A stretch of 64,000 nucleotides of DNA from Candidatus Latescibacterota bacterium. GTDB taxonomy: Bacteria > Latescibacterota > UBA2968 > GCA-2709665. The translations under genes were made by a program, and so were the position numbers. Below, piece after piece: positions 1 through 64,000 of the stretch; positions within the stretch are counted from its first letter, which is position 1, and every line of letters begins with the position of its first letter. The DNA lies in NCBI GenBank assembly GCA_965222075.1, contig OZ244937.1, positions 544,001-608,000 of the forward strand, read 5' to 3'. The notes under the pieces were generated by a model. It was not told where the DNA came from. It saw nothing but the letters and a program-made list of their open reading frames with translations, and ran no database searches.

Positions 1-1
1 G

Positions 2-1846
2 GGTTTGTTCCCCCCGGGAGACGACCAGACGGCCGTTTTCGCGCCGGAGGGTGAGGTCGTCTGTATCGGTACCGATGCCGAAGGCAACCGCGTACGTGGA
101 CCTGCCCGGTTGCAGGTCGGTTTCGATTTTGAGGTAGGGGACCTCCAGGCTTTCCGGGTCGGCTTGGCCGGGTTTCAGGTTGGCGTGTTTTGCCAGGACA
201 AAGGCGGCATCTTCGGGCAGGAGGAGCCGGAGGGCGATCCGGGCGCTGTTGTTTGAGATGGAGGCGGCGCGGGCATCGAGGTCACATCCGCCGGCGAAGT
301 GGATGCGGGATTCCAGGTGCGTGGGTTCGGTGACTTCGATTTCGTCGAGGATAACGAAGCAGTCGGGACGCAGGTAGAGGTAGTGGCGAACGAAGGTGGT
401 GAGTTTGTCAAGCCCGTAGGCAGGGGCGATGGATGCGCGGAGGTAGTCGTGTGTGCCGGTGAATTGGGTTTCTTCGACGGTGCCCAGCCGCCGCCTGTCG
501 CGGGGCTGGCCGATGCCGTCGAAGAGGGGGAGGTTGTGGCCGTGGGTGTCTTTGAAGACGGCTTCACCGGGGTCTCCGTAGCGGCCGATGCCCAGTTCAC
601 GGATGACGGTTTTGCCGTGGGTGTGAACAATGTAGTTGCCCACGTCGGCGTGGCCGTGGGGTTCAACGGTGGCGCCGATTTTGAGGGCGAGGACCGTGGC
701 GTTTGGGTCCTGCCAGGAGGAACGCATGATGCACCAGCCGGCGTCGGGGAAATATCTGGAGGGGTGGGGCGGGTCGGGCAGACGGGGATGGACACCGGAG
801 GCGTCCCAGAAGAGTTCGGGGAGGTTGAGGGAGGGCGCGCGGTCCGTGGTGAGCCGGTCGAAATAGCTGGCGGCGGCGTGGTTGTGTTCGACCGCGAATT
901 TGCGGTAGGCCATGCCGCCGGGGAATTGGGCGCCGCAGTCGGCAAAGTTGACCACACGGTCGGGCGGGAGGTAGCAGTTGATGGGGAAGTCCACAGTGGT
1001 GTTGAGCCTGGGGTGGGCGAAGAGGTCAACCGAGCCGCCGGTGAGGCGTTTGAGGGCGTCGGAAAAGGGCATGGAGGTGCTGACGCCGTAGTTCCAGTAG
1101 CCGGGGCCTTCTTTCCAGGAGCCGTCGTCTTCGATGGCGTCGAAGAATTTTGTAAGGCGTTGGGCGGATTCCCGGATGATGCCCACCATTTTCTCGCGCG
1201 GGGCAATGTCCGTGCGCAGGTGGATGTACCCGGCGTCCAGCATGGCGATTGCGGTGAGGCCCATGTTGGAGACGCAGACCGAGCACCAGTTGCTTTTGTA
1301 ATTGCTCGCCCAACCGAACCGGTCCATGCCGTCTATACAGAGGCCCAGCCCACGGGCGTAGACCATATATTCCAGTTCCCGGCGCTGGTTTTCCGTGAGG
1401 GCGTCGTAGAGCAGGTCATAGACGGCCGCGAACGTGGCGTTGGTGTGGCTGCTGTCCAGGTCCAGGAGCATGAATTCGTGTACGGGGTGGACCCAGGAGG
1501 GCCAGTTCATGATAGAGCTGAGCCCTTCCCAGGTTTTGTCCAGGTAGGCCGGATTGCCGTCGATGAGATAAGCAAAGGCGTAGTCTCCGACCCGGGAGCG
1601 GGCCTCGCCCGAGAGGCGGCTGTATTCCTCCCAGATGCCGTTACGGTAGCTCTGCTCGCGCGGAGGCGGGACGGGGAAGGGGCTGTGGAGCTGTTCGTCC
1701 AGGTGCCGGCGTTTCTGACGGTAGACCTCTGCGTGCGACCCGTTCAGGCAGATCTCCCGCACGCGGTGGAGGTCCGATCTGGCGAAGAAGACGTAGGGGT
1801 GTCTCAGGTCTTTGGGGATGTGCTGCGCGATGTCGGGGAACGGCAT
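2..1846 (-). CDS. Heparinase II/III-like polysaccharide lyase family protein (3' end runs off the window)
   Basis: Not in the ORF track. Manual translation from ATG at 1846 (GGAGG RBS upstream) is open to the window edge: MPFPDIAQHIPKDLRHPYVFF...SNWCSVC...DDGSWKEGPGYWNYG...VVNFADC...PHGHADVGNY...HNLPLFDG, the typical heparinase II/III motifs. Confidence 0.8.
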   Translation of the reverse strand, partial: MPFPDIAQHIPKDLRHPYVFFARSDLHRVREICLNGSHAEVYRQKRRHLDEQLHSPFPVPPPREQSYRNGIWEEYSRLSGEARSRVGDYAFAYLIDGNPAYLDKTWEGLSSIMNWPSWVHPVHEFMLLDLDSSHTNATFAAVYDLLYDALTENQRRELEYMVYARGLGLCIDGMDRFGWASNYKSNWCSVCVSNMGLTAIAMLDAGYIHLRTDIAPREKMVGIIRESAQRLTKFFDAIEDDGSWKEGPGYWNYGVSTSMPFSDALKRLTGGSVDLFAHPRLNTTVDFPINCYLPPDRVVNFADCGAQFPGGMAYRKFAVEHNHAAASYFDRLTTDRAPSLNLPELFWDASGVHPRLPDPPHPSRYFPDAGWCIMRSSWQDPNATVLALKIGATVEPHGHADVGNYIVHTHGKTVIRELGIGRYGDPGEAVFKDTHGHNLPLFDGIGQPRDRRRLGTVEETQFTGTHDYLRASIAPAYGLDKLTTFVRHYLYLRPDCFVILDEIEVTEPTHLESRIHFAGGCDLDARAASISNNSARIALRLLLPEDAAFVLAKHANLKPGQADPESLEVPYLKIETDLQPGRSTYAVAFGIGTDTDDLTLRRENGRLVVSRGEQT

Positions 1847-1892
1847 AGTGACCTCCGGTTGCGTTTAAAGGTTCATCAGCGCTTTCTCTTTT

Positions 1893-2165
1893 TCAGTGAG
1901 ACGCAGGCGCAAAAAACTCAGCGTCGCTGCCATCTTCGAAGTAGAGCTGTAAATGTTTGGCGTTCAGCCTGAAAAGCCGCAACGATTGGCAGAGTCTGTC
2001 TGCCGTGCTCTGGTGGGAAGAGGCCCTGGCCCAGCGATTCTTTCTACTTGTGTGTTCAAATTCCAGATAGCTGCCGTCCTCAAAGAAGAGGACAGCGTGA
2101 TTAAAATCCGCGTTGACGACATAGCGCGCAGCCTGTGTATGGGCCGTTTTAGCCAGGGTGTCCAT
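1893..2165 (-). CDS. Small hypothetical protein with two similar halves (LFFEDGS..EF / LYFEDGS..EF)
   Basis: ORF 1893..2321; more plausible start MDTLAK at 2165. Confidence 0.55.
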   Translation of the reverse strand: MDTLAKTAHTQAARYVVNADFNHAVLFFEDGSYLEFEHTSRKNRWARASSHQSTADRLCQSLRLFRLNAKHLQLYFEDGSDAEFFAPASH

Positions 2166-2314
2166 TTTTTTCTGCGTTTGGTGACCAGTCCCGCAGGCCC
2201 TGCAGCCGACTTCGAATTTCACTTCGCAGGATCGCTTCGGATTCCGCTTAAATTTCGCAATCGAGGCCATAGATGTCAAGTTCAAAGCGACCGTGTGCGC
2301 ACCGCCGATTTTGT

Positions 2315-2343
2315 TTGACAAGCCGGAAGAATAATTGTATCTT
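2315..2343 (+). promoter_or_regulatory. Sigma70-like promoter upstream of the groES-like gene
   Basis: TTGACA-17 nt-TATCTT. Confidence 0.5.
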
Positions 2344-2575
2344 AAAAACCGTGTAAATAGTTGTTAGTCAATATGATGAGATAGGCCGTCCAACATCATC
2401 GCAGGTGTAGATTGCATACCGTGGCGGGAAAGTGGAGGGAAATTCGGATGGTGCGGGGCGACTTTTATGCGGAGAACAAGGTGGGTGGTGCTCGTCCCGG
2501 CATTTTGCGCCTTCCTCGCAGGACCACATCGGCTTTCGGTGTGCTAAACCGGACCCGGAATCGTAAGAGGGCGAG

Positions 2576-2983
2576 ATGAAAATGGGGAAGAAACGTCTGG
2601 CTGTTGTGGGAGATCGGGTGCTGGTCAAGCAGGAGAACCTTGAGGAGCGGACGGAGGTGGGGCTGTATCTGCCGCAGACGGTCGTTGAAAAGGAGGAGGT
2701 GCAGGGAGGGAGGGTTGTCCTGATCGGCCCTGGAATTCCGCTTCCTCAGCCACAGGATGTGGACGATGAACCCTGGCGGAATGTGCCCAGCGAACCCCGA
2801 TATCTTCCCATGCAGGCAGAGGTGGGGGATTATGCGTTGTTCCTGAAGAAGGCCGCAGTGGAGATCAAGTTTGAAGGGGAAAAGTACCTTATTGTCCCTC
2901 ATAACTCTATCCTCGTCCTGATCGGGGAAGAGCCGGACGTTTTGAAGGATCTTGAAGATCCGGAAGATCCGGAGGGCATTTAG
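2576..2983 (+). CDS. Co-chaperonin GroES family protein (stand-alone)
   Basis: GDRVLVK..E..T..GLYLP, G.VVLIGPG, VGDYALF, EIKFEGEKYLIV motifs; acidic tail. Confidence 0.85.
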   Translation: MKMGKKRLAVVGDRVLVKQENLEERTEVGLYLPQTVVEKEEVQGGRVVLIGPGIPLPQPQDVDDEPWRNVPSEPRYLPMQAEVGDYALFLKKAAVEIKFEGEKYLIVPHNSILVLIGEEPDVLKDLEDPEDPEGI

Positions 2984-3124
2984 TCAGAGGGGCAGGCCCT
3001 TCGGGCGTCTGGCCGGTTCGCCTGGTTTCACCCTTCCCCCTCCAGGATGTGTTGGTTTTTGTTGATGTTAGGCGAGGAAGCGTTTAAAATAATGCAACGA
3101 ACCGAACACCAATAAGGATAAGGT

Positions 3125-3340
3125 ATGTCTGAAGAAACCCAGAATATCACGTTGACCAAGGGTACATTGGTGATGTGTCGGGTGGGGAAAAGGACAAAGG
3201 TCGGTCCCTGTCGCGTTATCTTTGTGGGGGCGGACTATGTGGCGGTTGAAGACCCGGATCGGAACCTCTGGCAGATTGATCTGGATCGGGTGGAACGCGC
3301 GGATGACCAGTTGAGCCACCTGCTTAACTCGCAGGCGTAA
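3125..3340 (+). CDS. Hypothetical protein (71 aa)
   Basis: AAGG RBS, host-like codon usage. Confidence 0.6.
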   Translation: MSEETQNITLTKGTLVMCRVGKRTKVGPCRVIFVGADYVAVEDPDRNLWQIDLDRVERADDQLSHLLNSQA

Positions 3341-3551
3341 AAAAGGCCGGGTTGGCATTCAAGACCTTTGAGCCGTAGAGGCCAGGGTATTGATCAAGTG
3401 AACTATCCCGTCCTGACGGGTAGGGTCTCCTGGCTTGTTGGCTCAACGCCTGAACTACCTCCTCCGGCGTCGCATCTATACTCACATCCTCCTCCAACGC
3501 TGCCTTCTTCGGCTGATACCGGCTGTCAATCACCTTACCTCTACGTGCCAT
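3324..3551 (-). CDS. Small hypothetical protein (YQPKKAALEEDVSIDATPEEVVQAL), C-terminus probably disrupted
   Basis: GGAGG RBS directly after the toxin stop; its 3' part overlaps an IS200/IS605-like end. Confidence 0.45.
   Translation of the reverse strand: MARRGKVIDSRYQPKKAALEEDVSIDATPEEVVQALSQQARRPYPSGRDSSLDQYPGLYGSKVLNANPAFFTPAS
3398..3432 (+). mobile_element. Degenerate IS200/IS605-type terminal hairpin (solitary end)
   Basis: GTGAACTATCCCGTCCTGACGGGTAGGGTCTCCTG resembles the GTSAACTACCCC..CTGAAG..GGGGCTT end pattern as recalled; no transposase nearby. Confidence 0.35.
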
Positions 3552-3562
3552 GACTGGCCTCC

Positions 3563-3829
3563 TTATCTCCTTTTCTTATAGGCCCCCTGCCGATGACGAA
3601 CATCTATTATATGCACATCCTGACCTTGTTTCACATAAAAGATCCTGTAATCACCAGAATAAATACGATACATAGGATCATCAGCCGGTCTGCCTTGTAC
3701 CTTCCTGGAACCTCTCGGATTGGGATTGGCAGGCAACGCCTCAATCTTAGCTAAGACCTGACGCCCTATATTAGCAGGCAACCTTTGAAGACTTTTATCA
3801 GCTCTATCTGAAAGAATAAAGCGAGGCAT
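3563..3829 (-). CDS. Type II toxin, RelE/ParE family
   Basis: NPNPRGSRKVQG...YRIYSGDYRIFY...IIDVRHRQGAY; TAATG overlap with the upstream gene. Confidence 0.88.
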   Translation of the reverse strand: MPRFILSDRADKSLQRLPANIGRQVLAKIEALPANPNPRGSRKVQGRPADDPMYRIYSGDYRIFYVKQGQDVHIIDVRHRQGAYKKRR

Positions 3830-4035
3830 TAACGTGCCCATTTTCTTTTCAAGGCAGCCACAGCTTCATCCGTCTCCTGAGCAGAAAGCATCTTTATCCT
3901 ACCTTCACGAAGATCCCGATAAATCTGGTCCGCCTGGGCCTGATCCCAAGCATCATCATCCATAGCCTCCTGGACAATATCGGCAGGGTCTTCACCCTCT
4001 ATGACGCGATTAATCATCTCTTCCGCCTTTCCCAT
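3829..4035 (-). CDS. Putative cognate antitoxin (68 aa, acidic)
   Basis: Small acidic ORF translationally coupled to the RelE gene; AGGAGG RBS. Confidence 0.75.
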   Translation of the reverse strand: MGKAEEMINRVIEGEDPADIVQEAMDDDAWDQAQADQIYRDLREGRIKMLSAQETDEAVAALKRKWAR

Positions 4036-4246
4036 CTTATACCTCCTTTTAAGACAAAATCCCGCTTTATCACTTACCAGTTATCAAAAAAGAGAGAAAA
4101 AATATTACTTTGTCAAGCATAATATTACAAAAACCACTTACATGCTCCAGAAAACGCCTTATATTGCCACTGTCAATTATCAGGCAGAACCCGTATGTTG
4201 GGTAGCCTGCTGAATACAATAGCCGAGATATTGTCAAGTAGTAGTA

Positions 4247-4369
4247 GATGAGAAGCCCGTGCCGGGACATCCCGTTCAGGTGGATGTGAAATTTTTCACG
4301 TTCTCCGGGAAGATCAGGCGATATCCAGTGACGACCATCGACGAGGCCACCCGTGTTCGAGTCCTGAAC
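4247..4369 (+). pseudogene. IS481-like DDE transposase fragment
   Basis: Manual translation EKPVPGHPVQVDVKFFTFSGKIRRYPVTTIDEATRVRVL matches the integrase-core start PG..Q.DVK...T.IDD.TR. Confidence 0.65.
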
Positions 4370-4568
4370 ATGCGGTCCGCGGCATACCCGGAAAAACGCC
4401 TTTTGAAGGTGCTCAGAGAAAAGCGAACTTGAACCCAAGACGGTCAGGCCAAGTTTTCCCAGGTACACCTGAAGCCATCCATTCTTACCTCAAGCTCGGC
4501 TATCGCCTTTTCGTTCAACTCCACCAGTCGGCCCCAATCGACCGGTCCCTGCCGCTTGAGCCGCAGTC

Positions 4569-5280
4569 TTATTTGTTCGGTTCGCTACAAGCCGCATACC
4601 TGCATATCTCGGAAGTGTCTGGATTTGCTACGTTTCGTCCGTCCACCCACCGCCTGGCCGACTTCGACCCCGCACGCGCCTGCCTGCGCGGCGCACCGCG
4701 CTGCAGGCAGGCCGCATACTGCCATTCGGCCGCACTCGGCAAGCGATGAGAGGAGCCCGTCTCCTTCGACAGCCACTCCGCGTATGCCATGGCGTCGCCA
4801 ACACTCACGCAGACCACAGGGTGTTTGTCTGTTTGACCATATCCCGGACGTTTCCACGTTAGTCCAGACTTTTTCCGATAATAAGAGGTCTCAGGCGCCT
4901 GGCAACCATATTTAGGTTTGCGCTCCGCTTCGGTGTTATAGCGAGTCGCCTTGACGAACCTGCCGAACTCCGCTCTGGTCACTTCATACCTGGATATTGC
5001 GAAAGGCCCATGTTCACCCATTCGTAAGGCTCTACTCCCTCGTAGAGAAAACGACCGCTGGGAATCTTCACCATCTCAGGTCCCAGCCCGCCCGATTTCA
5101 GACGATCCCGCGGAACGACTGTTTTTGCCGCTTCAACTTGCCGCATCTCCAGGGCTTCCGTGTAATGCGCGCCCTCCTGTCCTGTCACCTTCAGATAGCT
5201 GTATATACGTTCTACAACGGCGCCGTACCCCGTTTCTTTCTGTCCATTCTCCAAATCACGATCCGCCTCTCGCATTAACA
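4569..5280 (-). pseudogene. FGE-sulfatase (SUMF1-like) domain gene, frameshifted and truncated
   Basis: GPEMVKIPSGRF in one frame; FAISRYEVT...HPVVCVS..DA.AY.EWLS..TG...RLPSAAEWQYA in another; C-terminal half missing; carries a 33-nt palindrome insertion. Confidence 0.8.
4679..4711. repeat. CCTGCCTGC...GCAGGCAGG palindromic element (33 nt, in frame)
   Basis: Removing it restores the canonical EWQYAARAG. Confidence 0.9.
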
Positions 5281-5630
5281 GGGTTGAAGTCGATTTTGAC
5301 GTCGGCCGTGGAACGCAGGATCGCATTGAACAAAAATCTGTTCATTTCATGAGCACCGCAGGACAAGAAAGCGGATTCAATAGTCTCGGGTTTGTTCTTA
5401 CCCAAGAGATAACTTTGTTCGACCACAAGATCAACCTCAACGCCGCGGAGACGCGCATCGATGATTGCCTCGGCGATCTCTCGATTGTCGATCTCCTGGA
5501 CGGCTATCATCAAATTTTGTCGTCTCTTCGCCTGCTTGATGAATGTGACAATTGGCTTGATAAGTGAATCGGGGGCAAACTGTTCCTTCGGCCCCATATA
5601 CAGATCTATATTGTCAACCGATATCGGCAT
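5256..5630 (-). pseudogene. N-terminal fragment of a phospholipase D-like protein
   Basis: IAVQEIDN.EIA.AIIDARLRGV.V.LV.E pattern; breaks after DFNP, before the expected HxK motif, at the junction with the FGE fragment. Confidence 0.6.
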
Positions 5631-5842
5631 GTCGAATCCTCCCAGTTTGCAACATATAGATTATCATCATGTCTGGATTTCATCCCAAAAGTAGAATGGG
5701 ACGCACTTTCGTTCAGCGGTGACTCCATTCTGTCGCCTAGTGGTCGATTTCGCAAGTTCGTATGAGTTTCTGTGGATTCCTTCTGAGTGATTCCGTGTGA
5801 TTCTGCGACGTTTTTCCTCATGTGGACTTCTGAAACTGACCA

Positions 5843-7102
5843 CTAGTTGCCCTGCGGGTTGGCAGACTGCCCGAACAGGACGAGCGGCGCACCCACAGCG
5901 GTCTGGATACCCCGGTAATAGTCCACTGGTAGTTCAGGCGCAGCACCCAGATTGACCGAAACCGGATTGACCCCACTCTGGGTCACCACTACGGCTTCGC
6001 TCGCGGTGTGACCCGATGAAATCGTAGCCGTAGTGTCCGACAGGGTTCCACCCTGTGCCGACAGATTGACGGTCATGTCGAACGGCGCACCCTCGGCAAG
6101 TTTGACCACTACGGTGGCAGGACCCGGCGCAGTATTGTCTGTGTTGTCTGTGCGTTCCAGCTCTATTGTCAATGTAAAGGGAGATCCAGGGTTATCTTCA
6201 AGCCATAGCGCTTCCAGTCTGTACAGGCCTGCGAACATATCCTCAGGCAGTGCGCTCAAAGCGTTGCCGGTAAGCGATATCTCCGACAGCCTGTCCAGGC
6301 CGGAGAACCCCTCAGACAGCGTACTCAAAGAGTTATTGTCAAGATATAGGGAATGCAAACTGGACAGGCTGGAGAACCCCTCAGGCAGTGCGCTTAAAGC
6401 GTTATTGCTAAGATATAGGGAATGCAAACTGGACAGGCCGGAGAACACCCCCTCGGGCAGTGCGCTCAAAGCGTTGTGGTTAAGAAATAGTCTTTGCAGC
6501 CTGGACAGGTCTGAAAACACCCCCTCGGGCAGCGTGCTCAGACCGTTTCTGGAAAGCGACAGATCTTCCAGACTGGACAGGCCGGAGAACACCCCCTCAG
6601 GCAATGCGCTCAAAGCGTTGTGGTTAAAATCCAGGAGACGCAGACTGGACAGGCCGGAGAAATCGTCTCCCTGCAAGGCAGTGATCCCATGACTACCAAG
6701 ATTCAAGCTCGTGATCGAGGATAGGTGCGCCTCCGTGACTAGGGCGCAGTCGTCCACAACAGGAGGTAGCGCGGCCAAGATGGCACCGCAGACCTGTGGG
6801 GTCCGGTTGCAAATCCCCGTCGTGCTGACGTTCAGCGCTTTGCCAAAGTTTCTGGCAAAGATCAAAAAATCGGCAAACCCAATAGCGCCATCTACATCCA
6901 GGTCGTATTTTGCTTCATACTTCCCATCGCCCTGACTTGCACCGAACTGTTCTACAAATAGCACAAAGTCGGAAAATCCAACCATACCATCGCCATTGAA
7001 GTCGGGAGTAGGGGCTGATTGGACCTCCGTGCTGGGCCAAAGCGCCAAGCTCTCAAAAAGAGCGATTGATAGGATTGCGCAGGTCAAGATCAGCCTACGC
7101 AT
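5843..7102 (-). CDS. Secreted dockerin/EF-hand plus leucine-rich-repeat protein
   Basis: Signal peptide; DFNGDGMVGFSDF...YDLDVDGAIGFADF; about seven 23-24-aa LRRs (LxxLxLxxNxLxxLPEGVFSGL); beta-rich C-terminus. Confidence 0.9.
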   Translation of the reverse strand: MRRLILTCAILSIALFESLALWPSTEVQSAPTPDFNGDGMVGFSDFVLFVEQFGASQGDGKYEAKYDLDVDGAIGFADFLIFARNFGKALNVSTTGICNRTPQVCGAILAALPPVVDDCALVTEAHLSSITSLNLGSHGITALQGDDFSGLSSLRLLDFNHNALSALPEGVFSGLSSLEDLSLSRNGLSTLPEGVFSDLSRLQRLFLNHNALSALPEGVFSGLSSLHSLYLSNNALSALPEGFSSLSSLHSLYLDNNSLSTLSEGFSGLDRLSEISLTGNALSALPEDMFAGLYRLEALWLEDNPGSPFTLTIELERTDNTDNTAPGPATVVVKLAEGAPFDMTVNLSAQGGTLSDTTATISSGHTASEAVVVTQSGVNPVSVNLGAAPELPVDYYRGIQTAVGAPLVLFGQSANPQGN

Positions 7103-7485
7103 GGTTTCCTCACTTCCGAATTAAGGACAGAACGCTGACCGCCACATCTGCCAGCCGTGATAGAAACGCGTACGTTCACAAAGTCCATCTCGTCTTTCAA
7201 TAATTGCGCCATTCGGATGCTGTTTTGACACGTACCGCCAATAATAGGCGTGTTTTTCTGAAGCTTAGAAAGAAGCTGTGTGCACGTTCGGGTAACTCCA
7301 GAACGGTCAGATTCAGGGCTCCTGGAATATGGCTACCGATATATGACCTTCGCATATTCGTACGCGCGAATCGATGAATACGACAGCCTTTGAATCGACT
7401 CCCCGTTTGGCTTCCGCCAAATGCTGATTCTGTCTTCCACTGATCAGAACGGCACAACCGCACACTCCTGGAGCGAGGCTTAATC

Positions 7486-8775
7486 TTATTTGAGCATGAG
7501 CATCCGTTGCATACGGCGGAATTCCCCGACTTGCATTTCATACAGATAGATACCACTCGATACAGCCTGTCCAAGCGCATCACGTCCATCCCACACCACG
7601 CGATGCGCGCCAGCCACCATCAGTTCTCCCGAGACAAGGCGACGCACTTCCTGCCCCAGCACATTGTAGATGACCAGGTCCACCGGACCGGCCTGCGCAA
7701 GGGTAAACGCAATCGTCGTTGAGGGGTTGAACGGATTGGGGGCATTCTGCTCCAGGCTGTTTTCCAGCTGTGAAGCAGGCTTGCTCGCCTGTGTCGTCCC
7801 ATGCCCATTGGTCGCGATGCGATCCACCACGAGATTGTCGTCGGCAAGCGATAGATCATACAGAGACACAGGCAAGGCACCTGTGATCTCACTCCGTTTT
7901 TGAAATACAACCTGAGTCAGTGTGCCACTGCCCTTCGCGGCAGAGTAATCGCTTTTGAGCGCGGAGACCACCCGGAGCCGCCCATCTGCATCCTTGACAA
8001 GGCCTAATGCCGCATCTGCACCCTGCTGCTTCAGCAGTTCATTTTGTTGGGTGGATATTCCAGCATATTCGAGCACACGGGGATCATAATGTAGCACCAT
8101 CTCATATCCTATTAGCCCTGATGCTGCACTCACACTGGCATTTGCCACAATTACATGTCCTGACTTTGGTTCAAGTCATAGAGACTATTACCATAAATGA
8201 TGCGGTATCCGGTCATTTCGTTCACCTTGTTCCAATGGACTTTTACACCGTTTGAAGATGTTGGAATTGCGCTAATAATGACTGGAGGAACAATAGGGGT
8301 CCACAAAAATTGGAGTTCCGCCTGTTTAAGCTTAAATGCCCTCTGTGCATTACTTTCATCCGTGTTCTGGATACCAATAGCGAACCATCGGCTTGTGTAA
8401 GAGTCGAGGTCCCCGGCACGGTTTTTGACTGCCTCCTCAAGGGTATTGTTGGATATCGTATGCGAATCCCCCCATTGGCCATTTGTTTCGACTTCTTCAA
8501 ATATAGGTGTATCGCTCCCAATCTTACTCCATACAGTAGAGAGCGCCCCTGAATCACTACAATCTACATCAAAACCTGGATTGGTTCTCCCCTCATAAAA
8601 TCTCGCATTACATGTTGTGGAATCTCCACGGCCATCAATATGAATGGTCAAGTACACATCGGAAATTGTCTCAGCACTGATAGACGGTTGGACCACATTC
8701 AAATAAAATACGAGATGCCCGCGGCCTTGATAATGTGGAGAACTATCTTTTCCAATATCACTCGTAAAGCAGTTG
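7486..8775 (-). pseudogene. Remnant of a large secreted protein: partial FN3-like, cohesin-like and FlgD-Ig/C-terminal sorting domains
   Basis: LEQNAPNPFNPSTTIAF...IYNVLGQEVRRL...WDGRDALGQAVSSGIYLY; frame break near 8150; 5' end cut by the IS5 remnant. Confidence 0.7.
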
Positions 8776-8987
8776 GAAGCTGTTTTAAAAAGGTAGAGGC
8801 GTAAAGAAAAAAGTTGAAATTGCGTATTCATCTATCCAAATTCAGGTTGTCCCAAACCACCTGAAACGAAAGGATAAAGATGAATACGCAGAGGCAATAT
8901 CCAACAAATTTGACCGAAACACAATGGCAACTTCTCCTCACGCTGCTGCCCAAACCCAAATGGCGTTTCGGCTGTCCTGGTCGCCCA

Positions 8988-9017
8988 CCTGTCTGCGTGC
9001 GGACACGCACAGGCAGG
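8988..9017. repeat. Palindromic element (30 nt, in frame in the IS5 transposase)
   Basis: CCTGTCTGCGTGCGGACACGCACAGGCAGG; removal restores GRPPVNLRR. Confidence 0.9.
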
Positions 9018-9055
9018 CCGGTCAATCTACGCCGAGTGTTCAACGGCATTCTGTA

Positions 9056-9136
9056 CCTGTCTGCCTGCTTGCCTGTCTGCGTGCAACGCACAGGCAGGCG
9101 CGCTGCGCGCAGGCAAGCGTCCCTCGGACAGGCAGG
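9056..9136. repeat. Three nested 27-nt palindromic elements (81 nt)
   Basis: CCTGTCTG[CCTGCTTG[CCTGTCTGCGTGCAACGCACAGGCAGG]CGCGCTGCGCGCAGGCAAG]CGTCCCTCGGACAGGCAGG. Confidence 0.85.
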
Positions 9137-9320
9137 TGGGTATTTCAACAGATGGAGCCAACAAGGCATCTTCCAAAAGATCCAACAGGCACTCCACAGA
9201 AGGGAGCGACGCAGTCAGGGTCGCAAGCCTACCGCTTCAGCAGGCAGTATAGACTCTCAAAGCATTAAGACAGCAACACAAGGGAAAATAAAAGGTTACG
9301 ATTCTAGCAAGAAAATCAAT

Positions 9321-9341
9321 CCTGTGCCAACGGCAGACAGG
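9321..9341. repeat. Short variant palindromic element (21 nt)
   Basis: CCTGTGCCAACGGCAGACAGG at the junction of a large transposase deletion. Confidence 0.65.
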
Positions 9342-9463
9342 TACATTGCGATGATTCACCTTTTGATCAAGAGACTCGCTTCCAAATCTGAATTTTAAAA
9401 CGGCTTCTCAGATTTTACCGCTACCAGGCTAAAGGAGACAAATTTTACCAACATAACCGGAAT

Positions 9464-9478
9464 TGGTACGAATTTTGC
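9464..9478 (+). promoter_or_regulatory. Sigma54-type -24/-12 promoter motif
   Basis: TGGTAC-GAATT-TTGC matches TGGYAC-N5-TTGC. Confidence 0.45.
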
Positions 9479-9713
9479 CGCAGCAGTTGCAACCGGGGCT
9501 ACCTTTAGAGAATTTCAAGCAAGAGATTGGAATTTGACTGGGTTGCGAATGAGTAGTGGCGAAATGTTGTCAGGATATATAAAAGCCAGAATGCATGGCG
9601 CAAATATGCAGGGCGTTCGGATCAAGCAGATGGAATGGAGGGTGCGCGGCTCTGCATCGGTTGGATTACGTTTGTCTTACAATATTGATTTTTCAGGATT
9701 TATCTGGGGAGTT

Positions 9714-10073
9714 ATGAATAACACGCTGGTGGCTGTACTTGTCTACCAATTATTCCACAGTCACCCATCATGGAATAAATTCAGTAAAGTTATCGATTTT
9801 ATCCTCGGGCAGCAGTTCAGAACTATGGAACCTGGTCATATAGCCTGTTACGGTGGCCTGGTTCACTTTGTTCAGACCGAATTACCAGAGGTGGAAGATG
9901 CGTTATTAGAGGGATTTCAAAGGTATCCGGCGATGAAAATATACGAACGATATATGTTGGCAACAGTCGAACGAAAGATAAGAAATTCAGATCAAGCATT
10001 GGATTTGGAAAATTCTTCTTATGCTGACCTTTTTCCGGGTGCCATCAAGTCAATCGTCAGAAAGTGGAAATAG
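9714..10073 (+). CDS. Hypothetical protein (low GC)
   Basis: ORF 9534..10073; likely start MNNTL after GGGAG RBS. Confidence 0.5.
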   Translation: MNNTLVAVLVYQLFHSHPSWNKFSKVIDFILGQQFRTMEPGHIACYGGLVHFVQTELPEVEDALLEGFQRYPAMKIYERYMLATVERKIRNSDQALDLENSSYADLFPGAIKSIVRKWK

Positions 10074-10214
10074 TGAACATGAAAAGCCGAATGGGACTGC
10101 GTTCGGCGACTCTGCCTGTTACGATGGGGGGCCTGGCAGGATGGAAGAGGCAAGGCTTCGTCGCAGGGGAAGGGAGTATGAACGAAAAAATATGTATTTC
10201 TTCGGGAGGAAACC

Positions 10215-11855
10215 GTGCGTAAGCGGATCGCGACTTTTGCCGTTATCGCCATCGCGCTTTTGATTCATCCGCTATCTCATTCTGGGGCAATTGTTTCGTC
10301 ACAATCCGACCTGCCTGCGCCGGATGCCCTGCCTGCGCCGAGTGCTCGGCAGGCAGGTCGGCAGGCAGGTCGGCAGGCAGGCCCGAGTCCCGACTTTAAT
10401 GGGGATGGTGTTGTGAATTTTAACGACTTTGTGCAGTTTGCGGGCGTGTTCGGTTCAAGCCGAGGGGGTGGGACGTATGAAGCGAAGTACGATCTGGATA
10501 GCGATGGCATGATTGGATTTTCAGATTTTGTGATCTTTGCCGGCAACTTCGGCAAAGCGGTGAACCGCCTGCCTCGTCGGCAGACAGGCATAAATGCCTT
10601 TGATTTTCCGCTGCGCGCCATCTCCGCCGCGGGGAATTGGGGAACCAATGCGCAAGTTGTAGCAGAGTGGGAAGCTGCCGGGAGGGTCGGACCTCTCATA
10701 CCTCCGGAGTATATTGAATGGCTGAAGAGCCTGCATGTGAACTGGATCTTACTCTCCGTCGCTCTGCATTACGAAGACAGCATGGACAGCACGGTTGAGC
10801 GTAACTATTCAGCGGATATAGATATCTCTACTTTTTCGGATAAAGCTCTCAGACAGCTTATACGGGAATTCAGAGTTCACGGAATTGACGTGTATCTGAC
10901 CCTCGCATTCGAAGCCCATGAGGCGGAAACAGCCGCACGCCCGGTACAAAGGTGGCAACTTGGAGACCCGGCACCACCTCACACGGGCGGCGTTCCTCCT
11001 GACGATCCCGACATCTTCGGATTGATATTACCACAATTTTGGCCGTGGCGTCCGGATCACCCGGATCACGAACGTTTTGTCGCCGAGTTCTGGGAGACCT
11101 ATACACAACAGGCGGTACATTTCGCCAGAATCGCAGAGGATGAGGGGGTGCGATTGTACTCGTTGGGCACGGAGACTGATCGGCTTTTTCGAACGCGTTC
11201 AGGAGGCTATATGACCAATGATTTCGGTCAGGAACTCAGATCAATGGTGGAGAGAGTGCGTGCCGTGTACAGTGGCGTGTTGACCTATGACACGCACTAT
11301 GACGTATTCACAGCGTCCGACTTCTATGGACCGGGGTCGGGAGCAGGTCATCTATGGAAAGATTTGGATCTCGACATCGTGGGGATCAGTGCATGGTTTC
11401 CACTGACGGACTCGCGTCCGTCAACGGTACTGAGCGTCGAAAGTTTCCAGGCGAGTTATAGGCAGATATTCCAAAACCAGCTTATTCCTCTTGCGGACAG
11501 AAATCCCGACCGGCCCATTGTGTTTACCGAATATGGTGCTATGGATGTGGTTGAAACACCCGAAAGACCAGGTGATACATCAGCGCAAAACCGGCGATTC
11601 GTATTTACCGATTCGAACGGCAACGGGCTGGATGACGGGCGGGAAACTCAGGCCAACATCTATGAGGCCTTAATCAACACCATGGCTCAGTACCCTGGGA
11701 TAGTAAATGGTGTCTTCTATTGGGATAATTGGATAACCAGCGACGAACTGTGGGCGGGATACTGGGCAGGTCGGCGTACTTATGCTATTCGTGACAAGCC
11801 GGCTGAGGAGGTCGTGCGGTCAGCTTATGGGTCCTACATAAAAACGAAAAATTGA
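10215..11855 (+). CDS. Secreted dockerin/EF-hand plus glycoside hydrolase TIM barrel (GH113-like)
   Basis: Signal peptide; DFNGDGVVNFNDF; SLGTETD, VRAVYSGVLTY, DIVGISAWFPL, IVFTEYG, DKPAEEVVR motifs. Confidence 0.8.
   Translation: MRKRIATFAVIAIALLIHPLSHSGAIVSSQSDLPAPDALPAPSARQAGRQAGRQAGPSPDFNGDGVVNFNDFVQFAGVFGSSRGGGTYEAKYDLDSDGMIGFSDFVIFAGNFGKAVNRLPRRQTGINAFDFPLRAISAAGNWGTNAQVVAEWEAAGRVGPLIPPEYIEWLKSLHVNWILLSVALHYEDSMDSTVERNYSADIDISTFSDKALRQLIREFRVHGIDVYLTLAFEAHEAETAARPVQRWQLGDPAPPHTGGVPPDDPDIFGLILPQFWPWRPDHPDHERFVAEFWETYTQQAVHFARIAEDEGVRLYSLGTETDRLFRTRSGGYMTNDFGQELRSMVERVRAVYSGVLTYDTHYDVFTASDFYGPGSGAGHLWKDLDLDIVGISAWFPLTDSRPSTVLSVESFQASYRQIFQNQLIPLADRNPDRPIVFTEYGAMDVVETPERPGDTSAQNRRFVFTDSNGNGLDDGRETQANIYEALINTMAQYPGIVNGVFYWDNWITSDELWAGYWAGRRTYAIRDKPAEEVVRSAYGSYIKTKN
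10310..10381. repeat. Nested palindromic elements (30+30 nt plus a 12-nt arm duplication), in frame
   Basis: Encodes LPAPDALPAPSARQAGRQAGRQAG between the signal peptide and the dockerin domain. Confidence 0.88.
10568..10588. repeat. Short variant palindromic element (21 nt, in frame)
   Basis: CCTGCCTCGTCGGCAGACAGG in the linker after the dockerin domain. Confidence 0.75.
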
Positions 11856-11862
11856 AGCCCTG

Positions 11863-11931
11863 TGTGGGCACCAGCCACAGGATAAATTGGTAACGCGCCT
11901 CCAATGCCGGGCCAGTCTGACGCGCCCGGGC
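11863..11931 (-). pseudogene. avd: DGR accessory variability determinant (Avd) N-terminal remnant
   Basis: ARQTGPALEARYQFILWLVPT resembles Avd N-termini as recalled and is paralogous to 16411-16470; lies just downstream of a DGR-type target gene. Confidence 0.6.
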
Positions 11932-12107
11932 TTTTAAGGGGCATTCAAAAGTCTGACTTCTAAGCCTTACAGGAAAGTTCAAAGGGAAAAATACCTCTCA
12001 CAGACCACAGAACCCGTCCAAAAAAATCGAAAAAGCCTCTCAACCCCCCAAAAGCTCCATCCTCATTTCCCCTCCCCTCCCCTCCAAAGAGGTAAAGAGG
12101 TGAAGAT

Positions 12108-12815
12108 TCAAGGGGTAAGCGTCCGGGCAATACGGAAACCGATGACGGCTGAACCGTCCGCCGGAGGAGACCCTGTCGCGGTACGCGGCGCGGAGGTCCT
12201 CGGGTAGTCGAACCACGAGCCGCCGCGCAACACGCGACGCGCACAGTCGCCGCTCTCCCAGGCCGAGCCGTCCGCCGCCGCGCCTCGGTAACTGGCGTGC
12301 CAGCAGTCCTGCACCCACTCCCACACGTTGCCGTGCATGTCATGAAGTCCCCACGCGTTGGCACCGAACGCACCCACCGGCGCCGTCTTCTTACCGCCCC
12401 ACTGACTGCCGCAACCATCGCAATTGGCCCGGCCCTGGCCAATCTCATTCCCCCAGCTATACGCCGTCACCGACCCCGCACGCAACGCATACTCCCACTC
12501 CGCCTCGCTCGGCAAACGGTAACGCAGGTCCGTCTCCACCGACAGCCACTCCGTATACGCCACCGCATCCTCCCACGAAACGTTGATCACCGGACGCCGC
12601 CCACGGCCCCAGCCTGCGTCGTCCATCCGCTCTCTACTCGTCGCCGCCGTGAAGCGATCGTACTCCTCGAACGTCACCTCGTACTTCGACAGCGCGAACG
12701 ACCCAACCGTCACCTCGTGCACCGGCTTCTCGTCGCCAGCACAGTCTTTACCCGACACGCAGCCCATCCGAAAACGGCCCGCAGGAATCACCACCATCTC
12801 AGGCTCAAGCGGCAT
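12108..12815 (-). CDS. FGE-sulfatase/C-type-lectin-fold DGR-type target 2 (probably the split C-terminal part of the upstream kinase gene)
   Basis: PEMVVIPAGRFRMG, RLPSEAEWEYA, WGLHDMHGNVWEW, RVLRGGSW...GFRIARTLTP; 3' flank shared with target 1. Confidence 0.85.
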   Translation of the reverse strand: MPLEPEMVVIPAGRFRMGCVSGKDCAGDEKPVHEVTVGSFALSKYEVTFEEYDRFTAATSRERMDDAGWGRGRRPVINVSWEDAVAYTEWLSVETDLRYRLPSEAEWEYALRAGSVTAYSWGNEIGQGRANCDGCGSQWGGKKTAPVGAFGANAWGLHDMHGNVWEWVQDCWHASYRGAAADGSAWESGDCARRVLRGGSWFDYPRTSAPRTATGSPPADGSAVIGFRIARTLTP

Positions 12816-12850
12816 CTGTGGTCACCCTTGCTCTTTCGGCTTCTGTGCAG

Positions 12851-14146
12851 TCACTTGCCTTGCTCTGCTTTCGCTCTTGCTTCTTGCTCTTGACGACGCT
12901 CTTGCTCTTGACGACGCTGCTCAGCCTGTTCTTGACGACGCTGCTTTTCGGGTAGATATTCATATTCATAATAGTATAGCCCCCCAACAAGATAGTATAG
13001 CCCCCCAACAAGGAGAGCAACCATGCATACAACCGCCGCAAGCCACTTCCCTTTGCGCTTTTTGGGAGAACCCGACCAGGCGTCGTCACGCTGATGCACG
13101 GGTGGGGCATCTACTCTCTCTCGTTCCTGTGCAAACGTTGTGACTAATCCCCTGGCAAACAACGGCAACCGGGCGTCGTCACGCTGATGCACGGGTGGGG
13201 CATCTACTATCTCTCGTTCCTGTGCAGACGCTGTGACTGGCGGCGGAATGTTCACGCTGCCTGATGTTTCTCCAGACAGCGCAGGACGCCATGAAGCCAC
13301 ACTTTGCGGGCGGGCAGCCTTATCCATTTGCAGGGCTTTATCTATCGCAGAAAGAAACCCAGCACTCGCTTGACCCGCGCAGCGCTCAGACACTGGAATC
13401 AGCGGGTCCTGGATTACTCTTTCCGTGGCGTCGTCGGGCACTTGACCAGTCAACGCCCGGTAGCACACGGCCCCCAATGCGTAGATGTCTGTCCAGGGCC
13501 CTTGATCACCCCGACTCGAATACTGCTCTATCGGCGCGTAACCCGGCGTGATAATCGACGTAACAGAACGGCTCTTAGCACCGATCGCCTGACGCGCCGC
13601 ACCAAAGTCCAGCAACACAGGTGAATTGTCCTCATCCCGAATGATGATGTTGCCCGGCTTGATGTCACGGTGCAGGAAATCGGCACGATGTACCACCTCA
13701 AGGCCATCCAGGATCGGATACAGAATGGCCTTGAGTTCGGCTTCGCTCAGCGTCCCTTTGCGTGCGAGGAATGCCGATAAGGTTTCGCCCTCGGCATACT
13801 CCATCACGATATACGCCGTGCCATGCGCCTCAAAAAAGCGATACACTTTAATAATGTGGCGATGATCGAAGCGGGCTAAGGTGCGTGCTTCATCTAAGAA
13901 ACGACCCAGTCCCCACTCAAAATCATCTCGAAACTGGCTGGCTTGCGGGGCAACGCTGTTGTCGCCTGTACGGGTGGCGATATCGGCGGGCAGGTATTCC
14001 TTAATGGCCACGGCTTTGTCCAGGTTGTGGTCAAAGCCCAGATACGTCATCCCGAATCCGCCAAAGCCCAGCACCCTCACCAGTTCGTATTCCTGGAGAC
14101 GGTACCCCTGGGGCAGCGCGTTGAGGGGGTGGTGTGCGTCGTTCAT
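12851..14146 (-). CDS. Ser/Thr protein kinase with TM helix and coiled coil (paralog of 16579..18993, separated from its FGE domain by stops/frameshift)
   Basis: LGFGGFG, VAIKEY, HRDIKPGN, DFG, GYAPIE; start MNDAHH with RBS. Confidence 0.88.
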   Translation of the reverse strand: MNDAHHPLNALPQGYRLQEYELVRVLGFGGFGMTYLGFDHNLDKAVAIKEYLPADIATRTGDNSVAPQASQFRDDFEWGLGRFLDEARTLARFDHRHIIKVYRFFEAHGTAYIVMEYAEGETLSAFLARKGTLSEAELKAILYPILDGLEVVHRADFLHRDIKPGNIIIRDEDNSPVLLDFGAARQAIGAKSRSVTSIITPGYAPIEQYSSRGDQGPWTDIYALGAVCYRALTGQVPDDATERVIQDPLIPVSERCAGQASAGFLSAIDKALQMDKAARPQSVASWRPALSGETSGSVNIPPPVTASAQEREIVDAPPVHQRDDARLPLFARGLVTTFAQERERVDAPPVHQRDDAWSGSPKKRKGKWLAAVVCMVALLVGGLYYLVGGLYYYEYEYLPEKQRRQEQAEQRRQEQERRQEQEARAKAEQGK

Positions 14147-14188
14147 AGTGTTTCCCTCAAAGGGTTCTTCTCTTGTGTGTTCATCCCC

Positions 14189-14325
14189 GTGCGGACGAGG
14201 ACCTGCCTGCCGGGTCGCCTGCCTGCGCGGAGTTCTGCTCGGCAGGCAGGGCGCAGGCAGGCGTCCGCGCTCCCAGGTTGGCATGGCGCACTCAAACCAT
14301 GCGGGCGAGGACGCCCGCGTTCCCA
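14189..14325 (-). repeat. REP-like hairpin pair (GGGARCGCGGRCGTCCTCGYCCGC), one copy carrying a 60-nt nested insertion
   Basis: Same pair without the insertion at 19037-19113. Confidence 0.7.
14202..14261. repeat. Nested palindromic elements (27+33 nt)
   Basis: Absent at the paralogous position 19047/19048. Confidence 0.92.
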
Positions 14326-14331
14326 GGGAGG

Positions 14332-14495
14332 TTAATCTTTCGCTCTTTCTTCCGTATCCTGCCAATCGAACGCGTCGCCGCACAGGGGCACGAACCGGAG
14401 AACCGTTGCGCCAATGCTGATATGGCTATGCGCGGGCAGTTCCGTCGGAATGAGCACGGGCTGGTCGTTGAGGTAGGTCAGGTTGGTGCCGCTCC
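14332..14495 (-). pseudogene. Duplicated 3' fragment of the FHA-domain gene
   Basis: GTNLTYLNDQPVLIPTELPAHSHISIGATVLRFVPLCGDAFDW, paralogous to 19118-19280. Confidence 0.8.
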
Positions 14496-14497
14496 CT

Positions 14498-14827
14498 TCA
14501 TTCGTTGGGTTGAGCGGAAAGTTTAACTTCGATATTGCAGTGAAGTTTGTCTTGAAGAATGAAAAGAATATGCGTGAGATTATCCATTGTAGGATTTCCT
14601 TTTGACGACAACATACGATGGACACTCTTGCTGGGCTTATCGAGCTCTTTTGCCAATAATTCAAAACCAATCGTTGAATTTACGAGTTCCCGAAGAACAA
14701 GACGGGCAGTTTCAGAATCCCCGCTTAAAAAAGATGAAACGGCTTCATTCATTAGAGATGCAGCAAAATCAGGATCTCTTTCTGCCCTTTCTCTAATTGT
14801 CTGCCTGTAGTCGCGTGTCAGTGCCAT
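14498..14827 (-). CDS. Addiction-module antitoxin / HTH regulator (HI1420-like)
   Basis: [22 protein letters not shown]...[22 protein letters not shown]; GGAG RBS. Confidence 0.8.
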
Positions 14828-15001
14828 GTTTATCTCCTGCGATTTGTATTCTTTCATCATCTCTCCGGCTTTCGCAATATCCCTTTGTTGGCGGTCTTTT
14901 GTGCCGCCTCCCAGCAATACGATAAGGTCGTCACCATCCTGGAGTAAATAGATTCGATATCCTGGACCCCAATCAATTTTGTATTCTCCAAGCCCTGGCA
15001 A
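14828..15001 (-). pseudogene. C-terminal half of an addiction-module killer toxin (RelE/ParE-like, HI1419 type)
   Basis: [14 protein letters not shown]...[17 protein letters not shown]; N-terminus missing; reads in frame into the antitoxin. Confidence 0.75.
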
Positions 15002-16015
15002 TCAGGTCGTGGTGTCTGATTGTGTTGACGACTGCGTCGGGGCGTCTCGATTTTTTTCTTCTAGCGGTTCCCCACTGATTTTGCCTGTCTCGATTCGTCT
15101 TGATTGCTGACCGGGTGACGCTGTCAGCGCTTTCTTCAAGGCAGACCAAAGCCCTGACAGGCCTGTTTCCCGTCTTGATGGCTGAGTCTCTTCGCCCTGT
15201 TTGGATTTCTCCTGGGCGGTATCATCGGGAAGCGTTTCCACCCCACAATCGGCCTCCGGAGTGTAGAGCAACACGGTGGTATTGTCCTGGTGGGGATGTC
15301 CGACCTCTTCCACGGCATGGATGAGTGCCCCGGTGACTTCTTCAAGGGGTGCGTCCTGCATGTCCTGTAGAATACGCGCAATCTCCTCATCCTCAAGCGT
15401 CATTAAACCATCACTCGCCAATAACAGACGATCGCTTTTTCGAACGGCAACCGGTTGCGATGAAATGTCAATCAGGTGGATTTCATCGCCCATGACCGCA
15501 GACCGCAGGGCATGCCGTTTGGAATCGGTCGCGGCTTCTTCTGCGGTCATGCGCCCCGCCGCCACCAGGCTGGCGAGCACCGGCGCCATGGAGTGATCGG
15601 CATTGAGGCGGCGCAACTGCCCGTCACGGAACAACCACAAGGGGGAATCCCCCACACTGATCCAGTCGAGTCCGTGTTGTGAAATGACCGCTGCGACCAC
15701 GGTTGACCCCATGCCCTTCAGTTCAGGATTATCCTCGGTAGCCCGGGCAAGGGCATCATTGGCGGCGGTGAGGCAGGCGCGCAGACGATCCGGGACTGGC
15801 CCGTCCGTGCGGGGATAGGTCTCGACAAAGGTCTTGACAACGGTCCTGCTGGCCGTGTCGCCGCTGACGTGCCCGCCCATCCCATCGGCTAACAACAACA
15901 CCTCACTGCCGTCAATATCGGGATCGCCGCGCTCAATCAGGCCGTAATCGTCCTCCTGATATTCCCGCCCACCGGGAATTTGCCGCGCGGCGAATCGTCC
16001 TTCCAATCGGTTCAT
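15002..16015 (-). CDS. PP2C-family Ser/Thr phosphatase
   Basis: GGREYQED, LADGMGGH, GMGST, VGDS, DHS, LLASDGL, QDNTT. Confidence 0.93.
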   Translation of the reverse strand: MNRLEGRFAARQIPGGREYQEDDYGLIERGDPDIDGSEVLLLADGMGGHVSGDTASRTVVKTFVETYPRTDGPVPDRLRACLTAANDALARATEDNPELKGMGSTVVAAVISQHGLDWISVGDSPLWLFRDGQLRRLNADHSMAPVLASLVAAGRMTAEEAATDSKRHALRSAVMGDEIHLIDISSQPVAVRKSDRLLLASDGLMTLEDEEIARILQDMQDAPLEEVTGALIHAVEEVGHPHQDNTTVLLYTPEADCGVETLPDDTAQEKSKQGEETQPSRRETGLSGLWSALKKALTASPGQQSRRIETGKISGEPLEEKNRDAPTQSSTQSDTTT

Positions 16016-16082
16016 GGTGTTCCTCCAATACGGCGCAGGGCTGCTGCCGTCTCATTGGCATTGTATGCCATCACAAAGTGCA

Positions 16083-16126
16083 GCGGTGTCCCTTCCCCAC
16101 AGGCGCGAGGCAAAAGGGACACCGCC
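16083..16126 (-). other. GC-rich hairpin at the end of the spacer downstream of the TR
   Basis: GCGGTGTCCCTT ... AAGGGACACCGC inverted repeat. Confidence 0.55.
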
Positions 16127-16209
16127 CTTACCTCATCATGACCGTCCCTGGACGCTCCGTTGCACACCCGGCAACACCGTAGTGCTGCCCGTTCTGGCAG
16201 ACGAGCGTG

Positions 16210-16323
16210 CGGGCAACTCGAAAACCCCTATTGTTGTTCCGGTTTTCGATCCTGTTCCTGTTGCGATTGGCCGAGCGGAGGTTCCTCGGTTTGTTGTTCC
16301 ACGAACCGCCACGCAACACGCGC
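16210..16323 (-). mobile_element. DGR template repeat (TR), 114 nt
   Basis: Gap-free alignment to 16595-16708; 16 mismatches at TR adenines and 2 elsewhere; conceptual translation RVLRGGSWNNKPRNLRSANRNRNRIENRNNNRGFRVAR is rich in AAC/AAT. Confidence 0.95.
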
Positions 16324-16512
16324 TCAGGAGGGACGATCAGGCTTCCAAAGCGGATCGAACCACCCGCCTCGAAAGATCGCATGGCGCAACCGCCATGTAT
16401 TGGCATGATCACGCTCGACCGTCGGGACCAACCAGACGAGAAAACGAAAGTGCGACTCCAGCGCCGGGCCTTCCCGGATTGAGGCTACCCGCAACGGGCG
16501 GGTGGTTAGCAT
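16324..16512 (-). pseudogene. Fused avd-5' / reverse-transcriptase-3' stub (internal deletion of the DGR core)
   Basis: GPALESHFRFLVWLVPTVER (Avd-like N-terminus) joined at about 16410 to HANTWRLRHAIFRGGWFDP (DGR RT-like C-terminal tail, from recall); stop abuts the TR. Confidence 0.65.
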
Positions 16513-16527
16513 GCCCTGGCCGGATCG

Positions 16528-16550
16528 CCAGGAGGGCGAAGCCCCCCTGG
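16528..16550. promoter_or_regulatory. DGR target-recognition hairpin downstream of VR/IMH
   Basis: CCAGGAGGGC-GAA-GCCCCCCTGG about 28 nt past the target stop codon; GRA triloop as in characterised DGRs. Confidence 0.75.
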
Positions 16551-16578
16551 ACCCCCCAGGAGGTAAAGAGGTGAAGAT

Positions 16579-25945: not shown

Positions 25946-26986
25946 TCAGGGGACAGGCACGGCGTCTGCCAGGGTGAAGGTGTGAGCCATCAGGTCGACC
26001 TGTCGCAGGTAGGGTTCTTTCTTTTTGTTGGGGGCAAAAACGCCGACATCGACAAAGAAGAACCGGTCCAGGTCGACATCCACAAAGGCGTAGCTCTTAA
26101 AGGGGCCACCCGTCCAGTTGGCCTCGTTTTCCCACATGCCCTGCAGGGAGACGGCCAGCTTTCCGGAAAACTCGGACTGAGAGACGTCCACATCTTCCGC
26201 CACGATCCGGTCCCCGTCGAAGAACCGCCGGGTGATTTCATCCCGCTTCCGGATACACCACTCACCCGTTACCCGGTCGGGGGGGATGCCGTCTTCCCAG
26301 TAGACGAAGAGCCACCGATTGGGATTTTCCTTGGCCAGGACGACAAATCCACTGTCGGGGTAAGCCTCTATGATCCGATAACCGAAGGATACTCGAACGC
26401 TCCAGCCAAAATCACGCGCCAGCCGGGTCGTGAGTTCCTTTCGTTCTCCGTAACGGTAGATGAGCTGCTTTACCCTTTTGTCTCTGGCCTCTTCAACGGC
26501 ACGGTAGAGCCGGTCTGCTTCCATTCTGATGTTTTCCACCAGGGCTTTCAGGTCTTTTCCAGTGGCGGTTAACAGGATCTGTTCTCTGGCCCAGATGTCG
26601 TCTTTCCAGGAGATGGAAGCGGTGCCGGCGCGTACGGCGCTTTGCACGTCCGGACTCAGGAGAGACCGCAGAAACCGGGCGGTGGGGTGGGACGCATCCA
26701 GCGGTGCGGCGACCAGGAGGTTCTTGCGCCTTTTGTGTTCGTATTCGTCAAAGTAGGCCACGTCCCCGCGCCGGATCCAGAAGATTTTCTCCGCCTGGGG
26801 GGTGTAAAGGACCTTTTCGAAGACATCCCGCAAAGGCTGCTCGAGGGTTTTCCAGTCGGAAGAATCGGCCAGGACGACGATTGCCTGGTTGGGGCCTACC
26901 GATTCGGGGAGATGATCCCCGCAGCCGACCTCCAGGAGGGCGCAGGCGACAAGGACCACGGGCCACGGAACACGGAGTTGGGACAT
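25946..26986 (-). CDS. DUF4837-like lipoprotein
   Basis: Lipobox-like LEVGC; TPQAEKIF; GMWE....GGPF; FAPNKKK. Confidence 0.65.
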   Translation of the reverse strand: MSQLRVPWPVVLVACALLEVGCGDHLPESVGPNQAIVVLADSSDWKTLEQPLRDVFEKVLYTPQAEKIFWIRRGDVAYFDEYEHKRRKNLLVAAPLDASHPTARFLRSLLSPDVQSAVRAGTASISWKDDIWAREQILLTATGKDLKALVENIRMEADRLYRAVEEARDKRVKQLIYRYGERKELTTRLARDFGWSVRVSFGYRIIEAYPDSGFVVLAKENPNRWLFVYWEDGIPPDRVTGEWCIRKRDEITRRFFDGDRIVAEDVDVSQSEFSGKLAVSLQGMWENEANWTGGPFKSYAFVDVDLDRFFFVDVGVFAPNKKKEPYLRQVDLMAHTFTLADAVPVP

Positions 26987-26995
26987 GCGATTTCT

Positions 26996-27658
26996 TTACG
27001 CTTCGAGTGTGTTGTGGTAGACCAGCCCGGCTATTGCACCGCCCAGGAGCGGGCCGACCCAGTAGAGCCACAGGTTTTGCAGGCCGCCCCCCAGCAGGGC
27101 GGGGCCGAGGTGCCGGGCGGGGTTCAGGGCCGCTCCGGTGATGGAGCCGCCGATGAGGATGCCCGAGGCGAGGGTCAGGCCGATGAAGAGGCCGCCGACT
27201 TTGGGGGCACGCCCGTCTATGGCCGTCCCGTAGACGACGAATACGAGGAAGAAGGTCAGGATAATTTCCATGACCAGCCCCATGCCGGCTGAGATCCCTG
27301 CTCCAAGGGCGGGGGTTCCCATGCTTACGGCGGCAAGCGCAGCCGCAGGCATGGCGAGTTTGATCAAGGCCGCGGCAACGATCCCGCCCAGACACTGGGC
27401 GACAATATACCCAATGGCATTGGGTACGTCGATTTTTCCGCCCAGAAGCGCGCCGAGGGTCACGGCAGGGTTGATGTGCCCACCACTGATTGCAGCGGTG
27501 GCGCTGACCATCACGGCGAGGGTGAGACCGTGGGCCAACGCGATGCCGACCAGACCGGACTGGCCACCCATCATATGGTTGCTGGCAATCGCACCGACAC
27601 CGACGAAGACGAGCGCGAAGGTGCCGATGAATTCCGCGAGCAATGCTTTCCCGTTCAT
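26996..27658 (-). CDS. Aquaporin (MIP family)
   Basis: AEFIGTF, SGGHINPAVT, ALNPARHLGPA, YWVGP. Confidence 0.95.
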   Translation of the reverse strand: MNGKALLAEFIGTFALVFVGVGAIASNHMMGGQSGLVGIALAHGLTLAVMVSATAAISGGHINPAVTLGALLGGKIDVPNAIGYIVAQCLGGIVAAALIKLAMPAAALAAVSMGTPALGAGISAGMGLVMEIILTFFLVFVVYGTAIDGRAPKVGGLFIGLTLASGILIGGSITGAALNPARHLGPALLGGGLQNLWLYWVGPLLGGAIAGLVYHNTLEA

Positions 27659-27780
27659 AAAAATACCTTCCCTTTAGCAAGAACGTGAGACGCCAACGGA
27701 CAATTGATGCCAAAATAATCGAATGGGTTGAAAAAATCAAGCGCAAACTGGTTGCTGCGTCCCGACGTCCGGCGCGGTGA

Positions 27781-30700
27781 CTACTGGAGGATCTCGAATC
27801 GGGAGCCGATGTCGGGGTATTTGGTGATTTCGATGTGTACGGGGAAGGCCTGTTTGAGCGCCTCCACATGGGTGATGACCAGGATTTTTTCGAAGTCGTT
27901 GCTGATGGCCTGGATGGCTTCCACGAGGTGGTCCAGGCCCTCCGCATCCTGGGTGCCGAATCCCTCGTCGATGACCAGGGTGCACAGCCGCGTGCCGGCC
28001 CGGCGGGCCAGGAGTTGGGAGAGGGCGATGCGAACCGCGAAGTCGACCCGGAAAGACTCGCCTCCGGAGTAGAGTTCGTAGCTGCGCTCTCCGAGTTCGT
28101 CGCTGATTTTGACCTCCAGCGTTTCCCGCGTGCCGCCCTTTTTGAGGTCCCGCAGGGATTCTAAGGCAATCTGGGTGCGGTTGTCGGTGAGCCGGGAGAG
28201 GATGCGGTTGGCCTCTTCCTCGATTTCGGGGATGGCCTGTTCGATGATGAGCGCCTGGATGCCGTCCTTGCCGAAGGCGGTGAAGAGCTCTGTGTAGATC
28301 CGGGTCTTCTTTTTGGCGGTTTTCAGGCGTTGCTGTTCCTCATCAAGGCGTCCTTCCAGACTTTTACACCGGTCAAGCTGGGTCTGCAGGGTTGCGCGTT
28401 CCTGCAGGAGGCGGTCGCGTTCGGGCCGTTTTTCCCGGATGCGGCCCTGGAGTTGCTCCGTTTCCTTTGCCGTGGCCTCGCCGGTTTTGACGGCTGCCTC
28501 AAGTTCGGTTGTCCGCGCCTTTGCACGGGCGGTCCGGGCCTGGACCTCTTCGCTCCGTTTATCAGCGGCCTCCAGGCGGGCCTGCGCGCCGGCGGCCTCC
28601 CGTTCTGCGGCCTGCAGGCGTTCTTGCTGTTCGGCAGCATCCTGGAGGGTTTCCAGGTTTTGTATGACCTGATGGTGGTGCGTCGAATCGTAGCCGAGGT
28701 CGCGGATTTCCGCCTGCCTGGTTTTAAGCGCTTCCTGGGCCTGCTGAGCGTAGCGCTTCTCACCCAGCCAGGTGCGGGCCAGGTCCCGTTTTTCCCGAAA
28801 GCCCGGCAGGGCGTCCGCTGCCCTTCGCCGGCGTTCCTCGGCGGCATGCAGGTGCGCCGCCCGGGTTTCAAAGGCGCTCAATTCCACCATCTGGTCGCGC
28901 AGTGCCCGATGGGCAGCAGGGTCGTAGCCGAGCCTTTCCAGTTCTTTTCGCGCTTCTGTTAGCGCACGGGCCTCCGGATGGGCCGTCTCCAGGTGTTTGG
29001 CCTGCGCTTCCAGGGCCGCAATCTGCTGCTGCTGCTCGCCCTGCGCGGCGGCGGCGGCTTCGGCACCGCGCAGGGCGGCCTCTGCTTGTGCGGCTTCTTG
29101 AGTGGCGCCTGCTAAGGCCACCAGACGGTTCTTCACTTCCTGGTAGCGCCGTCGGCAGGTTTCTCGTTCGGCCTCCGAGGCCCGGATTTCACCTTCGATT
29201 TGGGCGATTGTGGCTTTCAGGGCCTCTGCCTGTTCGGCCAGTTGTGCGTTGACCTGTGATCGGTGGTGCGGGTCGAGGTCGCTCCCGCAAAGGGGGCAGC
29301 GCGCATCCTGCATCTCGTCCAGGGCGGCTTGCCCTTTTTCGACCTCTTTCAGGTCTTTGGCCAGGCCGGTCAGCCGGTTGTGGGCGGCTTCAATCCGGGC
29401 CTTTAAACCAGTACCCTGTTCACGGATCTGATCTCGCTTTTCTTCCAGTTTTCGGATCTCTTCAAGCTGCCGGCAGGCGGTCTGAACCGCCTCTTGAAGC
29501 CGGGGATGCTCCGATGCGTTTTCTTCAAGCTGGCGCATCCGTTCCTGGTGGGTTTTCAGGGCGACCTGGATTTCTGAGCGTGCCGATTCCACCTGGCGTT
29601 CCAGGTCGCGCACCCTTTGCTCCAGCGTTTCCCGCTTTTCTCGCTGGTGTTCCCAGGCCTTCTCCTTTTCCCTTGCTCTTTGCAGGGCCGCGGTTCCGGC
29701 TTTGATCTCTTGCCGGTCTTTCAGGAGGTCTTCGGCTTCTTTGATTTCCCGCTCCGCTTCGGTGAGCCGGAGTTCCCATTCGCCCAGGCGGCTCTCGACC
29801 CTGTGTCGGGCCTCGGTAATGTCCTTTTCGAGTTCGTTCTGGCCTTTTTCCAGGGTACGGAGGGTGCGCAGTTTCTGTTGGAGCCGGGCCTCTTCGGCCT
29901 GCAGGGCGCGTTGTTGTCCAACCGCGGCGAGGATGTCGTCCCGGTGGTCGAGGACCTCGCAGCAGGCCGCCAGCGCTTCTCGCGCAGCAGAGGCCTGGGT
30001 CTCTGCTGCGGCCCGGTCTGCATTGAGCCGGGAGGTTTCTGTCCGAAGGTCGGCCAGTTCCTGTCGGTGGAGGTCCAGCCGGGCCTGTTCTGCCCGGAGG
30101 GTTTCCAGGCGGACCTCGGCTTCGGCCAGTTCCTCTTCGAGGGCTTCCCATTGCGTAGAGACGGCTTTGATCTCTTTTTGGTATCCCCCCTTTTTGTCGA
30201 TGGCCGCTTCGATTTCGGCCAGCTGCGCCCGGGCCTGTCCGGCTTGGGCTTCGGCATGCTGGGCGTGGGTGCGGGCGAGGGCAGACAGGTCGTCGTAGCG
30301 CGACAGGGCCAGGATTTCGCCCAGGATGGTCTTTCGCTCCCGGGCGCTGCGCCGGGTAAATTCGTCTGCCCGCCCCTGGAGGATAAAGGCCGAGTTGATG
30401 AACGTGTCGTAGGTCATACGGAGCAGGGCGTTGAGCCGCTCCTGGGTCTTGCGGAGCGACCCGCCTTCGGAGAGGGTTTTGAAATTTCCCTCGCTGAAGG
30501 CCTGGAGCTCTAAGCTGGAGGCGCTGCTCCGTCCTGTTTTCCGGTAGCTCCGGGCCACCCTGTAGCGTTCGCCTTCGAGGTTAAATTCGAAGGCGACCTG
30601 CATTTCGGTCGCACCGGTGCGGAGGAGGCCCTCGTCGGGTTTGTGCTCCGTTCCAGCCTTTCGGGCCTCTCCCCAGAGGGCCCAGGTGACCGCGTCTAAG

Positions 30701-30825
30701 AGAGCGGATTTGCCATGACCGTTTGGGCCGGAGATGCAGGCCACGTGGAAGGCGGTAAAATTGAGGGGGGGCACGCCTTCGCCGTAGCTGAGGAAGTTTC
30801 TAAGGGAGAGGGATATCGGTACCAT
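27781..30825 (-). CDS. sbcC: SbcC/Rad50 SMC-family ATPase
   Basis: Walker A GPNGHGKS, CPLC zinc hook, YSGGE, IDEGFG, ITH. Confidence 0.93.
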   Translation of the reverse strand: MVPISLSLRNFLSYGEGVPPLNFTAFHVACISGPNGHGKSALLDAVTWALWGEARKAGTEHKPDEGLLRTGATEMQVAFEFNLEGERYRVARSYRKTGRSSASSLELQAFSEGNFKTLSEGGSLRKTQERLNALLRMTYDTFINSAFILQGRADEFTRRSARERKTILGEILALSRYDDLSALARTHAQHAEAQAGQARAQLAEIEAAIDKKGGYQKEIKAVSTQWEALEEELAEAEVRLETLRAEQARLDLHRQELADLRTETSRLNADRAAAETQASAAREALAACCEVLDHRDDILAAVGQQRALQAEEARLQQKLRTLRTLEKGQNELEKDITEARHRVESRLGEWELRLTEAEREIKEAEDLLKDRQEIKAGTAALQRAREKEKAWEHQREKRETLEQRVRDLERQVESARSEIQVALKTHQERMRQLEENASEHPRLQEAVQTACRQLEEIRKLEEKRDQIREQGTGLKARIEAAHNRLTGLAKDLKEVEKGQAALDEMQDARCPLCGSDLDPHHRSQVNAQLAEQAEALKATIAQIEGEIRASEAERETCRRRYQEVKNRLVALAGATQEAAQAEAALRGAEAAAAAQGEQQQQIAALEAQAKHLETAHPEARALTEARKELERLGYDPAAHRALRDQMVELSAFETRAAHLHAAEERRRRAADALPGFREKRDLARTWLGEKRYAQQAQEALKTRQAEIRDLGYDSTHHHQVIQNLETLQDAAEQQERLQAAEREAAGAQARLEAADKRSEEVQARTARAKARTTELEAAVKTGEATAKETEQLQGRIREKRPERDRLLQERATLQTQLDRCKSLEGRLDEEQQRLKTAKKKTRIYTELFTAFGKDGIQALIIEQAIPEIEEEANRILSRLTDNRTQIALESLRDLKKGGTRETLEVKISDELGERSYELYSGGESFRVDFAVRIALSQLLARRAGTRLCTLVIDEGFGTQDAEGLDHLVEAIQAISNDFEKILVITHVEALKQAFPVHIEITKYPDIGSRFEILQ

Positions 30826-32087
30826 CAGCCGCTTCCTTCCAGGAGTTCCCGTTCCAGACGGGCTGCACAGGTCTGCAGGTCATCTTCGAGGTCTTCCAGT
30901 TCGGGGTGGTTCTGCACGTAAGCGTGCAGGGCCTCTTTAAGGCCCATATCTTCGGAGATGTCTGCGCGGCGTATGTGGGCCTGCGCCCTGGGTTTGGGGG
31001 CAATACCGGCCACGAGGAAGGCGGCCTCGAGGGCCTGTTTGACGGCCTTGAGGTCCACGGTGTCGGGCCGGTTGTCCGCGAGTTCGTAGATGACGCGGGC
31101 GACCGCGTCGGTGAGGGTGTGGCGTCCGATCTCCTCCAGGATGGCCGTGGTGGGATCTTCGTCCCCTTTGACTTTGACGGACAGTGTTTTAAACGGGCGC
31201 GCCGGGGTTCGCACAAAGCGGTAACTCACCTCTCGTTTGGACCCGTCTTCGGCGGCCGCTTCCCGGTCACCGATCGTGACCATGCAGACCCCTTTGGTTT
31301 CGGCTTCTTCGCCGAAGTCGATCCGTTCGATGCTGCCGGGATAGACCACGGGGGGATGCCCATGCGGGTTGAGGTCCTGGAATTTGTGGATGTGTCCCAA
31401 GGCGACGTAGTCGAAGGCGGGGTTGGCCAGGGTGCTGGTGAGGAAGACCGGGTCGCGCCCGATGATGGCGGTCTGTTCCGATCCGGAGAGGGTGGCTTCT
31501 GCGGCGGCCACATGCGCGGCCAGGATGGCGGGATAGCGGGGGTCCACCCGGGCGGCCAGGCCCTCGATGATCTGTGCGCCCAGGTCCTGAAGCACCTCTA
31601 CGGTTTCCTCCTGAGAGAGGTTCCGATAGGGGGTTTTGGCCACCAGCCGGCTGCGGTGGAGCCAGGGCAGGCAGGCCACCTGCACGGGGCCCGATTTGGT
31701 TTTTATGGTGAGGAGCTGGTCGTCCGAGGCCACATAGACGCCTTCTGTGCCGAGGGTGCCGAAGATGTCTAAGGAAGAGGCCTTTCCAAAGGCGACGGGG
31801 CTGTCGTGGTTGCCCGTGATGGTGACGATGGGTATTCGGGCGGCGACGAGCATCCGGATGAGGGAGGCGAATTCGCGCTGGTGGGTGGGGGTGGGATCGC
31901 AGGAGCGGTAGGCATCTCCGGCGAAGATGACCAGGTCCACCTCCTCCCTGAGGGCCTCTTCAAAGGCGAACCGGAGGCTTTTGACGAAGTCCTGCAACCG
32001 GGTGTGGAGGCCGGTTGCGGTGTCGAGGCGGCCGTAGTTTTCAATGCCGATGTGGGTATCTGCAAGGTGCAGGAATGTGATTTGCAT
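30825..32087 (-). CDS. sbcD: SbcD/Mre11 nuclease
   Basis: DTH, AGD, GNHD, LGHIH, YPGSIERIDFGE; start MQIT. Confidence 0.93.
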   Translation of the reverse strand: MQITFLHLADTHIGIENYGRLDTATGLHTRLQDFVKSLRFAFEEALREEVDLVIFAGDAYRSCDPTPTHQREFASLIRMLVAARIPIVTITGNHDSPVAFGKASSLDIFGTLGTEGVYVASDDQLLTIKTKSGPVQVACLPWLHRSRLVAKTPYRNLSQEETVEVLQDLGAQIIEGLAARVDPRYPAILAAHVAAAEATLSGSEQTAIIGRDPVFLTSTLANPAFDYVALGHIHKFQDLNPHGHPPVVYPGSIERIDFGEEAETKGVCMVTIGDREAAAEDGSKREVSYRFVRTPARPFKTLSVKVKGDEDPTTAILEEIGRHTLTDAVARVIYELADNRPDTVDLKAVKQALEAAFLVAGIAPKPRAQAHIRRADISEDMGLKEALHAYVQNHPELEDLEDDLQTCAARLERELLEGSG

Positions 32088-32270
32088 AGGGAAGTCCACC
32101 GCAGAGACGCAGAGGGCACGAGGAGAGGGATATGAGGGAGAAGAAATCGCTACAAGAGAATTTATACAGAAGGGGTTGAGGTTGTCAAGGGGTTTTGAAA
32201 CACTTTTACCTGGGGTCAAAAAGTGCCCACACTGTTGATGGGGATCGCCTACAAGGGCCTTGTTGCGGTC

Positions 32271-34103
32271 CTATTTCAATGCCCCCAGTTCCACCTGGAC
32301 GGCCCACGACGATGCCACACCCGTTTGGGTACGTTTGAGCGAATACCGGAGTTTTAAACGGATGTGCCGCCCGCCCCAGCCGAGGCGGACCCCGCCGGTC
32401 TGTCCCCGGCCGGTGAGGACCTGGAGGCGGCTGCCGCCCCAGACGTCGGGTTCAAAGGTGTAGATGCGGGCGTCGTAGGCGGTGATGTGGAACAGCGCCG
32501 CCCAGAGGGCCAGTTCCGGTCCGGGTCTGCGGCCGATGTTGAAGTTGATGCCGGCGGCCCGGCCGTGCCCCCGGCGGGATGGGGATGCGGCCCGGGCGCC
32601 TTCGATCCACGCCTTGAGGCGTGCCCTGCCCCGTCGGTGGGTGAGGCGGATTTGGGCACGCCGGCGGATACGGGGGCCGATCTGGCCTGAGGCGCGTACG
32701 GTTTTCCGCTGCGAGCCCAGGACAAGGCCCAGGGTGAGGCCCTGGAAGGGGCGGTGGGTGAAGTTGAGGCTGAACCGTTCGCCCCGGCCGGGGAGGGGGA
32801 GTTGACCGGTGCGCCGGATGCGGCCGTGCCGGTCCAGCCCCGCCTCTATCCGGGTTTTTCTGCGCGGCTTCCAGACCGCGCCGACAAAGAGGCCCCATTC
32901 GTTTTGAGGGGGGGTGCCGTAGGCGGAGGTGGCCGTGCCCCGAAGGGTCTGAAAACGGGGGCCGTAGCGCCGGGCGAGGGTAAGCAGGCGCAGGCCTTTG
33001 AATTGCACGGTGGAACCGGCCACCCAGGCCTGGTCTTGCCCCCCGGCAACTTCCCCGAAGAGGGTGAGGCGGTGGAGGCGCAGGTTCCAGTCGATGCCCA
33101 GGAGGCGGTGGTTCGGGTTGGTCTGGGCAAGGGGCGGGGTGAAGGCGGCCTGCAGGGCTGTGGTTGCGATTTCGCCAAAGGGGAGGTTGCAGTTGAGACG
33201 GAGTGCTGTGAGCTGCTCTTTGAGGGCGTCTTTTCGGTCCCGCTGGGTCTGGGTGACGTGCTGACCGCCCTCCCGGACACGGGCGTGTCCGGTCTCGTCA
33301 ACCGCCGCGTCCCAGGCGGTTCCGGAGAGGAGGAGGGTCCAGGTGAGACGACGGATTCGGCCTTCTGCGAAGAGCCCCCGGAGCGCTCCGTTTTCGGTGC
33401 TGGAGCGGTATCCGATTCGGCGGGTGCGGCGGGGTCTGGCCCAGGCCAGTCCGGTAGAGGCGCGGGTCTGTCGGCTGAAGATGAGGCCCTGGCCGAAGCC
33501 GGGACGGAAGTCGCCCAGGAGCAGGCGCGTTGTGCCCGGGACTTGGGAGACAGCGATGTATCCGCTCCAGAAGTCGACCAGGCCGGTCTCTCCGGGGTCC
33601 CGTTCGGTGAGGAGCGCGCCTGCTATCAGGTTGGCGATTCCGACCTCGGTGCGCTGGGCAATCCGCAGCTGGTTCCAGCGCTCCGGATGCTCCGGGGGGC
33701 GGGTGAGGCGCCACCGGGTCCGGCCGGATATCCGATGCCGTGCTGAGATGGAGAGGTAGGGACGGACCGCGTCCAGGGTTTCAGGGGAGATGCCCGGGAC
33801 GCGGAGGAGGTCGTCGATGCGGCGGAAGGGGCCTGCGCGATTTCGATAGGTTTCGATCTGTCGGGCGGTTTGGGCGGAGAGCCAGGGGAGGGCCTGCAGG
33901 TCACCTGCGGCGGCGCGGTTGAGATCGAGGCGAAGCCCTTCGAGGTCCTTCAGGAGGGCCTGATAGGCCTGGGCGTCTTCCGGGTCGGCAGCCGGGTATT
34001 CCTGGGCGCCTGGGGAGCCGATTGCTGCAAAGACAAAGATGAGGGCTGTCGTGAAAAGCCTTTTCAATCTGTACAGGGCCGGGTGAAAGAAAATGTCCCT
34101 CAT
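32271..34103 (-). CDS. Helix-hairpin-helix (ComEA-like) domain plus outer-membrane beta-rich protein
   Basis: LDLNRA....LQALPWLS...I..YR...GPF..IDDLLRVPGI; GDFRPGFGQGL; YDARIY.FE. Confidence 0.75.
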   Translation of the reverse strand: MRDIFFHPALYRLKRLFTTALIFVFAAIGSPGAQEYPAADPEDAQAYQALLKDLEGLRLDLNRAAAGDLQALPWLSAQTARQIETYRNRAGPFRRIDDLLRVPGISPETLDAVRPYLSISARHRISGRTRWRLTRPPEHPERWNQLRIAQRTEVGIANLIAGALLTERDPGETGLVDFWSGYIAVSQVPGTTRLLLGDFRPGFGQGLIFSRQTRASTGLAWARPRRTRRIGYRSSTENGALRGLFAEGRIRRLTWTLLLSGTAWDAAVDETGHARVREGGQHVTQTQRDRKDALKEQLTALRLNCNLPFGEIATTALQAAFTPPLAQTNPNHRLLGIDWNLRLHRLTLFGEVAGGQDQAWVAGSTVQFKGLRLLTLARRYGPRFQTLRGTATSAYGTPPQNEWGLFVGAVWKPRRKTRIEAGLDRHGRIRRTGQLPLPGRGERFSLNFTHRPFQGLTLGLVLGSQRKTVRASGQIGPRIRRRAQIRLTHRRGRARLKAWIEGARAASPSRRGHGRAAGINFNIGRRPGPELALWAALFHITAYDARIYTFEPDVWGGSRLQVLTGRGQTGGVRLGWGGRHIRLKLRYSLKRTQTGVASSWAVQVELGALK

Positions 34104-34234
34104 GGTCTGGTCTCCTTCCGTGGCGGGGTGCATTCAGTACGTTGGGTATCAAGGGGTTATCTCCTTTTGTGGGGAAGAGGACGGTTTGTCCACCAGGGCG
34201 TGTGCAAGCCGGATGCCAGCAGAAGGGAACGACC

Positions 34235-34282
34235 AAAAAAGAAAGGGGAGGACCCTGATGGTCTTCCCCTTTCCGGTTTTTT
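34235..34282 (-). terminator. Intrinsic terminator (possibly bidirectional)
   Basis: A6-GAAAGGGGAGGACC-ctgat-GGTCTTCCCCTTTC followed by a T run. Confidence 0.75.
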
Positions 34283-34288
34283 GATCGA

Positions 34289-34321
34289 CCTGCCTGCCGC
34301 GACGCTCGCGGCGCAGGCAGG
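34289..34321. repeat. Palindromic element (33 nt, intergenic)
   Basis: CCTGCCTGCCGCGACGCTCGCGGCGCAGGCAGG. Confidence 0.9.
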
Positions 34322-34330
34322 TGCCGCTGC

Positions 34331-36253
34331 CTACTGGTTGTCCACTGTGTCCTCGTCGGGCAGGGGGATAATTTTCCCCTTGCGAATGGTCAGCAAGTAC
34401 ATCCAGGCATTCTCGCGGTTGGCTTTGCCAAAGGCGATCTGGCCCGTTGCCGAGGGTATTCCGGAGAGGGATTCCAGCCTTTCGCGGAGTGTTTCCCTTG
34501 TCGTCCCACCGGCGGTGATGGCGCGCAGGACCGCCAGCATGGCATCGTAGCTGAGGGCTGCCACGATGCTCTGGTCTCTGCCAAACCGGGACCGAAAGGA
34601 ATCCACGAAGTTCCGGACGGATAAGTGTTTGCTCTGGTCGTGGTACCTGGCGACAAAGATCGCGCCTTCCACATAATCTCCGCCGTCGCGCGCCACTTCG
34701 GGGAAGTTCCACCCGTCGCTGCCCAGCAGCTGCGCCTGGATCCGGTGGAAGGCGACCTGGGGCGCTATGAGGAGCACGTCTTCACGCTCGCCGGCGATAA
34801 GGAAGCCGTCCAGGGTCTCCACGGGTTCCGGCTGGACAGTATCCGGATCGACCGGTACGGGCGGGGGTGGGGCCACGCGGATGCCGGCCAGGAGAAGCGA
34901 GTCGATTTCGCCGGCAAAGGTTTCGGGGATGCGGAGGGCCAGGCCGGCTTCTCGAATGCGTTCGAACTGCCCCCGGTAGTCGGTGGTTTCGGGTGCGTAC
35001 CATTCCTGCACGATCACTTCTGCGCCCAGTTCCTCGGCGCGGGCGGTGAATTCTCTGGTGATCCGGTCGCCGTAGGCGTCCCGGGTGGCGAGGGTGACCA
35101 GGGTTCGCAGGCCCAGCTTTCGGACGGCATAGTCGGCAATGCGCCGGCCCTGCGCGCCGGGCGTGGCGTTCATCTGGAAGATATAGGGGCTGATGGAGGC
35201 GATGCGGTCTTCGGAGGCTGTGGGGGCGATGAGGGGGATCTTGCGGTCGCCGGCCAAGAAGGCCATGGGGGTGGTTTCCTGGCTGGTGAGGGCGCCGATG
35301 ATGGCGATGACATCGTAGTGGTCGATGAGGCGCTTCGTGGCCAGCCCGGCCCGGATGACATCGCCTTCCGAATCTTCGATGACGAGGCCGACCTGGTCGC
35401 CGGAGGCGAGAGGGTTTTGCTCCCGCGCCAGCAGGATGCCATCCCTCAAATCCAGGCCCAGGGGGGTTTCCATGGGGCCGATAATACCCACTTTAAATCG
35501 GGCATGGGCGGGTTCGAGCGGCATTTCCGGGGGCAGGGCGTCTTTTTTTCCCGGGGCGGTTACCCCCTCTTTGGGCCGGGGCTTGAGTGTCTGTTGCGCG
35601 AGCGACGCCAGGCGTCCGTTGGGATACTGCTCCAGAAAGAGGGCCATTTTACGGATGCTCTCTTCCGGGCGGCCCAGTTTGCCGGGCCAGCGGGCCTGCC
35701 CGAAGGCGACGGCTTCTTCGACGATGGCCCGCCCGAAATCCGATTTGAGACGTGCGATGTCCTGGTCGGTGAGCCGGCCGGTGCCCGCCATTTGCCCGAG
35801 CCGATCCGCAGCCCGGGTTTTGAGACGGATGTCTGCTTTGCCGGTGAGGAGGCGGGCGTACTGTGCCGCAGCGCTGTAGGTCTGGCCCTGGTGAAAGTAG
35901 CAGTCTCCGATAACGAGATCGGCTTCGAGGAGATACCGGCTGGAGGGGAAGTGTTCGTAGAGTTCGTAGGCGGCGGCGATGGCCAGGTTGTATTTTTTGC
36001 GTTTGTAGTGGGATTTGGCCAGCATCAGTCTGGAGGCCGATGTGCGCTGGTTGGGGGGGTAGTGTTCGATGAGGTCCTGGAACCCCTGCCGAGCTTCCGG
36101 ATAGTTCCCGTGGATGTACCGGGTAAGCGCCCGCTGGAAGAGGGTTTCGGCCTCTCTGTTGAGGGTAAGCCCACCGGGTGGGGGAGAAGCAGCGTTGGCA
36201 GCGAAGGTGAGGAGGCCCATACAGAGGCAGAAGAGAGGGATTCGAGCCTTCAA
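34331..36253 (-). CDS. TPR (BamD-like) plus periplasmic-binding-protein type 1 (LppC/LpoA-like) protein
   Basis: Signal peptide, TPR helices, AIIGALTS, LLGSDGW, ALSYDAM, ATGQIAF. Confidence 0.8.
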   Translation of the reverse strand: MKARIPLFCLCMGLLTFAANAASPPPGGLTLNREAETLFQRALTRYIHGNYPEARQGFQDLIEHYPPNQRTSASRLMLAKSHYKRKKYNLAIAAAYELYEHFPSSRYLLEADLVIGDCYFHQGQTYSAAAQYARLLTGKADIRLKTRAADRLGQMAGTGRLTDQDIARLKSDFGRAIVEEAVAFGQARWPGKLGRPEESIRKMALFLEQYPNGRLASLAQQTLKPRPKEGVTAPGKKDALPPEMPLEPAHARFKVGIIGPMETPLGLDLRDGILLAREQNPLASGDQVGLVIEDSEGDVIRAGLATKRLIDHYDVIAIIGALTSQETTPMAFLAGDRKIPLIAPTASEDRIASISPYIFQMNATPGAQGRRIADYAVRKLGLRTLVTLATRDAYGDRITREFTARAEELGAEVIVQEWYAPETTDYRGQFERIREAGLALRIPETFAGEIDSLLLAGIRVAPPPPVPVDPDTVQPEPVETLDGFLIAGEREDVLLIAPQVAFHRIQAQLLGSDGWNFPEVARDGGDYVEGAIFVARYHDQSKHLSVRNFVDSFRSRFGRDQSIVAALSYDAMLAVLRAITAGGTTRETLRERLESLSGIPSATGQIAFGKANRENAWMYLLTIRKGKIIPLPDEDTVDNQ

Positions 36254-36281
36254 GGAGAGATCCTCAGGTGAGGTCGTTGAT

Positions 36282-36767
36282 TTATATGGAGAAGGTGTTG
36301 AAGTCTTCCGGGTGGATCTGTTGCAGGCGGTCCTGGAGGTCTCCCGGCTTTTGTCCGAGGGCCTCGGAGAGCTGCATCCGTTTTTCTACAACCGCTTCGG
36401 CTACGAAGATGGGCGCCTCGAATTTGAGGGCCAGAATGATGGAATCGCTTGATCGAGCGTCGACTTTGAGGGTGCCTGACCCGGACTTGAGGGAGAGCCT
36501 TGCCCGGTAGATATGGTCTTTCAGATCGGATATGACGGTCTGAACCACACGGGCGTTCAGACAGGATACGACCGTTTCCACCAGATCGTGGGAGAGGGGC
36601 CGCGGGGGACGGTTCGTGCCTGATGAGAGTTCAACAGCCAGGGCCAGCATCTCGTTGGTGCCGATCCAGATCGGGAGAATTCTGTCGCCGCCGATCTCCT
36701 GGAGAAGGACGACCGGCTCTCCGGTTTGTTGATCGATATAGAGTCCTGAGACCGATGCTTGAAACAT
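36282..36767 (-). CDS. Bifunctional nuclease family protein (DUF151)
   Basis: LPIWIG..E, PRPLSHDL, VDARSSDSI.LA. Confidence 0.9.
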   Translation of the reverse strand: MFQASVSGLYIDQQTGEPVVLLQEIGGDRILPIWIGTNEMLALAVELSSGTNRPPRPLSHDLVETVVSCLNARVVQTVISDLKDHIYRARLSLKSGSGTLKVDARSSDSIILALKFEAPIFVAEAVVEKRMQLSEALGQKPGDLQDRLQQIHPEDFNTFSI

Positions 36768-36864
36768 ATTGAATATTGCCAGAATTGGATATTGGAAAAT
36801 CTGCAATCTTCAGTCTTCGATCTTCAATACGACGCGCTATTCCTATCTTTCCAAATGCAGTGCG

Positions 36865-36950
36865 AATATACGATTAAGCAACAGGCGGGTCAAGAAAAAA
36901 CACGGGCTTTCCGATTCTCCCTTGACGGTTGGATACCGATTGTCTATATT
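36865..36950. promoter_or_regulatory. Divergent sigma70-like promoters (DUF151 / recG)
   Basis: Minus: TTGACC-17-TATATT (36893-36865); plus: TTGACG-17-TATATT (36922-36950). Confidence 0.6.
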
Positions 36951-37012
36951 CGCACAAGGTATTGTATTTTAAAAAACTATAGCCAGTATCGTCTCCTGGA
37001 TAGTCTCTTTGT

Positions 37013-39103
37013 ATGCTGCCTGAACTTTCATATCCTGTACGCTCCCTGCGGGGGATTGGCGAAAGGCGGGAAGCGCTGCTGCAAGAGGTCGGGATTTCGA
37101 CGGTTGCCGATCTGTTGCTCTTTCTGCCTTACCGGTACGTAGATCGCACCTGCCAGACCGGCATTGCCAGTCTGCGGGTAGATCAGGAAGCGACGGCCGT
37201 GGGACGGGTGGCCTCCATGGGGGTGGTTTCAGGCCGTCAGAAGCGGTTTGTGATGGGGGTGGAGGATGGATCGGGATGCCTCGACTGCGTCTGGTTCGCC
37301 GGATATACGTATTTCCGGCAGGCTTTTTCAAAGGGCGACCTGGTGGCTGTGGGGGGCAGGGTTTCCCGGTTTGGGCAGAAGCTGCAGATGGTCCACCCGG
37401 AGGTAGAGGTGCTCTTAGAGGGTGAGGATGAGGCCCGCCTGCATACGGGGCGCATCGTTCCGCTGTATACGACCAGCGCGCGGATGAAGGCGGAGCGGCT
37501 GAGCTCCCGGGGCCTGCGCAGGCTCATCTACGGTGCGCTGGAGGCGGTATCCGGGGATATTATCGACCCTCTGCCCCCCTCTGTTCGCACCCGGCGCGGC
37601 CTCCTGCCACTTGTTTTGACGATACGGACGATCCACTTTCCCGACTCGCACGAAGAGGTGGAGGCTGCGTGCCGTCGGCTGGCTTTCGACGAGTTGTTTA
37701 TTTTGCAGCTCCACCTGAGGGGACTGCAGCGGGCGCGTGAGGGCCAACCCGGACGTCCGCTTCGGGCGTGTGGGCCTCTGGCCGAAACGCTGATGACACA
37801 CCTGCCGTTCCAGTTGACCGGGGCCCAGCGCCGGGCTTTGGGGGAGATCTGGCGTGATCTTTCCCGGCCAGTGGCGATGCACCGGCTGCTGCAGGGAGAT
37901 GTGGGGTCAGGCAAGACGCTGGTGGCCCTGCTGGCGATGCTTTCAGCGGTGGAGGGTGGGGCGCAGGCGACCCTGATGGCGCCCACGGAGATCCTGGCCG
38001 AACAGCATGCAGGGGTGCTGCGTGAGCTGCTAACACCACTGGATCTGCCGGTATACCTCTTGACGGGGCGCCTTCGGCAGGCCCAACGGCGGGAGGCGCT
38101 GAAAGCCTTAGCGTGTGGGGATGCGCGGATTGTGGTGGGAACGCATGCGCTGCTGCGGGAGGATGTGGTTTTTGACGACCTGGGGATGGCTGTGGTAGAC
38201 GAGCAGCACCGGTTCGGGGTGCTCCAGCGGGCAGCGCTGAGGGAGAAGGGAGAGGGCGTCCACCTGCTGGTGATGACAGCGACCCCGATTCCCCGTTCCC
38301 TGGCGCTGACGCTGTATGGCGATCTGGATGTGACGGTCCTGGACGAACTGCCCCCGGGACGTGGGCCGGTGGTAACGGGCTGGCGTCTGGCAGCGGACCG
38401 CCACCGGGCGTTTTCTTTTTTGCGGGAGGAAATTGTTAAGGGGCGACAGGCCTATATCGTCTATCCCCTGATCGAGGAGTCGGGGGAGAGCGATATGAAG
38501 GCGGTAACCCAGGCCTTTGTGGATTTGCAGCAGGGGCCGCTTCGGGGGCTGCGCCTTGGGTTGCTGCACGGGCGACTGCCGGCGGATGAGAAAGAGGCGG
38601 TGATGTCGGGGTTTCGGGCAGGGCAGATCGATGCGCTGGTGTCCACCACGGTGATCGAGGTGGGAGTGGATGTGCCCGATGCCACGGTGATGCTGGTGGA
38701 ACATGCGGAGCGGTTCGGGCTTTCCCAACTCCACCAGCTCCGTGGACGTGTGGGCCGGGGGGCGCATGCCTCCTACTGCGTGCTGGTTGCCGATCCTGCG
38801 GGCGGTCTAACGCCTGAGGCACATGCCCGGCTGGATACGATGGCGCGGACAAGGGATGGGTTCGAAATTGCGGAGATGGATTTGCAGATCCGGGGACCGG
38901 GACAGATTTTTGGGACGCGGCAGGCCGGTTTTCCCGAGTTTCGGTTTGCCCATTTGGGGCGGGATGGGGATCTGGTGGTTCTGGCACGGAGAGAGGCGAA
39001 GGGCCTGCTGGATGCCGATCCAAAGCTCATGCATTTCGAACACCGGGAGTTGGCCCGGCGGGTGGAAGCAGTGGACCTGGGCGGAATGCGGATTGCGGGG
39101 TGA
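37013..39103 (+). CDS. recG: ATP-dependent DNA helicase RecG
   Basis: LLQGDVGSGKT, DEQHRFG, MTATPIPRSL, QLHQLRGRVGRG. Confidence 0.97.
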   Translation: MLPELSYPVRSLRGIGERREALLQEVGISTVADLLLFLPYRYVDRTCQTGIASLRVDQEATAVGRVASMGVVSGRQKRFVMGVEDGSGCLDCVWFAGYTYFRQAFSKGDLVAVGGRVSRFGQKLQMVHPEVEVLLEGEDEARLHTGRIVPLYTTSARMKAERLSSRGLRRLIYGALEAVSGDIIDPLPPSVRTRRGLLPLVLTIRTIHFPDSHEEVEAACRRLAFDELFILQLHLRGLQRAREGQPGRPLRACGPLAETLMTHLPFQLTGAQRRALGEIWRDLSRPVAMHRLLQGDVGSGKTLVALLAMLSAVEGGAQATLMAPTEILAEQHAGVLRELLTPLDLPVYLLTGRLRQAQRREALKALACGDARIVVGTHALLREDVVFDDLGMAVVDEQHRFGVLQRAALREKGEGVHLLVMTATPIPRSLALTLYGDLDVTVLDELPPGRGPVVTGWRLAADRHRAFSFLREEIVKGRQAYIVYPLIEESGESDMKAVTQAFVDLQQGPLRGLRLGLLHGRLPADEKEAVMSGFRAGQIDALVSTTVIEVGVDVPDATVMLVEHAERFGLSQLHQLRGRVGRGAHASYCVLVADPAGGLTPEAHARLDTMARTRDGFEIAEMDLQIRGPGQIFGTRQAGFPEFRFAHLGRDGDLVVLARREAKGLLDADPKLMHFEHRELARRVEAVDLGGMRIAG

Positions 39104-39141
39104 TGGAAATTCTGCAATGGGTTGGGTGGGCGGGATTAGGG

Positions 39142-39170
39142 TTGACACCCCTGTGAATTTGTGGTAGATT
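39142..39170 (+). promoter_or_regulatory. Sigma70-like promoter
   Basis: TTGACA-17-TAGATT. Confidence 0.55.
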
Positions 39171-39226
39171 GTTCGCGGTATTTCAGGTTCCGGAGAGGGG
39201 CGTTTCGGATTTTGGAAGGGGATATT

Positions 39227-40189
39227 ATGCAATCGGGGGCGTGCAGGATCGCCCTGGTCGGCACGATTAATCGCGATACAATTCAAACGCCCGACGGGGT
39301 ACGCACCCACAGCTACGGCGGCATGCTCTACAGCATCCTCGCCTTAGCCGAGATCGCGGAGGCGGCGATCTACCCGATCTGCAATGTGGGCGAGGATGTG
39401 GAGGCGGCCGTTCGGGAACTGCTTGCCCCCTATTCTTCGGTTCGGTTTGACGGGATGCGGTTCGTTTCGGAGCAGAATCCCCACTGTTTCCTGGAGTACG
39501 ACGCAGAGGGGCACAAGCAGGAGACCCTCCTGGGCGGGGTTGTGCCGCTGACGGCTGACCGGATCGGTCCGTTTCTGGACTGCGATGCGGTTTGTTTCAA
39601 TTTTATTACCGGCATGGAGCTTTCGCTGGAGACGTTTCAGGAGGTCCAGGGCGCTGCGGTGGGGCTTATCTGTATGGATGTGCACAGCCTGACGCTGGGC
39701 ATTGACAGCAACCGCCGCCGGTTCTGGCGGGTTCCCCCGCAGTGGGAATCCTGGGTGGCCTGTGCCGATGTGGTACAGCTCAACGAACAGGAGGGGGCCT
39801 TATTGGCCGGTGAGACGCTGGATGGGGATTCGGCCTTCCGGCGTTTTGGGGAAAAGGTACTTTCCCTGGGGCCTGCCTCACTCCTGATGACCTGCGGCGA
39901 GCGGGGGTGCCGGACGGTTTACCGGAATGCGCGGGGGGAGGTTGAGGTTCAACGTTTTGGCCCCTCCCCGGTCGGGACGCCACAGGATGAGACCGGGTGC
40001 GGCGATGTGTTCCTGATAGGGTTTACCTGGGCGTATCTGCAAACGGGGGATTTTGCAGAGGCCAGCCGGTTTGCCAACCAGGTGGCGGGCATCAACTGCT
40101 GCCTGCGGGGGATCGAGGAGATCGGACAGATTGGCCGTTTTCCGGGTCCCGAAGGCCGCTTTGTTTCTTCATTCCCCCAAGAGGGATAG
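39227..40189 (+). CDS. PfkB-family carbohydrate kinase
   Basis: QLNEQE, TCGERG, DETGCGDVF. Confidence 0.85.
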   Translation: MQSGACRIALVGTINRDTIQTPDGVRTHSYGGMLYSILALAEIAEAAIYPICNVGEDVEAAVRELLAPYSSVRFDGMRFVSEQNPHCFLEYDAEGHKQETLLGGVVPLTADRIGPFLDCDAVCFNFITGMELSLETFQEVQGAAVGLICMDVHSLTLGIDSNRRRFWRVPPQWESWVACADVVQLNEQEGALLAGETLDGDSAFRRFGEKVLSLGPASLLMTCGERGCRTVYRNARGEVEVQRFGPSPVGTPQDETGCGDVFLIGFTWAYLQTGDFAEASRFANQVAGINCCLRGIEEIGQIGRFPGPEGRFVSSFPQEG

Positions 40190-40241
40190 AAAAGGTGTGG
40201 TGAAGCCCTGCCCCCTTTCTACACCAGAGGAGGTAAACGCG

Positions 40242-41216
40242 ATGCAACAGTACAATTTTCCAAGCAGACCGAATTTCGATCTGTCCCTGAACTCCCGGTA
40301 CATCTATTACGCGCTGGGGGTGATTGTGGTTCTCTGGTTGGCCAGCGGGATCTACATTGTCCGGGCCGACGAACAGGCGGTGGTGCTGCGGTTCGGACGG
40401 TCTATGGGGGTGGAGGAATCCGGACTTCACTACCACCTGCCCTGGCCCGTCGAAAGTGTTGAGATCGAACGGGTGACCGAGTTCAAACGGGAAGAGATCG
40501 GTTTCCGCACCATCGGGATGGACCCAACGCCGCGTTATCAACCGGTGGTCAGAGAAGCGCTGATGCTCACCGGAGACGAGAATATTGTGAGCGTGGAACT
40601 GATCGTGCAGTACCGTATTGGCGATATTGAGAAGTACCTTTTCAACGTGGACGGTCAGGGCCAGGCTGTCCGGAGTGTCGCGGAAGCCGCGCTGCGCCAG
40701 GTCATCGGCCGATCCACCATCGACGAGGTCCTTACCGAGGGCAAGTTCCAGATTCAGGGAGAGATCGAGGAACAGATCAAGGAAGTTTTTGAGCTTTACG
40801 GGATTGGGCTGCATGTGGAGGCGGTGAAACTTCAGACCGTATCGGTGCCCAGAGAGGTGGACCACGCCTTCAAGGATGTAGCCAGCGCTCGGGAAGACCG
40901 TGAGAAGCTCCGGAACGAGGCGGAGGCCTACCAGAACGAGGTTATCCCCAAGGCCCGGGGTGGGGCCGAAAAGATGATCCGGGAGGCGGAGGCCTACAAG
41001 GTGGAAAGGGTCAAGCGGTCTCAGGGAGATGCCGACCGCTTCCTGGTGGTTCTGAAGGAATACCGGAATGCCCGGGAGGTGACCGAGACCCGGCTTTATT
41101 TAGAGACGATGGAGAAGATCCTGCCGGGGATCCAGAAATATATTGTGGAATCCGGCGGCAAGGGAGGTGGCATTTTGAATGTCCTGCAGCTCCAGAAAAC
41201 GACAGGAGGGAAATAG
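40242..41216 (+). CDS. hflK: FtsH modulator HflK
   Basis: VVLRFG, MLTGDENIV, AF.DV..A, RLYLETME. Confidence 0.95.
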   Translation: MQQYNFPSRPNFDLSLNSRYIYYALGVIVVLWLASGIYIVRADEQAVVLRFGRSMGVEESGLHYHLPWPVESVEIERVTEFKREEIGFRTIGMDPTPRYQPVVREALMLTGDENIVSVELIVQYRIGDIEKYLFNVDGQGQAVRSVAEAALRQVIGRSTIDEVLTEGKFQIQGEIEEQIKEVFELYGIGLHVEAVKLQTVSVPREVDHAFKDVASAREDREKLRNEAEAYQNEVIPKARGGAEKMIREAEAYKVERVKRSQGDADRFLVVLKEYRNAREVTETRLYLETMEKILPGIQKYIVESGGKGGGILNVLQLQKTTGGK

Positions 41217-41218
41217 CC

Positions 41219-42079
41219 ATGAGAACGGCTGTGATTCTACTTGTGATTCTGATTCTGCTCGGGATTGCCGTTGATGCCGTATTTTTTATCGTGGATGAAC
41301 GGGAGCAGGTGGTGGTGACCCGGCTGGGAGAGCCGAAGCGTATTATACTGACCTCCGGAATCAGGTGGAAAGTGCCCTTTATCGAGCAGATCCACGTCTT
41401 CGATGATCGTCTACTTTTCAGCGATGCCGATCCGGCGCCCATTTATACAATGGACAAGAAAAATCTGATTGTGGACAATTTCGCCCGGTGGCGCATTGCA
41501 GATCCGCTCAAGTTCCTGCGGTCCGTACAGACGATTCGAGGCGCCCAGTCCCGCTTAGATGATATTATCTATGCTGCGGTGCGAGAGGAGCTGGGGCGGC
41601 GCGCCCTTTCAGAGATCGTCTCGGGCAACCGGCGGGAGATTATGCAGCGGGTCACGAAGCGGTCCCGGCAGGATGCCGAGGAGCTGGGCGTCGAGATTAT
41701 CGACGTGCGGATCAAGCGCGCCGACTTGCCGGAGGAGAACAAAAAGAATGTGTTCGATCGGATGCGGGCGGAGCGGTCCCGGCAGGCCAAGGAGTACCGC
41801 GCCGAAGGAGAGGAGATGGCGCTGAAGATCCGCGCGGAGACCGACCTGGAGGTGACGCGGCTCAAGTCCGGGGCATTTCAGAAATCGCAGTTGATCCGGG
41901 GGGAGGGAGACGCCGAGGCCCTGCGGATCTATGCCGATGCGTTCCTGCGAGATCCCAAGTTCTACGAATTTCAGCGCACCCTGGAGACCTACGAAAAGAC
42001 GCTGGGTGAGAATACTGTGGTTGTGCTGCCGTTGAGCATCGAGTTCTTCAAGTATCTCGGAACCGGAAAGAAAAAATGA
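41219..42079 (+). CDS. hflC: FtsH modulator HflC
   Basis: DKKNLIVD, DVRIKRADLP, RMRAER, FYEFQRTLE. Confidence 0.95.
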   Translation: MRTAVILLVILILLGIAVDAVFFIVDEREQVVVTRLGEPKRIILTSGIRWKVPFIEQIHVFDDRLLFSDADPAPIYTMDKKNLIVDNFARWRIADPLKFLRSVQTIRGAQSRLDDIIYAAVREELGRRALSEIVSGNRREIMQRVTKRSRQDAEELGVEIIDVRIKRADLPEENKKNVFDRMRAERSRQAKEYRAEGEEMALKIRAETDLEVTRLKSGAFQKSQLIRGEGDAEALRIYADAFLRDPKFYEFQRTLETYEKTLGENTVVVLPLSIEFFKYLGTGKKK

Positions 42080-43116
42080 GGACAGGGCATTCCGGCTGGT
42101 GGCGTGACCTGCCTGCGCCGTGCCTTGCTCGGCAGGCAGGGCTGCGTCTGCTGGATCTGCCCCTTGCGGGGAGGCAGAGACAGGCCGGGATGGTTCTGAT
42201 CTTTTGCCTTGTCATTTTCCTTCCTTTCAGCCTCTCTGCCCAGGGATGGTCCGAGCACCGGGCCGATGGCCTTCTGCTCCGGTTTCAGGAGCCCGACCGC
42301 GCGCTGGCCGGTGCGCTGTTAGGCGATTTGATTGCAGGGCGGGCGGAGATCGCGCGCAGGCTGGGGGGGGTCGCCCAGGTCCCCATAGCCGTGTACCTGG
42401 CCCCTTCGGAGGAGGTATTCAGGGCGCTGACGGGGGGACGAATTCCCCACTGGGGGGTGGGTTGCGCGTTTCCCGAAGCGGGGATCGTCGTGCTGCGGAA
42501 GCTGCCGGGACAGCCCGATGCGCTTCTACTTACCGCCCGGCATGAGATCTGCCACATTTTGCTGCACCACGCTGTGCCGGGAAGGGTGCCGGTCTGGTTC
42601 AACGAAGGGGTGGCGATGTGGGGCGCCCAGGAGTGGCGGTTGCGTCAGAGCGCCGAGGTCTTCTACGCGATGTTTTCGGGAGGGCTCGTTCCGCTTTCCG
42701 AGATTGAGGACGTGCTCAGCTTTTCATCGTCCCGGGCGCACCTGGCCTATACCGAGAGCCTCCTGGCCGTGGTCTATCTGATCCACTTGGGGGGGCCCGA
42801 TGCGGTGGGCCGGATGATTGCGGACCTGAGTTCCGGCACCCCGTTTGACGTTGCCCTCTACCGTGTAACCGGCTACACGCCCCGGCGGTTTGAAAAGATG
42901 TGGGCCGATTACGTGTGGGGGCGGTTCAGTCTGATATCGCTGATGATTGCTCCGGAGGCGCTCTGGTTTTACCTGGCGCTTCTCTTTTTGGCCGCCTATG
43001 TGGCCGTGCGCTACCGCAACCGGCGTACCGTGCGGCGCTGGGAAGACGAGGGCCCTGCAGAGGTCCTGCCCCTGCGGTTGCGCCTTCAGGTCCACCGGCG
43101 GGAGGACCGGCTGTGA
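42076..43116 (+). CDS. Peptidase MA-like metallohydrolase, membrane anchored
   Basis: HEICH...VPVWFNEG; C-terminal TM; start uncertain. Confidence 0.8.
   Translation: MRTGHSGWWRDLPAPCLARQAGLRLLDLPLAGRQRQAGMVLIFCLVIFLPFSLSAQGWSEHRADGLLLRFQEPDRALAGALLGDLIAGRAEIARRLGGVAQVPIAVYLAPSEEVFRALTGGRIPHWGVGCAFPEAGIVVLRKLPGQPDALLLTARHEICHILLHHAVPGRVPVWFNEGVAMWGAQEWRLRQSAEVFYAMFSGGLVPLSEIEDVLSFSSSRAHLAYTESLLAVVYLIHLGGPDAVGRMIADLSSGTPFDVALYRVTGYTPRRFEKMWADYVWGRFSLISLMIAPEALWFYLALLFLAAYVAVRYRNRRTVRRWEDEGPAEVLPLRLRLQVHRREDRL
42108..42140. repeat. Palindromic element (33 nt, in frame)
   Basis: CCTGCCTGCGCCGTGCCTTGCTCGGCAGGCAGG. Confidence 0.88.
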
Positions 43117-43703
43117 GGGTGGGTGTGACGGGGGGAATCGGCGCGGGGAAGAGCAGCGTTTGCCGGGTCTTTGAGGCCGAGGGGGCGCTGGTGGTTGAGG
43201 CGGATGCGGTGGGACACGAGACAGCGGCGGACCCGGCGGTGCTCCCGGAGCTGGTGGCGGCTTTCGGCGCGGATATCACAGATGGGGAAGGCCGGCTGGT
43301 GAGGCGTGAACTGGGTCGGCGTGCGTTCGTCTCAGAGGCATCTCGACAAAAGCTCAATACAATTGTATGGCCGGCGCTGAACGAGCGCCTTCAGGCATCC
43401 GTCCGGAAGGCCCTGGGAGAACGTCCCGACCGGCTGGTGGTGATTGACGCTGCCCTCCTGGTGGAGTGGGGCGATCCCACCTGCGACGCGCTGGTGGTGG
43501 TGACGGCCCCTCCGGAGGCGCGGGTGGCGCGGACGGTATCGCGGCTGGGGATTTCCAGGGCCCAGGCCGAGGCGCGGATGGCGTCTCAGCTTCCGGATGA
43601 GGAGAAGATCCGGGTTGCGGACTACGTGATTGTGAACGACGGCTCGTTAGCGGAACTGGAACGGAAGGCGCGGGAGGTGTGGAAGCAGATTGTGAAAGGT
43701 TGA
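43113..43703 (+). CDS. coaE: Dephospho-CoA kinase
   Basis: GVTGGIGAGKS, DAALLVE, SQLP, ADYVIVNDG; GTGA overlap. Confidence 0.93.
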   Translation: MRVGVTGGIGAGKSSVCRVFEAEGALVVEADAVGHETAADPAVLPELVAAFGADITDGEGRLVRRELGRRAFVSEASRQKLNTIVWPALNERLQASVRKALGERPDRLVVIDAALLVEWGDPTCDALVVVTAPPEARVARTVSRLGISRAQAEARMASQLPDEEKIRVADYVIVNDGSLAELERKAREVWKQIVKG

Positions 43704-43750
43704 GTGGGGGCTGGATTCGAAGGGTCTTTGTCTGAGGAATTCGATTGCTT

Positions 43751-45085
43751 ATGAACTATACGCCGCATACCGATCAGGATATTCAGAAGATGCTCGATGT
43801 CATCGGGGTCGCGTCCACGGCCGACCTGTTTGCGCCGGTGCCCGAGAGCCTGCGGCTGAAGGGGCTGGACCTGCCTGCCGGGATCAGCGAGATGGAGGCG
43901 GTGGCCCTGGTTCAGGACTTGGCACGGTGGGTGAGAGAAGACGCCCCCGAACTCTCTTTTTTGGGGGGCGGGGCGTATGAGCATTTTACGCCCAGCGTGG
44001 TGGATGCGATGATTTCCCGGGGCGAGTTTTATACGGCCTATACGCCCTACCAGCCCGAGGTGAGTCAGGGGACGCTTCGGGCGATTTTTGAGTTTCAGAC
44101 GATGATCTGTGAACTGACGGGTATGGAGGTGGCCAACGCCTCGATGTACGACGGGTCGTCGGCCCTGGCCGAAGCGGTGATGATGGCCGTCCGGATTAAC
44201 GACGGGGGGCGGGTGCTTCTGCCAAGGAGCCTTCATCCTTTTTATCGGAGGGTGGTGGAGACCTATGTTCGGGGGATTGGACTGGAGATTGTGGAGATCC
44301 CATGGACGGGTGCGGGGACGCTGGATCTGCAACGCGTGGAGGAGGAACTGGGCGGTGCGGCGGCAGTGGTGGTACAGAATCCAAATTTCTTAGGCGTGCT
44401 GGAACCGTTAGAGGAGGTCGGGGCGCTTGTGAACCCAACGCCGACGGCCTACGTGGCGGCGGTGAATCCGATTTCACTGGGGGTGATCCGGCCGCCGGGG
44501 GATTTTGGGGCGGATATTGTGGTGGGCGACGGCCAGCCCCTGGGCCTGCCGCTGTCTTACGGGGGCCCCTATGTAGGGTTTTTTGCCACGCGTGAGCAGT
44601 ACGTCCGTCGGATGCCGGGGCGGGTGTGCGGGCAGACAACGGACGTGGATGGGAAACGGGGGTTTGTGCTGACGCTTCAGACGCGCGAACAGCACATCCG
44701 GCGGGAGCGGGCGATGTCCAATATCTGCACCAACCAGACGCTTTGCGCAACCGCGGCAACGGTCTATCTCTCGGCCCTGGGACCGCAGGGTTTACGCGAG
44801 GTGGGGCTTCTCAACTGGAATCGAAGCCACCGGGCGGCAGAGGGGCTGAACGCCCTGGACGGCGTGGGGCTGAAATTTTCGGGGGCGACGTTCAACGAGT
44901 TTGCGGTTGAGACCGACCGAAAGGCGTCTGAGGTCCTGGGGGCGTTGCGGGGGAAGGGGATTGCGGCCGGTATCGATCTGGGCCGTTTCTTCCCGGAACT
45001 GGATAGATGCATTTTGACCTGCGTGACCGAAACCAAGACCGAGGCGGATATCGAGCGCTTCGTGGCCGCCTGGAGGGAAGCGTAA
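43751..45085 (+). CDS. gcvPA: Glycine dehydrogenase subunit 1
   Basis: YTAYTPYQPEVSQG, NASMYDG, QTREQHIRRE, SNICTNQ. Confidence 0.96.
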   Translation: MNYTPHTDQDIQKMLDVIGVASTADLFAPVPESLRLKGLDLPAGISEMEAVALVQDLARWVREDAPELSFLGGGAYEHFTPSVVDAMISRGEFYTAYTPYQPEVSQGTLRAIFEFQTMICELTGMEVANASMYDGSSALAEAVMMAVRINDGGRVLLPRSLHPFYRRVVETYVRGIGLEIVEIPWTGAGTLDLQRVEEELGGAAAVVVQNPNFLGVLEPLEEVGALVNPTPTAYVAAVNPISLGVIRPPGDFGADIVVGDGQPLGLPLSYGGPYVGFFATREQYVRRMPGRVCGQTTDVDGKRGFVLTLQTREQHIRRERAMSNICTNQTLCATAATVYLSALGPQGLREVGLLNWNRSHRAAEGLNALDGVGLKFSGATFNEFAVETDRKASEVLGALRGKGIAAGIDLGRFFPELDRCILTCVTETKTEADIERFVAAWREA

Positions 45086-46536
45086 TGGATCGGGATCTTC
45101 TGATTTTTGAACGGGGCGAGGCAGGACGTCGATGCACGATTTTTCCCGATGCGGGCGATCCCGTTGTTCCCATTCCCGAGGGGATGCGGAGGGATAGGCA
45201 GCCGGCGCTACCGGAGGTGAGCGAACTGGAGATGGTGCGCCACTATGTGGGGCTGTCTTCGATGAATTTCAGCATCGATACGGTTTTCTATCCCCTCGGC
45301 TCGTGTACGATGAAGTACAATCCGAAAGTGCACGAGCGGGCCGCCCGCGTTCCCGAGATTGCAGGGATGCATCCCTTTGCGGACGGAGCGCAGGCGCAAC
45401 CGGCGCTCCGGGTGCTCTGGGAGATGGAGCAAGTGCTCAAAACCGTTACCGGTATGGACGGGTTTACGTTCCAGCCGGCGGCGGGCGCACAGGGAGAGTT
45501 TGTGGGAATTTCCCTGGTTGCGGCCTACCACCGGGCGATGGGCAACCAGAAGAAGGTAGTGCTGGTCCCGGATTCGGCGCACGGCACCAACCCGGCCACG
45601 GCGGCCATGTGCGGGTACTCGGTGGAGACGATCCGGTCGACGGACCGGGGTACGGTGGATGTGGACGATCTGGAGGCCAGGATGGGCGACGAGGTTGCCG
45701 CGCTGATGCTGACGAACCCCAATACCTTTGGGGTGTTTGAGGACGAGATCTTAGAGGTTGCACGGATCGTGCACAAGGGCGGCGGCCTTCTCTACTACGA
45801 CGGTGCGAATCTGAACGCCTTTCTGGGGCAGTGCCGTCCGGGCGATATGGGGTTCGACGTGGTCCACATCAATCTGCACAAGACCTTTACCACGCCCCAC
45901 GGGGGAGGGGGCCCCGGATCGGGACCGGTGGGGGTGAAGGATGCGCTGCTTCCCTACTTGCCGATTCCGGTGGTGGTGGAGGAGGAGGGGCGTTTCCGCC
46001 TCGATTTCGACCGGCCCGAGTCGATCGGCAAGACCAGCACGTTCTACGGGAACTTCGGCATGGTGATCCGGGCCTATGTGTATGCCCGGATGCTGGGCGC
46101 AGAAGGGATGCGTCGTACCAGCGAGATGGCGGTGCTGAATGCGAACTATATTGCAAAAAGGCTCGATTCCTATTACGACCGTCCCAAAAAGGCCCAGCCG
46201 ATGCACGAGATGGTTTTTTCGGCATCCCGGCAGAAACGCGAACACGGGGTGAGCGCGCTGGATATTGCCAAGCGGCTGATCGATTACGGCCATCATCCCC
46301 CAACGATCTACTTTCCTCTGCCCAATGTCGCTCCGGAAGCGATGCTGATTGAACCGACCGAGACCGAGAGCGTAGAACAGATCGATGACTTTGTTGAGGC
46401 AATGATCCGGATCGCAACAGAAGCGGCAGAGGACCCGGACCTGCTCCACGAGGCGCCCCACGATACACCGGTTCGAAGGCTGGACGAAGCCACGGCCGCC
46501 CGCAAGCCGGTGTTGAGGTGGAAACCGAAGCGGTGA
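45085..46536 (+). CDS. gcvPB: Glycine dehydrogenase subunit 2
   Basis: YPLGSCTMKYNP, SAHGTNPA, HINLHKTFTTPHGGGGPG, IEPTETES. Confidence 0.96.
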   Translation: MDRDLLIFERGEAGRRCTIFPDAGDPVVPIPEGMRRDRQPALPEVSELEMVRHYVGLSSMNFSIDTVFYPLGSCTMKYNPKVHERAARVPEIAGMHPFADGAQAQPALRVLWEMEQVLKTVTGMDGFTFQPAAGAQGEFVGISLVAAYHRAMGNQKKVVLVPDSAHGTNPATAAMCGYSVETIRSTDRGTVDVDDLEARMGDEVAALMLTNPNTFGVFEDEILEVARIVHKGGGLLYYDGANLNAFLGQCRPGDMGFDVVHINLHKTFTTPHGGGGPGSGPVGVKDALLPYLPIPVVVEEEGRFRLDFDRPESIGKTSTFYGNFGMVIRAYVYARMLGAEGMRRTSEMAVLNANYIAKRLDSYYDRPKKAQPMHEMVFSASRQKREHGVSALDIAKRLIDYGHHPPTIYFPLPNVAPEAMLIEPTETESVEQIDDFVEAMIRIATEAAEDPDLLHEAPHDTPVRRLDEATAARKPVLRWKPKR

Positions 46537-46585
46537 AAGGACGGGGCAGAGGGCAAAAGACGGGATGCTGGCACCGCTCCTGAAT

Positions 46586-46987
46586 TTATGGCCCCGGACG
46601 GGTGATTTCGATCAGGTTGCCGTCGGGGTCCTGGCAGAAGACAAACCGGCTGCCTTCGTGCGGCCTTGTTCCGGGGCCTCCAACGATCCGGATCCATTCG
46701 CCGTCTAAAGATTTGAGCACCCGCTCGAAGTCTGAGACCTCAAACGCGATGTGGCGCCGGGACGGTCCGGGATGTTCTTCCGCTACCAGGAGGTGTACTT
46801 CCAGACCTCCGCATTGGTACCAGGCCCCTTCAAAGTCGTAATCGGGCCTGGGAATGGGCTCTAACCCGAGGAATTTCTCGTAGAAGGACCTGGCCCGATC
46901 CAGATCGCTCACCACCAGGGTGATGTGATGTACTCCCTTAATATCCAGGACTCTGTGGGTGGGCTCACCCTCTTTCAAGGCATCCAC
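46586..46987 (-). CDS. VOC/glyoxalase family protein
   Basis: HHITLVVSDL..A..FY, HIAF, QDPDGNLIEI. Confidence 0.9.
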   Translation of the reverse strand: MDALKEGEPTHRVLDIKGVHHITLVVSDLDRARSFYEKFLGLEPIPRPDYDFEGAWYQCGGLEVHLLVAEEHPGPSRRHIAFEVSDFERVLKSLDGEWIRIVGGPGTRPHEGSRFVFCQDPDGNLIEITRPGP

Positions 46988-46991
46988 GGTT

Positions 46992-47900
46992 TCAGTTCTC
47001 CGTCAGATAGGTGCGAATTTTCCGCATCCGTGAAGGGTGTTTGAGCGTTGCTAAGGCCTTGTCCCGAATCTGCCGAACGCGCTCCTTGGTGAGACTGATC
47101 TGGTTGCCAATCTGTTCGAGTGTCATCGGCTCTTCGTCGTTGATCCCGAAGTAGAACCTCAGGACCTGGGCTTCCCGCGGTGAGAGCGTGTCGAGCACCG
47201 CCCGGACCTCATCGGCCATGGCCCGCTCCATCACCTCCACTTCCGGAGTCACCTGATCCTTGTCCGCCAGGATCTCAAGGAGGGAGGTGTTGGGGCCCTC
47301 CTCAAGCGGCGTATCGAGTGAGAGGTGCCACCGGGAGGCGTCGAAGAGGTCCTGGGCCTGTTTGGGGTGCATCTCCGCAGATTTGGCGATCTCTTCGATG
47401 CTGGGCTCCCGGCCCAGTTTCTGTTTGAGGCTTGAAGCGACGCGCTCCAGTCTGCAGAGGTGCTTGAGCTTGTTGACGGGAAGTCTGACCATGCGGGCCT
47501 TCTCGGCCAGCGCAGAGAGGATGCCCTGGCGTATCCACCAGACCGCGTAGGTTGTAAATTTTACACCCACCCCTCCGTCGTAACGCGTTGCGGCCCGGAC
47601 CAATCCCACGTTGCCTTCGGCAATCAGGTCTTCCAGGGGCAGCCCCCGCCCCTGGTATTCTTTGGCGATTGTGATCACAAACCGAAGATTCGATTCGACC
47701 ATCTGATTCAGGCTCTTGCGGTCTCCCGCTCGGATACTCTTGGCCAGTTCGACCTCCTCCTGGGGTGTCAGCAGGGCATTATAGGCGATATCCTTCAGGT
47801 AGAGTTCAAGCGCAGAGCGCCTCCGGCCGGTCGTTTCGGATCGGGTTTCTCGACTCATAAGCGTGGTAGGCATTGCTTTCCCCCGGAAAAGTAGGATCAT
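46992..47900 (-). CDS. Sigma-70 factor, RpoD/RpoS-like, lacking region 1.1
   Basis: NLRFVITIAKEY, DLIAEGNVGL, KFTTYAVWWIRQ, LTKERVRQI. Confidence 0.93.
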   Translation of the reverse strand: MILLFRGKAMPTTLMSRETRSETTGRRRSALELYLKDIAYNALLTPQEEVELAKSIRAGDRKSLNQMVESNLRFVITIAKEYQGRGLPLEDLIAEGNVGLVRAATRYDGGVGVKFTTYAVWWIRQGILSALAEKARMVRLPVNKLKHLCRLERVASSLKQKLGREPSIEEIAKSAEMHPKQAQDLFDASRWHLSLDTPLEEGPNTSLLEILADKDQVTPEVEVMERAMADEVRAVLDTLSPREAQVLRFYFGINDEEPMTLEQIGNQISLTKERVRQIRDKALATLKHPSRMRKIRTYLTEN

Positions 47901-48018
47901 TTGGCAGTCACCTACAATTCTTCAGACACGATTTCTGCGGCCTTTCCCTGGCCTGTTGGAGGAGGGGCTGAGAGAAGGTCCGGAAATACGAATTTTGTGT
48001 GTATTGCCATCACAACAG

Positions 48019-48033
48019 GCAAACAGTGTACCA
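48019..48033 (-). promoter_or_regulatory. Sigma54-type promoter upstream of the sigma factor gene
   Basis: TGGTAC-ACTGT-TTGC on the minus strand. Confidence 0.55.
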
Positions 48034-48512
48034 GATGCGTTCCAGGCATCTTCTGCAAGGCCTGGAACGTTTTAAAACCGGACATCAGAGATACGATACC
48101 TGTTGGGGAAAGGGGAGAAACAATCGCTGGGGAGAAGAAAGATCGCCCAATTCCTCATCACGTAAAGAGGAATGCCTGAAGGTGGAACCATTCGTTCCAT
48201 CTTGAGCCTGTTTGGCAGACGTCAAGATGGCCTTCAAGGCCAGCCATTTTGGACTTGTGGGGAAACAATAGGTGGGGAGAAGCAGGGAAGATAAGAGGAG
48301 CTGTCCAGGGGAACAAAATCAATACGTACGCGACGTGTGGCTTCTTTTCTCTTACACCTCCTTATCGTAGGCGTGATATAAAAAACGGTGTGGGATACCA
48401 AGATAAGGTATGAACTGCGATTTGTCAACAGAAGAATAGAGACGCCTTCCGGGATGTCGAAGGGCCGACTTCCGTGCTGGAGGTCGGCCCTTTACGTTTT
48501 GGGTTGCGACGC

Positions 48513-49019
48513 TTATTTCTCCATATCGTCGGCGTTTCGCTGGCCCATATCTCGGTCCAGCAGAAAGAGCCCGTTTCCGTCGTTGCCCACGAGTTTGAGT
48601 TTGTGGACGATCTCGTGGGCGGCCGCTTCCTCTTCTACCTGCTCGGTCACAAACCACTGCAGGAAAGTATTGGTGGCGTGATCGCGTTCCTCCAGGCTCA
48701 GGTCAACCAGATGGTTGATCTGGGCAGAGACTTCTTTTTCGTGTTCATAGGCATATTCGAACGCGGCCAGGGGGCTGTTCCATTTCAGGGAGGGCGCTTT
48801 CACTTCCCTCAGATCGATATTGCCTTCCCTATCGTTGATAAAGTCGTAGATTTTCATAGCATGTACCAGCTCTTCCCCGGCCTGTGCACGCATCCAGATT
48901 GCAAAACCGCCGAGGTTAATCGACTGGAAATGGGCAGACGTTGCCAGGTAGAGATACGCCGCGTAAAATTCAGCGTTGAGCTGCCCGTTTAACGCGTTCT
49001 GTATTTTATCGCTGATCAT
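48513..49019 (-). CDS. ftnA: Non-heme ferritin
   Basis: LN.QLNAEFY, EELVHAMK, HE, FLQWFVTEQVEEE. Confidence 0.95.
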   Translation of the reverse strand: MISDKIQNALNGQLNAEFYAAYLYLATSAHFQSINLGGFAIWMRAQAGEELVHAMKIYDFINDREGNIDLREVKAPSLKWNSPLAAFEYAYEHEKEVSAQINHLVDLSLEERDHATNTFLQWFVTEQVEEEAAAHEIVHKLKLVGNDGNGLFLLDRDMGQRNADDMEK

Positions 49020-49190
49020 GACTTTCCCTTTTTGTGAATACGACCAACATGTATGATTAGACCTGAAATAGAATTACCAAGAGGGACCTTAATTATACCA
49101 AAAAGGAGGAAGGAATCCAACATATTTCATGGTCTTGATTTCAGCGGATGGTCGGTTCACGTCTCTCTTGCGCAGCGACCGGTACAACAT

Positions 49191-49232
49191 AAAAAAACCT
49201 CCCTGTTCTTCCACCTGAAGAATAGGGAGGTT
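49191..49232 (-). terminator. Intrinsic terminator after the TonB receptor gene
   Basis: A7-CCTCCCTGTTCTTC...GAAGAATAGGGAGG. Confidence 0.75.
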
Positions 49233-49283
49233 CGGGCTAAGCGATAGAGGTTGTCTTGTCCGGGCAGGCAGCGCCGGGGTAAA

Positions 49284-51569
49284 TTAAAAGTCGGTCTTGA
49301 TGCCAGCCATAAACGTGCGGGGCATTCCGGGGCGCACGCCGGCCGGACGCCGGGCGGCGATATAGGTTTTGTTTGTCAGGTTCCTCACACCACCAAACAG
49401 TTTGGCCTTTGGCAAGAGGGCGACTTCAGTGGACGCATCAACCGTAAAGTGGGCCCGGGTGCTTTCCCCGGCAAGAACCGCGCCCGAGCCGGCTTTCGTG
49501 CGCATTCCGTCGGTGTATTTGGCGCTCAGGTCCACGCCCCACCGGCCGCTTTCAATGCCGAAGCCTGCGAAGATCTGGTGCCTGGGGATGTAGGGAATCT
49601 CGTCGCCGGTTTTCACGGTTCCCCAGGGTTCGAAATCGCTTTTGAAGTCGTGCCTGAATTCGGCGCTGGTGTAGGTGTAGGCGATGCGGAACGGAATAGA
49701 AAACAGCCCTCCGGAGGCGTTGGCCAGGTCGTAGTGCAGGCCCAATTCCACCCCTCTGGCGACGGCTTTTCCACCGTTAAACTGGTCTCCGGAACCGGTT
49801 CCCCCTGCGGCTGCCAGGTCCGCGCCCAGCAGGTTGCTGTAGTCGTTGAGGTAGACGACCGCCTGGGCGTTCAAGGCGCCTTTTCCGTAGCGGAGTCCCA
49901 GTTCGTAGTTGATACTGTTTTCCGGCCTGGTGCCATCTTTAGAGCCGGGAGGGGCAAATCCTTTGTGGATGCCGACAAATGCACTTGTAGATGGGCTGAA
50001 TCTGTAATTCAGGCCCAGGCCGGGGATCCAGACGTCTACGCTGTTTTCCCTCGTTTTGAGGCTGGAGCCGGTACGGTCCGGATCGTTTTTGCCATAGTCT
50101 TTGCGTTCGATTTTGACGTTCTCGTAACGAAGACCCGGAGTGGCCGACAGGTTGCCATAGATGAGTTTGTTGTGCAGGTAGGAAGCAAAGGCGGTTGCGG
50201 TTTCGATCCGATTGCTCTCCGTGCCCTTTGTGCCGACGCCGGCCAATTTCATCACTCCGTTGTCCATTTTATACAGGTCCACCCATTGGAACCGATCGAT
50301 CTGGTCTTTGTGGAATCGGAGGCCGACCTCCAGATGGTGTTTTAAGCTGCCGCGGTCGGTCTGAAGTCCAAAGACAGACTGGACGCCCTGGGCATAGTAG
50401 TCGCGGTTGTTTGCCTTGACCTCCAGGGCATTGTCGTTGGGGCTGGTGCTGCCGGTCACAATCGCATACTCGGCTGCGTGTTGGACGGGGTCTTCAAGGA
50501 TTGCCGCGATCTTTGTACGGTTGCCGTCGGCGGCTGCTCTGATCCTGTCCAGCTTATACCAGTTGCGGTGGAAGGTGTTGCGGTAGAAGATGGCTGTGAA
50601 GTCGAAGGAGCCGCCCGGCTGAACGAAGTACCGGACCTGGAGCTGCTCATGTTTCGTGTTCATCTGATCAACGTGGGATGCGGCGTAGCGGCGATAGGGG
50701 GTCACTTTGAAGTCCTCGTCGGTGAGTCCCAGGTAGGTCTCGTTGGAGACCTCGTCGGTCTGGCCCAGCTTGAGCATCAGTTCCTGATAGACTTCGGCGT
50801 CTCTGTCGGTGTTGAGGCGAAACTTGGCGATGTAATCTTTTTTGTCGAAGCCCGTGTTGCCCCCGCCGTCGAGATTTTTAAACCCGTCGGCCTTTGCCAG
50901 GTAGGCCTCAACCAGCCAGCCGAAGTTCCCGTAGGCGTCTCCCGCAGATGTCCGGATGTTGCGGGAGCTGTTTTCGCCGATCACGAGGTGTGCCCGCCCG
51001 GTGAGGTCGTAGGGTATGGGCGTTGAGAGCATGTTCAGGGCGCCGCCGGTGGTATAGGGGCCGTGCTTGATCTGGCTGGACCCCTTGCGGACTTCGATGC
51101 TTTGCATGCGGCCGGCGGTTGGGAAATAGTAAGCCGCCGGGGCCGCGTAGGGCGCCGGCGCCATCAGGATGCCGTCTTCCATCACGGTAATTTTCGAGCT
51201 GCGCTCCGAGCTGGTCCCTCGTATTCCGATGTTTGGGCGCAGGCCGTAGCCGTCTTCTTCCTGGAGGTTGACCCCGGGGATCTCCCGCAGGATGCGGTTG
51301 ATGTCGTTGTGGTTCTGTTTGTCCAGCCTGGCTTTGTCGATATAGTAAGCCGATCCCGGAATTTCGTCGATCTTGTCGGGGTCGCCGACGACCATCACGC
51401 GGTCGAGGATGATGACGTCCGGTTCGAGCTGTTTCCGGATTTCGGCCTGTGCCTCTTCCGATTTTTCAACCTGTTCCTGCTCTTTTTTTTGTTCTTTGGC
51501 TTCGGCCTGTACCTGTCCGATCAAGCCATACATCAGGATAAGGGATACGAAGATACGGACTTTCACCAT
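49284..51569 (-). CDS. TonB-dependent receptor (FecA-like)
   Basis: Plug IPGV..QEEDGYGLRPNIGIRG; terminal NLT...Y...RPGMPRTF....F. Confidence 0.93.
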   Translation of the reverse strand: MVKVRIFVSLILMYGLIGQVQAEAKEQKKEQEQVEKSEEAQAEIRKQLEPDVIILDRVMVVGDPDKIDEIPGSAYYIDKARLDKQNHNDINRILREIPGVNLQEEDGYGLRPNIGIRGTSSERSSKITVMEDGILMAPAPYAAPAAYYFPTAGRMQSIEVRKGSSQIKHGPYTTGGALNMLSTPIPYDLTGRAHLVIGENSSRNIRTSAGDAYGNFGWLVEAYLAKADGFKNLDGGGNTGFDKKDYIAKFRLNTDRDAEVYQELMLKLGQTDEVSNETYLGLTDEDFKVTPYRRYAASHVDQMNTKHEQLQVRYFVQPGGSFDFTAIFYRNTFHRNWYKLDRIRAAADGNRTKIAAILEDPVQHAAEYAIVTGSTSPNDNALEVKANNRDYYAQGVQSVFGLQTDRGSLKHHLEVGLRFHKDQIDRFQWVDLYKMDNGVMKLAGVGTKGTESNRIETATAFASYLHNKLIYGNLSATPGLRYENVKIERKDYGKNDPDRTGSSLKTRENSVDVWIPGLGLNYRFSPSTSAFVGIHKGFAPPGSKDGTRPENSINYELGLRYGKGALNAQAVVYLNDYSNLLGADLAAAGGTGSGDQFNGGKAVARGVELGLHYDLANASGGLFSIPFRIAYTYTSAEFRHDFKSDFEPWGTVKTGDEIPYIPRHQIFAGFGIESGRWGVDLSAKYTDGMRTKAGSGAVLAGESTRAHFTVDASTEVALLPKAKLFGGVRNLTNKTYIAARRPAGVRPGMPRTFMAGIKTDF

Positions 51570-51607
51570 TTCACAAACCCTCCAGTTTTATGTGTAGCAG
51601 ACATATA

Positions 51608-51657
51608 TTTTATATATAAAACATTTGTAATATATAACATACTCTTCTGAATGTCAA
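51608..51657 (-). promoter_or_regulatory. Sigma70-like promoter with adjacent palindromic operator candidate
   Basis: TTGACA-17-TATATT (51657-51629) followed by the perfect palindrome TTTTATATATAAAA (51608-51621). Confidence 0.55.
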
Positions 51658-51878
51658 CTAAAATTTGGATCGTTTTAAAATAAAAGTGGCTTATGCTAAT
51701 ATGTTGAACCGTTTTTCTGCGTATGGGTTCACGTCAATAAAGTGTTCACCGTATTGTTATGCAGGATTTCGTATTGGGGAAAAGTGTTGGAGAAGAGGCG
51801 GCTGTTGTATATTTTAGACTGGAAAGACCGTTACTGATTAAGATATTGAATGCAGGATCCGAACCAGGGGGCCTGGCT

Positions 51879-52868
51879 ATGGGCGATCCGTTGCGCGTTG
51901 CCGTTATTGGGGCCAGCGGGATCGGGCAGCACCATGCCCGGTGGTACCACCTCACAGGCTGTGAGGTGGCGGCCTTTGTGGGCACGTCGGAGGCTTCGTG
52001 TGAGAAGACGCGAGCCCGTCTTGAGGCCTATTTCGGGTTTGGAGGAAGGGCTTACCAGGATGTTTCCCAAATGCTTCGGGAGGAACGGCCCGACATTGTG
52101 GATGTGTCCAGTCCCTACAGCCTGCACCGGGAGCATGCCCTGGCTGCACTGGAGGCCGGGGCGCACGTGGTTTGTGAAAAGCCCCTCTGCTGGGACGAGA
52201 AAAAGGGTTTGGACCAGATCTTAGAAGATGGACGGGCCGTTGTGGAAGCTGCCGGGCGGGCCGGCCGCCTTCTGGGGGTGTCTGCTCAGTACCCGGCCGT
52301 TATCCCCACCTACCGGGAGTTTTACGAACGGGTGCGGGGGGGCTGGGGCAGGGTGGAGGAAATTTCTATGGAGATGGAGGTGATGGGGCGCACGGTGCCC
52401 AAGCGTTTTGAGAAGATCTGGATCGATGTGGGGTCGCACCCCTTAAGCCTGGTGATCGGCTTTTTGCCCGGAGGCCGGATCGATTATGATGCTGCAACGT
52501 GTGAGGTTACGGAATGGGAGAATCGCGCCCGTTTCGATTATGTGAGTTCTCAGGGGCGATGTGCGGTTGACATGGTGATGAGGACGGTTGCGGAGGGCCC
52601 CCCGGTGCGCCGGTTCGGGGTGAACGGTTTTCCCGTAGACTGGGAAGGGTATACGGACGAGGAGGGGGTCTATCGGGCCGTGCTCAAACAGGGCGAGGAA
52701 GAGGTCCTCTGCAAGGATTTCCTGCATGTGTTTATCGAGGAATTTGTCGCTGCGGTTGGGGGTGAAGGCGGGCGTGTGATTGTATCCGGCGAAGAGGGGC
52801 TCCAAAACCTGGAGTATCAGGTCGAACTCCTCCGCCGGGCTGAGGCTCACAGGATTGGTGAATGTTGA
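51879..52868 (+). CDS. Gfo/Idh/MocA oxidoreductase
   Basis: VAVIGASGIG, HVVCEKP. Confidence 0.88.
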   Translation: MGDPLRVAVIGASGIGQHHARWYHLTGCEVAAFVGTSEASCEKTRARLEAYFGFGGRAYQDVSQMLREERPDIVDVSSPYSLHREHALAALEAGAHVVCEKPLCWDEKKGLDQILEDGRAVVEAAGRAGRLLGVSAQYPAVIPTYREFYERVRGGWGRVEEISMEMEVMGRTVPKRFEKIWIDVGSHPLSLVIGFLPGGRIDYDAATCEVTEWENRARFDYVSSQGRCAVDMVMRTVAEGPPVRRFGVNGFPVDWEGYTDEEGVYRAVLKQGEEEVLCKDFLHVFIEEFVAAVGGEGGRVIVSGEEGLQNLEYQVELLRRAEAHRIGEC

Positions 52869-52880
52869 TAGGGTTGAGAG

Positions 52881-53687
52881 ATGCCTCCAGGTGCCACAGC
52901 CGATATTGCTGTGATTATTACTTCCCATAACTACGGCCGGTATCTGGGGACCTGTTTGTGTTCGGTGGACTCGCAGACGCTGAGACCCAAAGAGATTCTG
53001 GTGGTAGACGACGCCAGCACGGATGGGACCGAGGCGGTGGTTCGGCAGTTTCCCGAGGCGCGCTATTACCGGGTTGCGTTTCAAAATGCGAATAGGGCGC
53101 GCAATTTCGGGTTTTCCAAGATGTCGTCCGAACTGGTCGTCTTTTTTGATGCAGACAACTATATGGAGCCCCATTTTCTGGAGACCCTCTACGGGGGTCT
53201 GGACGCAGATGGGGCTGTGGATTTTGTTTACTGTGACCGGATCAATTTTGGCGAGGGGGATGTTTCCTGGTATCCCGAATCGATGGGACGGTGGCGGGCG
53301 AGACCTTTTGATTCCGTGTTGTTGAGAGAACGCAATTATATCGATCTGGCATCCCTGCTTCGTGCCCGCTGTTTTCCCGGCTTTGACGAAGCCCTGCGGA
53401 GGTGCCAGGACTGGGATCTCTGGCTGAATATCGTGCTGAACCAGAGGGGAAGAGGGCGCTACGTGGCGGAGCCGCTTTTTTACTATCGGGTCCACGGCGC
53501 GAGTGTGAGCCGGCGGGAGGACCGGGACCGCGCGGTGTGGACGATCCGGCGTAAATACCGGCTGGGTCTTTTTTCTTCTCTGCCGGTGGTACGGGACGCT
53601 TTCTGGCTGTATCGTTTTTTGGGATGGCTGAAGCGGTCCTTTGGACGATTTTTCTCCGTTCGATATTCTCTCGGAAAATCACCATGA
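52881..53687 (+). CDS. Glycosyltransferase family 2
   Basis: VVDDASTD, ARNFG, FFDAD, QDWDLW. Confidence 0.9.
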   Translation: MPPGATADIAVIITSHNYGRYLGTCLCSVDSQTLRPKEILVVDDASTDGTEAVVRQFPEARYYRVAFQNANRARNFGFSKMSSELVVFFDADNYMEPHFLETLYGGLDADGAVDFVYCDRINFGEGDVSWYPESMGRWRARPFDSVLLRERNYIDLASLLRARCFPGFDEALRRCQDWDLWLNIVLNQRGRGRYVAEPLFYYRVHGASVSRREDRDRAVWTIRRKYRLGLFSSLPVVRDAFWLYRFLGWLKRSFGRFFSVRYSLGKSP

Positions 53688-53702
53688 TGGAGGAGATTTC
53701 CC

Positions 53703-54032
53703 ATGAGCGATCTGGTTGATCAGAGCCACAATATCAAGCCGAAGATGGAGGCAATGATCCAGACGGTTATCTTCATCCAGTCGGCCTATGCCCGGGCGCT
53801 TCTGGTAGACCGAAATGCGCTTCTGGCGTCTCAGACGGAAGAGGATACGGTCCGTTCCGAGTCGATCCTTCAGGAGGCCTTCACAACCGATGTGCGCCCG
53901 CTTCTGGCCCGCGTGCGAAAGGAGATGGGCCTGCACCCGGATCCTATGGCGGCCTACCGGGAGAGCGGCTATTTTGAGAAGATTGCAGAAGAACGCGTGG
54001 GCGAGCTGGAAGGCGCGGCCAGCTGGGGATAA
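53703..54032 (+). CDS. Isolated C-terminal domain of an L-rhamnose/sugar isomerase-like protein
   Basis: DQSHNIKPK.EAM, AYARALLVDR, DVRPLL...R...G...DP..AYRESGY; catalytic barrel absent. Confidence 0.7.
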   Translation: MSDLVDQSHNIKPKMEAMIQTVIFIQSAYARALLVDRNALLASQTEEDTVRSESILQEAFTTDVRPLLARVRKEMGLHPDPMAAYRESGYFEKIAEERVGELEGAASWG

Positions 54033-54111
54033 TTGGTTGCGGAGTGCGGATTCTGCCGCTGCTTCCAGATAGGGAGGCAGCACCTTTTTAATAGAGTGAA
54101 GCGTTGTGGGG

Positions 54112-54654
54112 TCAAAATCCGAGGTGTTTCAGGAATTTTTGCCTTCCACCCGTCTTTTTTTCGCGGTTCCAGGATTTGACTTTCTCAAAGTAGGGGGTTT
54201 CCTCTTCTTCTTCCCACTTGCAGAGGGCTTTGATCTGTCCGGGGCTGTTGTAGCCGTCGAGTTCGTAGGGGCACTCGACGGAATTGCTGATGCTTAAGAG
54301 TTCGATATTTCCCTCAGCGTCGAATTCGATGTCGAAGGGGTAGCGGCGGCAGGTGACGGGGCGGTGTTCGTAGATGGTGCAGAGGTCGTCTTTCCCGAGG
54401 TACTGGCAGCCGTGATTGTTGCGGCGGAGGCCCATGATGCGCTGGCCGGATTTGAATTTGACCCATCCCGGATTGCGTTTGCTCCAGTCGATTTCATCCG
54501 GTTGGTAAAACCGGACGATTTGGGATGCCTCCTGGCTGGTGTGTGAGATGATGCGCCGTATGTCTTCATCCGTGACCAGGACAATCGGTTCCCGGCAGCA
54601 GTTTGCACAGCAGGTACACCGAAAGTTGAGCAGGTGTTTCCACGCTTTGGCCAT
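54112..54654 (-). CDS. YkgJ-family cysteine-cluster protein
   Basis: FRCTCCANCC...C.YL...CTIYEHRPVTCRRYPF. Confidence 0.9.
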   Translation of the reverse strand: MAKAWKHLLNFRCTCCANCCREPIVLVTDEDIRRIISHTSQEASQIVRFYQPDEIDWSKRNPGWVKFKSGQRIMGLRRNNHGCQYLGKDDLCTIYEHRPVTCRRYPFDIEFDAEGNIELLSISNSVECPYELDGYNSPGQIKALCKWEEEEETPYFEKVKSWNREKKTGGRQKFLKHLGF

Positions 54655-54719
54655 GCCGTCTCCTTTATTCACCCCTTGCTACTGAGATTTGAGATGTTGC
54701 GGATATCTCTATCTCTCCA

Positions 54720-54748
54720 AACATAGGCGAGGAAGGCGGAAGTGTCAA
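54720..54748 (-). promoter_or_regulatory. Sigma70-like promoter
   Basis: TTGACA-17-TATGTT. Confidence 0.5.
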
Positions 54749-54946
54749 GAGGCATGATGGAGAGGGCCTTCGGATAGCGGCGAATTTTGTCTTTTACCTG
54801 CCCGGGGGGCTTGTTATATTTGAACGGGCAGCCCGTTTTGAAAATAGGGGCAGCAGGGCGTTGAAGTCCGGGTGGCGGGCGCTGATCGGGATGGGCATCG
54901 CGGCTGTGGGACTGGCGTTGATCAACCTGAAATAGAGGATCGTGAT

Positions 54947-55666
54947 ATGGCAGGGCCTGTTATCGGTATTACCACGAGTATGGATGCGGACAACGGGGAG
55001 ATTTCCCGGCAGGTTCTGGGTCACCATTACGTCAGAGCCGTGGAGCGCGCGGGTGGGTGCCCGCTTATTCTGCCCATGGTTGAACGCCGGGAGGCTTTGT
55101 GCCCTGTTCTGGAACTGCTGGACGGGCTCATCATCACCGGCGGTCCCGGGATTACCGACGGGCTTATCGGCCGGCTTCCGGACGATCTGCCGCCGGTTGC
55201 GCCGGAACGGGACCGGGCGGATACATGGGCCTTTGAGGGGGCCAACCGGAAGGGGCTCCCGATTCTGGGGATTTGCTACGGTATGCAGTTTATTAATGCG
55301 AGATTCGGGGGTACGATCTACGCCGATGTCCAAACACAGCTTCAGGTGCAGGCCCACTCTCCCAAACGCAACGGTGGGGTGGATGTCCGGCACGGGGTTA
55401 TTCCGGAGGGCGGCTCCTGCCTGGACAGGCTGGTGAGGCAGAGAGGCAGGCTTGTGGAGGTCAACAGTTATCACCTGCAGGCGGTGGGGCAACCGGGGAG
55501 GGGGTTGCGGGTTAACGCCCGGAGTACGGACGGGCTGATCGAAGGGATCGAAACCGAGGACGGGCGTATTTTGGGGGTGCAGTTTCACCCCGAAGGACTT
55601 TCCGGCACGGTGTGGGACAAGGTTTTTGACTATCTGATGGAGCGGGCCGGGAGAGAGAGGGTTTGA
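54947..55666 (+). CDS. Peptidase C26 / gamma-glutamyl-GABA hydrolase family
   Basis: PILGICYGMQ, VNSYHLQ, GVQFHPE. Confidence 0.92.
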   Translation: MAGPVIGITTSMDADNGEISRQVLGHHYVRAVERAGGCPLILPMVERREALCPVLELLDGLIITGGPGITDGLIGRLPDDLPPVAPERDRADTWAFEGANRKGLPILGICYGMQFINARFGGTIYADVQTQLQVQAHSPKRNGGVDVRHGVIPEGGSCLDRLVRQRGRLVEVNSYHLQAVGQPGRGLRVNARSTDGLIEGIETEDGRILGVQFHPEGLSGTVWDKVFDYLMERAGRERV

Positions 55667-55712
55667 TTTGTGGGTGTTTGGTGCTGGCGCCCTGATGTGA
55701 AAGGATGATAAG

Positions 55713-56288
55713 GTGGGTGACCCTGCGGTGCAAATGACCGAAACGGATGGGAAGACCCCGGATCCATTCTGGACGGTTGCAAACTGTTGCAGCCTGCTCC
55801 GGGTTGTCCTGGCCTTTCCCGTCCTCTGGATGATCTGGAAGGGGCCTGAGTACCGATGGATCTTATTTGCCGTGGTTCTGGTGATGATTGCAACCGATGT
55901 TCTGGATGGATACCTTGCCAGATGGCGGGGTGAGATTACGCGGTGGGGGAAGATTCTGGATCCGGTGGCCGATAAGCTGGCGATCGATTCGATTGCGGTT
56001 GCGCTGGTGCTCGTCAAGGGGCTACCCTTATGGGTGGCCGTGGTGGTTGTGGGGCGGGATGTGTTGATTGTGCTGGGCGGGGTGCTGCTGGTGGCCCGGG
56101 AAAAGATCATGGTTGTTTCCAATATCTGGGGGAAGTTGACGACGCTGGTGATGAGTGTACTGCTGCTGGCTTACGCGATGGATGCGGAACCTGTAAAAGA
56201 ACCGTTGCTCGCGCTGGCGGCATTGCTGCTGCTGGCTTCTTCGGTGAGTTACGGGGTGCATTTTTTGCGGTTGATACGGAGGACGTGA
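55713..56288 (+). CDS. CDP-alcohol phosphatidyltransferase (PgsA-like)
   Basis: TDVLDGYLAR....T.WGKILDPVADK. Confidence 0.92.
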   Translation: MGDPAVQMTETDGKTPDPFWTVANCCSLLRVVLAFPVLWMIWKGPEYRWILFAVVLVMIATDVLDGYLARWRGEITRWGKILDPVADKLAIDSIAVALVLVKGLPLWVAVVVVGRDVLIVLGGVLLVAREKIMVVSNIWGKLTTLVMSVLLLAYAMDAEPVKEPLLALAALLLLASSVSYGVHFLRLIRRT

Positions 56289-57016
56289 TGGGCGTTGTGG
56301 GTTGCAACGCCCCGTCGCTCGATGAGGTGAAGTTGCAGATCAGTGTGATTGTTCCCGCTGTAAACGAGGCAGAGACGATCGGGGGATGCCTGGCACAGTT
56401 CCGGGACGCCGGGGGGGTTGAGGTGGTGGTTGTGGACGGGGGAAGCAGCGATGGGACGAAGGAGGCGGTGAAAGCTTCGGGTGTCGCTGGCTGGCTGGCT
56501 TCACCCCAAAAGGGCCGGGCGTTTCAGATGAATTACGGGGCAGCGGCTACGTCGGGTGAGGTTTTGCTTTTTCTGCACGCCGATACGCACCTCCCCGGGG
56601 ATGGGCTGAAGCTGATTGCCGATTCTATGACCGATCCGGAGGTGGTGGGCGGACGGTTCCGCCTGGGGCTTTCGGAAGATACCTGGATGTTTCGGTTGAT
56701 TGCCCTGTTCAGCACGTTCAGGTCCCGGTATCTGGGCATTACGTATGGAGACCAGGGAATTTATGTGCGGCGATCTGTGTTTGACCGGATGGGGGGATTC
56801 CCTGCGCTTGAGATATTCGAGGATTCCGAGTTTTGCTCGGCGGCCTCCAGGCTGGGACGGTTTGTGATGCTGGACGCGCCTGTGTGCAGTTCCACCCGGC
56901 GGTGGCGGCGGTGGGGGGTGTTCGGGACGGTGGTCCGGATGTGGGCGCTCCGGCTGCTTTATATATGCTCTGTTTCCGATGACCGATTGAGCCGGAGGTA
57001 CCGGGATGTGCGGTAA
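56288..57016 (+). CDS. Glycosyltransferase family 2 (TIGR04283-like)
   Basis: VVDGGSSD, GRAFQMNYGA, LFLHADT, YGDQG, SSTRRW. Confidence 0.9.
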   Translation: MGVVGCNAPSLDEVKLQISVIVPAVNEAETIGGCLAQFRDAGGVEVVVVDGGSSDGTKEAVKASGVAGWLASPQKGRAFQMNYGAAATSGEVLLFLHADTHLPGDGLKLIADSMTDPEVVGGRFRLGLSEDTWMFRLIALFSTFRSRYLGITYGDQGIYVRRSVFDRMGGFPALEIFEDSEFCSAASRLGRFVMLDAPVCSSTRRWRRWGVFGTVVRMWALRLLYICSVSDDRLSRRYRDVR

Positions 57017-57092
57017 GGCGCACGGCGTGCGCCCCTGGTTCGGGCATCGGCATAGCAGAGGGTGGAGCGGATTGCAACGATCGAGGGGCGAC

Positions 57093-64000: not shown

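Follow-up and report, generated by a model that had tools for sequence, protein, structure and literature searches.

Elements of the IS200/IS605 type make no target duplication, insert in an oriented manner beside a short specific motif and rely on bulged sub-terminal hairpins in single-stranded DNA; they have two different hairpin ends and are hundreds of bases long. The mobile GC clusters of yeast mitochondria, like the 'byp' elements of mitochondrial genes there, are very short GC-rich palindromes that invade coding sequence and are tolerated there; byps are skipped by the ribosome, and a length divisible by three (3n) is not needed. MITEs are small, non-autonomous, have inverted ends and are sometimes fused in frame to genes; they make target-site duplications and share their ends with a parent IS.

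Among REPs there are families tagged with GTAG and others tagged with CGTC (Di Nocera et al. 2013, PMC3733652). According to the text of that paper, short intragenic REPs have already been described, including RPE-4 and RPE-6 of Rickettsia, which are themselves CGTC-tagged REPs, and those of Opitutus terrae, with many copies located in uvrA, uvrD and recBCD. The RPE-1-type elements, found in an alphaproteobacterial intracellular parasite, are longer, about 100-150 bp (Ogata et al. 2000, as summarised in the texts of PMC10969869 and PMC3733652). The original prediction made for the DNA analysed here, that REPs are mostly extragenic and in-frame palindromes much longer than the present units, was therefore incomplete: short intragenic REPs are on record in the text of PMC3733652, and the novelty of the present family is lowered by them. 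A full-text literature search returned no family of the CCTGYCTGC type and no REPs with 3n-quantised lengths, and the text of PMC3733652 does not contain the string CCTG; a related consensus may be held in the figures and supplements of that paper.

Results

All the loci predicted for the window (the whole stretch of 64,000 nt of Latescibacterota DNA that was analysed) were present at the coordinates given, and the pattern CCTGYC N5-30 GRCAGG matched it 11 times, compared with a mean of 0.70 in shuffled sequences (largest 3; 0 of 100 reached 11). A 33-nt unit (CCTGCCTGC-15-GCAGGCAGG, 4679..4711) lies in frame in an FGE-sulfatase-like ORF fragment on the minus strand (4569-5021, matching Pfam PF03781); its peptide CLQRGAPRRQA separates EWQYAA from RAG, and removal of the unit restores EWQYAARAG, as had been anticipated. 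The plus-strand ORF 8880-9398, corresponding to the N-terminus of an IS4/5-type transposase (weak DUF4096 match), contains a 30-nt unit (8988..9017, arms CCTGTCTG...CAGGCAGG) that encodes PVCVRTRTGR and is located, again as anticipated, inside the motif GRPPVNLRR, between GRPP and VNLRR. Near the 3' end of the same ORF there is a 21-nt decayed copy of a 25-nt variant (9321..9341), with a decayed left arm and a right flank (tacattgcgatgattcacc...) common to the copy at genome position 3018895. The composite cluster at 9056..9136 consists of a 27-nt unit (9072-9098) nested in a longer composite palindrome, itself made of family sequence; a 54-nt composite of this type was also found elsewhere in the genome.

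The N-terminal part of a GH113-like ORF harbours a nested pair (10310..10381), in which an inner 30-nt unit (10328-10357) occupies the loop of an outer 30-nt unit (10310-10327 plus 10358-10369). The outer unit represents a variant present 4 times in the genome, and the pair is followed by a 12-nt partial repeat. At 10568..10588 lies a 21-nt unit whose left arm is a variant one (CCTGCCTC...CAGACAGG). In the Ser/Thr kinase ORF 12851-14383 (minus strand), a 33-nt unit (14218-14250) is nested, in frame and in the N-terminal region, in a 27-nt unit (14202..14261); this 60-nt composite recurs at genome position 1823843, where it is absent from a relative of the same genus (G001) and another of the same family (G004). 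The 33-nt unit at 34289..34321 lies between the minus-strand genes 32271-34133 and 34331-36253, and an identical copy of this 33-mer exists in IMG/VR viral contigs. Another 33-nt unit (42108..42140), followed by a degenerate second palindrome, occupies the N-terminal region of a plus-strand peptidase-MA ORF (42076-43116); G004 lacks about 69 nt there (empty site), and G001 has a larger deletion. The pattern match at 55416..55450, devoid of a palindromic core, is probably no family member and was counted among the false positives of the relaxed pattern, as were the matches at 1998638 and 1709133 in the genome and one at a terminator (L246).

The whole genome (G000, 5.36 Mb, a metagenome-derived single contig) harbours 248 matches to the pattern versus 0 with the reversed-pattern control; its strict minimal units number 239, corresponding to about 180 independent insertions once copies with shared flanks were collapsed. 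The units, spanning 19-39 nt, have conserved inverted ends of 8-9 nt (CCTGYCTGC ... GCAGRCAGG) and a variable, mostly self-complementary core. Over the common variants, the DNA minimum free energy ranges from -6.7 to -15.6 kcal/mol; the common 33-mers, which fold with a 2-3-nt bulge, lie at about -14 to -15.6 kcal/mol. Pairing of the outer stem is kept among the 33-nt units; the inner stem has no single common register, and therefore covariation is not claimed. Most units are single, and the composites are nested insertions in loops rather than spaced inverted pairs. Searches against Rfam revealed no family at its gathering score in the window, and no match at E<=1 for a larger repeat of about 300 nt carrying the commonest 33-mer. 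An origin as an assembly or sequencing artefact (hairpin or adapter chimeras), or as chance matches to a loose pattern, is effectively refuted: the contig does come from a metagenome and the relaxed pattern does give false positives, but contigs from three further public runs, belonging to different studies, have the same units at the same sites, units exist in many independent genomes and in frame in long conserved genes, and the shuffled and reversed-pattern controls yield close to none.

The most frequent unit lengths in G000 were 33 nt (93 units), 27 nt (50), 30 nt (19) and 36 nt (13). The length had been predicted to be always a multiple of three, even in intergenic copies; this holds within the window and fails genome-wide, where 143 of the 180 independent insertions are 3n and there are additional classes of 25 nt (17 units, 14 of them outside gene calls), 19 nt (8 units, 7 outside) and 20 nt. 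Among the strict units the figure is 189 of 239 (86/97 inside rough gene calls, 103/142 outside). Genes were called with a home-made codon-usage ORF scorer, ORFs with a coding score >=40 being considered confident: 3n lengths accounted for 58 of the 63 insertions in confident ORFs, 18 of the 23 in weaker ORFs and 67 of the 94 outside ORF calls. The preference for 3n lengths is strong (about 79%) but falls short of a rule, and its value as independent evidence may be overstated, because units of the same length share ancestry. The relaxed expression CCTG[CT]C.{5,30}G[GA]CAGG also generated a spurious 29-nt peak, because the non-greedy match halts at the inner GGCAGG of ...GGCAGGCAGG. All six reading frames are open in 107 of the 121 distinct units (mean number of open frames 5.88, versus 5.40 ± 0.06 with core-only shuffles).

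ORF calls include 86 of the 180 insertions and cover about 87% of the genome, indicating that copies are depleted in coding DNA. Confident ORFs contain 63 insertions: 38 of them are more than 40 residues from either end, and 16 are within 40 residues of the predicted start and may be upstream of the true start. The host genes encode PurL, UvrA-like and UvrD-like proteins, two RND pumps, FeoB, HsdR and others, and the inserted peptides are predicted to be of the types LPA..QAG, PAC..GR or CL..RQ. Compared with PDB structures, the CusA-like pump has around 28 extra residues about the insertion; the unit encodes 9. Insertions were observed in non-coding DNA as well as in genes, where each of the three codon phases and either orientation are represented, with no bias relative to the strand of the host gene (11:9 and 22:19). 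Clusters of units are located in decayed transposase genes (UPF0236, DDE_Tnp_1, DDE_3, DDE_Tnp_4), in sigma-54 activator genes that are duplicated or in intergenic DNA, and copies accumulate in dead IS elements.

Filled and empty sites were compared between genomes, a test set by the original prediction, and at least 10 sites proved to be precisely empty in a relative of the same genus or family. Sites empty in G001 and/or G004 include genome positions 1816880 (39 nt), 1823843 (60 nt, that is, 27 plus a nested 33), 1826664 (36 nt; GTGTA^TCGG, the empty site has both flank bases), 1989356 (36 nt), 1990367 (45 nt), 1234911 (36 nt), 1244684 (27 nt) and 1703225 (33 nt). In PurL, 33 and 21 nt are missing from relatives 93% and 83% identical, and colinearity is restored when they are removed. 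As predicted, none of the filled/empty pairs displays a target-site duplication. The 39-nt unit 1816880-1816918 is polymorphic between strains: a contig from run X9 joins exactly across the site (20 differences over 6.5 kb, >99% identical), contigs from runs X1, X3 and X6 (other public runs, from different studies) carry the unit, and the event was an insertion, since the outgroup G001 is empty there. The family is therefore recently active in the G000 lineage. The proposal of a very small non-autonomous mobile element that adds short peptides in frame is supported by these empty sites and the strain polymorphism, together with the patchy copy number described below and the presence of copies in all phases, both orientations and non-coding DNA. 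Run contigs were also seen to end at a nested unit near L131 9856-9892, an observation that is neutral as to whether the unit is present there.

The base preceding the unit is a purine in 222 of the 239 units, extending genome-wide the purine preference predicted for the 5' flank, and in 207 a pyrimidine follows the unit. Of the 107 class-B oriented units, 84 have C at position -4, with no mirror-image signal on the right side. The flank consensus is approximately C-N-S-R on the left and Y-S on the right, insertion being usually beside a CG-containing motif; in the empty sites, the two flank bases are retained along with the neighbouring TCGG/CCGA-like motif. With respect to the replichores, orientation appears only weakly skewed in class B (41:30 vs 12:24) and not in class A (28:30 vs 21:27).

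At least one match was detected in 78 of 168 genomes of the phylum, with high numbers in some relatives (G009, 292; G071, 258; G003, 164; G070, 139; G021, from another family, 133; G002, 106) and low numbers in others (the sister genome G001, 24, a lower bound given its fragmented assembly with units often at contig ends; G004, 3; G006, 0). Identical 33-mers are common to genera whose housekeeping DNA is about 68% identical, and family members were found in viral contigs, for instance inside a prohead protease-capsid ORF; a 43-nt query against the plasmid (PLSDB) and phage (INPHARED) collections gave chance-level matches only (best E 0.2). Arm-only palindromes of 19-20 nt also exist, including 16 matches in a Nitrospira genome, from another phylum.

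These distributions bear on a rival account, in which the palindromes are host-useful signals (a protein-binding, structural or uptake-type motif, as REP/BIME, DUS/USS or HIP1) spread by selection or biased gene conversion, with no transposition, and in which in-frame copies are tolerated by-products. Arms that are strictly conserved across units with variable cores, arm-only palindromes reaching as far as Nitrospira and the depletion of copies in coding DNA are consistent with it. This account is nonetheless improbable: complete units of 27-39 nt have arisen in one step at sites unrelated to each other and vacant in close relatives, gains that point mutation plus biased uptake would not yield; close relatives manage with 0-4 copies; single arms outside strict units (111 and 115) are only about twice as frequent as reversed control words (45 and 60); neither orientation is preferred with respect to the host gene strand; and dead IS elements gather copies.

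No enzyme linked to the family was found in G000 or in the relatives examined. The mobilising enzyme is not encoded in the window either, a part of the original core reading that is supported overall. G000 encodes one intact IS200-like Y1 protein and one intact RAYT-like protein, neither of which could be linked to the family: the end hairpins of the IS200-like gene are unrelated to the units, and on either side of the RAYT-like gene (3242105-3242870) there are GTAG REPs (GTAGCGCAAAC...), a different family with only 7 copies. RAYT genes of the relatives are flanked by other hairpins, some of which contain the 9-mer CCTGTCTGC/GCAGACAGG, an unexplained resemblance to the units. A search for a nuclease or transposase tracking the element had been suggested; the Y1_Tnp domain does not track it, with 32 matches and 3 units in G004, and 133 units and broken or partial Y1 matches in G021. 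TnpB (PF07282) was detected in 3 of 22 family genomes and is without a match in G000; the TnpB located beside two units in G001 was dismissed as a mobiliser, being rather a victim with one unit in frame in its C-terminal tail. Among 74 repeated intervals >=500 nt in G000 (self-megablast), no parent IS with unit-like ends was recognised when the printed ends were inspected by eye, and an enzyme gene flanked by unit clusters was discarded in view of the location of these clusters in decayed transposases, sigma-54 activators or intergenic DNA.

Discussion

The units are likely to be mobile DNA hairpins, very small and non-autonomous, that together form a REP-like family and would persist in genes by virtue of their 3n length. 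The core and the ends would form a bulged stem-loop in single-stranded DNA, and units would insert precisely between a pre-existing purine and a pyrimidine, without target duplication; insertion into the loops of other units would generate the nested composites. Since most units measure 27, 30, 33 or 36 nt and have six open frames, insertion into a gene is predicted to add 9-12 residues and to leave the gene unbroken. Because residues would be added instead of the gene being broken, such insertions would be tolerated, which would account for the large share of copies that persists within genes, some of them housekeeping ones. Selection on the element lineage may be responsible for both the 3n length and the lack of stop codons, and movement presumably takes place via a single-stranded hairpin intermediate, with an enzyme acting in trans.

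By analogy, this trans-acting enzyme might be an HUH (Y1) transposase of the IS200/RAYT kind, an assignment that we put forward tentatively, as less likely than not; another enzyme, or one from the host, would take the remaining weight. Movement without any HUH enzyme has somewhat less than an even chance. Extruded hairpins could be processed by a recombinase or topoisomerase of the host, units could be copied by a reverse transcriptase, or the enzyme could be supplied by a phage or plasmid missing from the assembly. It is favoured by the lack of units flanking the RAYT and IS200 genes of G000, by Y1 domains that do not follow copy number and are damaged in the high-copy G021, and by the members in viral contigs, which show traffic through phages; against it, the search produced no candidate of this sort, G000 does encode intact IS200-like and RAYT-like proteins, and oriented, motif-adjacent insertion of a bulged hairpin without duplication would be, by the same analogy, a hallmark of IS200/IS605.

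The units might also be read as a codon-adapted micro-transposon, which we regard as rather unlikely. Element-level selection would have fixed the 3n length and purged stops in six frames, so making coding DNA (about 87% of the genome) habitable, and the mover would be neither a cognate RAYT nor an IS200 but possibly a host or phage-borne protein recognising the CCTGYCTGC/GCAGRCAGG stem. Such a mover would explain the arms shared by several genera, viral contigs and the Nitrospira genome.

Short palindromic repeats are usually seen as intergenic; here, at least one fifth of the independent insertions are well inside confident genes, those for PurL, UvrA-like and UvrD-like proteins and RND pumps among them, and one insertion is polymorphic between strains differing by about 0.3%. 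The family of mobile hairpins thus represents a natural experiment in the tolerance of proteins to random insertions of 9-12 residues and, through its lengths and lack of stop codons, a test case for the adaptation of selfish elements to the genetic code. It also bears on how REP-type repeats move without an adjoining cognate transposase, a question raised for CGTC REPs in the text of PMC3733652. On the practical side, units break short-read assemblies, as illustrated by those at contig ends in G001, and can mislead gene callers and ortholog alignments in this uncultured phylum.

Comparison with known systems

The family differs from the tagged REPs in the text of PMC3733652, from RAYT-mobilised REPs and from MITEs: GTAG or CGTC terminal tags, flanking of the RAYT-like gene, target duplication and recognisable IS ends are all missing. 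MITEs differ by their target duplications, and ends matching those of the units were not seen on the repeats >=500 nt of G000. The byps are organellar, and the 3n length and open frames of the units would argue for plain translation. As in IS200/IS605, there is no target duplication and insertion is oriented beside a motif that pre-exists in the target; unlike them, the whole element is a single hairpin, and the IS200-like copy of G000 has unrelated hairpins. The units are comparable to Rickettsia palindromic elements as selfish palindromes found in frame in unrelated genes, where the added peptide is tolerated; the RPE descriptions in the cited texts set the units apart by their 19-39 nt, different ends and occurrence in free-living or host-associated Latescibacterota.

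The closest resemblance is to REPs. In the text of PMC3733652 these are, like the units, GC-rich imperfect palindromes of 20-40 nt with tens to hundreds of dispersed copies, forming sub-families with compensating stem changes and very uneven among related genomes; some copies are intragenic, uvrA and uvrD recurring strikingly as hosts, and the CGTC class has no dedicated transposase. Palindrome size and dispersed, uneven copies thus agree with REPs in the broad sense; a predominantly extragenic location, as far as the rough gene calls indicate, and the two inverted units with a short spacer of REPINs and BIMEs were not found. Relative to the REPs described in that text, the units lack the GTAG or CGTC terminal tag, conservation residing in the stem itself, in its outer 8-9 bp. 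They occur mainly as single or nested units instead of head-to-head dimers, do not flank the RAYT gene and are intragenic much more often (at least 38 of 180 insertions internal to confident genes); their length classes step by three bases, a step with no counterpart in the text of PMC3733652. Intragenic REPs were already known, and the CCTGYCTGC-type family, with its three-base length steps, is a new variant of REP-type repeats.

Copy number, length classes and structure of the units

The repeat family predicted from the window is present there: every listed locus was found, and 11 matches were counted against 0.70 expected from shuffles (0 of 100 shuffles reached 11). The genome to which the window belongs (G000, positions 544001-608000 of contig C1) is closed, with 5.36 Mb and 59.3% G+C, the closest named genomes being metagenome-assembled ones of Candidatus Latescibacterota. 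In this genome the stricter pattern CCTG[CT]CTG...CAG[GA]CAGG gave 272 overlapping matches, reduced to 239 minimal units with 121 distinct sequences; a reversed-pattern control gave 0 matches, versus 248 for the real pattern. The relaxed regular expression initially proposed was misleading when run genome-wide, showing a false peak at 29 nt because it halts at the inner GGCAGG of GGCAGGCAGG. The commonest lengths among the 239 units were 33 nt (93 units), 27 nt (50), 30 nt (19), 25 nt (17), 36 nt (13) and 19 nt (8).

Since many copies sit within larger repeats or adjoin one another, units with shared flanks were collapsed into 180 insertion events. Genes were called with our own codon-usage ORF scorer, which is rough (3850 ORFs, 87% of the genome). 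Lengths were a multiple of three in 143 of the 180 events: 58/63 in ORFs with a coding score of at least 40, 18/23 in weaker ORFs and 67/94 outside ORF calls. The original prediction that lengths are always a multiple of three, even in intergenic copies, stands as a strong bias in coding and non-coding compartments, but has exceptions, since classes of 25 nt and 19 nt do exist. These classes lie almost wholly outside genes (14/17 and 7/8, respectively), and such genic scarcity would be expected under purifying selection against frameshifts.

The ends of the units pair as a 9-bp stem (CCTGCCTGC/GCAGGCAGG). In class B, an arm variant comprising 107 units, there is one T/G position (CCTGTCTGC...ACAGGCAGG), which gives those units an orientation. 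The cores vary among sub-families and are mostly self-pairing. Folded as single-stranded DNA (about -14 to -15.6 kcal/mol), the common 33-mers have an outer stem of 7 bp, then a bulge of 3 nt, and an inner stem of 6 bp capped by a loop of 4 nt; no one pairing register accommodates every 33-mer, so covariation is not claimed. Most distinct units (107/121) have no stop codon in any of the six frames; on average 5.88 frames are open, versus 5.40 +/- 0.06 in core-only shuffles and 5.11 +/- 0.07 in whole-unit shuffles, an effect whose size is approximate because the shuffles break palindromy.

The commonest 33-nt unit is also contained in a repeat of about 250-300 nt, with a T-rich hairpin (CTTCTTTTTCGGCCTTTTTCTTGG...) at its end and 11 genome copies (e.g. 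at 3042239, stretch L128 about 1500-1950; also stretch L131, 7202-7463), for which an Rfam search returned no match. In a genome of the same genus (G001), a similar repeat of about 200-260 nt is multi-copy and is found at the ends of many contigs. Within the window, G+C falls to 49-53% at 4-12 kb, where decayed transposase fragments are present, and positions 12108-18993 encode several Ser/Thr kinases and FGE-sulfatase-domain proteins, one of them a kinase-FGE fusion (16579-18993), next to genes for PP2C, FHA and trypsin-FHA proteins.

Filled and empty sites and recent activity

The comparison of filled and empty sites called for by the original prediction was made against G001 (91-96% DNA identity) and against G004, a genome of the same family (about 77-88%), and gave clean pairs that support inserted DNA. 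The insertions, by genome position, were 39 nt at 1816880, 60 nt at 1823843 (a 33-nt unit nested within a 27-nt unit), 36 nt at 1826664, 36 nt at 1989356, 45 nt at 1990367, 36 nt at 1234911, 27 nt at 1244684 and 33 nt at 1703225. At 1826664 the empty allele is GTGTA^TCGG, which already contains the two flank bases; a target-site duplication was absent from every pair. PurL carries 33 + 21 nt that two relatives (93% and 83% identical) both lack, and deletion of both units restores the alignment, placing NAGDTHDP opposite DATDAHDP. The window unit at 42108 lies within an insertion of about 69 nt relative to G004, and at 2055206, close to a C-terminus, a decayed unit of 31 nt accounts for a net gain of 28 nt. 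None of the G000 sites alignable to G001 was filled in G001; at site 1990253 the divergence is too great to read. In the reverse comparison, one G001 unit was shared with G000, another was present in both apart from a nested difference of 15 nt, and at several sites the two genomes hold different units. Two paralogous sigma-54 response-regulator genes (498904-500409 and 2829124-2831133) have the same units at equivalent positions, and the duplication of this region is therefore later than the insertions.

The G000 genome is present in public sequencing runs of several studies, and contigs of four runs were aligned to one 19.9-kb stretch of it. The contig of run X9, with 20 differences over 6.5 kb, joins stretch position 2880 straight to 2920 and therefore lacks exactly the 39-nt unit 1816880-1816918, through which the contigs of runs X1, X3 and X6 pass without gaps. 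Because G001 is empty there, this unit was gained within a population of >99% identity.

Target preference

The base 5' of the unit is a purine in 222/239 cases and the base 3' a pyrimidine in 207/239, and the two are complementary beyond independence (GC 85, AT 61, AC 23, GT 21); since empty sites already show them, these bases belong to the target and not to the unit. In class B, position -4 is C in 84/107 units, the right side having no mirror signal, and the junctions of most filled/empty pairs are CGR^ or ^YCG, which together indicate oriented recognition. The loops of some unit variants hold a motif of this type, explaining the nested composites at 10310 and 14202 in the window and at genome position 1823843.

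Effect on host genes

The genes hit include those of a double UvrA-like protein, a UvrD-like helicase and PurL (two units each), two RND pumps, FeoB, a type I restriction R subunit and a histidine kinase, among others. Confident ORFs hold 63 events: 38 at a distance of over 40 residues from each end, 9 near the stop and 16 near the predicted start, some of these last perhaps upstream of the true start. Codon phase is skewed: the 58 in-frame events encode LPA..QAG, without cysteine (30), PAC..GR (18) or CL..RQ (10). Pfam coordinates place some inserts in linkers, such as that between the AAA+ lid and the HTH of a sigma-54 activator, and others inside domains, as in a UvrA_inter stretch of 120 residues versus 108 profile positions (12 longer). 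Units are under-represented in coding DNA (86/180 events versus 87% coding), from which we infer that the majority of genic insertions are probably lost. In G001, a TnpB (IS605 OrfB-type) gene (contig C47, about 7155-8354; stretches L235/L236) has an in-frame 33-nt unit in its C-terminal tail; the family therefore also invades genes of other mobile elements.

Distribution among genomes and viruses

Counts among 31 relatives range from 0 to 292: G009 292, G000 248, G003 164, G021 (in another family) 133, G002 106, G018 66, G001 24, G004 3 and G006 0. At least one match was found in 78 of 168 genomes of the phylum, in which high counts are confined to the family of G000 (also G071 258, G070 139, G072 89) and to G021. 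Identical 33-mers are common to genera with about 68% identity in their housekeeping DNA, and the dominant variant differs from genome to genome; the pattern resembles that of recurrent bursts, of horizontal spread or of a combination of these. The 33-nt unit is found in 16 IMG/VR viral contigs, including the exact variant of window position 34289, which in contig L216 (71% G+C) lies inside a fused prohead-protease/capsid ORF (1933-4356); contigs homologous to L216 have this variant at the same place. A Nitrospira genome has 16 matches, chiefly a 20-nt arms-only palindrome, and the named plasmid and phage collections searched gave chance-level matches only. Among the genomes of the Latescibacterota phylum, one (G117) gave 55 reversed-control matches and 0 real-pattern matches, and probably carries a different palindromic repeat family.

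Search for the mobilising enzyme

G000 has one intact (2071880-2072323) and one broken IS200-like Y1 gene, and the end hairpins of the intact one are unrelated to the units, which counts against it as the cognate enzyme. An intact RAYT-like gene with the HUH motif HVHIV and the Y motif ESYDRSIR lies outside the window at 3242105-3242870; it did not pass the E-value limit for Pfam Y1_Tnp and was recovered via the RAYTs of relatives. On each side it has one of two directly repeated blocks of about 135 nt (3241494-3241630 and 3242838-3242975), each with three classical GTAG-tagged REPs (GTAGCGCAAAC...); these are another family, of which the genome holds only 7 copies, and they count against the gene as the partner. 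Across the 31 genomes, the presence of Y1 domains does not follow unit copy number, which speaks against them as the driver. TnpB was searched for in G000 and not found, none of the inspected long repeats of G000 (500 nt or more) has ends matching the units, and unit clusters mark decayed transposase genes instead of an enzyme gene.

RAYT genes in some relatives (G003, G001, G018, G015; stretches L225-L230, L233) are flanked by inverted hairpins GCAGACA-TTCC-TGTCTGC, whose loop plus stem spells the class-B 9-mers CCTGTCTGC / GCAGACAGG in swapped order; this hairpin has 0 copies in G000. The units insert as a bulged hairpin, with no duplication, at an oriented short target motif, and these features together are characteristic of single-strand transposition of the IS200/IS605 type. 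Because of this likeness in insertion an HUH enzyme might act in trans on the units, a tentative reading that we lean slightly against. A replichore orientation test of the units gave a weak result.

Comparison with known palindromic repeats

The units are like REPs in size, structure and dynamics, but by the tag test they are not GTAG or CGTC REPs, by the corresponding tests they are neither a REPtron nor a MITE, and they depart from the "extragenic" criterion of REPs. The text of Di Nocera et al. 2013 (PMC3733652) describes intragenic GTAG and CGTC REPs, a large number of which sit in uvrA, uvrD and recBCD, from Opitutus terrae, Rickettsia conorii (RPE-4, RPE-6), Thauera and others, and notes that CGTC REPs have no transposase dedicated to them; passages of PMC10969869 and PMC3184786 summarise the in-frame insertion of long RPEs. 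In the published full texts searched, which for PMC3733652 means the text apart from figures and supplements, there was no account of three features that look new here: the type of ends; the spacing of length classes at three-base steps combined with openness of all six frames, seen in coding as well as non-coding copies; and, for an uncultured phylum, the high proportion of copies that lie internally in genes. Adaptation of the element itself to the reading frame is a plausible but unproven suggestion. The family is a real, recently active, REP-like micro-element; intragenic REPs are already in print, and it is the ends, the length step and the genic share that look new.

Follow-up and report, generated by a model that had tools for sequence, protein, structure and literature searches.

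How did a block of 60 nt come to interrupt the loop of a small hairpin upstream of one kinase gene, when the hairpin at the paralogous position upstream of a second kinase gene is intact? Here, we address this question in a window of 64,000 nt, by which we mean the whole stretch of DNA that was analyzed (positions 544,001 to 608,000 of contig OZ244937.1, assembly GCA_965222075.1), from a lineage known only from metagenome-assembled genomes titled Candidatus Latescibacterota. Our best explanation, which we consider likely, is that two members of a nonautonomous, REP-like palindrome family make up the 60 nt and that they were inserted. More broadly, the family provides a clear within-genome record of the spread of very small palindromic repeats, with seamless junctions, hairpin-loop targets, and a fixed orientation, where nests accumulate inside other repeats and even inside open reading frames.

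An interrupted and an intact hairpin in duplicated DNA

The insert lies in the spacer that separates a minus-strand Ser/Thr kinase gene from an upstream ORF, with the nest positioned 56 nt upstream of the ATG of kinase gene 1 (Table 1). Here, the window reads GCGGACGAGGA at 14191-14201, followed by the 60-nt insert at 14202-14261 and by CGTCCGCGCTCCC at 14262-14274, whereas the paralogous site at 19037-19060 reads GCGGACGAGGATGTCCGCGCTCCC without interruption. The two copies align by blastn in two segments, 13168-14201 against 18015-19047 (90.3% identity over 1035 columns, with 2 gap openings) and 14263-14490 against 19049-19275 (91.2% identity), and because the flanks align on both sides, the sites at 14202 and at 19047/19048 are homologous. 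It is precisely there that the blastn alignments break, so that the 60-nt block, together with a C/T difference at 14262/19048, represents the sole large indel between the paralogs.

The interrupted structure, which we refer to as host hairpin 1, is REP-like (GCGGACG-AGGA-CGTCCGC), and a second hairpin of the host type starts 23 nt past its GCTCCCAGG tail, or 32 nt past its stem; this hairpin doublet is present in both paralogs. When folded computationally as single-stranded DNA, the filled region forms a nested hairpin of -47.4 kcal/mol (z -3.5), as compared to -23.2 kcal/mol for the empty region. A preliminary description of this DNA had already read the locus as a filled and an empty site in homologous sequence, and the insert as clean, free of target duplication, contained within a REP-like hairpin, and itself a nest. 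All of this is borne out by the sequence and by the blastn alignments of both segments: no bases are duplicated at either border of 14202-14261, the indel lies in the loop of the host hairpin, and the insert resolves into two palindromic units.

Seven public sequencing runs, which come from 4 studies and have word shares between 0.10 and 0.77, match this DNA, and 4 of them were consulted through their Logan contigs. Over window positions 12800-19400, these contigs never skip 14202-14261 and have nothing inserted at 19047/19048, but they break at the repeat, with loose ends at 14217/14218 and 14250, and none of those listed bridges either junction; the 22-nt left flank of the insert matched 0 contigs in a metagenome scan.

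Table 1. Coordinates of the features discussed in the text (window positions)
Feature	Position	Strand	Remark
Duplicated segment, copy 1: kinase gene 5' part, spacer, upstream ORF 3' end	13168..14490	.	blastn
Duplicated segment, copy 2	18015..19275	.	blastn
Ser/Thr protein kinase gene 1, 431 aa	12851..14146	-	Pkinase, E 6e-39
Ser/Thr protein kinase gene 2, fused to FGE-sulfatase domain, 804 aa	16579..18993	-	Pkinase, E 8e-37
Host REP-like hairpin 1, 5' arm and loop (GCGGACG-AGGA), filled copy	14191..14201	+	Identical sequence at 19037-19047
60-nt nest	14202..14261	+	Outer unit plus inner unit
Outer unit (27-nt variant)	14202-14217 plus 14251-14261	+	Solo elsewhere as CCTGCCTGCCGAGTCGGCGCAGGCAGG
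Inner 33-nt unit, B-type	14218..14250	+	One base off (GCGGAG for GCCGAG) from the B-type CCTGCCTGCGCCGAGTTCTGCTCGGCAGGCAGG common to other copies
Host hairpin 1, 3' arm (CGTCCGC) and conserved tail (GCTCCCAGG)	14262..14277	+	
Host-type REP-like hairpin 2, uninterrupted	14301..14327	+	GCGGGCGAGGACGCCCGC plus GTTCCCAGG
Paralogous host hairpin 1, uninterrupted	19037..19063	+	Empty site between 19047 and 19048
Paralogous host hairpin 2, uninterrupted	19087..19113	+	
Family member, 33 nt, A-type	4679..4711	+	
Family member, 33 nt	34289..34321	+	
Family member, 33 nt	42108..42140	+	
Second nest	10310..10381	+	30-nt host unit with B-like insert, then TCGGCAGGCAGG three times in tandem
Empty counterpart TATCCTT^TCGTTTC	8833..8914	-	Filled by a 33-nt unit at genome 931620

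Units and nests across the genome

The 60 nt consist of an outer 27-nt unit into which a 33-nt B-type unit is inserted after outer base 16, where the 27-nt unit corresponds to the B-type minus 6 loop bases. Units of this family follow a common architecture, in which CCTGCCTGC is followed by a GC that stays unpaired, by an inner stem of 4 variable bp that encloses a 5-nt loop, and by GCAGGCAGG, for a basic length of 33 nt and an outer stem of 9 bp with a GC bulge; recurrent interior variants are few and are here named A, B, and C. Whereas 0.92 occurrences would be expected, the window contains the 9-mer arm CCTGCCTGC 18 times, a count reached by 0 of 100 shuffles, and because this count so far exceeds expectation the insert is not a chance palindrome. 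Genome-wide (5.36 Mb), the arm has 233 occurrences and a regular-expression search (arm-spacer-arm) retrieves 113 units, 66 of which are exactly 33 nt (the mode), and the GC asymmetry is common to 107 of the 108 simple units.

The family is dispersed in the genome and patchy among related genomes. Of the 53 genomes of the order, 15 contain the strict 33-nt pattern, and nearly all of these belong to the window's own family. The pattern occurs 76 times in the genome of the window, four further genomes have 75, 67, 65, and 53 occurrences, and several complete sister genomes have none; a reversed-pattern control returned 0 in every genome. A scan for the B-type unit with one genome per species gave 91 stretches, and the 80 matches listed all came from entries titled Candidatus Latescibacterota save two titled Gemmatimonadota. 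We also considered whether roughly 50 identical units in one relative could represent autonomous amplification but do not take them as proof of it, as at the two places inspected the units ride in tandem copies of a larger repeat; high unit counts thus do not all stand for independent insertions.

Units are depleted from ORFs yet far from excluded: when only open frames that run for 200 codons or more and leave 40 codons or more to either side are counted, 47 of 106 units (~44%) lie inside one, vs. 75% of random 33-nt spans, in a stop-to-stop count without gene calling that includes false positives such as the inner unit at 14218-14250, which lies upstream of the kinase ATG. Since unit lengths are mostly multiples of three (33, 30, 27, 36, and 60 nt) and the arms have no stop codons, units can persist in genes. 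One ORF, at G000:C1:318230-319207, which from the look of its sequence we take to encode a transposase, carries two 33-nt units in frame.

Nesting recurs across the genome, with some 30 of 319 arm clusters having three or more arms and 6 forming plain two-in-two nests. The 60-nt composite itself is present, with identical junction and orientation, at genome positions 1741864 and 1823843, both unrelated and nonhairpin contexts and one of them 785 codons inside a 1952-codon open frame; these two sister nests are identical to each other and differ from the window nest at 2 of 60 positions, and the composite is absent from all other genomes of the family searched. The solo 27-nt unit, in turn, is found at four places in the genome, three of them in one tandem array and all in the loops of host-type hairpins.

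It is also important to consider whether such structures could arise without any transposase, either because replication switches templates or slips locally at the hairpin or through gene conversion from another repeat. The unit arms are indeed (CCTG)2/(CAGG)2 repeats, and slippage products exist in the form of 37-nt units with an extra CCTG and of the TCGGCAGGCAGG triplication at 10346-10381, where the tandem copies that follow the second nest of the window suggest slippage in the (CAGG)n arms. Nevertheless, both the inner and the outer unit match family members at dozens of unrelated loci, the conserved GC-bulge asymmetry that self-templated synthesis would erase is retained, and no other host hairpin carries this nest as a possible donor for gene conversion. 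We therefore regard a transposase-free origin of the 60-nt block as very improbable and continue with its insertion as members of a mobile family.

Seamless entry beside hairpin stems

To find further pairs of filled and empty sites, the joined flanks of every unit or nest were used as a query against the genome. Many such pairs emerged genome-wide, and they show that insertion is seamless and without target duplication. They include pairs at GGGCG^CCGCT in a ~180-nt repeat, three of which have 100% identical 80-nt flanks; TATCCTT^TCGTTTC, whose filled site holds a 33-nt unit at genome position 931620; GCGAGA^CGCCCTC; CAACTTT^TGTGGG, where the filled side is another 60-nt nest; and, in a single gene of an FGE-sulfatase family, an insert of 27 nt that keeps the frame. 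The units end in 9-bp inverted repeats, and target-site duplication is absent at all clean pairs listed.

The ~180-nt repeat mentioned above belongs to a family in its own right, which is ~180 nt or longer, has at least 41 copies genome-wide (e.g., G000:C1:2396269-2396521), and starts with the hairpin GGCCTTTTTCTTG...CAAGAAAAAGGCC. It also occurs in tandem in another genus and carries a hot spot for 33-nt units.

Units show a strong preference for unpaired positions beside stems, be it in TCCCAGG-tailed REP-like hairpins, in a GTAG-tagged REP, or in members of their own family. The host hairpin family, recognized by its conserved tail CG[CT]TCCCAGG, has 21 copies in the genome, of which 10 are uninterrupted and 11 interrupted, and all 11 interruptions are found at a single position, the loop/3'-arm junction, with CCTGCCTGC units accounting for 6 and a related CCTGTCTGC type for 5. 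Two paralogous GTAG-tagged REP copies carry a unit at GGTTG^CCCCTAC, and within nests the points of entry adjoin either the inner stem or the GC bulge. Away from nests and REP hosts, flank self-complementarity is not significant (13 of 90 vs. 8.5 +/- 2.6 at random junctions). Across the same number of junctions there is no conserved target tetranucleotide; the flanks do show an R^Y bias, with a purine at -1 in 78 of 90 and a pyrimidine at +1 in 75 of 90, together with a weak YCKG bias. The junctions of clean pairs read A^T/C, G^C, G^G, T^T, and G^T, and B-type units elsewhere in the genome have no target sequence in common.

Entry into the host REP-like hairpin takes place in one fixed orientation. 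A search for 33-nt units abutting the host 3' arm gave 8 matches in 5 of the 22 family genomes, with four different interiors, and all 8 have the same orientation with respect to the hairpin tail. The window nest and the solo 27-mers are oriented like these 8 units; as some copies could be orthologs or paralogs of one another, the independent events are fewer, roughly 5 to 7. With replichores set by GC skew (ori near 4.21 Mb, ter near 1.34 Mb), unit counts of 28+/29- and 25+/25- reveal no bias.

Order and number of events

We propose that a unit or a ready-made 60-nt nest would have integrated between the loop and the 3' arm of the hairpin that lies upstream of kinase gene 1, and that this integration probably postdates duplication of the kinase segment. 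Insertion after duplication is the most parsimonious order because it requires one event, as opposed to two for an insertion before duplication followed by precise loss. The host hairpins are absent from the orthologous spacer in every relative searched: the best spacer homologs, found in 5 genomes of another family of the order, reach 80-85% identity and have spacers without host hairpins, and the locus is unmatched in the only same-genus genome (94% complete, 320 contigs). As no outgroup keeps the host hairpins, the polarity rests on parsimony.

Conversely, the nest could already have resided in hairpin 1 before the duplication and copy 2 could have lost it by precise excision, either enzymatic or through slippage across the hairpin. 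Support for such a history comes from the ~180-nt repeat, where a tree of 32 copies, 7 of them filled (9 of the 41 copies found were left out for length), requires 7 changes of an identical A-type unit on the best tree, and well-supported branches force at least three gains or losses of that unit at one site. This repeated gain and loss fits precise excision as well as it fits hot-spot insertion. The three filled/empty pairs with 100% identical 80-nt flanks point in the same direction, as does the fact that single-strand HUH transposition, as known from IS200/IS605 elements, yields seamless excision. Set against this are the second event that is needed, the lack of any footprint in the empty copy, the further substitution called for by the base after the site (C in the filled copy, T in the empty one), and the low divergence of the nest from its sister nests as compared to that between the paralogs (~9.5%). 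Together, these observations lead us to consider an ancestral filled state unlikely and to retain insertion after duplication.

The preliminary description had placed the insertion after the kinase duplication, counted two insertions, and called them recent. The first of these claims keeps the advantage of fewer steps, tempered by relatives whose spacers have no host hairpins and by the gains and losses in the repeat family, from which precise loss is conceivable. We do not uphold the last: 2 differences in 60 from the sister nests, against ~9-10% between the flanking paralogs, come from too few sites to date the insertion late.

As for the number of events, the balance between one and two is near even. 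Two successive insertions, of a 27-nt unit into the REP-like loop and then of a 33-nt B-type unit into the 27-mer, would be a sub-case of our preferred reading that differs only in event number, and we give it slightly less than an even chance. In its favor, the solo 27-mers all reside in host-type hairpin loops, and paralogs at genome positions 2822676 (outer unit only) and 498469 (outer plus inner) capture stepwise nesting; moreover, another nest type recurs at one position in two variants of its host whose interiors differ at 3 of 11 bases, which suggests position-specific entry. At the same time, the identical 60-nt composite at two unrelated, nonhairpin loci, one of them deep in a 1952-codon frame, argues for arrival in one piece, and since the composite recurs identically and B-type units elsewhere share no common target, copying the nest as a unit needs fewer events. 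The earlier count of two insertions is therefore supported by the stepwise nesting at another paralog pair and weakened by the recurrence of the complete composite.

The search for a mobilizing enzyme

In the mechanism that we put forward tentatively, a unit would move as a folded single strand, with a trans-acting HUH/Y1 (RAYT-like) transposase doing the cutting and rejoining. Such a single-strand enzyme class is favored because it would explain the seamless junctions without target duplication, the hairpin targets, and the strand-specific orientation, and we see it as a possible rather than a probable mobilizer of the family.

A Pfam Y1_Tnp search of the window's own genome returned 2 matches, one intact IS200-type TnpA, which has no flanking units and whose ends are unrelated to them, and one broken Y1 gene with its nearest unit ~10 kb away; matches are present in 15 of 22 family genomes. 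Local tblastn identified two RAYT-like genes in the same genome, at 3242106-3242830 and at about 1858880-1859470. The former sits between two ~140-nt direct repeats carrying GTAGCGCAAAC-type REPs and the latter, near 1859000, carries GTAG-GGGCAACC REPs. The intact gene with its direct ~140-nt blocks and GTAG-tagged REPs (GTAGCGCAAAC...GTTTGCGC), spanning G000:C1:3241494-3242975, has the appearance of a classical REPtron that belongs to a different family.

Uninterrupted TCCCAGG-tailed hairpins, not CCTGCCTGC units, flank a RAYT-like gene in three sister-genus genomes. Because they flank a RAYT-like gene, these hairpins constitute a genuine REP family in the three genomes, and the native state of the host hairpin is uninterrupted. 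In one of the three, a B-type unit directly follows the RAYT-like stop codon, a unit that is absent in another. Among the RAYT-like and Y1 loci inspected, none is flanked on both sides by units, and no candidate transposase gene was found within the unit clusters at 318, 498, 1990, 2826-2831, and 4022 kb. With no inspected RAYT-like locus flanked by CCTGCCTGC units, the family is thus an orphan.

Loci L027 and L028 (genomes G002 and G033) display a RAYT-like domain (HVH motif, NPVKAGL) in frame within a very long ORF, the N terminus of which has the look of a DNA methyltransferase.

A bolder proposal, to which we assign a low probability, would see in the family an orphan "hairpin invader," that is, a single-strand palindrome of 33 nt that lacks its own transposase gene and enters, in a fixed orientation, unpaired positions beside the stems of three REP families and of its own members, and that may hijack the RAYT enzymes of those families as a hyperparasite of REP-RAYT systems. 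If the mobilizing enzyme were named, the family would offer a compact substrate for structure-directed single-strand DNA integration.

Relation to known repeats and insertion sequences

By analogy, the elements appear to work like REPs or Rickettsia palindromic elements (RPEs), and they are a fairly ordinary kind of bacterial repeat. In common with REPs and REPINs, whose RAYT is TnpA_REP, they are imperfect palindromes of 20-40 nt, rich in GC, in which the outer part is conserved whereas the inner stem and the loop vary; they are dispersed in tens to hundreds of copies per genome, patchy among relatives, and without target duplication. They differ in that they have no GTAG or CGTC end tag (their ends are CCTGCCTGCGC... 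and ...GCAGGCAGG), flank no RAYT gene in the genomes inspected, occur singly or nested rather than as inverted doublets with a spacer, and lie in long open frames in ~44% of cases. Passages of the work of Di Nocera and colleagues describe REPs tagged by GTAG or CGTC, REPs within ORFs, and REP families inserted inside small palindromes, with mention of RPEs (PMC3733652); since REPs in ORFs and within small palindromes are reported there, the behavior seen here is of a known kind. The family itself, untagged and without a flanked RAYT, was not met in the literature searched, where, within the full-text set and terms used, neither this family nor REP-like repeats in Latescibacterota are described.

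RPEs, too, are palindromic repeats that persist in frame in protein-coding genes, but they are ~100-150 bp long and unrelated in sequence to the present units, and neither hairpin-loop targeting nor nesting is a known RPE hallmark. Hairpin ends and seamless insertion without target duplication link the units to IS200/IS605 elements and their miniature derivatives (PATEs), which also excise seamlessly and act in a strand-specific manner; the orientation of the units relative to the host hairpin (8 of 8 in 5 genomes, where the copies are not all independent) would fit such an action. IS200/IS605 elements, however, choose sites 3' of a fixed tetra- or pentanucleotide and are oriented preferentially with respect to replication, whereas the present units have neither a fixed target nor a replichore bias, and the genome's only intact IS200-type TnpA has ends of another kind. 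In the face of no fixed target, no replichore bias, and no flanked gene, membership in the standard REP or IS200/IS605 groups is therefore disfavored. IS110/IS1111 insertion sequences, too, are reported to target REP hairpins and to leave no target duplication (PMC1525189, PMC12288879). These are autonomous elements of >1 kb that encode a recombinase, in contrast to noncoding units of 27-33 nt. Finally, the units have terminal inverted repeats but no target-site duplication, which sets them apart from MITEs derived from DDE transposases.

The kinase genes around the nest

No host function is implied for the nest. Its effect on the kinase locus is probably neutral or mildly regulatory, as a strong hairpin is added to a transcribed spacer.

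Kinase 2 is a single 804-aa ORF with a C-terminal FGE-sulfatase domain (window 16579-18993), whereas copy 1 (window 12108-14146) comprises separate kinase (431 aa) and FGE-sulfatase (235 aa) ORFs, so that either a split or a fusion has occurred since duplication. The upstream ORF of copy 2 is one base shorter than that of copy 1 at window 19253-19254; the contigs of three public runs have an extra base there, and the missing base may be either a frameshift or a homopolymer assembly error. For the kinase segment, identity reaches 80-85% with loci in another family of the order but only 74-76% with loci in the window's own family, and this closer match outside the family could stem from transfer or from uneven loss.

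Follow-up and report, generated by a model that had tools for sequence, protein, structure and literature searches.

The window, a stretch of 64,000 nucleotides from a Candidatus Latescibacterota bacterium (contig OZ244937.1, positions 544,001 to 608,000), contains a DGR locus whose features are collected in Table 1. The target gene is intact, and its product consists, from the N- to the C-terminus, of a Ser/Thr kinase with its kinase motifs, a hydrophobic segment (residues 337-355), Glu/Ala/Arg-rich repeats, and an FGE-sulfatase (CLec-type) domain. The match to PF03781, which we take to be a marker of the CLec fold in DGR targets, spans residues 569-800 of 804, and the variable repeat VR1 lies at the 3' end of this CLec-type target. 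In the scored core, VR1 and the template repeat (TR) show 16 mismatches at TR adenines, and 2 of the 76 non-A positions differ. In translation, 11 of 38 codons differ and 17 codons are variable. The C/G difference at the 3' end of IMH and IMH* is present and is common to nearly all relatives. The VR/TR pattern shows that adenine-specific retrohoming in the ancestral element acted on the C-terminal CLec domain and diversified it. The hairpin after VR1, to which a putative role in target recognition is assigned on the basis of the accessible text of PMC3240598, is intact, and the relative L001 has the same hairpin with changed letters. The stalk of the target carries a 57-nt tandem repeat (17262-17603); P0100, a different allele of the target, has the same Glu-to-Lys change in four of the units, which suggests concerted evolution.

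Table 1. Features of the DGR locus and its surroundings; all lie on the (-) strand, positions are those of the window, and deletion sizes are relative to L001.
Feature	Position	Basis or remark
Target gene, 804 aa, intact	16579..18993	PF00069 E 8e-37, PF03781 E 4e-50
VR1 with IMH, 3' end of target	~16589..16712	repeat comparison with TR
GC-rich DNA hairpin 3' of VR, 10-bp stem, 3-nt loop	16528..16550	candidate target-recognition hairpin
Stub ORF, 62 codons	16324-16512	between target and TR
Stub codons 1-14, intergenic DNA, not avd	16471..16512	comparison with L001
Deletion junction 1, 127 nt missing	16470..16471	11-of-13-nt microhomology at the boundary
avd remnant, codons 21-40 (P0039 numbering)	16411..16470	stub residues 15-34
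Deletion junction 2, 1258 nt missing	16410..16411	alignment to L001
RT 3' tail, codons 334-361 and stop	16324..16410	also 5' segment of the DGR RNA
Upstream strand of long-range duplex, inside RT tail	16330-16339	predicted
TR, AAC-rich, 31 adenines in 114-nt core	~16204..16327	repeat comparison with VR
Spacer RNA	16083..16203	predicted helices; labels by analogy to bioRxiv 10.1101/2023.10.23.563531 (accessible text)
Stem-loop, Avd-binding-like	16168-16192	predicted; window-specific broken pair at 16190
Primer strand pairing with TR 3' end	16150-16157	predicted
Strand pairing with RT tail, cPRT-stop-like	16139-16148	predicted
Terminal hairpin	16083-16125	predicted
PP2C-type phosphatase, directly after spacer as in L001	15002..16015	Pfam and synteny
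Second target, broken	12108..14383	kinase ORF 12851-14383 out of frame with CLec part 12108-12815
VR2, compensating 1-nt indels, no match to local TR	12121-12236	in second target
Second avd remnant, codons ~17-38, closest to L002 avd	11863..11940	no RT or TR after it

The locus belongs to a signalling cluster (15002-24891) composed of two trypsin-FHA proteins and of FHA, MotA/ExbB-like, kinase-CLec, and PP2C proteins, which looks like a receptor-kinase or conflict module. The cluster is conserved, in a different order, in L001 (OZ244744.1, Latescibacterota) and L002 (OY282377.1), the two closest loci of a genome scan. At 14498-15001, the C-terminal half of a RelE/ParE-like toxin (TIGR02683 positions 46-95) and, after it, a probable antitoxin ORF abut the 3' end of the PP2C gene, where the similarity to L001 stops. 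Farther along are a broken FGE-sulfatase gene (4569-5100), a PLD-like fragment (5256-5630), and an IS4/5 transposase fragment (8880-9398), together with dockerin-LRR (5843-7102), cohesin-FlgD (7486-8148), and dockerin-GH113 (10215-11855) proteins; the dockerin regions of the first and the last are inverted copies of each other over 188 nt at 76% identity. A palindromic, REP-like repeat of about 40 nt is present several times, both in intergenic DNA and inside genes (4677, 14216, 34286, 42106, and others).

The first-pass annotation had placed about 250 nt between the target stop and TR, and the positions of the stop codon (16579-16581) and TR (~16204-16327) agree with this. It had read that interval as an Avd-like start joined in frame to an RT-like tail. 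Both halves do match Avd and RT: residues 15-34 of the stub are identical at 20 of 20 positions to P0039 (Avd, PF22296), residues 35-62 are identical at 28 of 28 positions to P0003 and P0004 (RT C-terminus, PF00078), and the two segments are in frame. Homology searches with the stub returned Avd proteins (PF22296) and DGR RTs (PF00078), and the identification depends on these searches, since the stub alone matched no family in Pfam or NCBIfam. The start itself is not Avd. The first 14 codons are intergenic, their 42 nt matching the intergenic DNA of L001 at 29 of 42 positions as against 11 of 42 for avd codons 7-20. The avd remnant proper is 93% identical to L001 in nucleotides, with four synonymous and no non-synonymous codon differences.

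Alignment to L001 requires two gaps. Relative to L001, the loss at junction 1 comprises the avd ribosome-binding site (GGAGG), the start codon, and codons 1-20, and that at junction 2 runs from avd codon 41 to RT codon 333 and thus includes the whole RT catalytic core; microhomology was sought at junction 2 as well and none was evident. The distance from target stop to RT stop is accordingly 1647 nt in L001 and 258 nt in the window. Because the real avd start is deleted and codons 1-14 are intergenic, the 62-codon ORF is accidental. The earlier proposal that avd and RT had collapsed into a 62-codon stub therefore has to be replaced: judged by the alignment, the stub is an accidental ORF produced by two deletions and not a collapsed protein. 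The Avd/RT join is probably in frame by chance, and translation of the ORF is unlikely.

With codons 21-40 remaining, the locus retains 20 of 132 Avd residues, and with codons 334-361 it lacks an intact RT carrying the YxDD and SQ motifs of DGR RTs. A profile of 31 related RTs run against 1553 six-frame segments of the window matched the stub only (E 2e-13; next match E 0.49), and no RT family was found among the 64 window ORFs that were scanned with Pfam, in keeping with the first-pass view that the window holds no RT ORF. None of the 35 loci of the genome scan has the stub of the window. Among proteins of 34-109 aa the single candidate for the same stub (1 of 1) was an RT-tail fragment of another DGR, and the junction was seen in no other protein found by the homology searches.

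The ancestral arrangement can be read from the relatives. L001 has the intact order target-avd-RT-TR followed by PP2C, its surrounding genes are about 75-81% identical in DNA to those of the window in a rearranged order, and the order target-avd-RT-TR also occurs in most related loci, as the first-pass annotation had supposed for the original element. L001 and L002 share the gene cluster, target type, and order with the window; unlike the window, both have full avd and RT, and their adjacent VR is free of non-A mismatches. At L002:2795-20081, one intact DGR sits among seven or more kinase(-CLec) genes in tandem, with five VRs that were diversified from one TR. In the scan, which used exact peptide patterns only, each of the two closest chromosomes has one locus of this subfamily, a point in favour of a frozen element. 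The RT tail of the window is nearer to L001 (86/88) than to L002 (82/88), and TR (104/116 versus 98/116) and the spacer (109/125 versus 98/125) are nearer to L002 than to L001, so the locus may be a mosaic.

The RNA of the element was modelled by RNAalifold on an alignment of 20 chosen loci, namely, the window and 19 of the 35. In the predicted structure, the RT 3' end pairs with the spacer over 10 bp, TR and spacer form a further duplex, a stem-loop follows TR, and the RT tail contains two hairpins. TR would thus be flanked by the structured RNA expected of a DGR (upstream-spacer duplex, template-primer duplex, and stem-loop). Compensatory change occurs in 22 of 44 pairs, 97.7% of cells pair, and none of 500 shuffles reaches this, figures to be read with the structure being derived from the same alignment of related sequences and the RT-tail hairpins being confounded by coding. 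The window preserves 43 of 44 pairs, with a fold z of -6.0 for its RNA; the one broken spacer pair is unique to the window among the 20 sequences. Junction 2 lies about 13 nt upstream of the first RNA hairpin, and all modelled helices fall inside the retained DNA. By this model all cis signals, including the hairpin after VR1, are kept, as would be required of a non-autonomous element, and the first-pass statement that the cis elements survive stands for the RNA pairs, for TR/VR, and for the post-VR hairpin. Rfam gave no match over 11500-19500. A sigma-70 promoter scan gave no site in the window region and none in intact L001 either, and is therefore uninformative. When 24 RTs were compared, the RT tail had synonymous variation of 0.48 and 0.44 against about 0.34-0.64 elsewhere, a slight reduction at most; the L001/L002 pair alone peaks in the RT tail (92%). 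At L033:8240-8430, TR lies between target and avd and not after RT, yet it has the upstream duplex strand; this strand, kept away from RT, marks the element as RNA-level and independent of RT coding.

A second, broken target lies downstream. Its VR2 does not match the local TR, nor does the first VR of L001 (L001:3872-3987) match its own. Between these two VRs there are differences at 14 TR-adenine columns and, two indels aside, none at the 84 other columns, and the 300 nt upstream of them are 65% identical (195/301). The agreement at non-A columns beside the upstream divergence implies that a second template existed, and points to its being elsewhere or recently lost. The avd remnant behind the second target was considered as another avd-RT collapse and rejected, as no RT tail or TR follows it. 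In L002, avd codons 21-40 also stand behind four satellite targets (L002:4567, 6638, 16253, and 18277), which show 0-1 non-A mismatches. These pieces have nearly the same extent as that of the window and a different avd origin (36/55 nt identical); the four share both ends and are probably the product of one event, and the satellite targets are apparently served. Behind targets that have no RT of their own there is often a short piece of avd whose end falls near codons 31-40, another example being L019:11616-11660. A role of avd codons 21-40 as a family-wide cis element found no support: across 25 avd genes they have no synonymous drop, and they have no conserved fold. The L002 avd remnant drifts like nearby intergenic DNA (50/55 versus 114/122).

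Loss of the RT recurs in the subfamily. The 35 loci comprise 23 with a whole RT, five with a full-span frameshifted RT, one cut by a contig end, and six that have lost or split much of the RT (L014, L015, L017, L019, L025, and L028), TR being kept in five of these six. VR of L014 has a 6-nt deletion, and the target of L025 is truncated and fused to the RT tail. On OX638294.1, L019, with its RT internally deleted and no TR, lies about 200 kb from L032, which has two tandem whole-RT DGR copies. Among 71 proteins there are seven fusions of an Avd piece with an RT tail that lack catalytic motifs, each with a different junction, and three RTs with internal deletions; the fusion counts are biased, as the query was the fusion and every RT-side match had to keep the tail, and all 71 are known as proteins alone, some possibly being assembly chimeras. 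P0002, a 439-aa Avd-RT fusion in the same set, lacks RT residues 1-113, keeps the catalytic motifs, and could be a frameshift or deletion product.

The first-pass annotation had left the cassette as either frozen on one variant or served in trans, and the evidence supports the former better: we consider it likely that the locus is a recently inactivated, frozen DGR. Its ancestor, as L001 shows, was a chromosomal kinase-CLec/avd/RT/TR/PP2C element in a Ser/Thr-kinase and FHA signalling cluster, and, as VR and TR show, it diversified its CLec domain by adenine-specific retrohoming. Two internal deletions, evident from the alignment to L001, then removed the start of avd and almost the whole of both genes, and without an enzyme in cis the intact target would be locked on its last variant. 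TR, spacer, and hairpin would still be present because the deletion, being recent, left them untouched. The coding remnants, which are dead, are unchanged at 48 of 48 aa against the nearest relatives; this suggests that the deletions are recent and that intact cis elements would be expected without selection. The survival of the cis elements is thus no sign of selection, the dead coding remnants being equally well preserved.

Indirect signs lean towards a lack of activity since the enzymes were lost. P0100, known from its protein sequence alone (a cluster of 22 sequences), differs from the target at 9 of 804 positions (about 1%; seven substitutions and two single-residue gaps), three of the nine being in the CLec domain, and at 0 of 38 VR codons from VR1. 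The five VRs of intact L002, in comparison, differ pairwise at 11-15 of 38 codons. A little drift is suggested by the two non-A mismatches of VR1 and by the single broken RNA pair, both weak signals: among the 16 intact loci scorable for VR/TR mismatches (of 23 with a whole RT; seven were not scorable), the best VR has none in 12, one in three, and two in one, L031. The surroundings show decay as well (the frameshifted second target, the broken FGE gene near 4.6 kb, and the transposase fragment), and L014 and L025, as similar losses with damaged VRs, favour a frozen element. Several points weigh against it. The constant VR in P0100 could also be explained by selection or low activity; 43 of 44 RNA pairs are intact at a fold z of -6.0; VR2 implies a second template beyond the window, whose RT could persist elsewhere; and the match of the avd piece to the L002 satellites stays a coincidence if the element is frozen.

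A less probable alternative is a non-autonomous mini-DGR, in which the locus makes a full template RNA (RT-tail helices, TR, and spacer, with perhaps read-through from the target) that Avd-RT from another DGR of the genome copies into VR in cis. In a further form of this reading, which we regard as equally doubtful, the locus is a naturally minimised DGR reduced to cis parts, with a second DGR in the genome giving Avd-RT in trans. The kept parts would in that unlikely case be the VR hairpin, avd codons 21-40, the RT-tail RNA helices, TR, and the spacer, and the avd codons, retained independently behind the L002 satellites, would perhaps act as a target-side signal. The RNA helices, all of them inside the kept DNA and half of their pairs compensatory in a way no shuffle reproduces, the intact hairpin after VR, and the second template that existed outside both regions are consistent with this, as is OX638294.1, where a collapsed locus coexists with intact RTs, though L019 has no TR. 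In the accessible text of PMC5758913 and PMC3240598, avd, TR, and brt work from a plasmid, and in Bordetella they were supplied together (PMC3240598); the parts available of PMC8144416 and PMC12629997 add nothing on trans supply. The identical VR of P0100 and the signs of drift argue against trans service, nothing at the locus shows activity, no promoter-like site was found (as in intact L001), and dead elements such as L025 also retain TR and RT tail. The analogy with a MITE finds a single TR copy in the 64-kb window and no MITE-like spread. In the main text of openly available papers, no demonstrated natural local TR served by a remote RT was found. Diversity at the RT-disrupted Thiohalocapsa loci with their own TR is ascribed, in the accessible text of PMC10907252, to earlier activity or intact variants and not to a trans RT.

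Somewhat less plausible still is a population polymorphism, in which the deletion variant coexists with cells or close strains that have the intact element; it seems improbable, too, that the lineage is still diversifying its target and shedding RT-less locked clones. Both remnants do have identical counterparts in intact Avd and RT proteins (P0039; P0003, with 30 member sequences; P0004), Thiohalocapsa DGR 3 and 7 present the same situation (PMC10907252, accessible text), and another collapse, P0001, has an RT tail identical at 26 of 28 positions with a different junction. Against this, the identical VR of P0100 suggests little turnover, and two successive deletions with drift suggest a lasting state. 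An assembly artefact or a functional Avd-RT fusion peptide is very unlikely: the junction occurs in no other protein found and in-frame Avd/RT fusions recur in protein databases, but the window has no Ns, long genes nearby are intact, an assembler would find no repeat to collapse at junction 2, the ORF starts in intergenic DNA and retains 20 of the 132 residues of Avd and none of the catalytic motifs, and the other fusions have different junctions and were found with a query that was itself a fusion.

Keeping TR and VR with its RT missing, the locus belongs to an already published kind, the degenerate DGR locus, and RT-inactivated DGRs with intact TR/VR are known; the comparisons that follow refer to the accessible parts of the papers cited. 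For Thiohalocapsa PB-PSB1, degenerate loci are described together with activity in trans from remote TRs and with intact variants that coexist with them (PMC10907252); it shares with the window chromosomal CLec-target DGRs, a kinase among the target domains, and RTs missing or disrupted at some loci; trans activity was considered there and RT-deleted structural variants were seen. The losses in Thiohalocapsa are tied to transposons and MITE-like arrays, whereas the window has clean internal deletions, and the case for trans activity there concerned VRs that match a remote TR, whereas the window keeps a local TR and all RNA helices. DGRs with inactivated RT and intact TR/VR (PMC3521204) resemble the window in recent RT loss with TR/VR still differing mainly at adenines, but those are cases of nonsense mutations, frameshifts, and IS insertions, and here avd and RT are almost wholly deleted. 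Like Bordetella phage BPP-1, the window has an upstream-spacer duplex beside a TR-spacer duplex and a post-TR stem-loop (bioRxiv 10.1101/2023.10.23.563531), as well as a GC-rich hairpin after VR (PMC3240598). Unlike in BPP-1, it is the RT 3' end and not avd that contains the upstream strand, no enzymes are present, and the hairpin loop has 3 nt in place of the 4-nt GRNA loop (PMC3240598). VR2 resembles the remnant targets of Treponema denticola, whose VRs were frozen after loss of the core DGR (PMC4891356); those isolates lost RT and TR, whereas the main cassette here keeps TR.

If trans service were true, a natural DGR template could be uncoupled from its enzymes, and if the locus were a minimised DGR, collapses elsewhere would be overlooked RT-less template donors, invisible to RT-anchored DGR surveys. 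The template RNA is marked out with covariation support for a DGR type that has its 5' RNA segment in the RT coding end. As a fossil, the locus is a clean, base-resolved example of DGR switch-off that fixes one variant of a kinase receptor. With 6 of 35 loci affected, losses of this kind are common in the subfamily, and searches anchored on the RT would overlook or miscount them.
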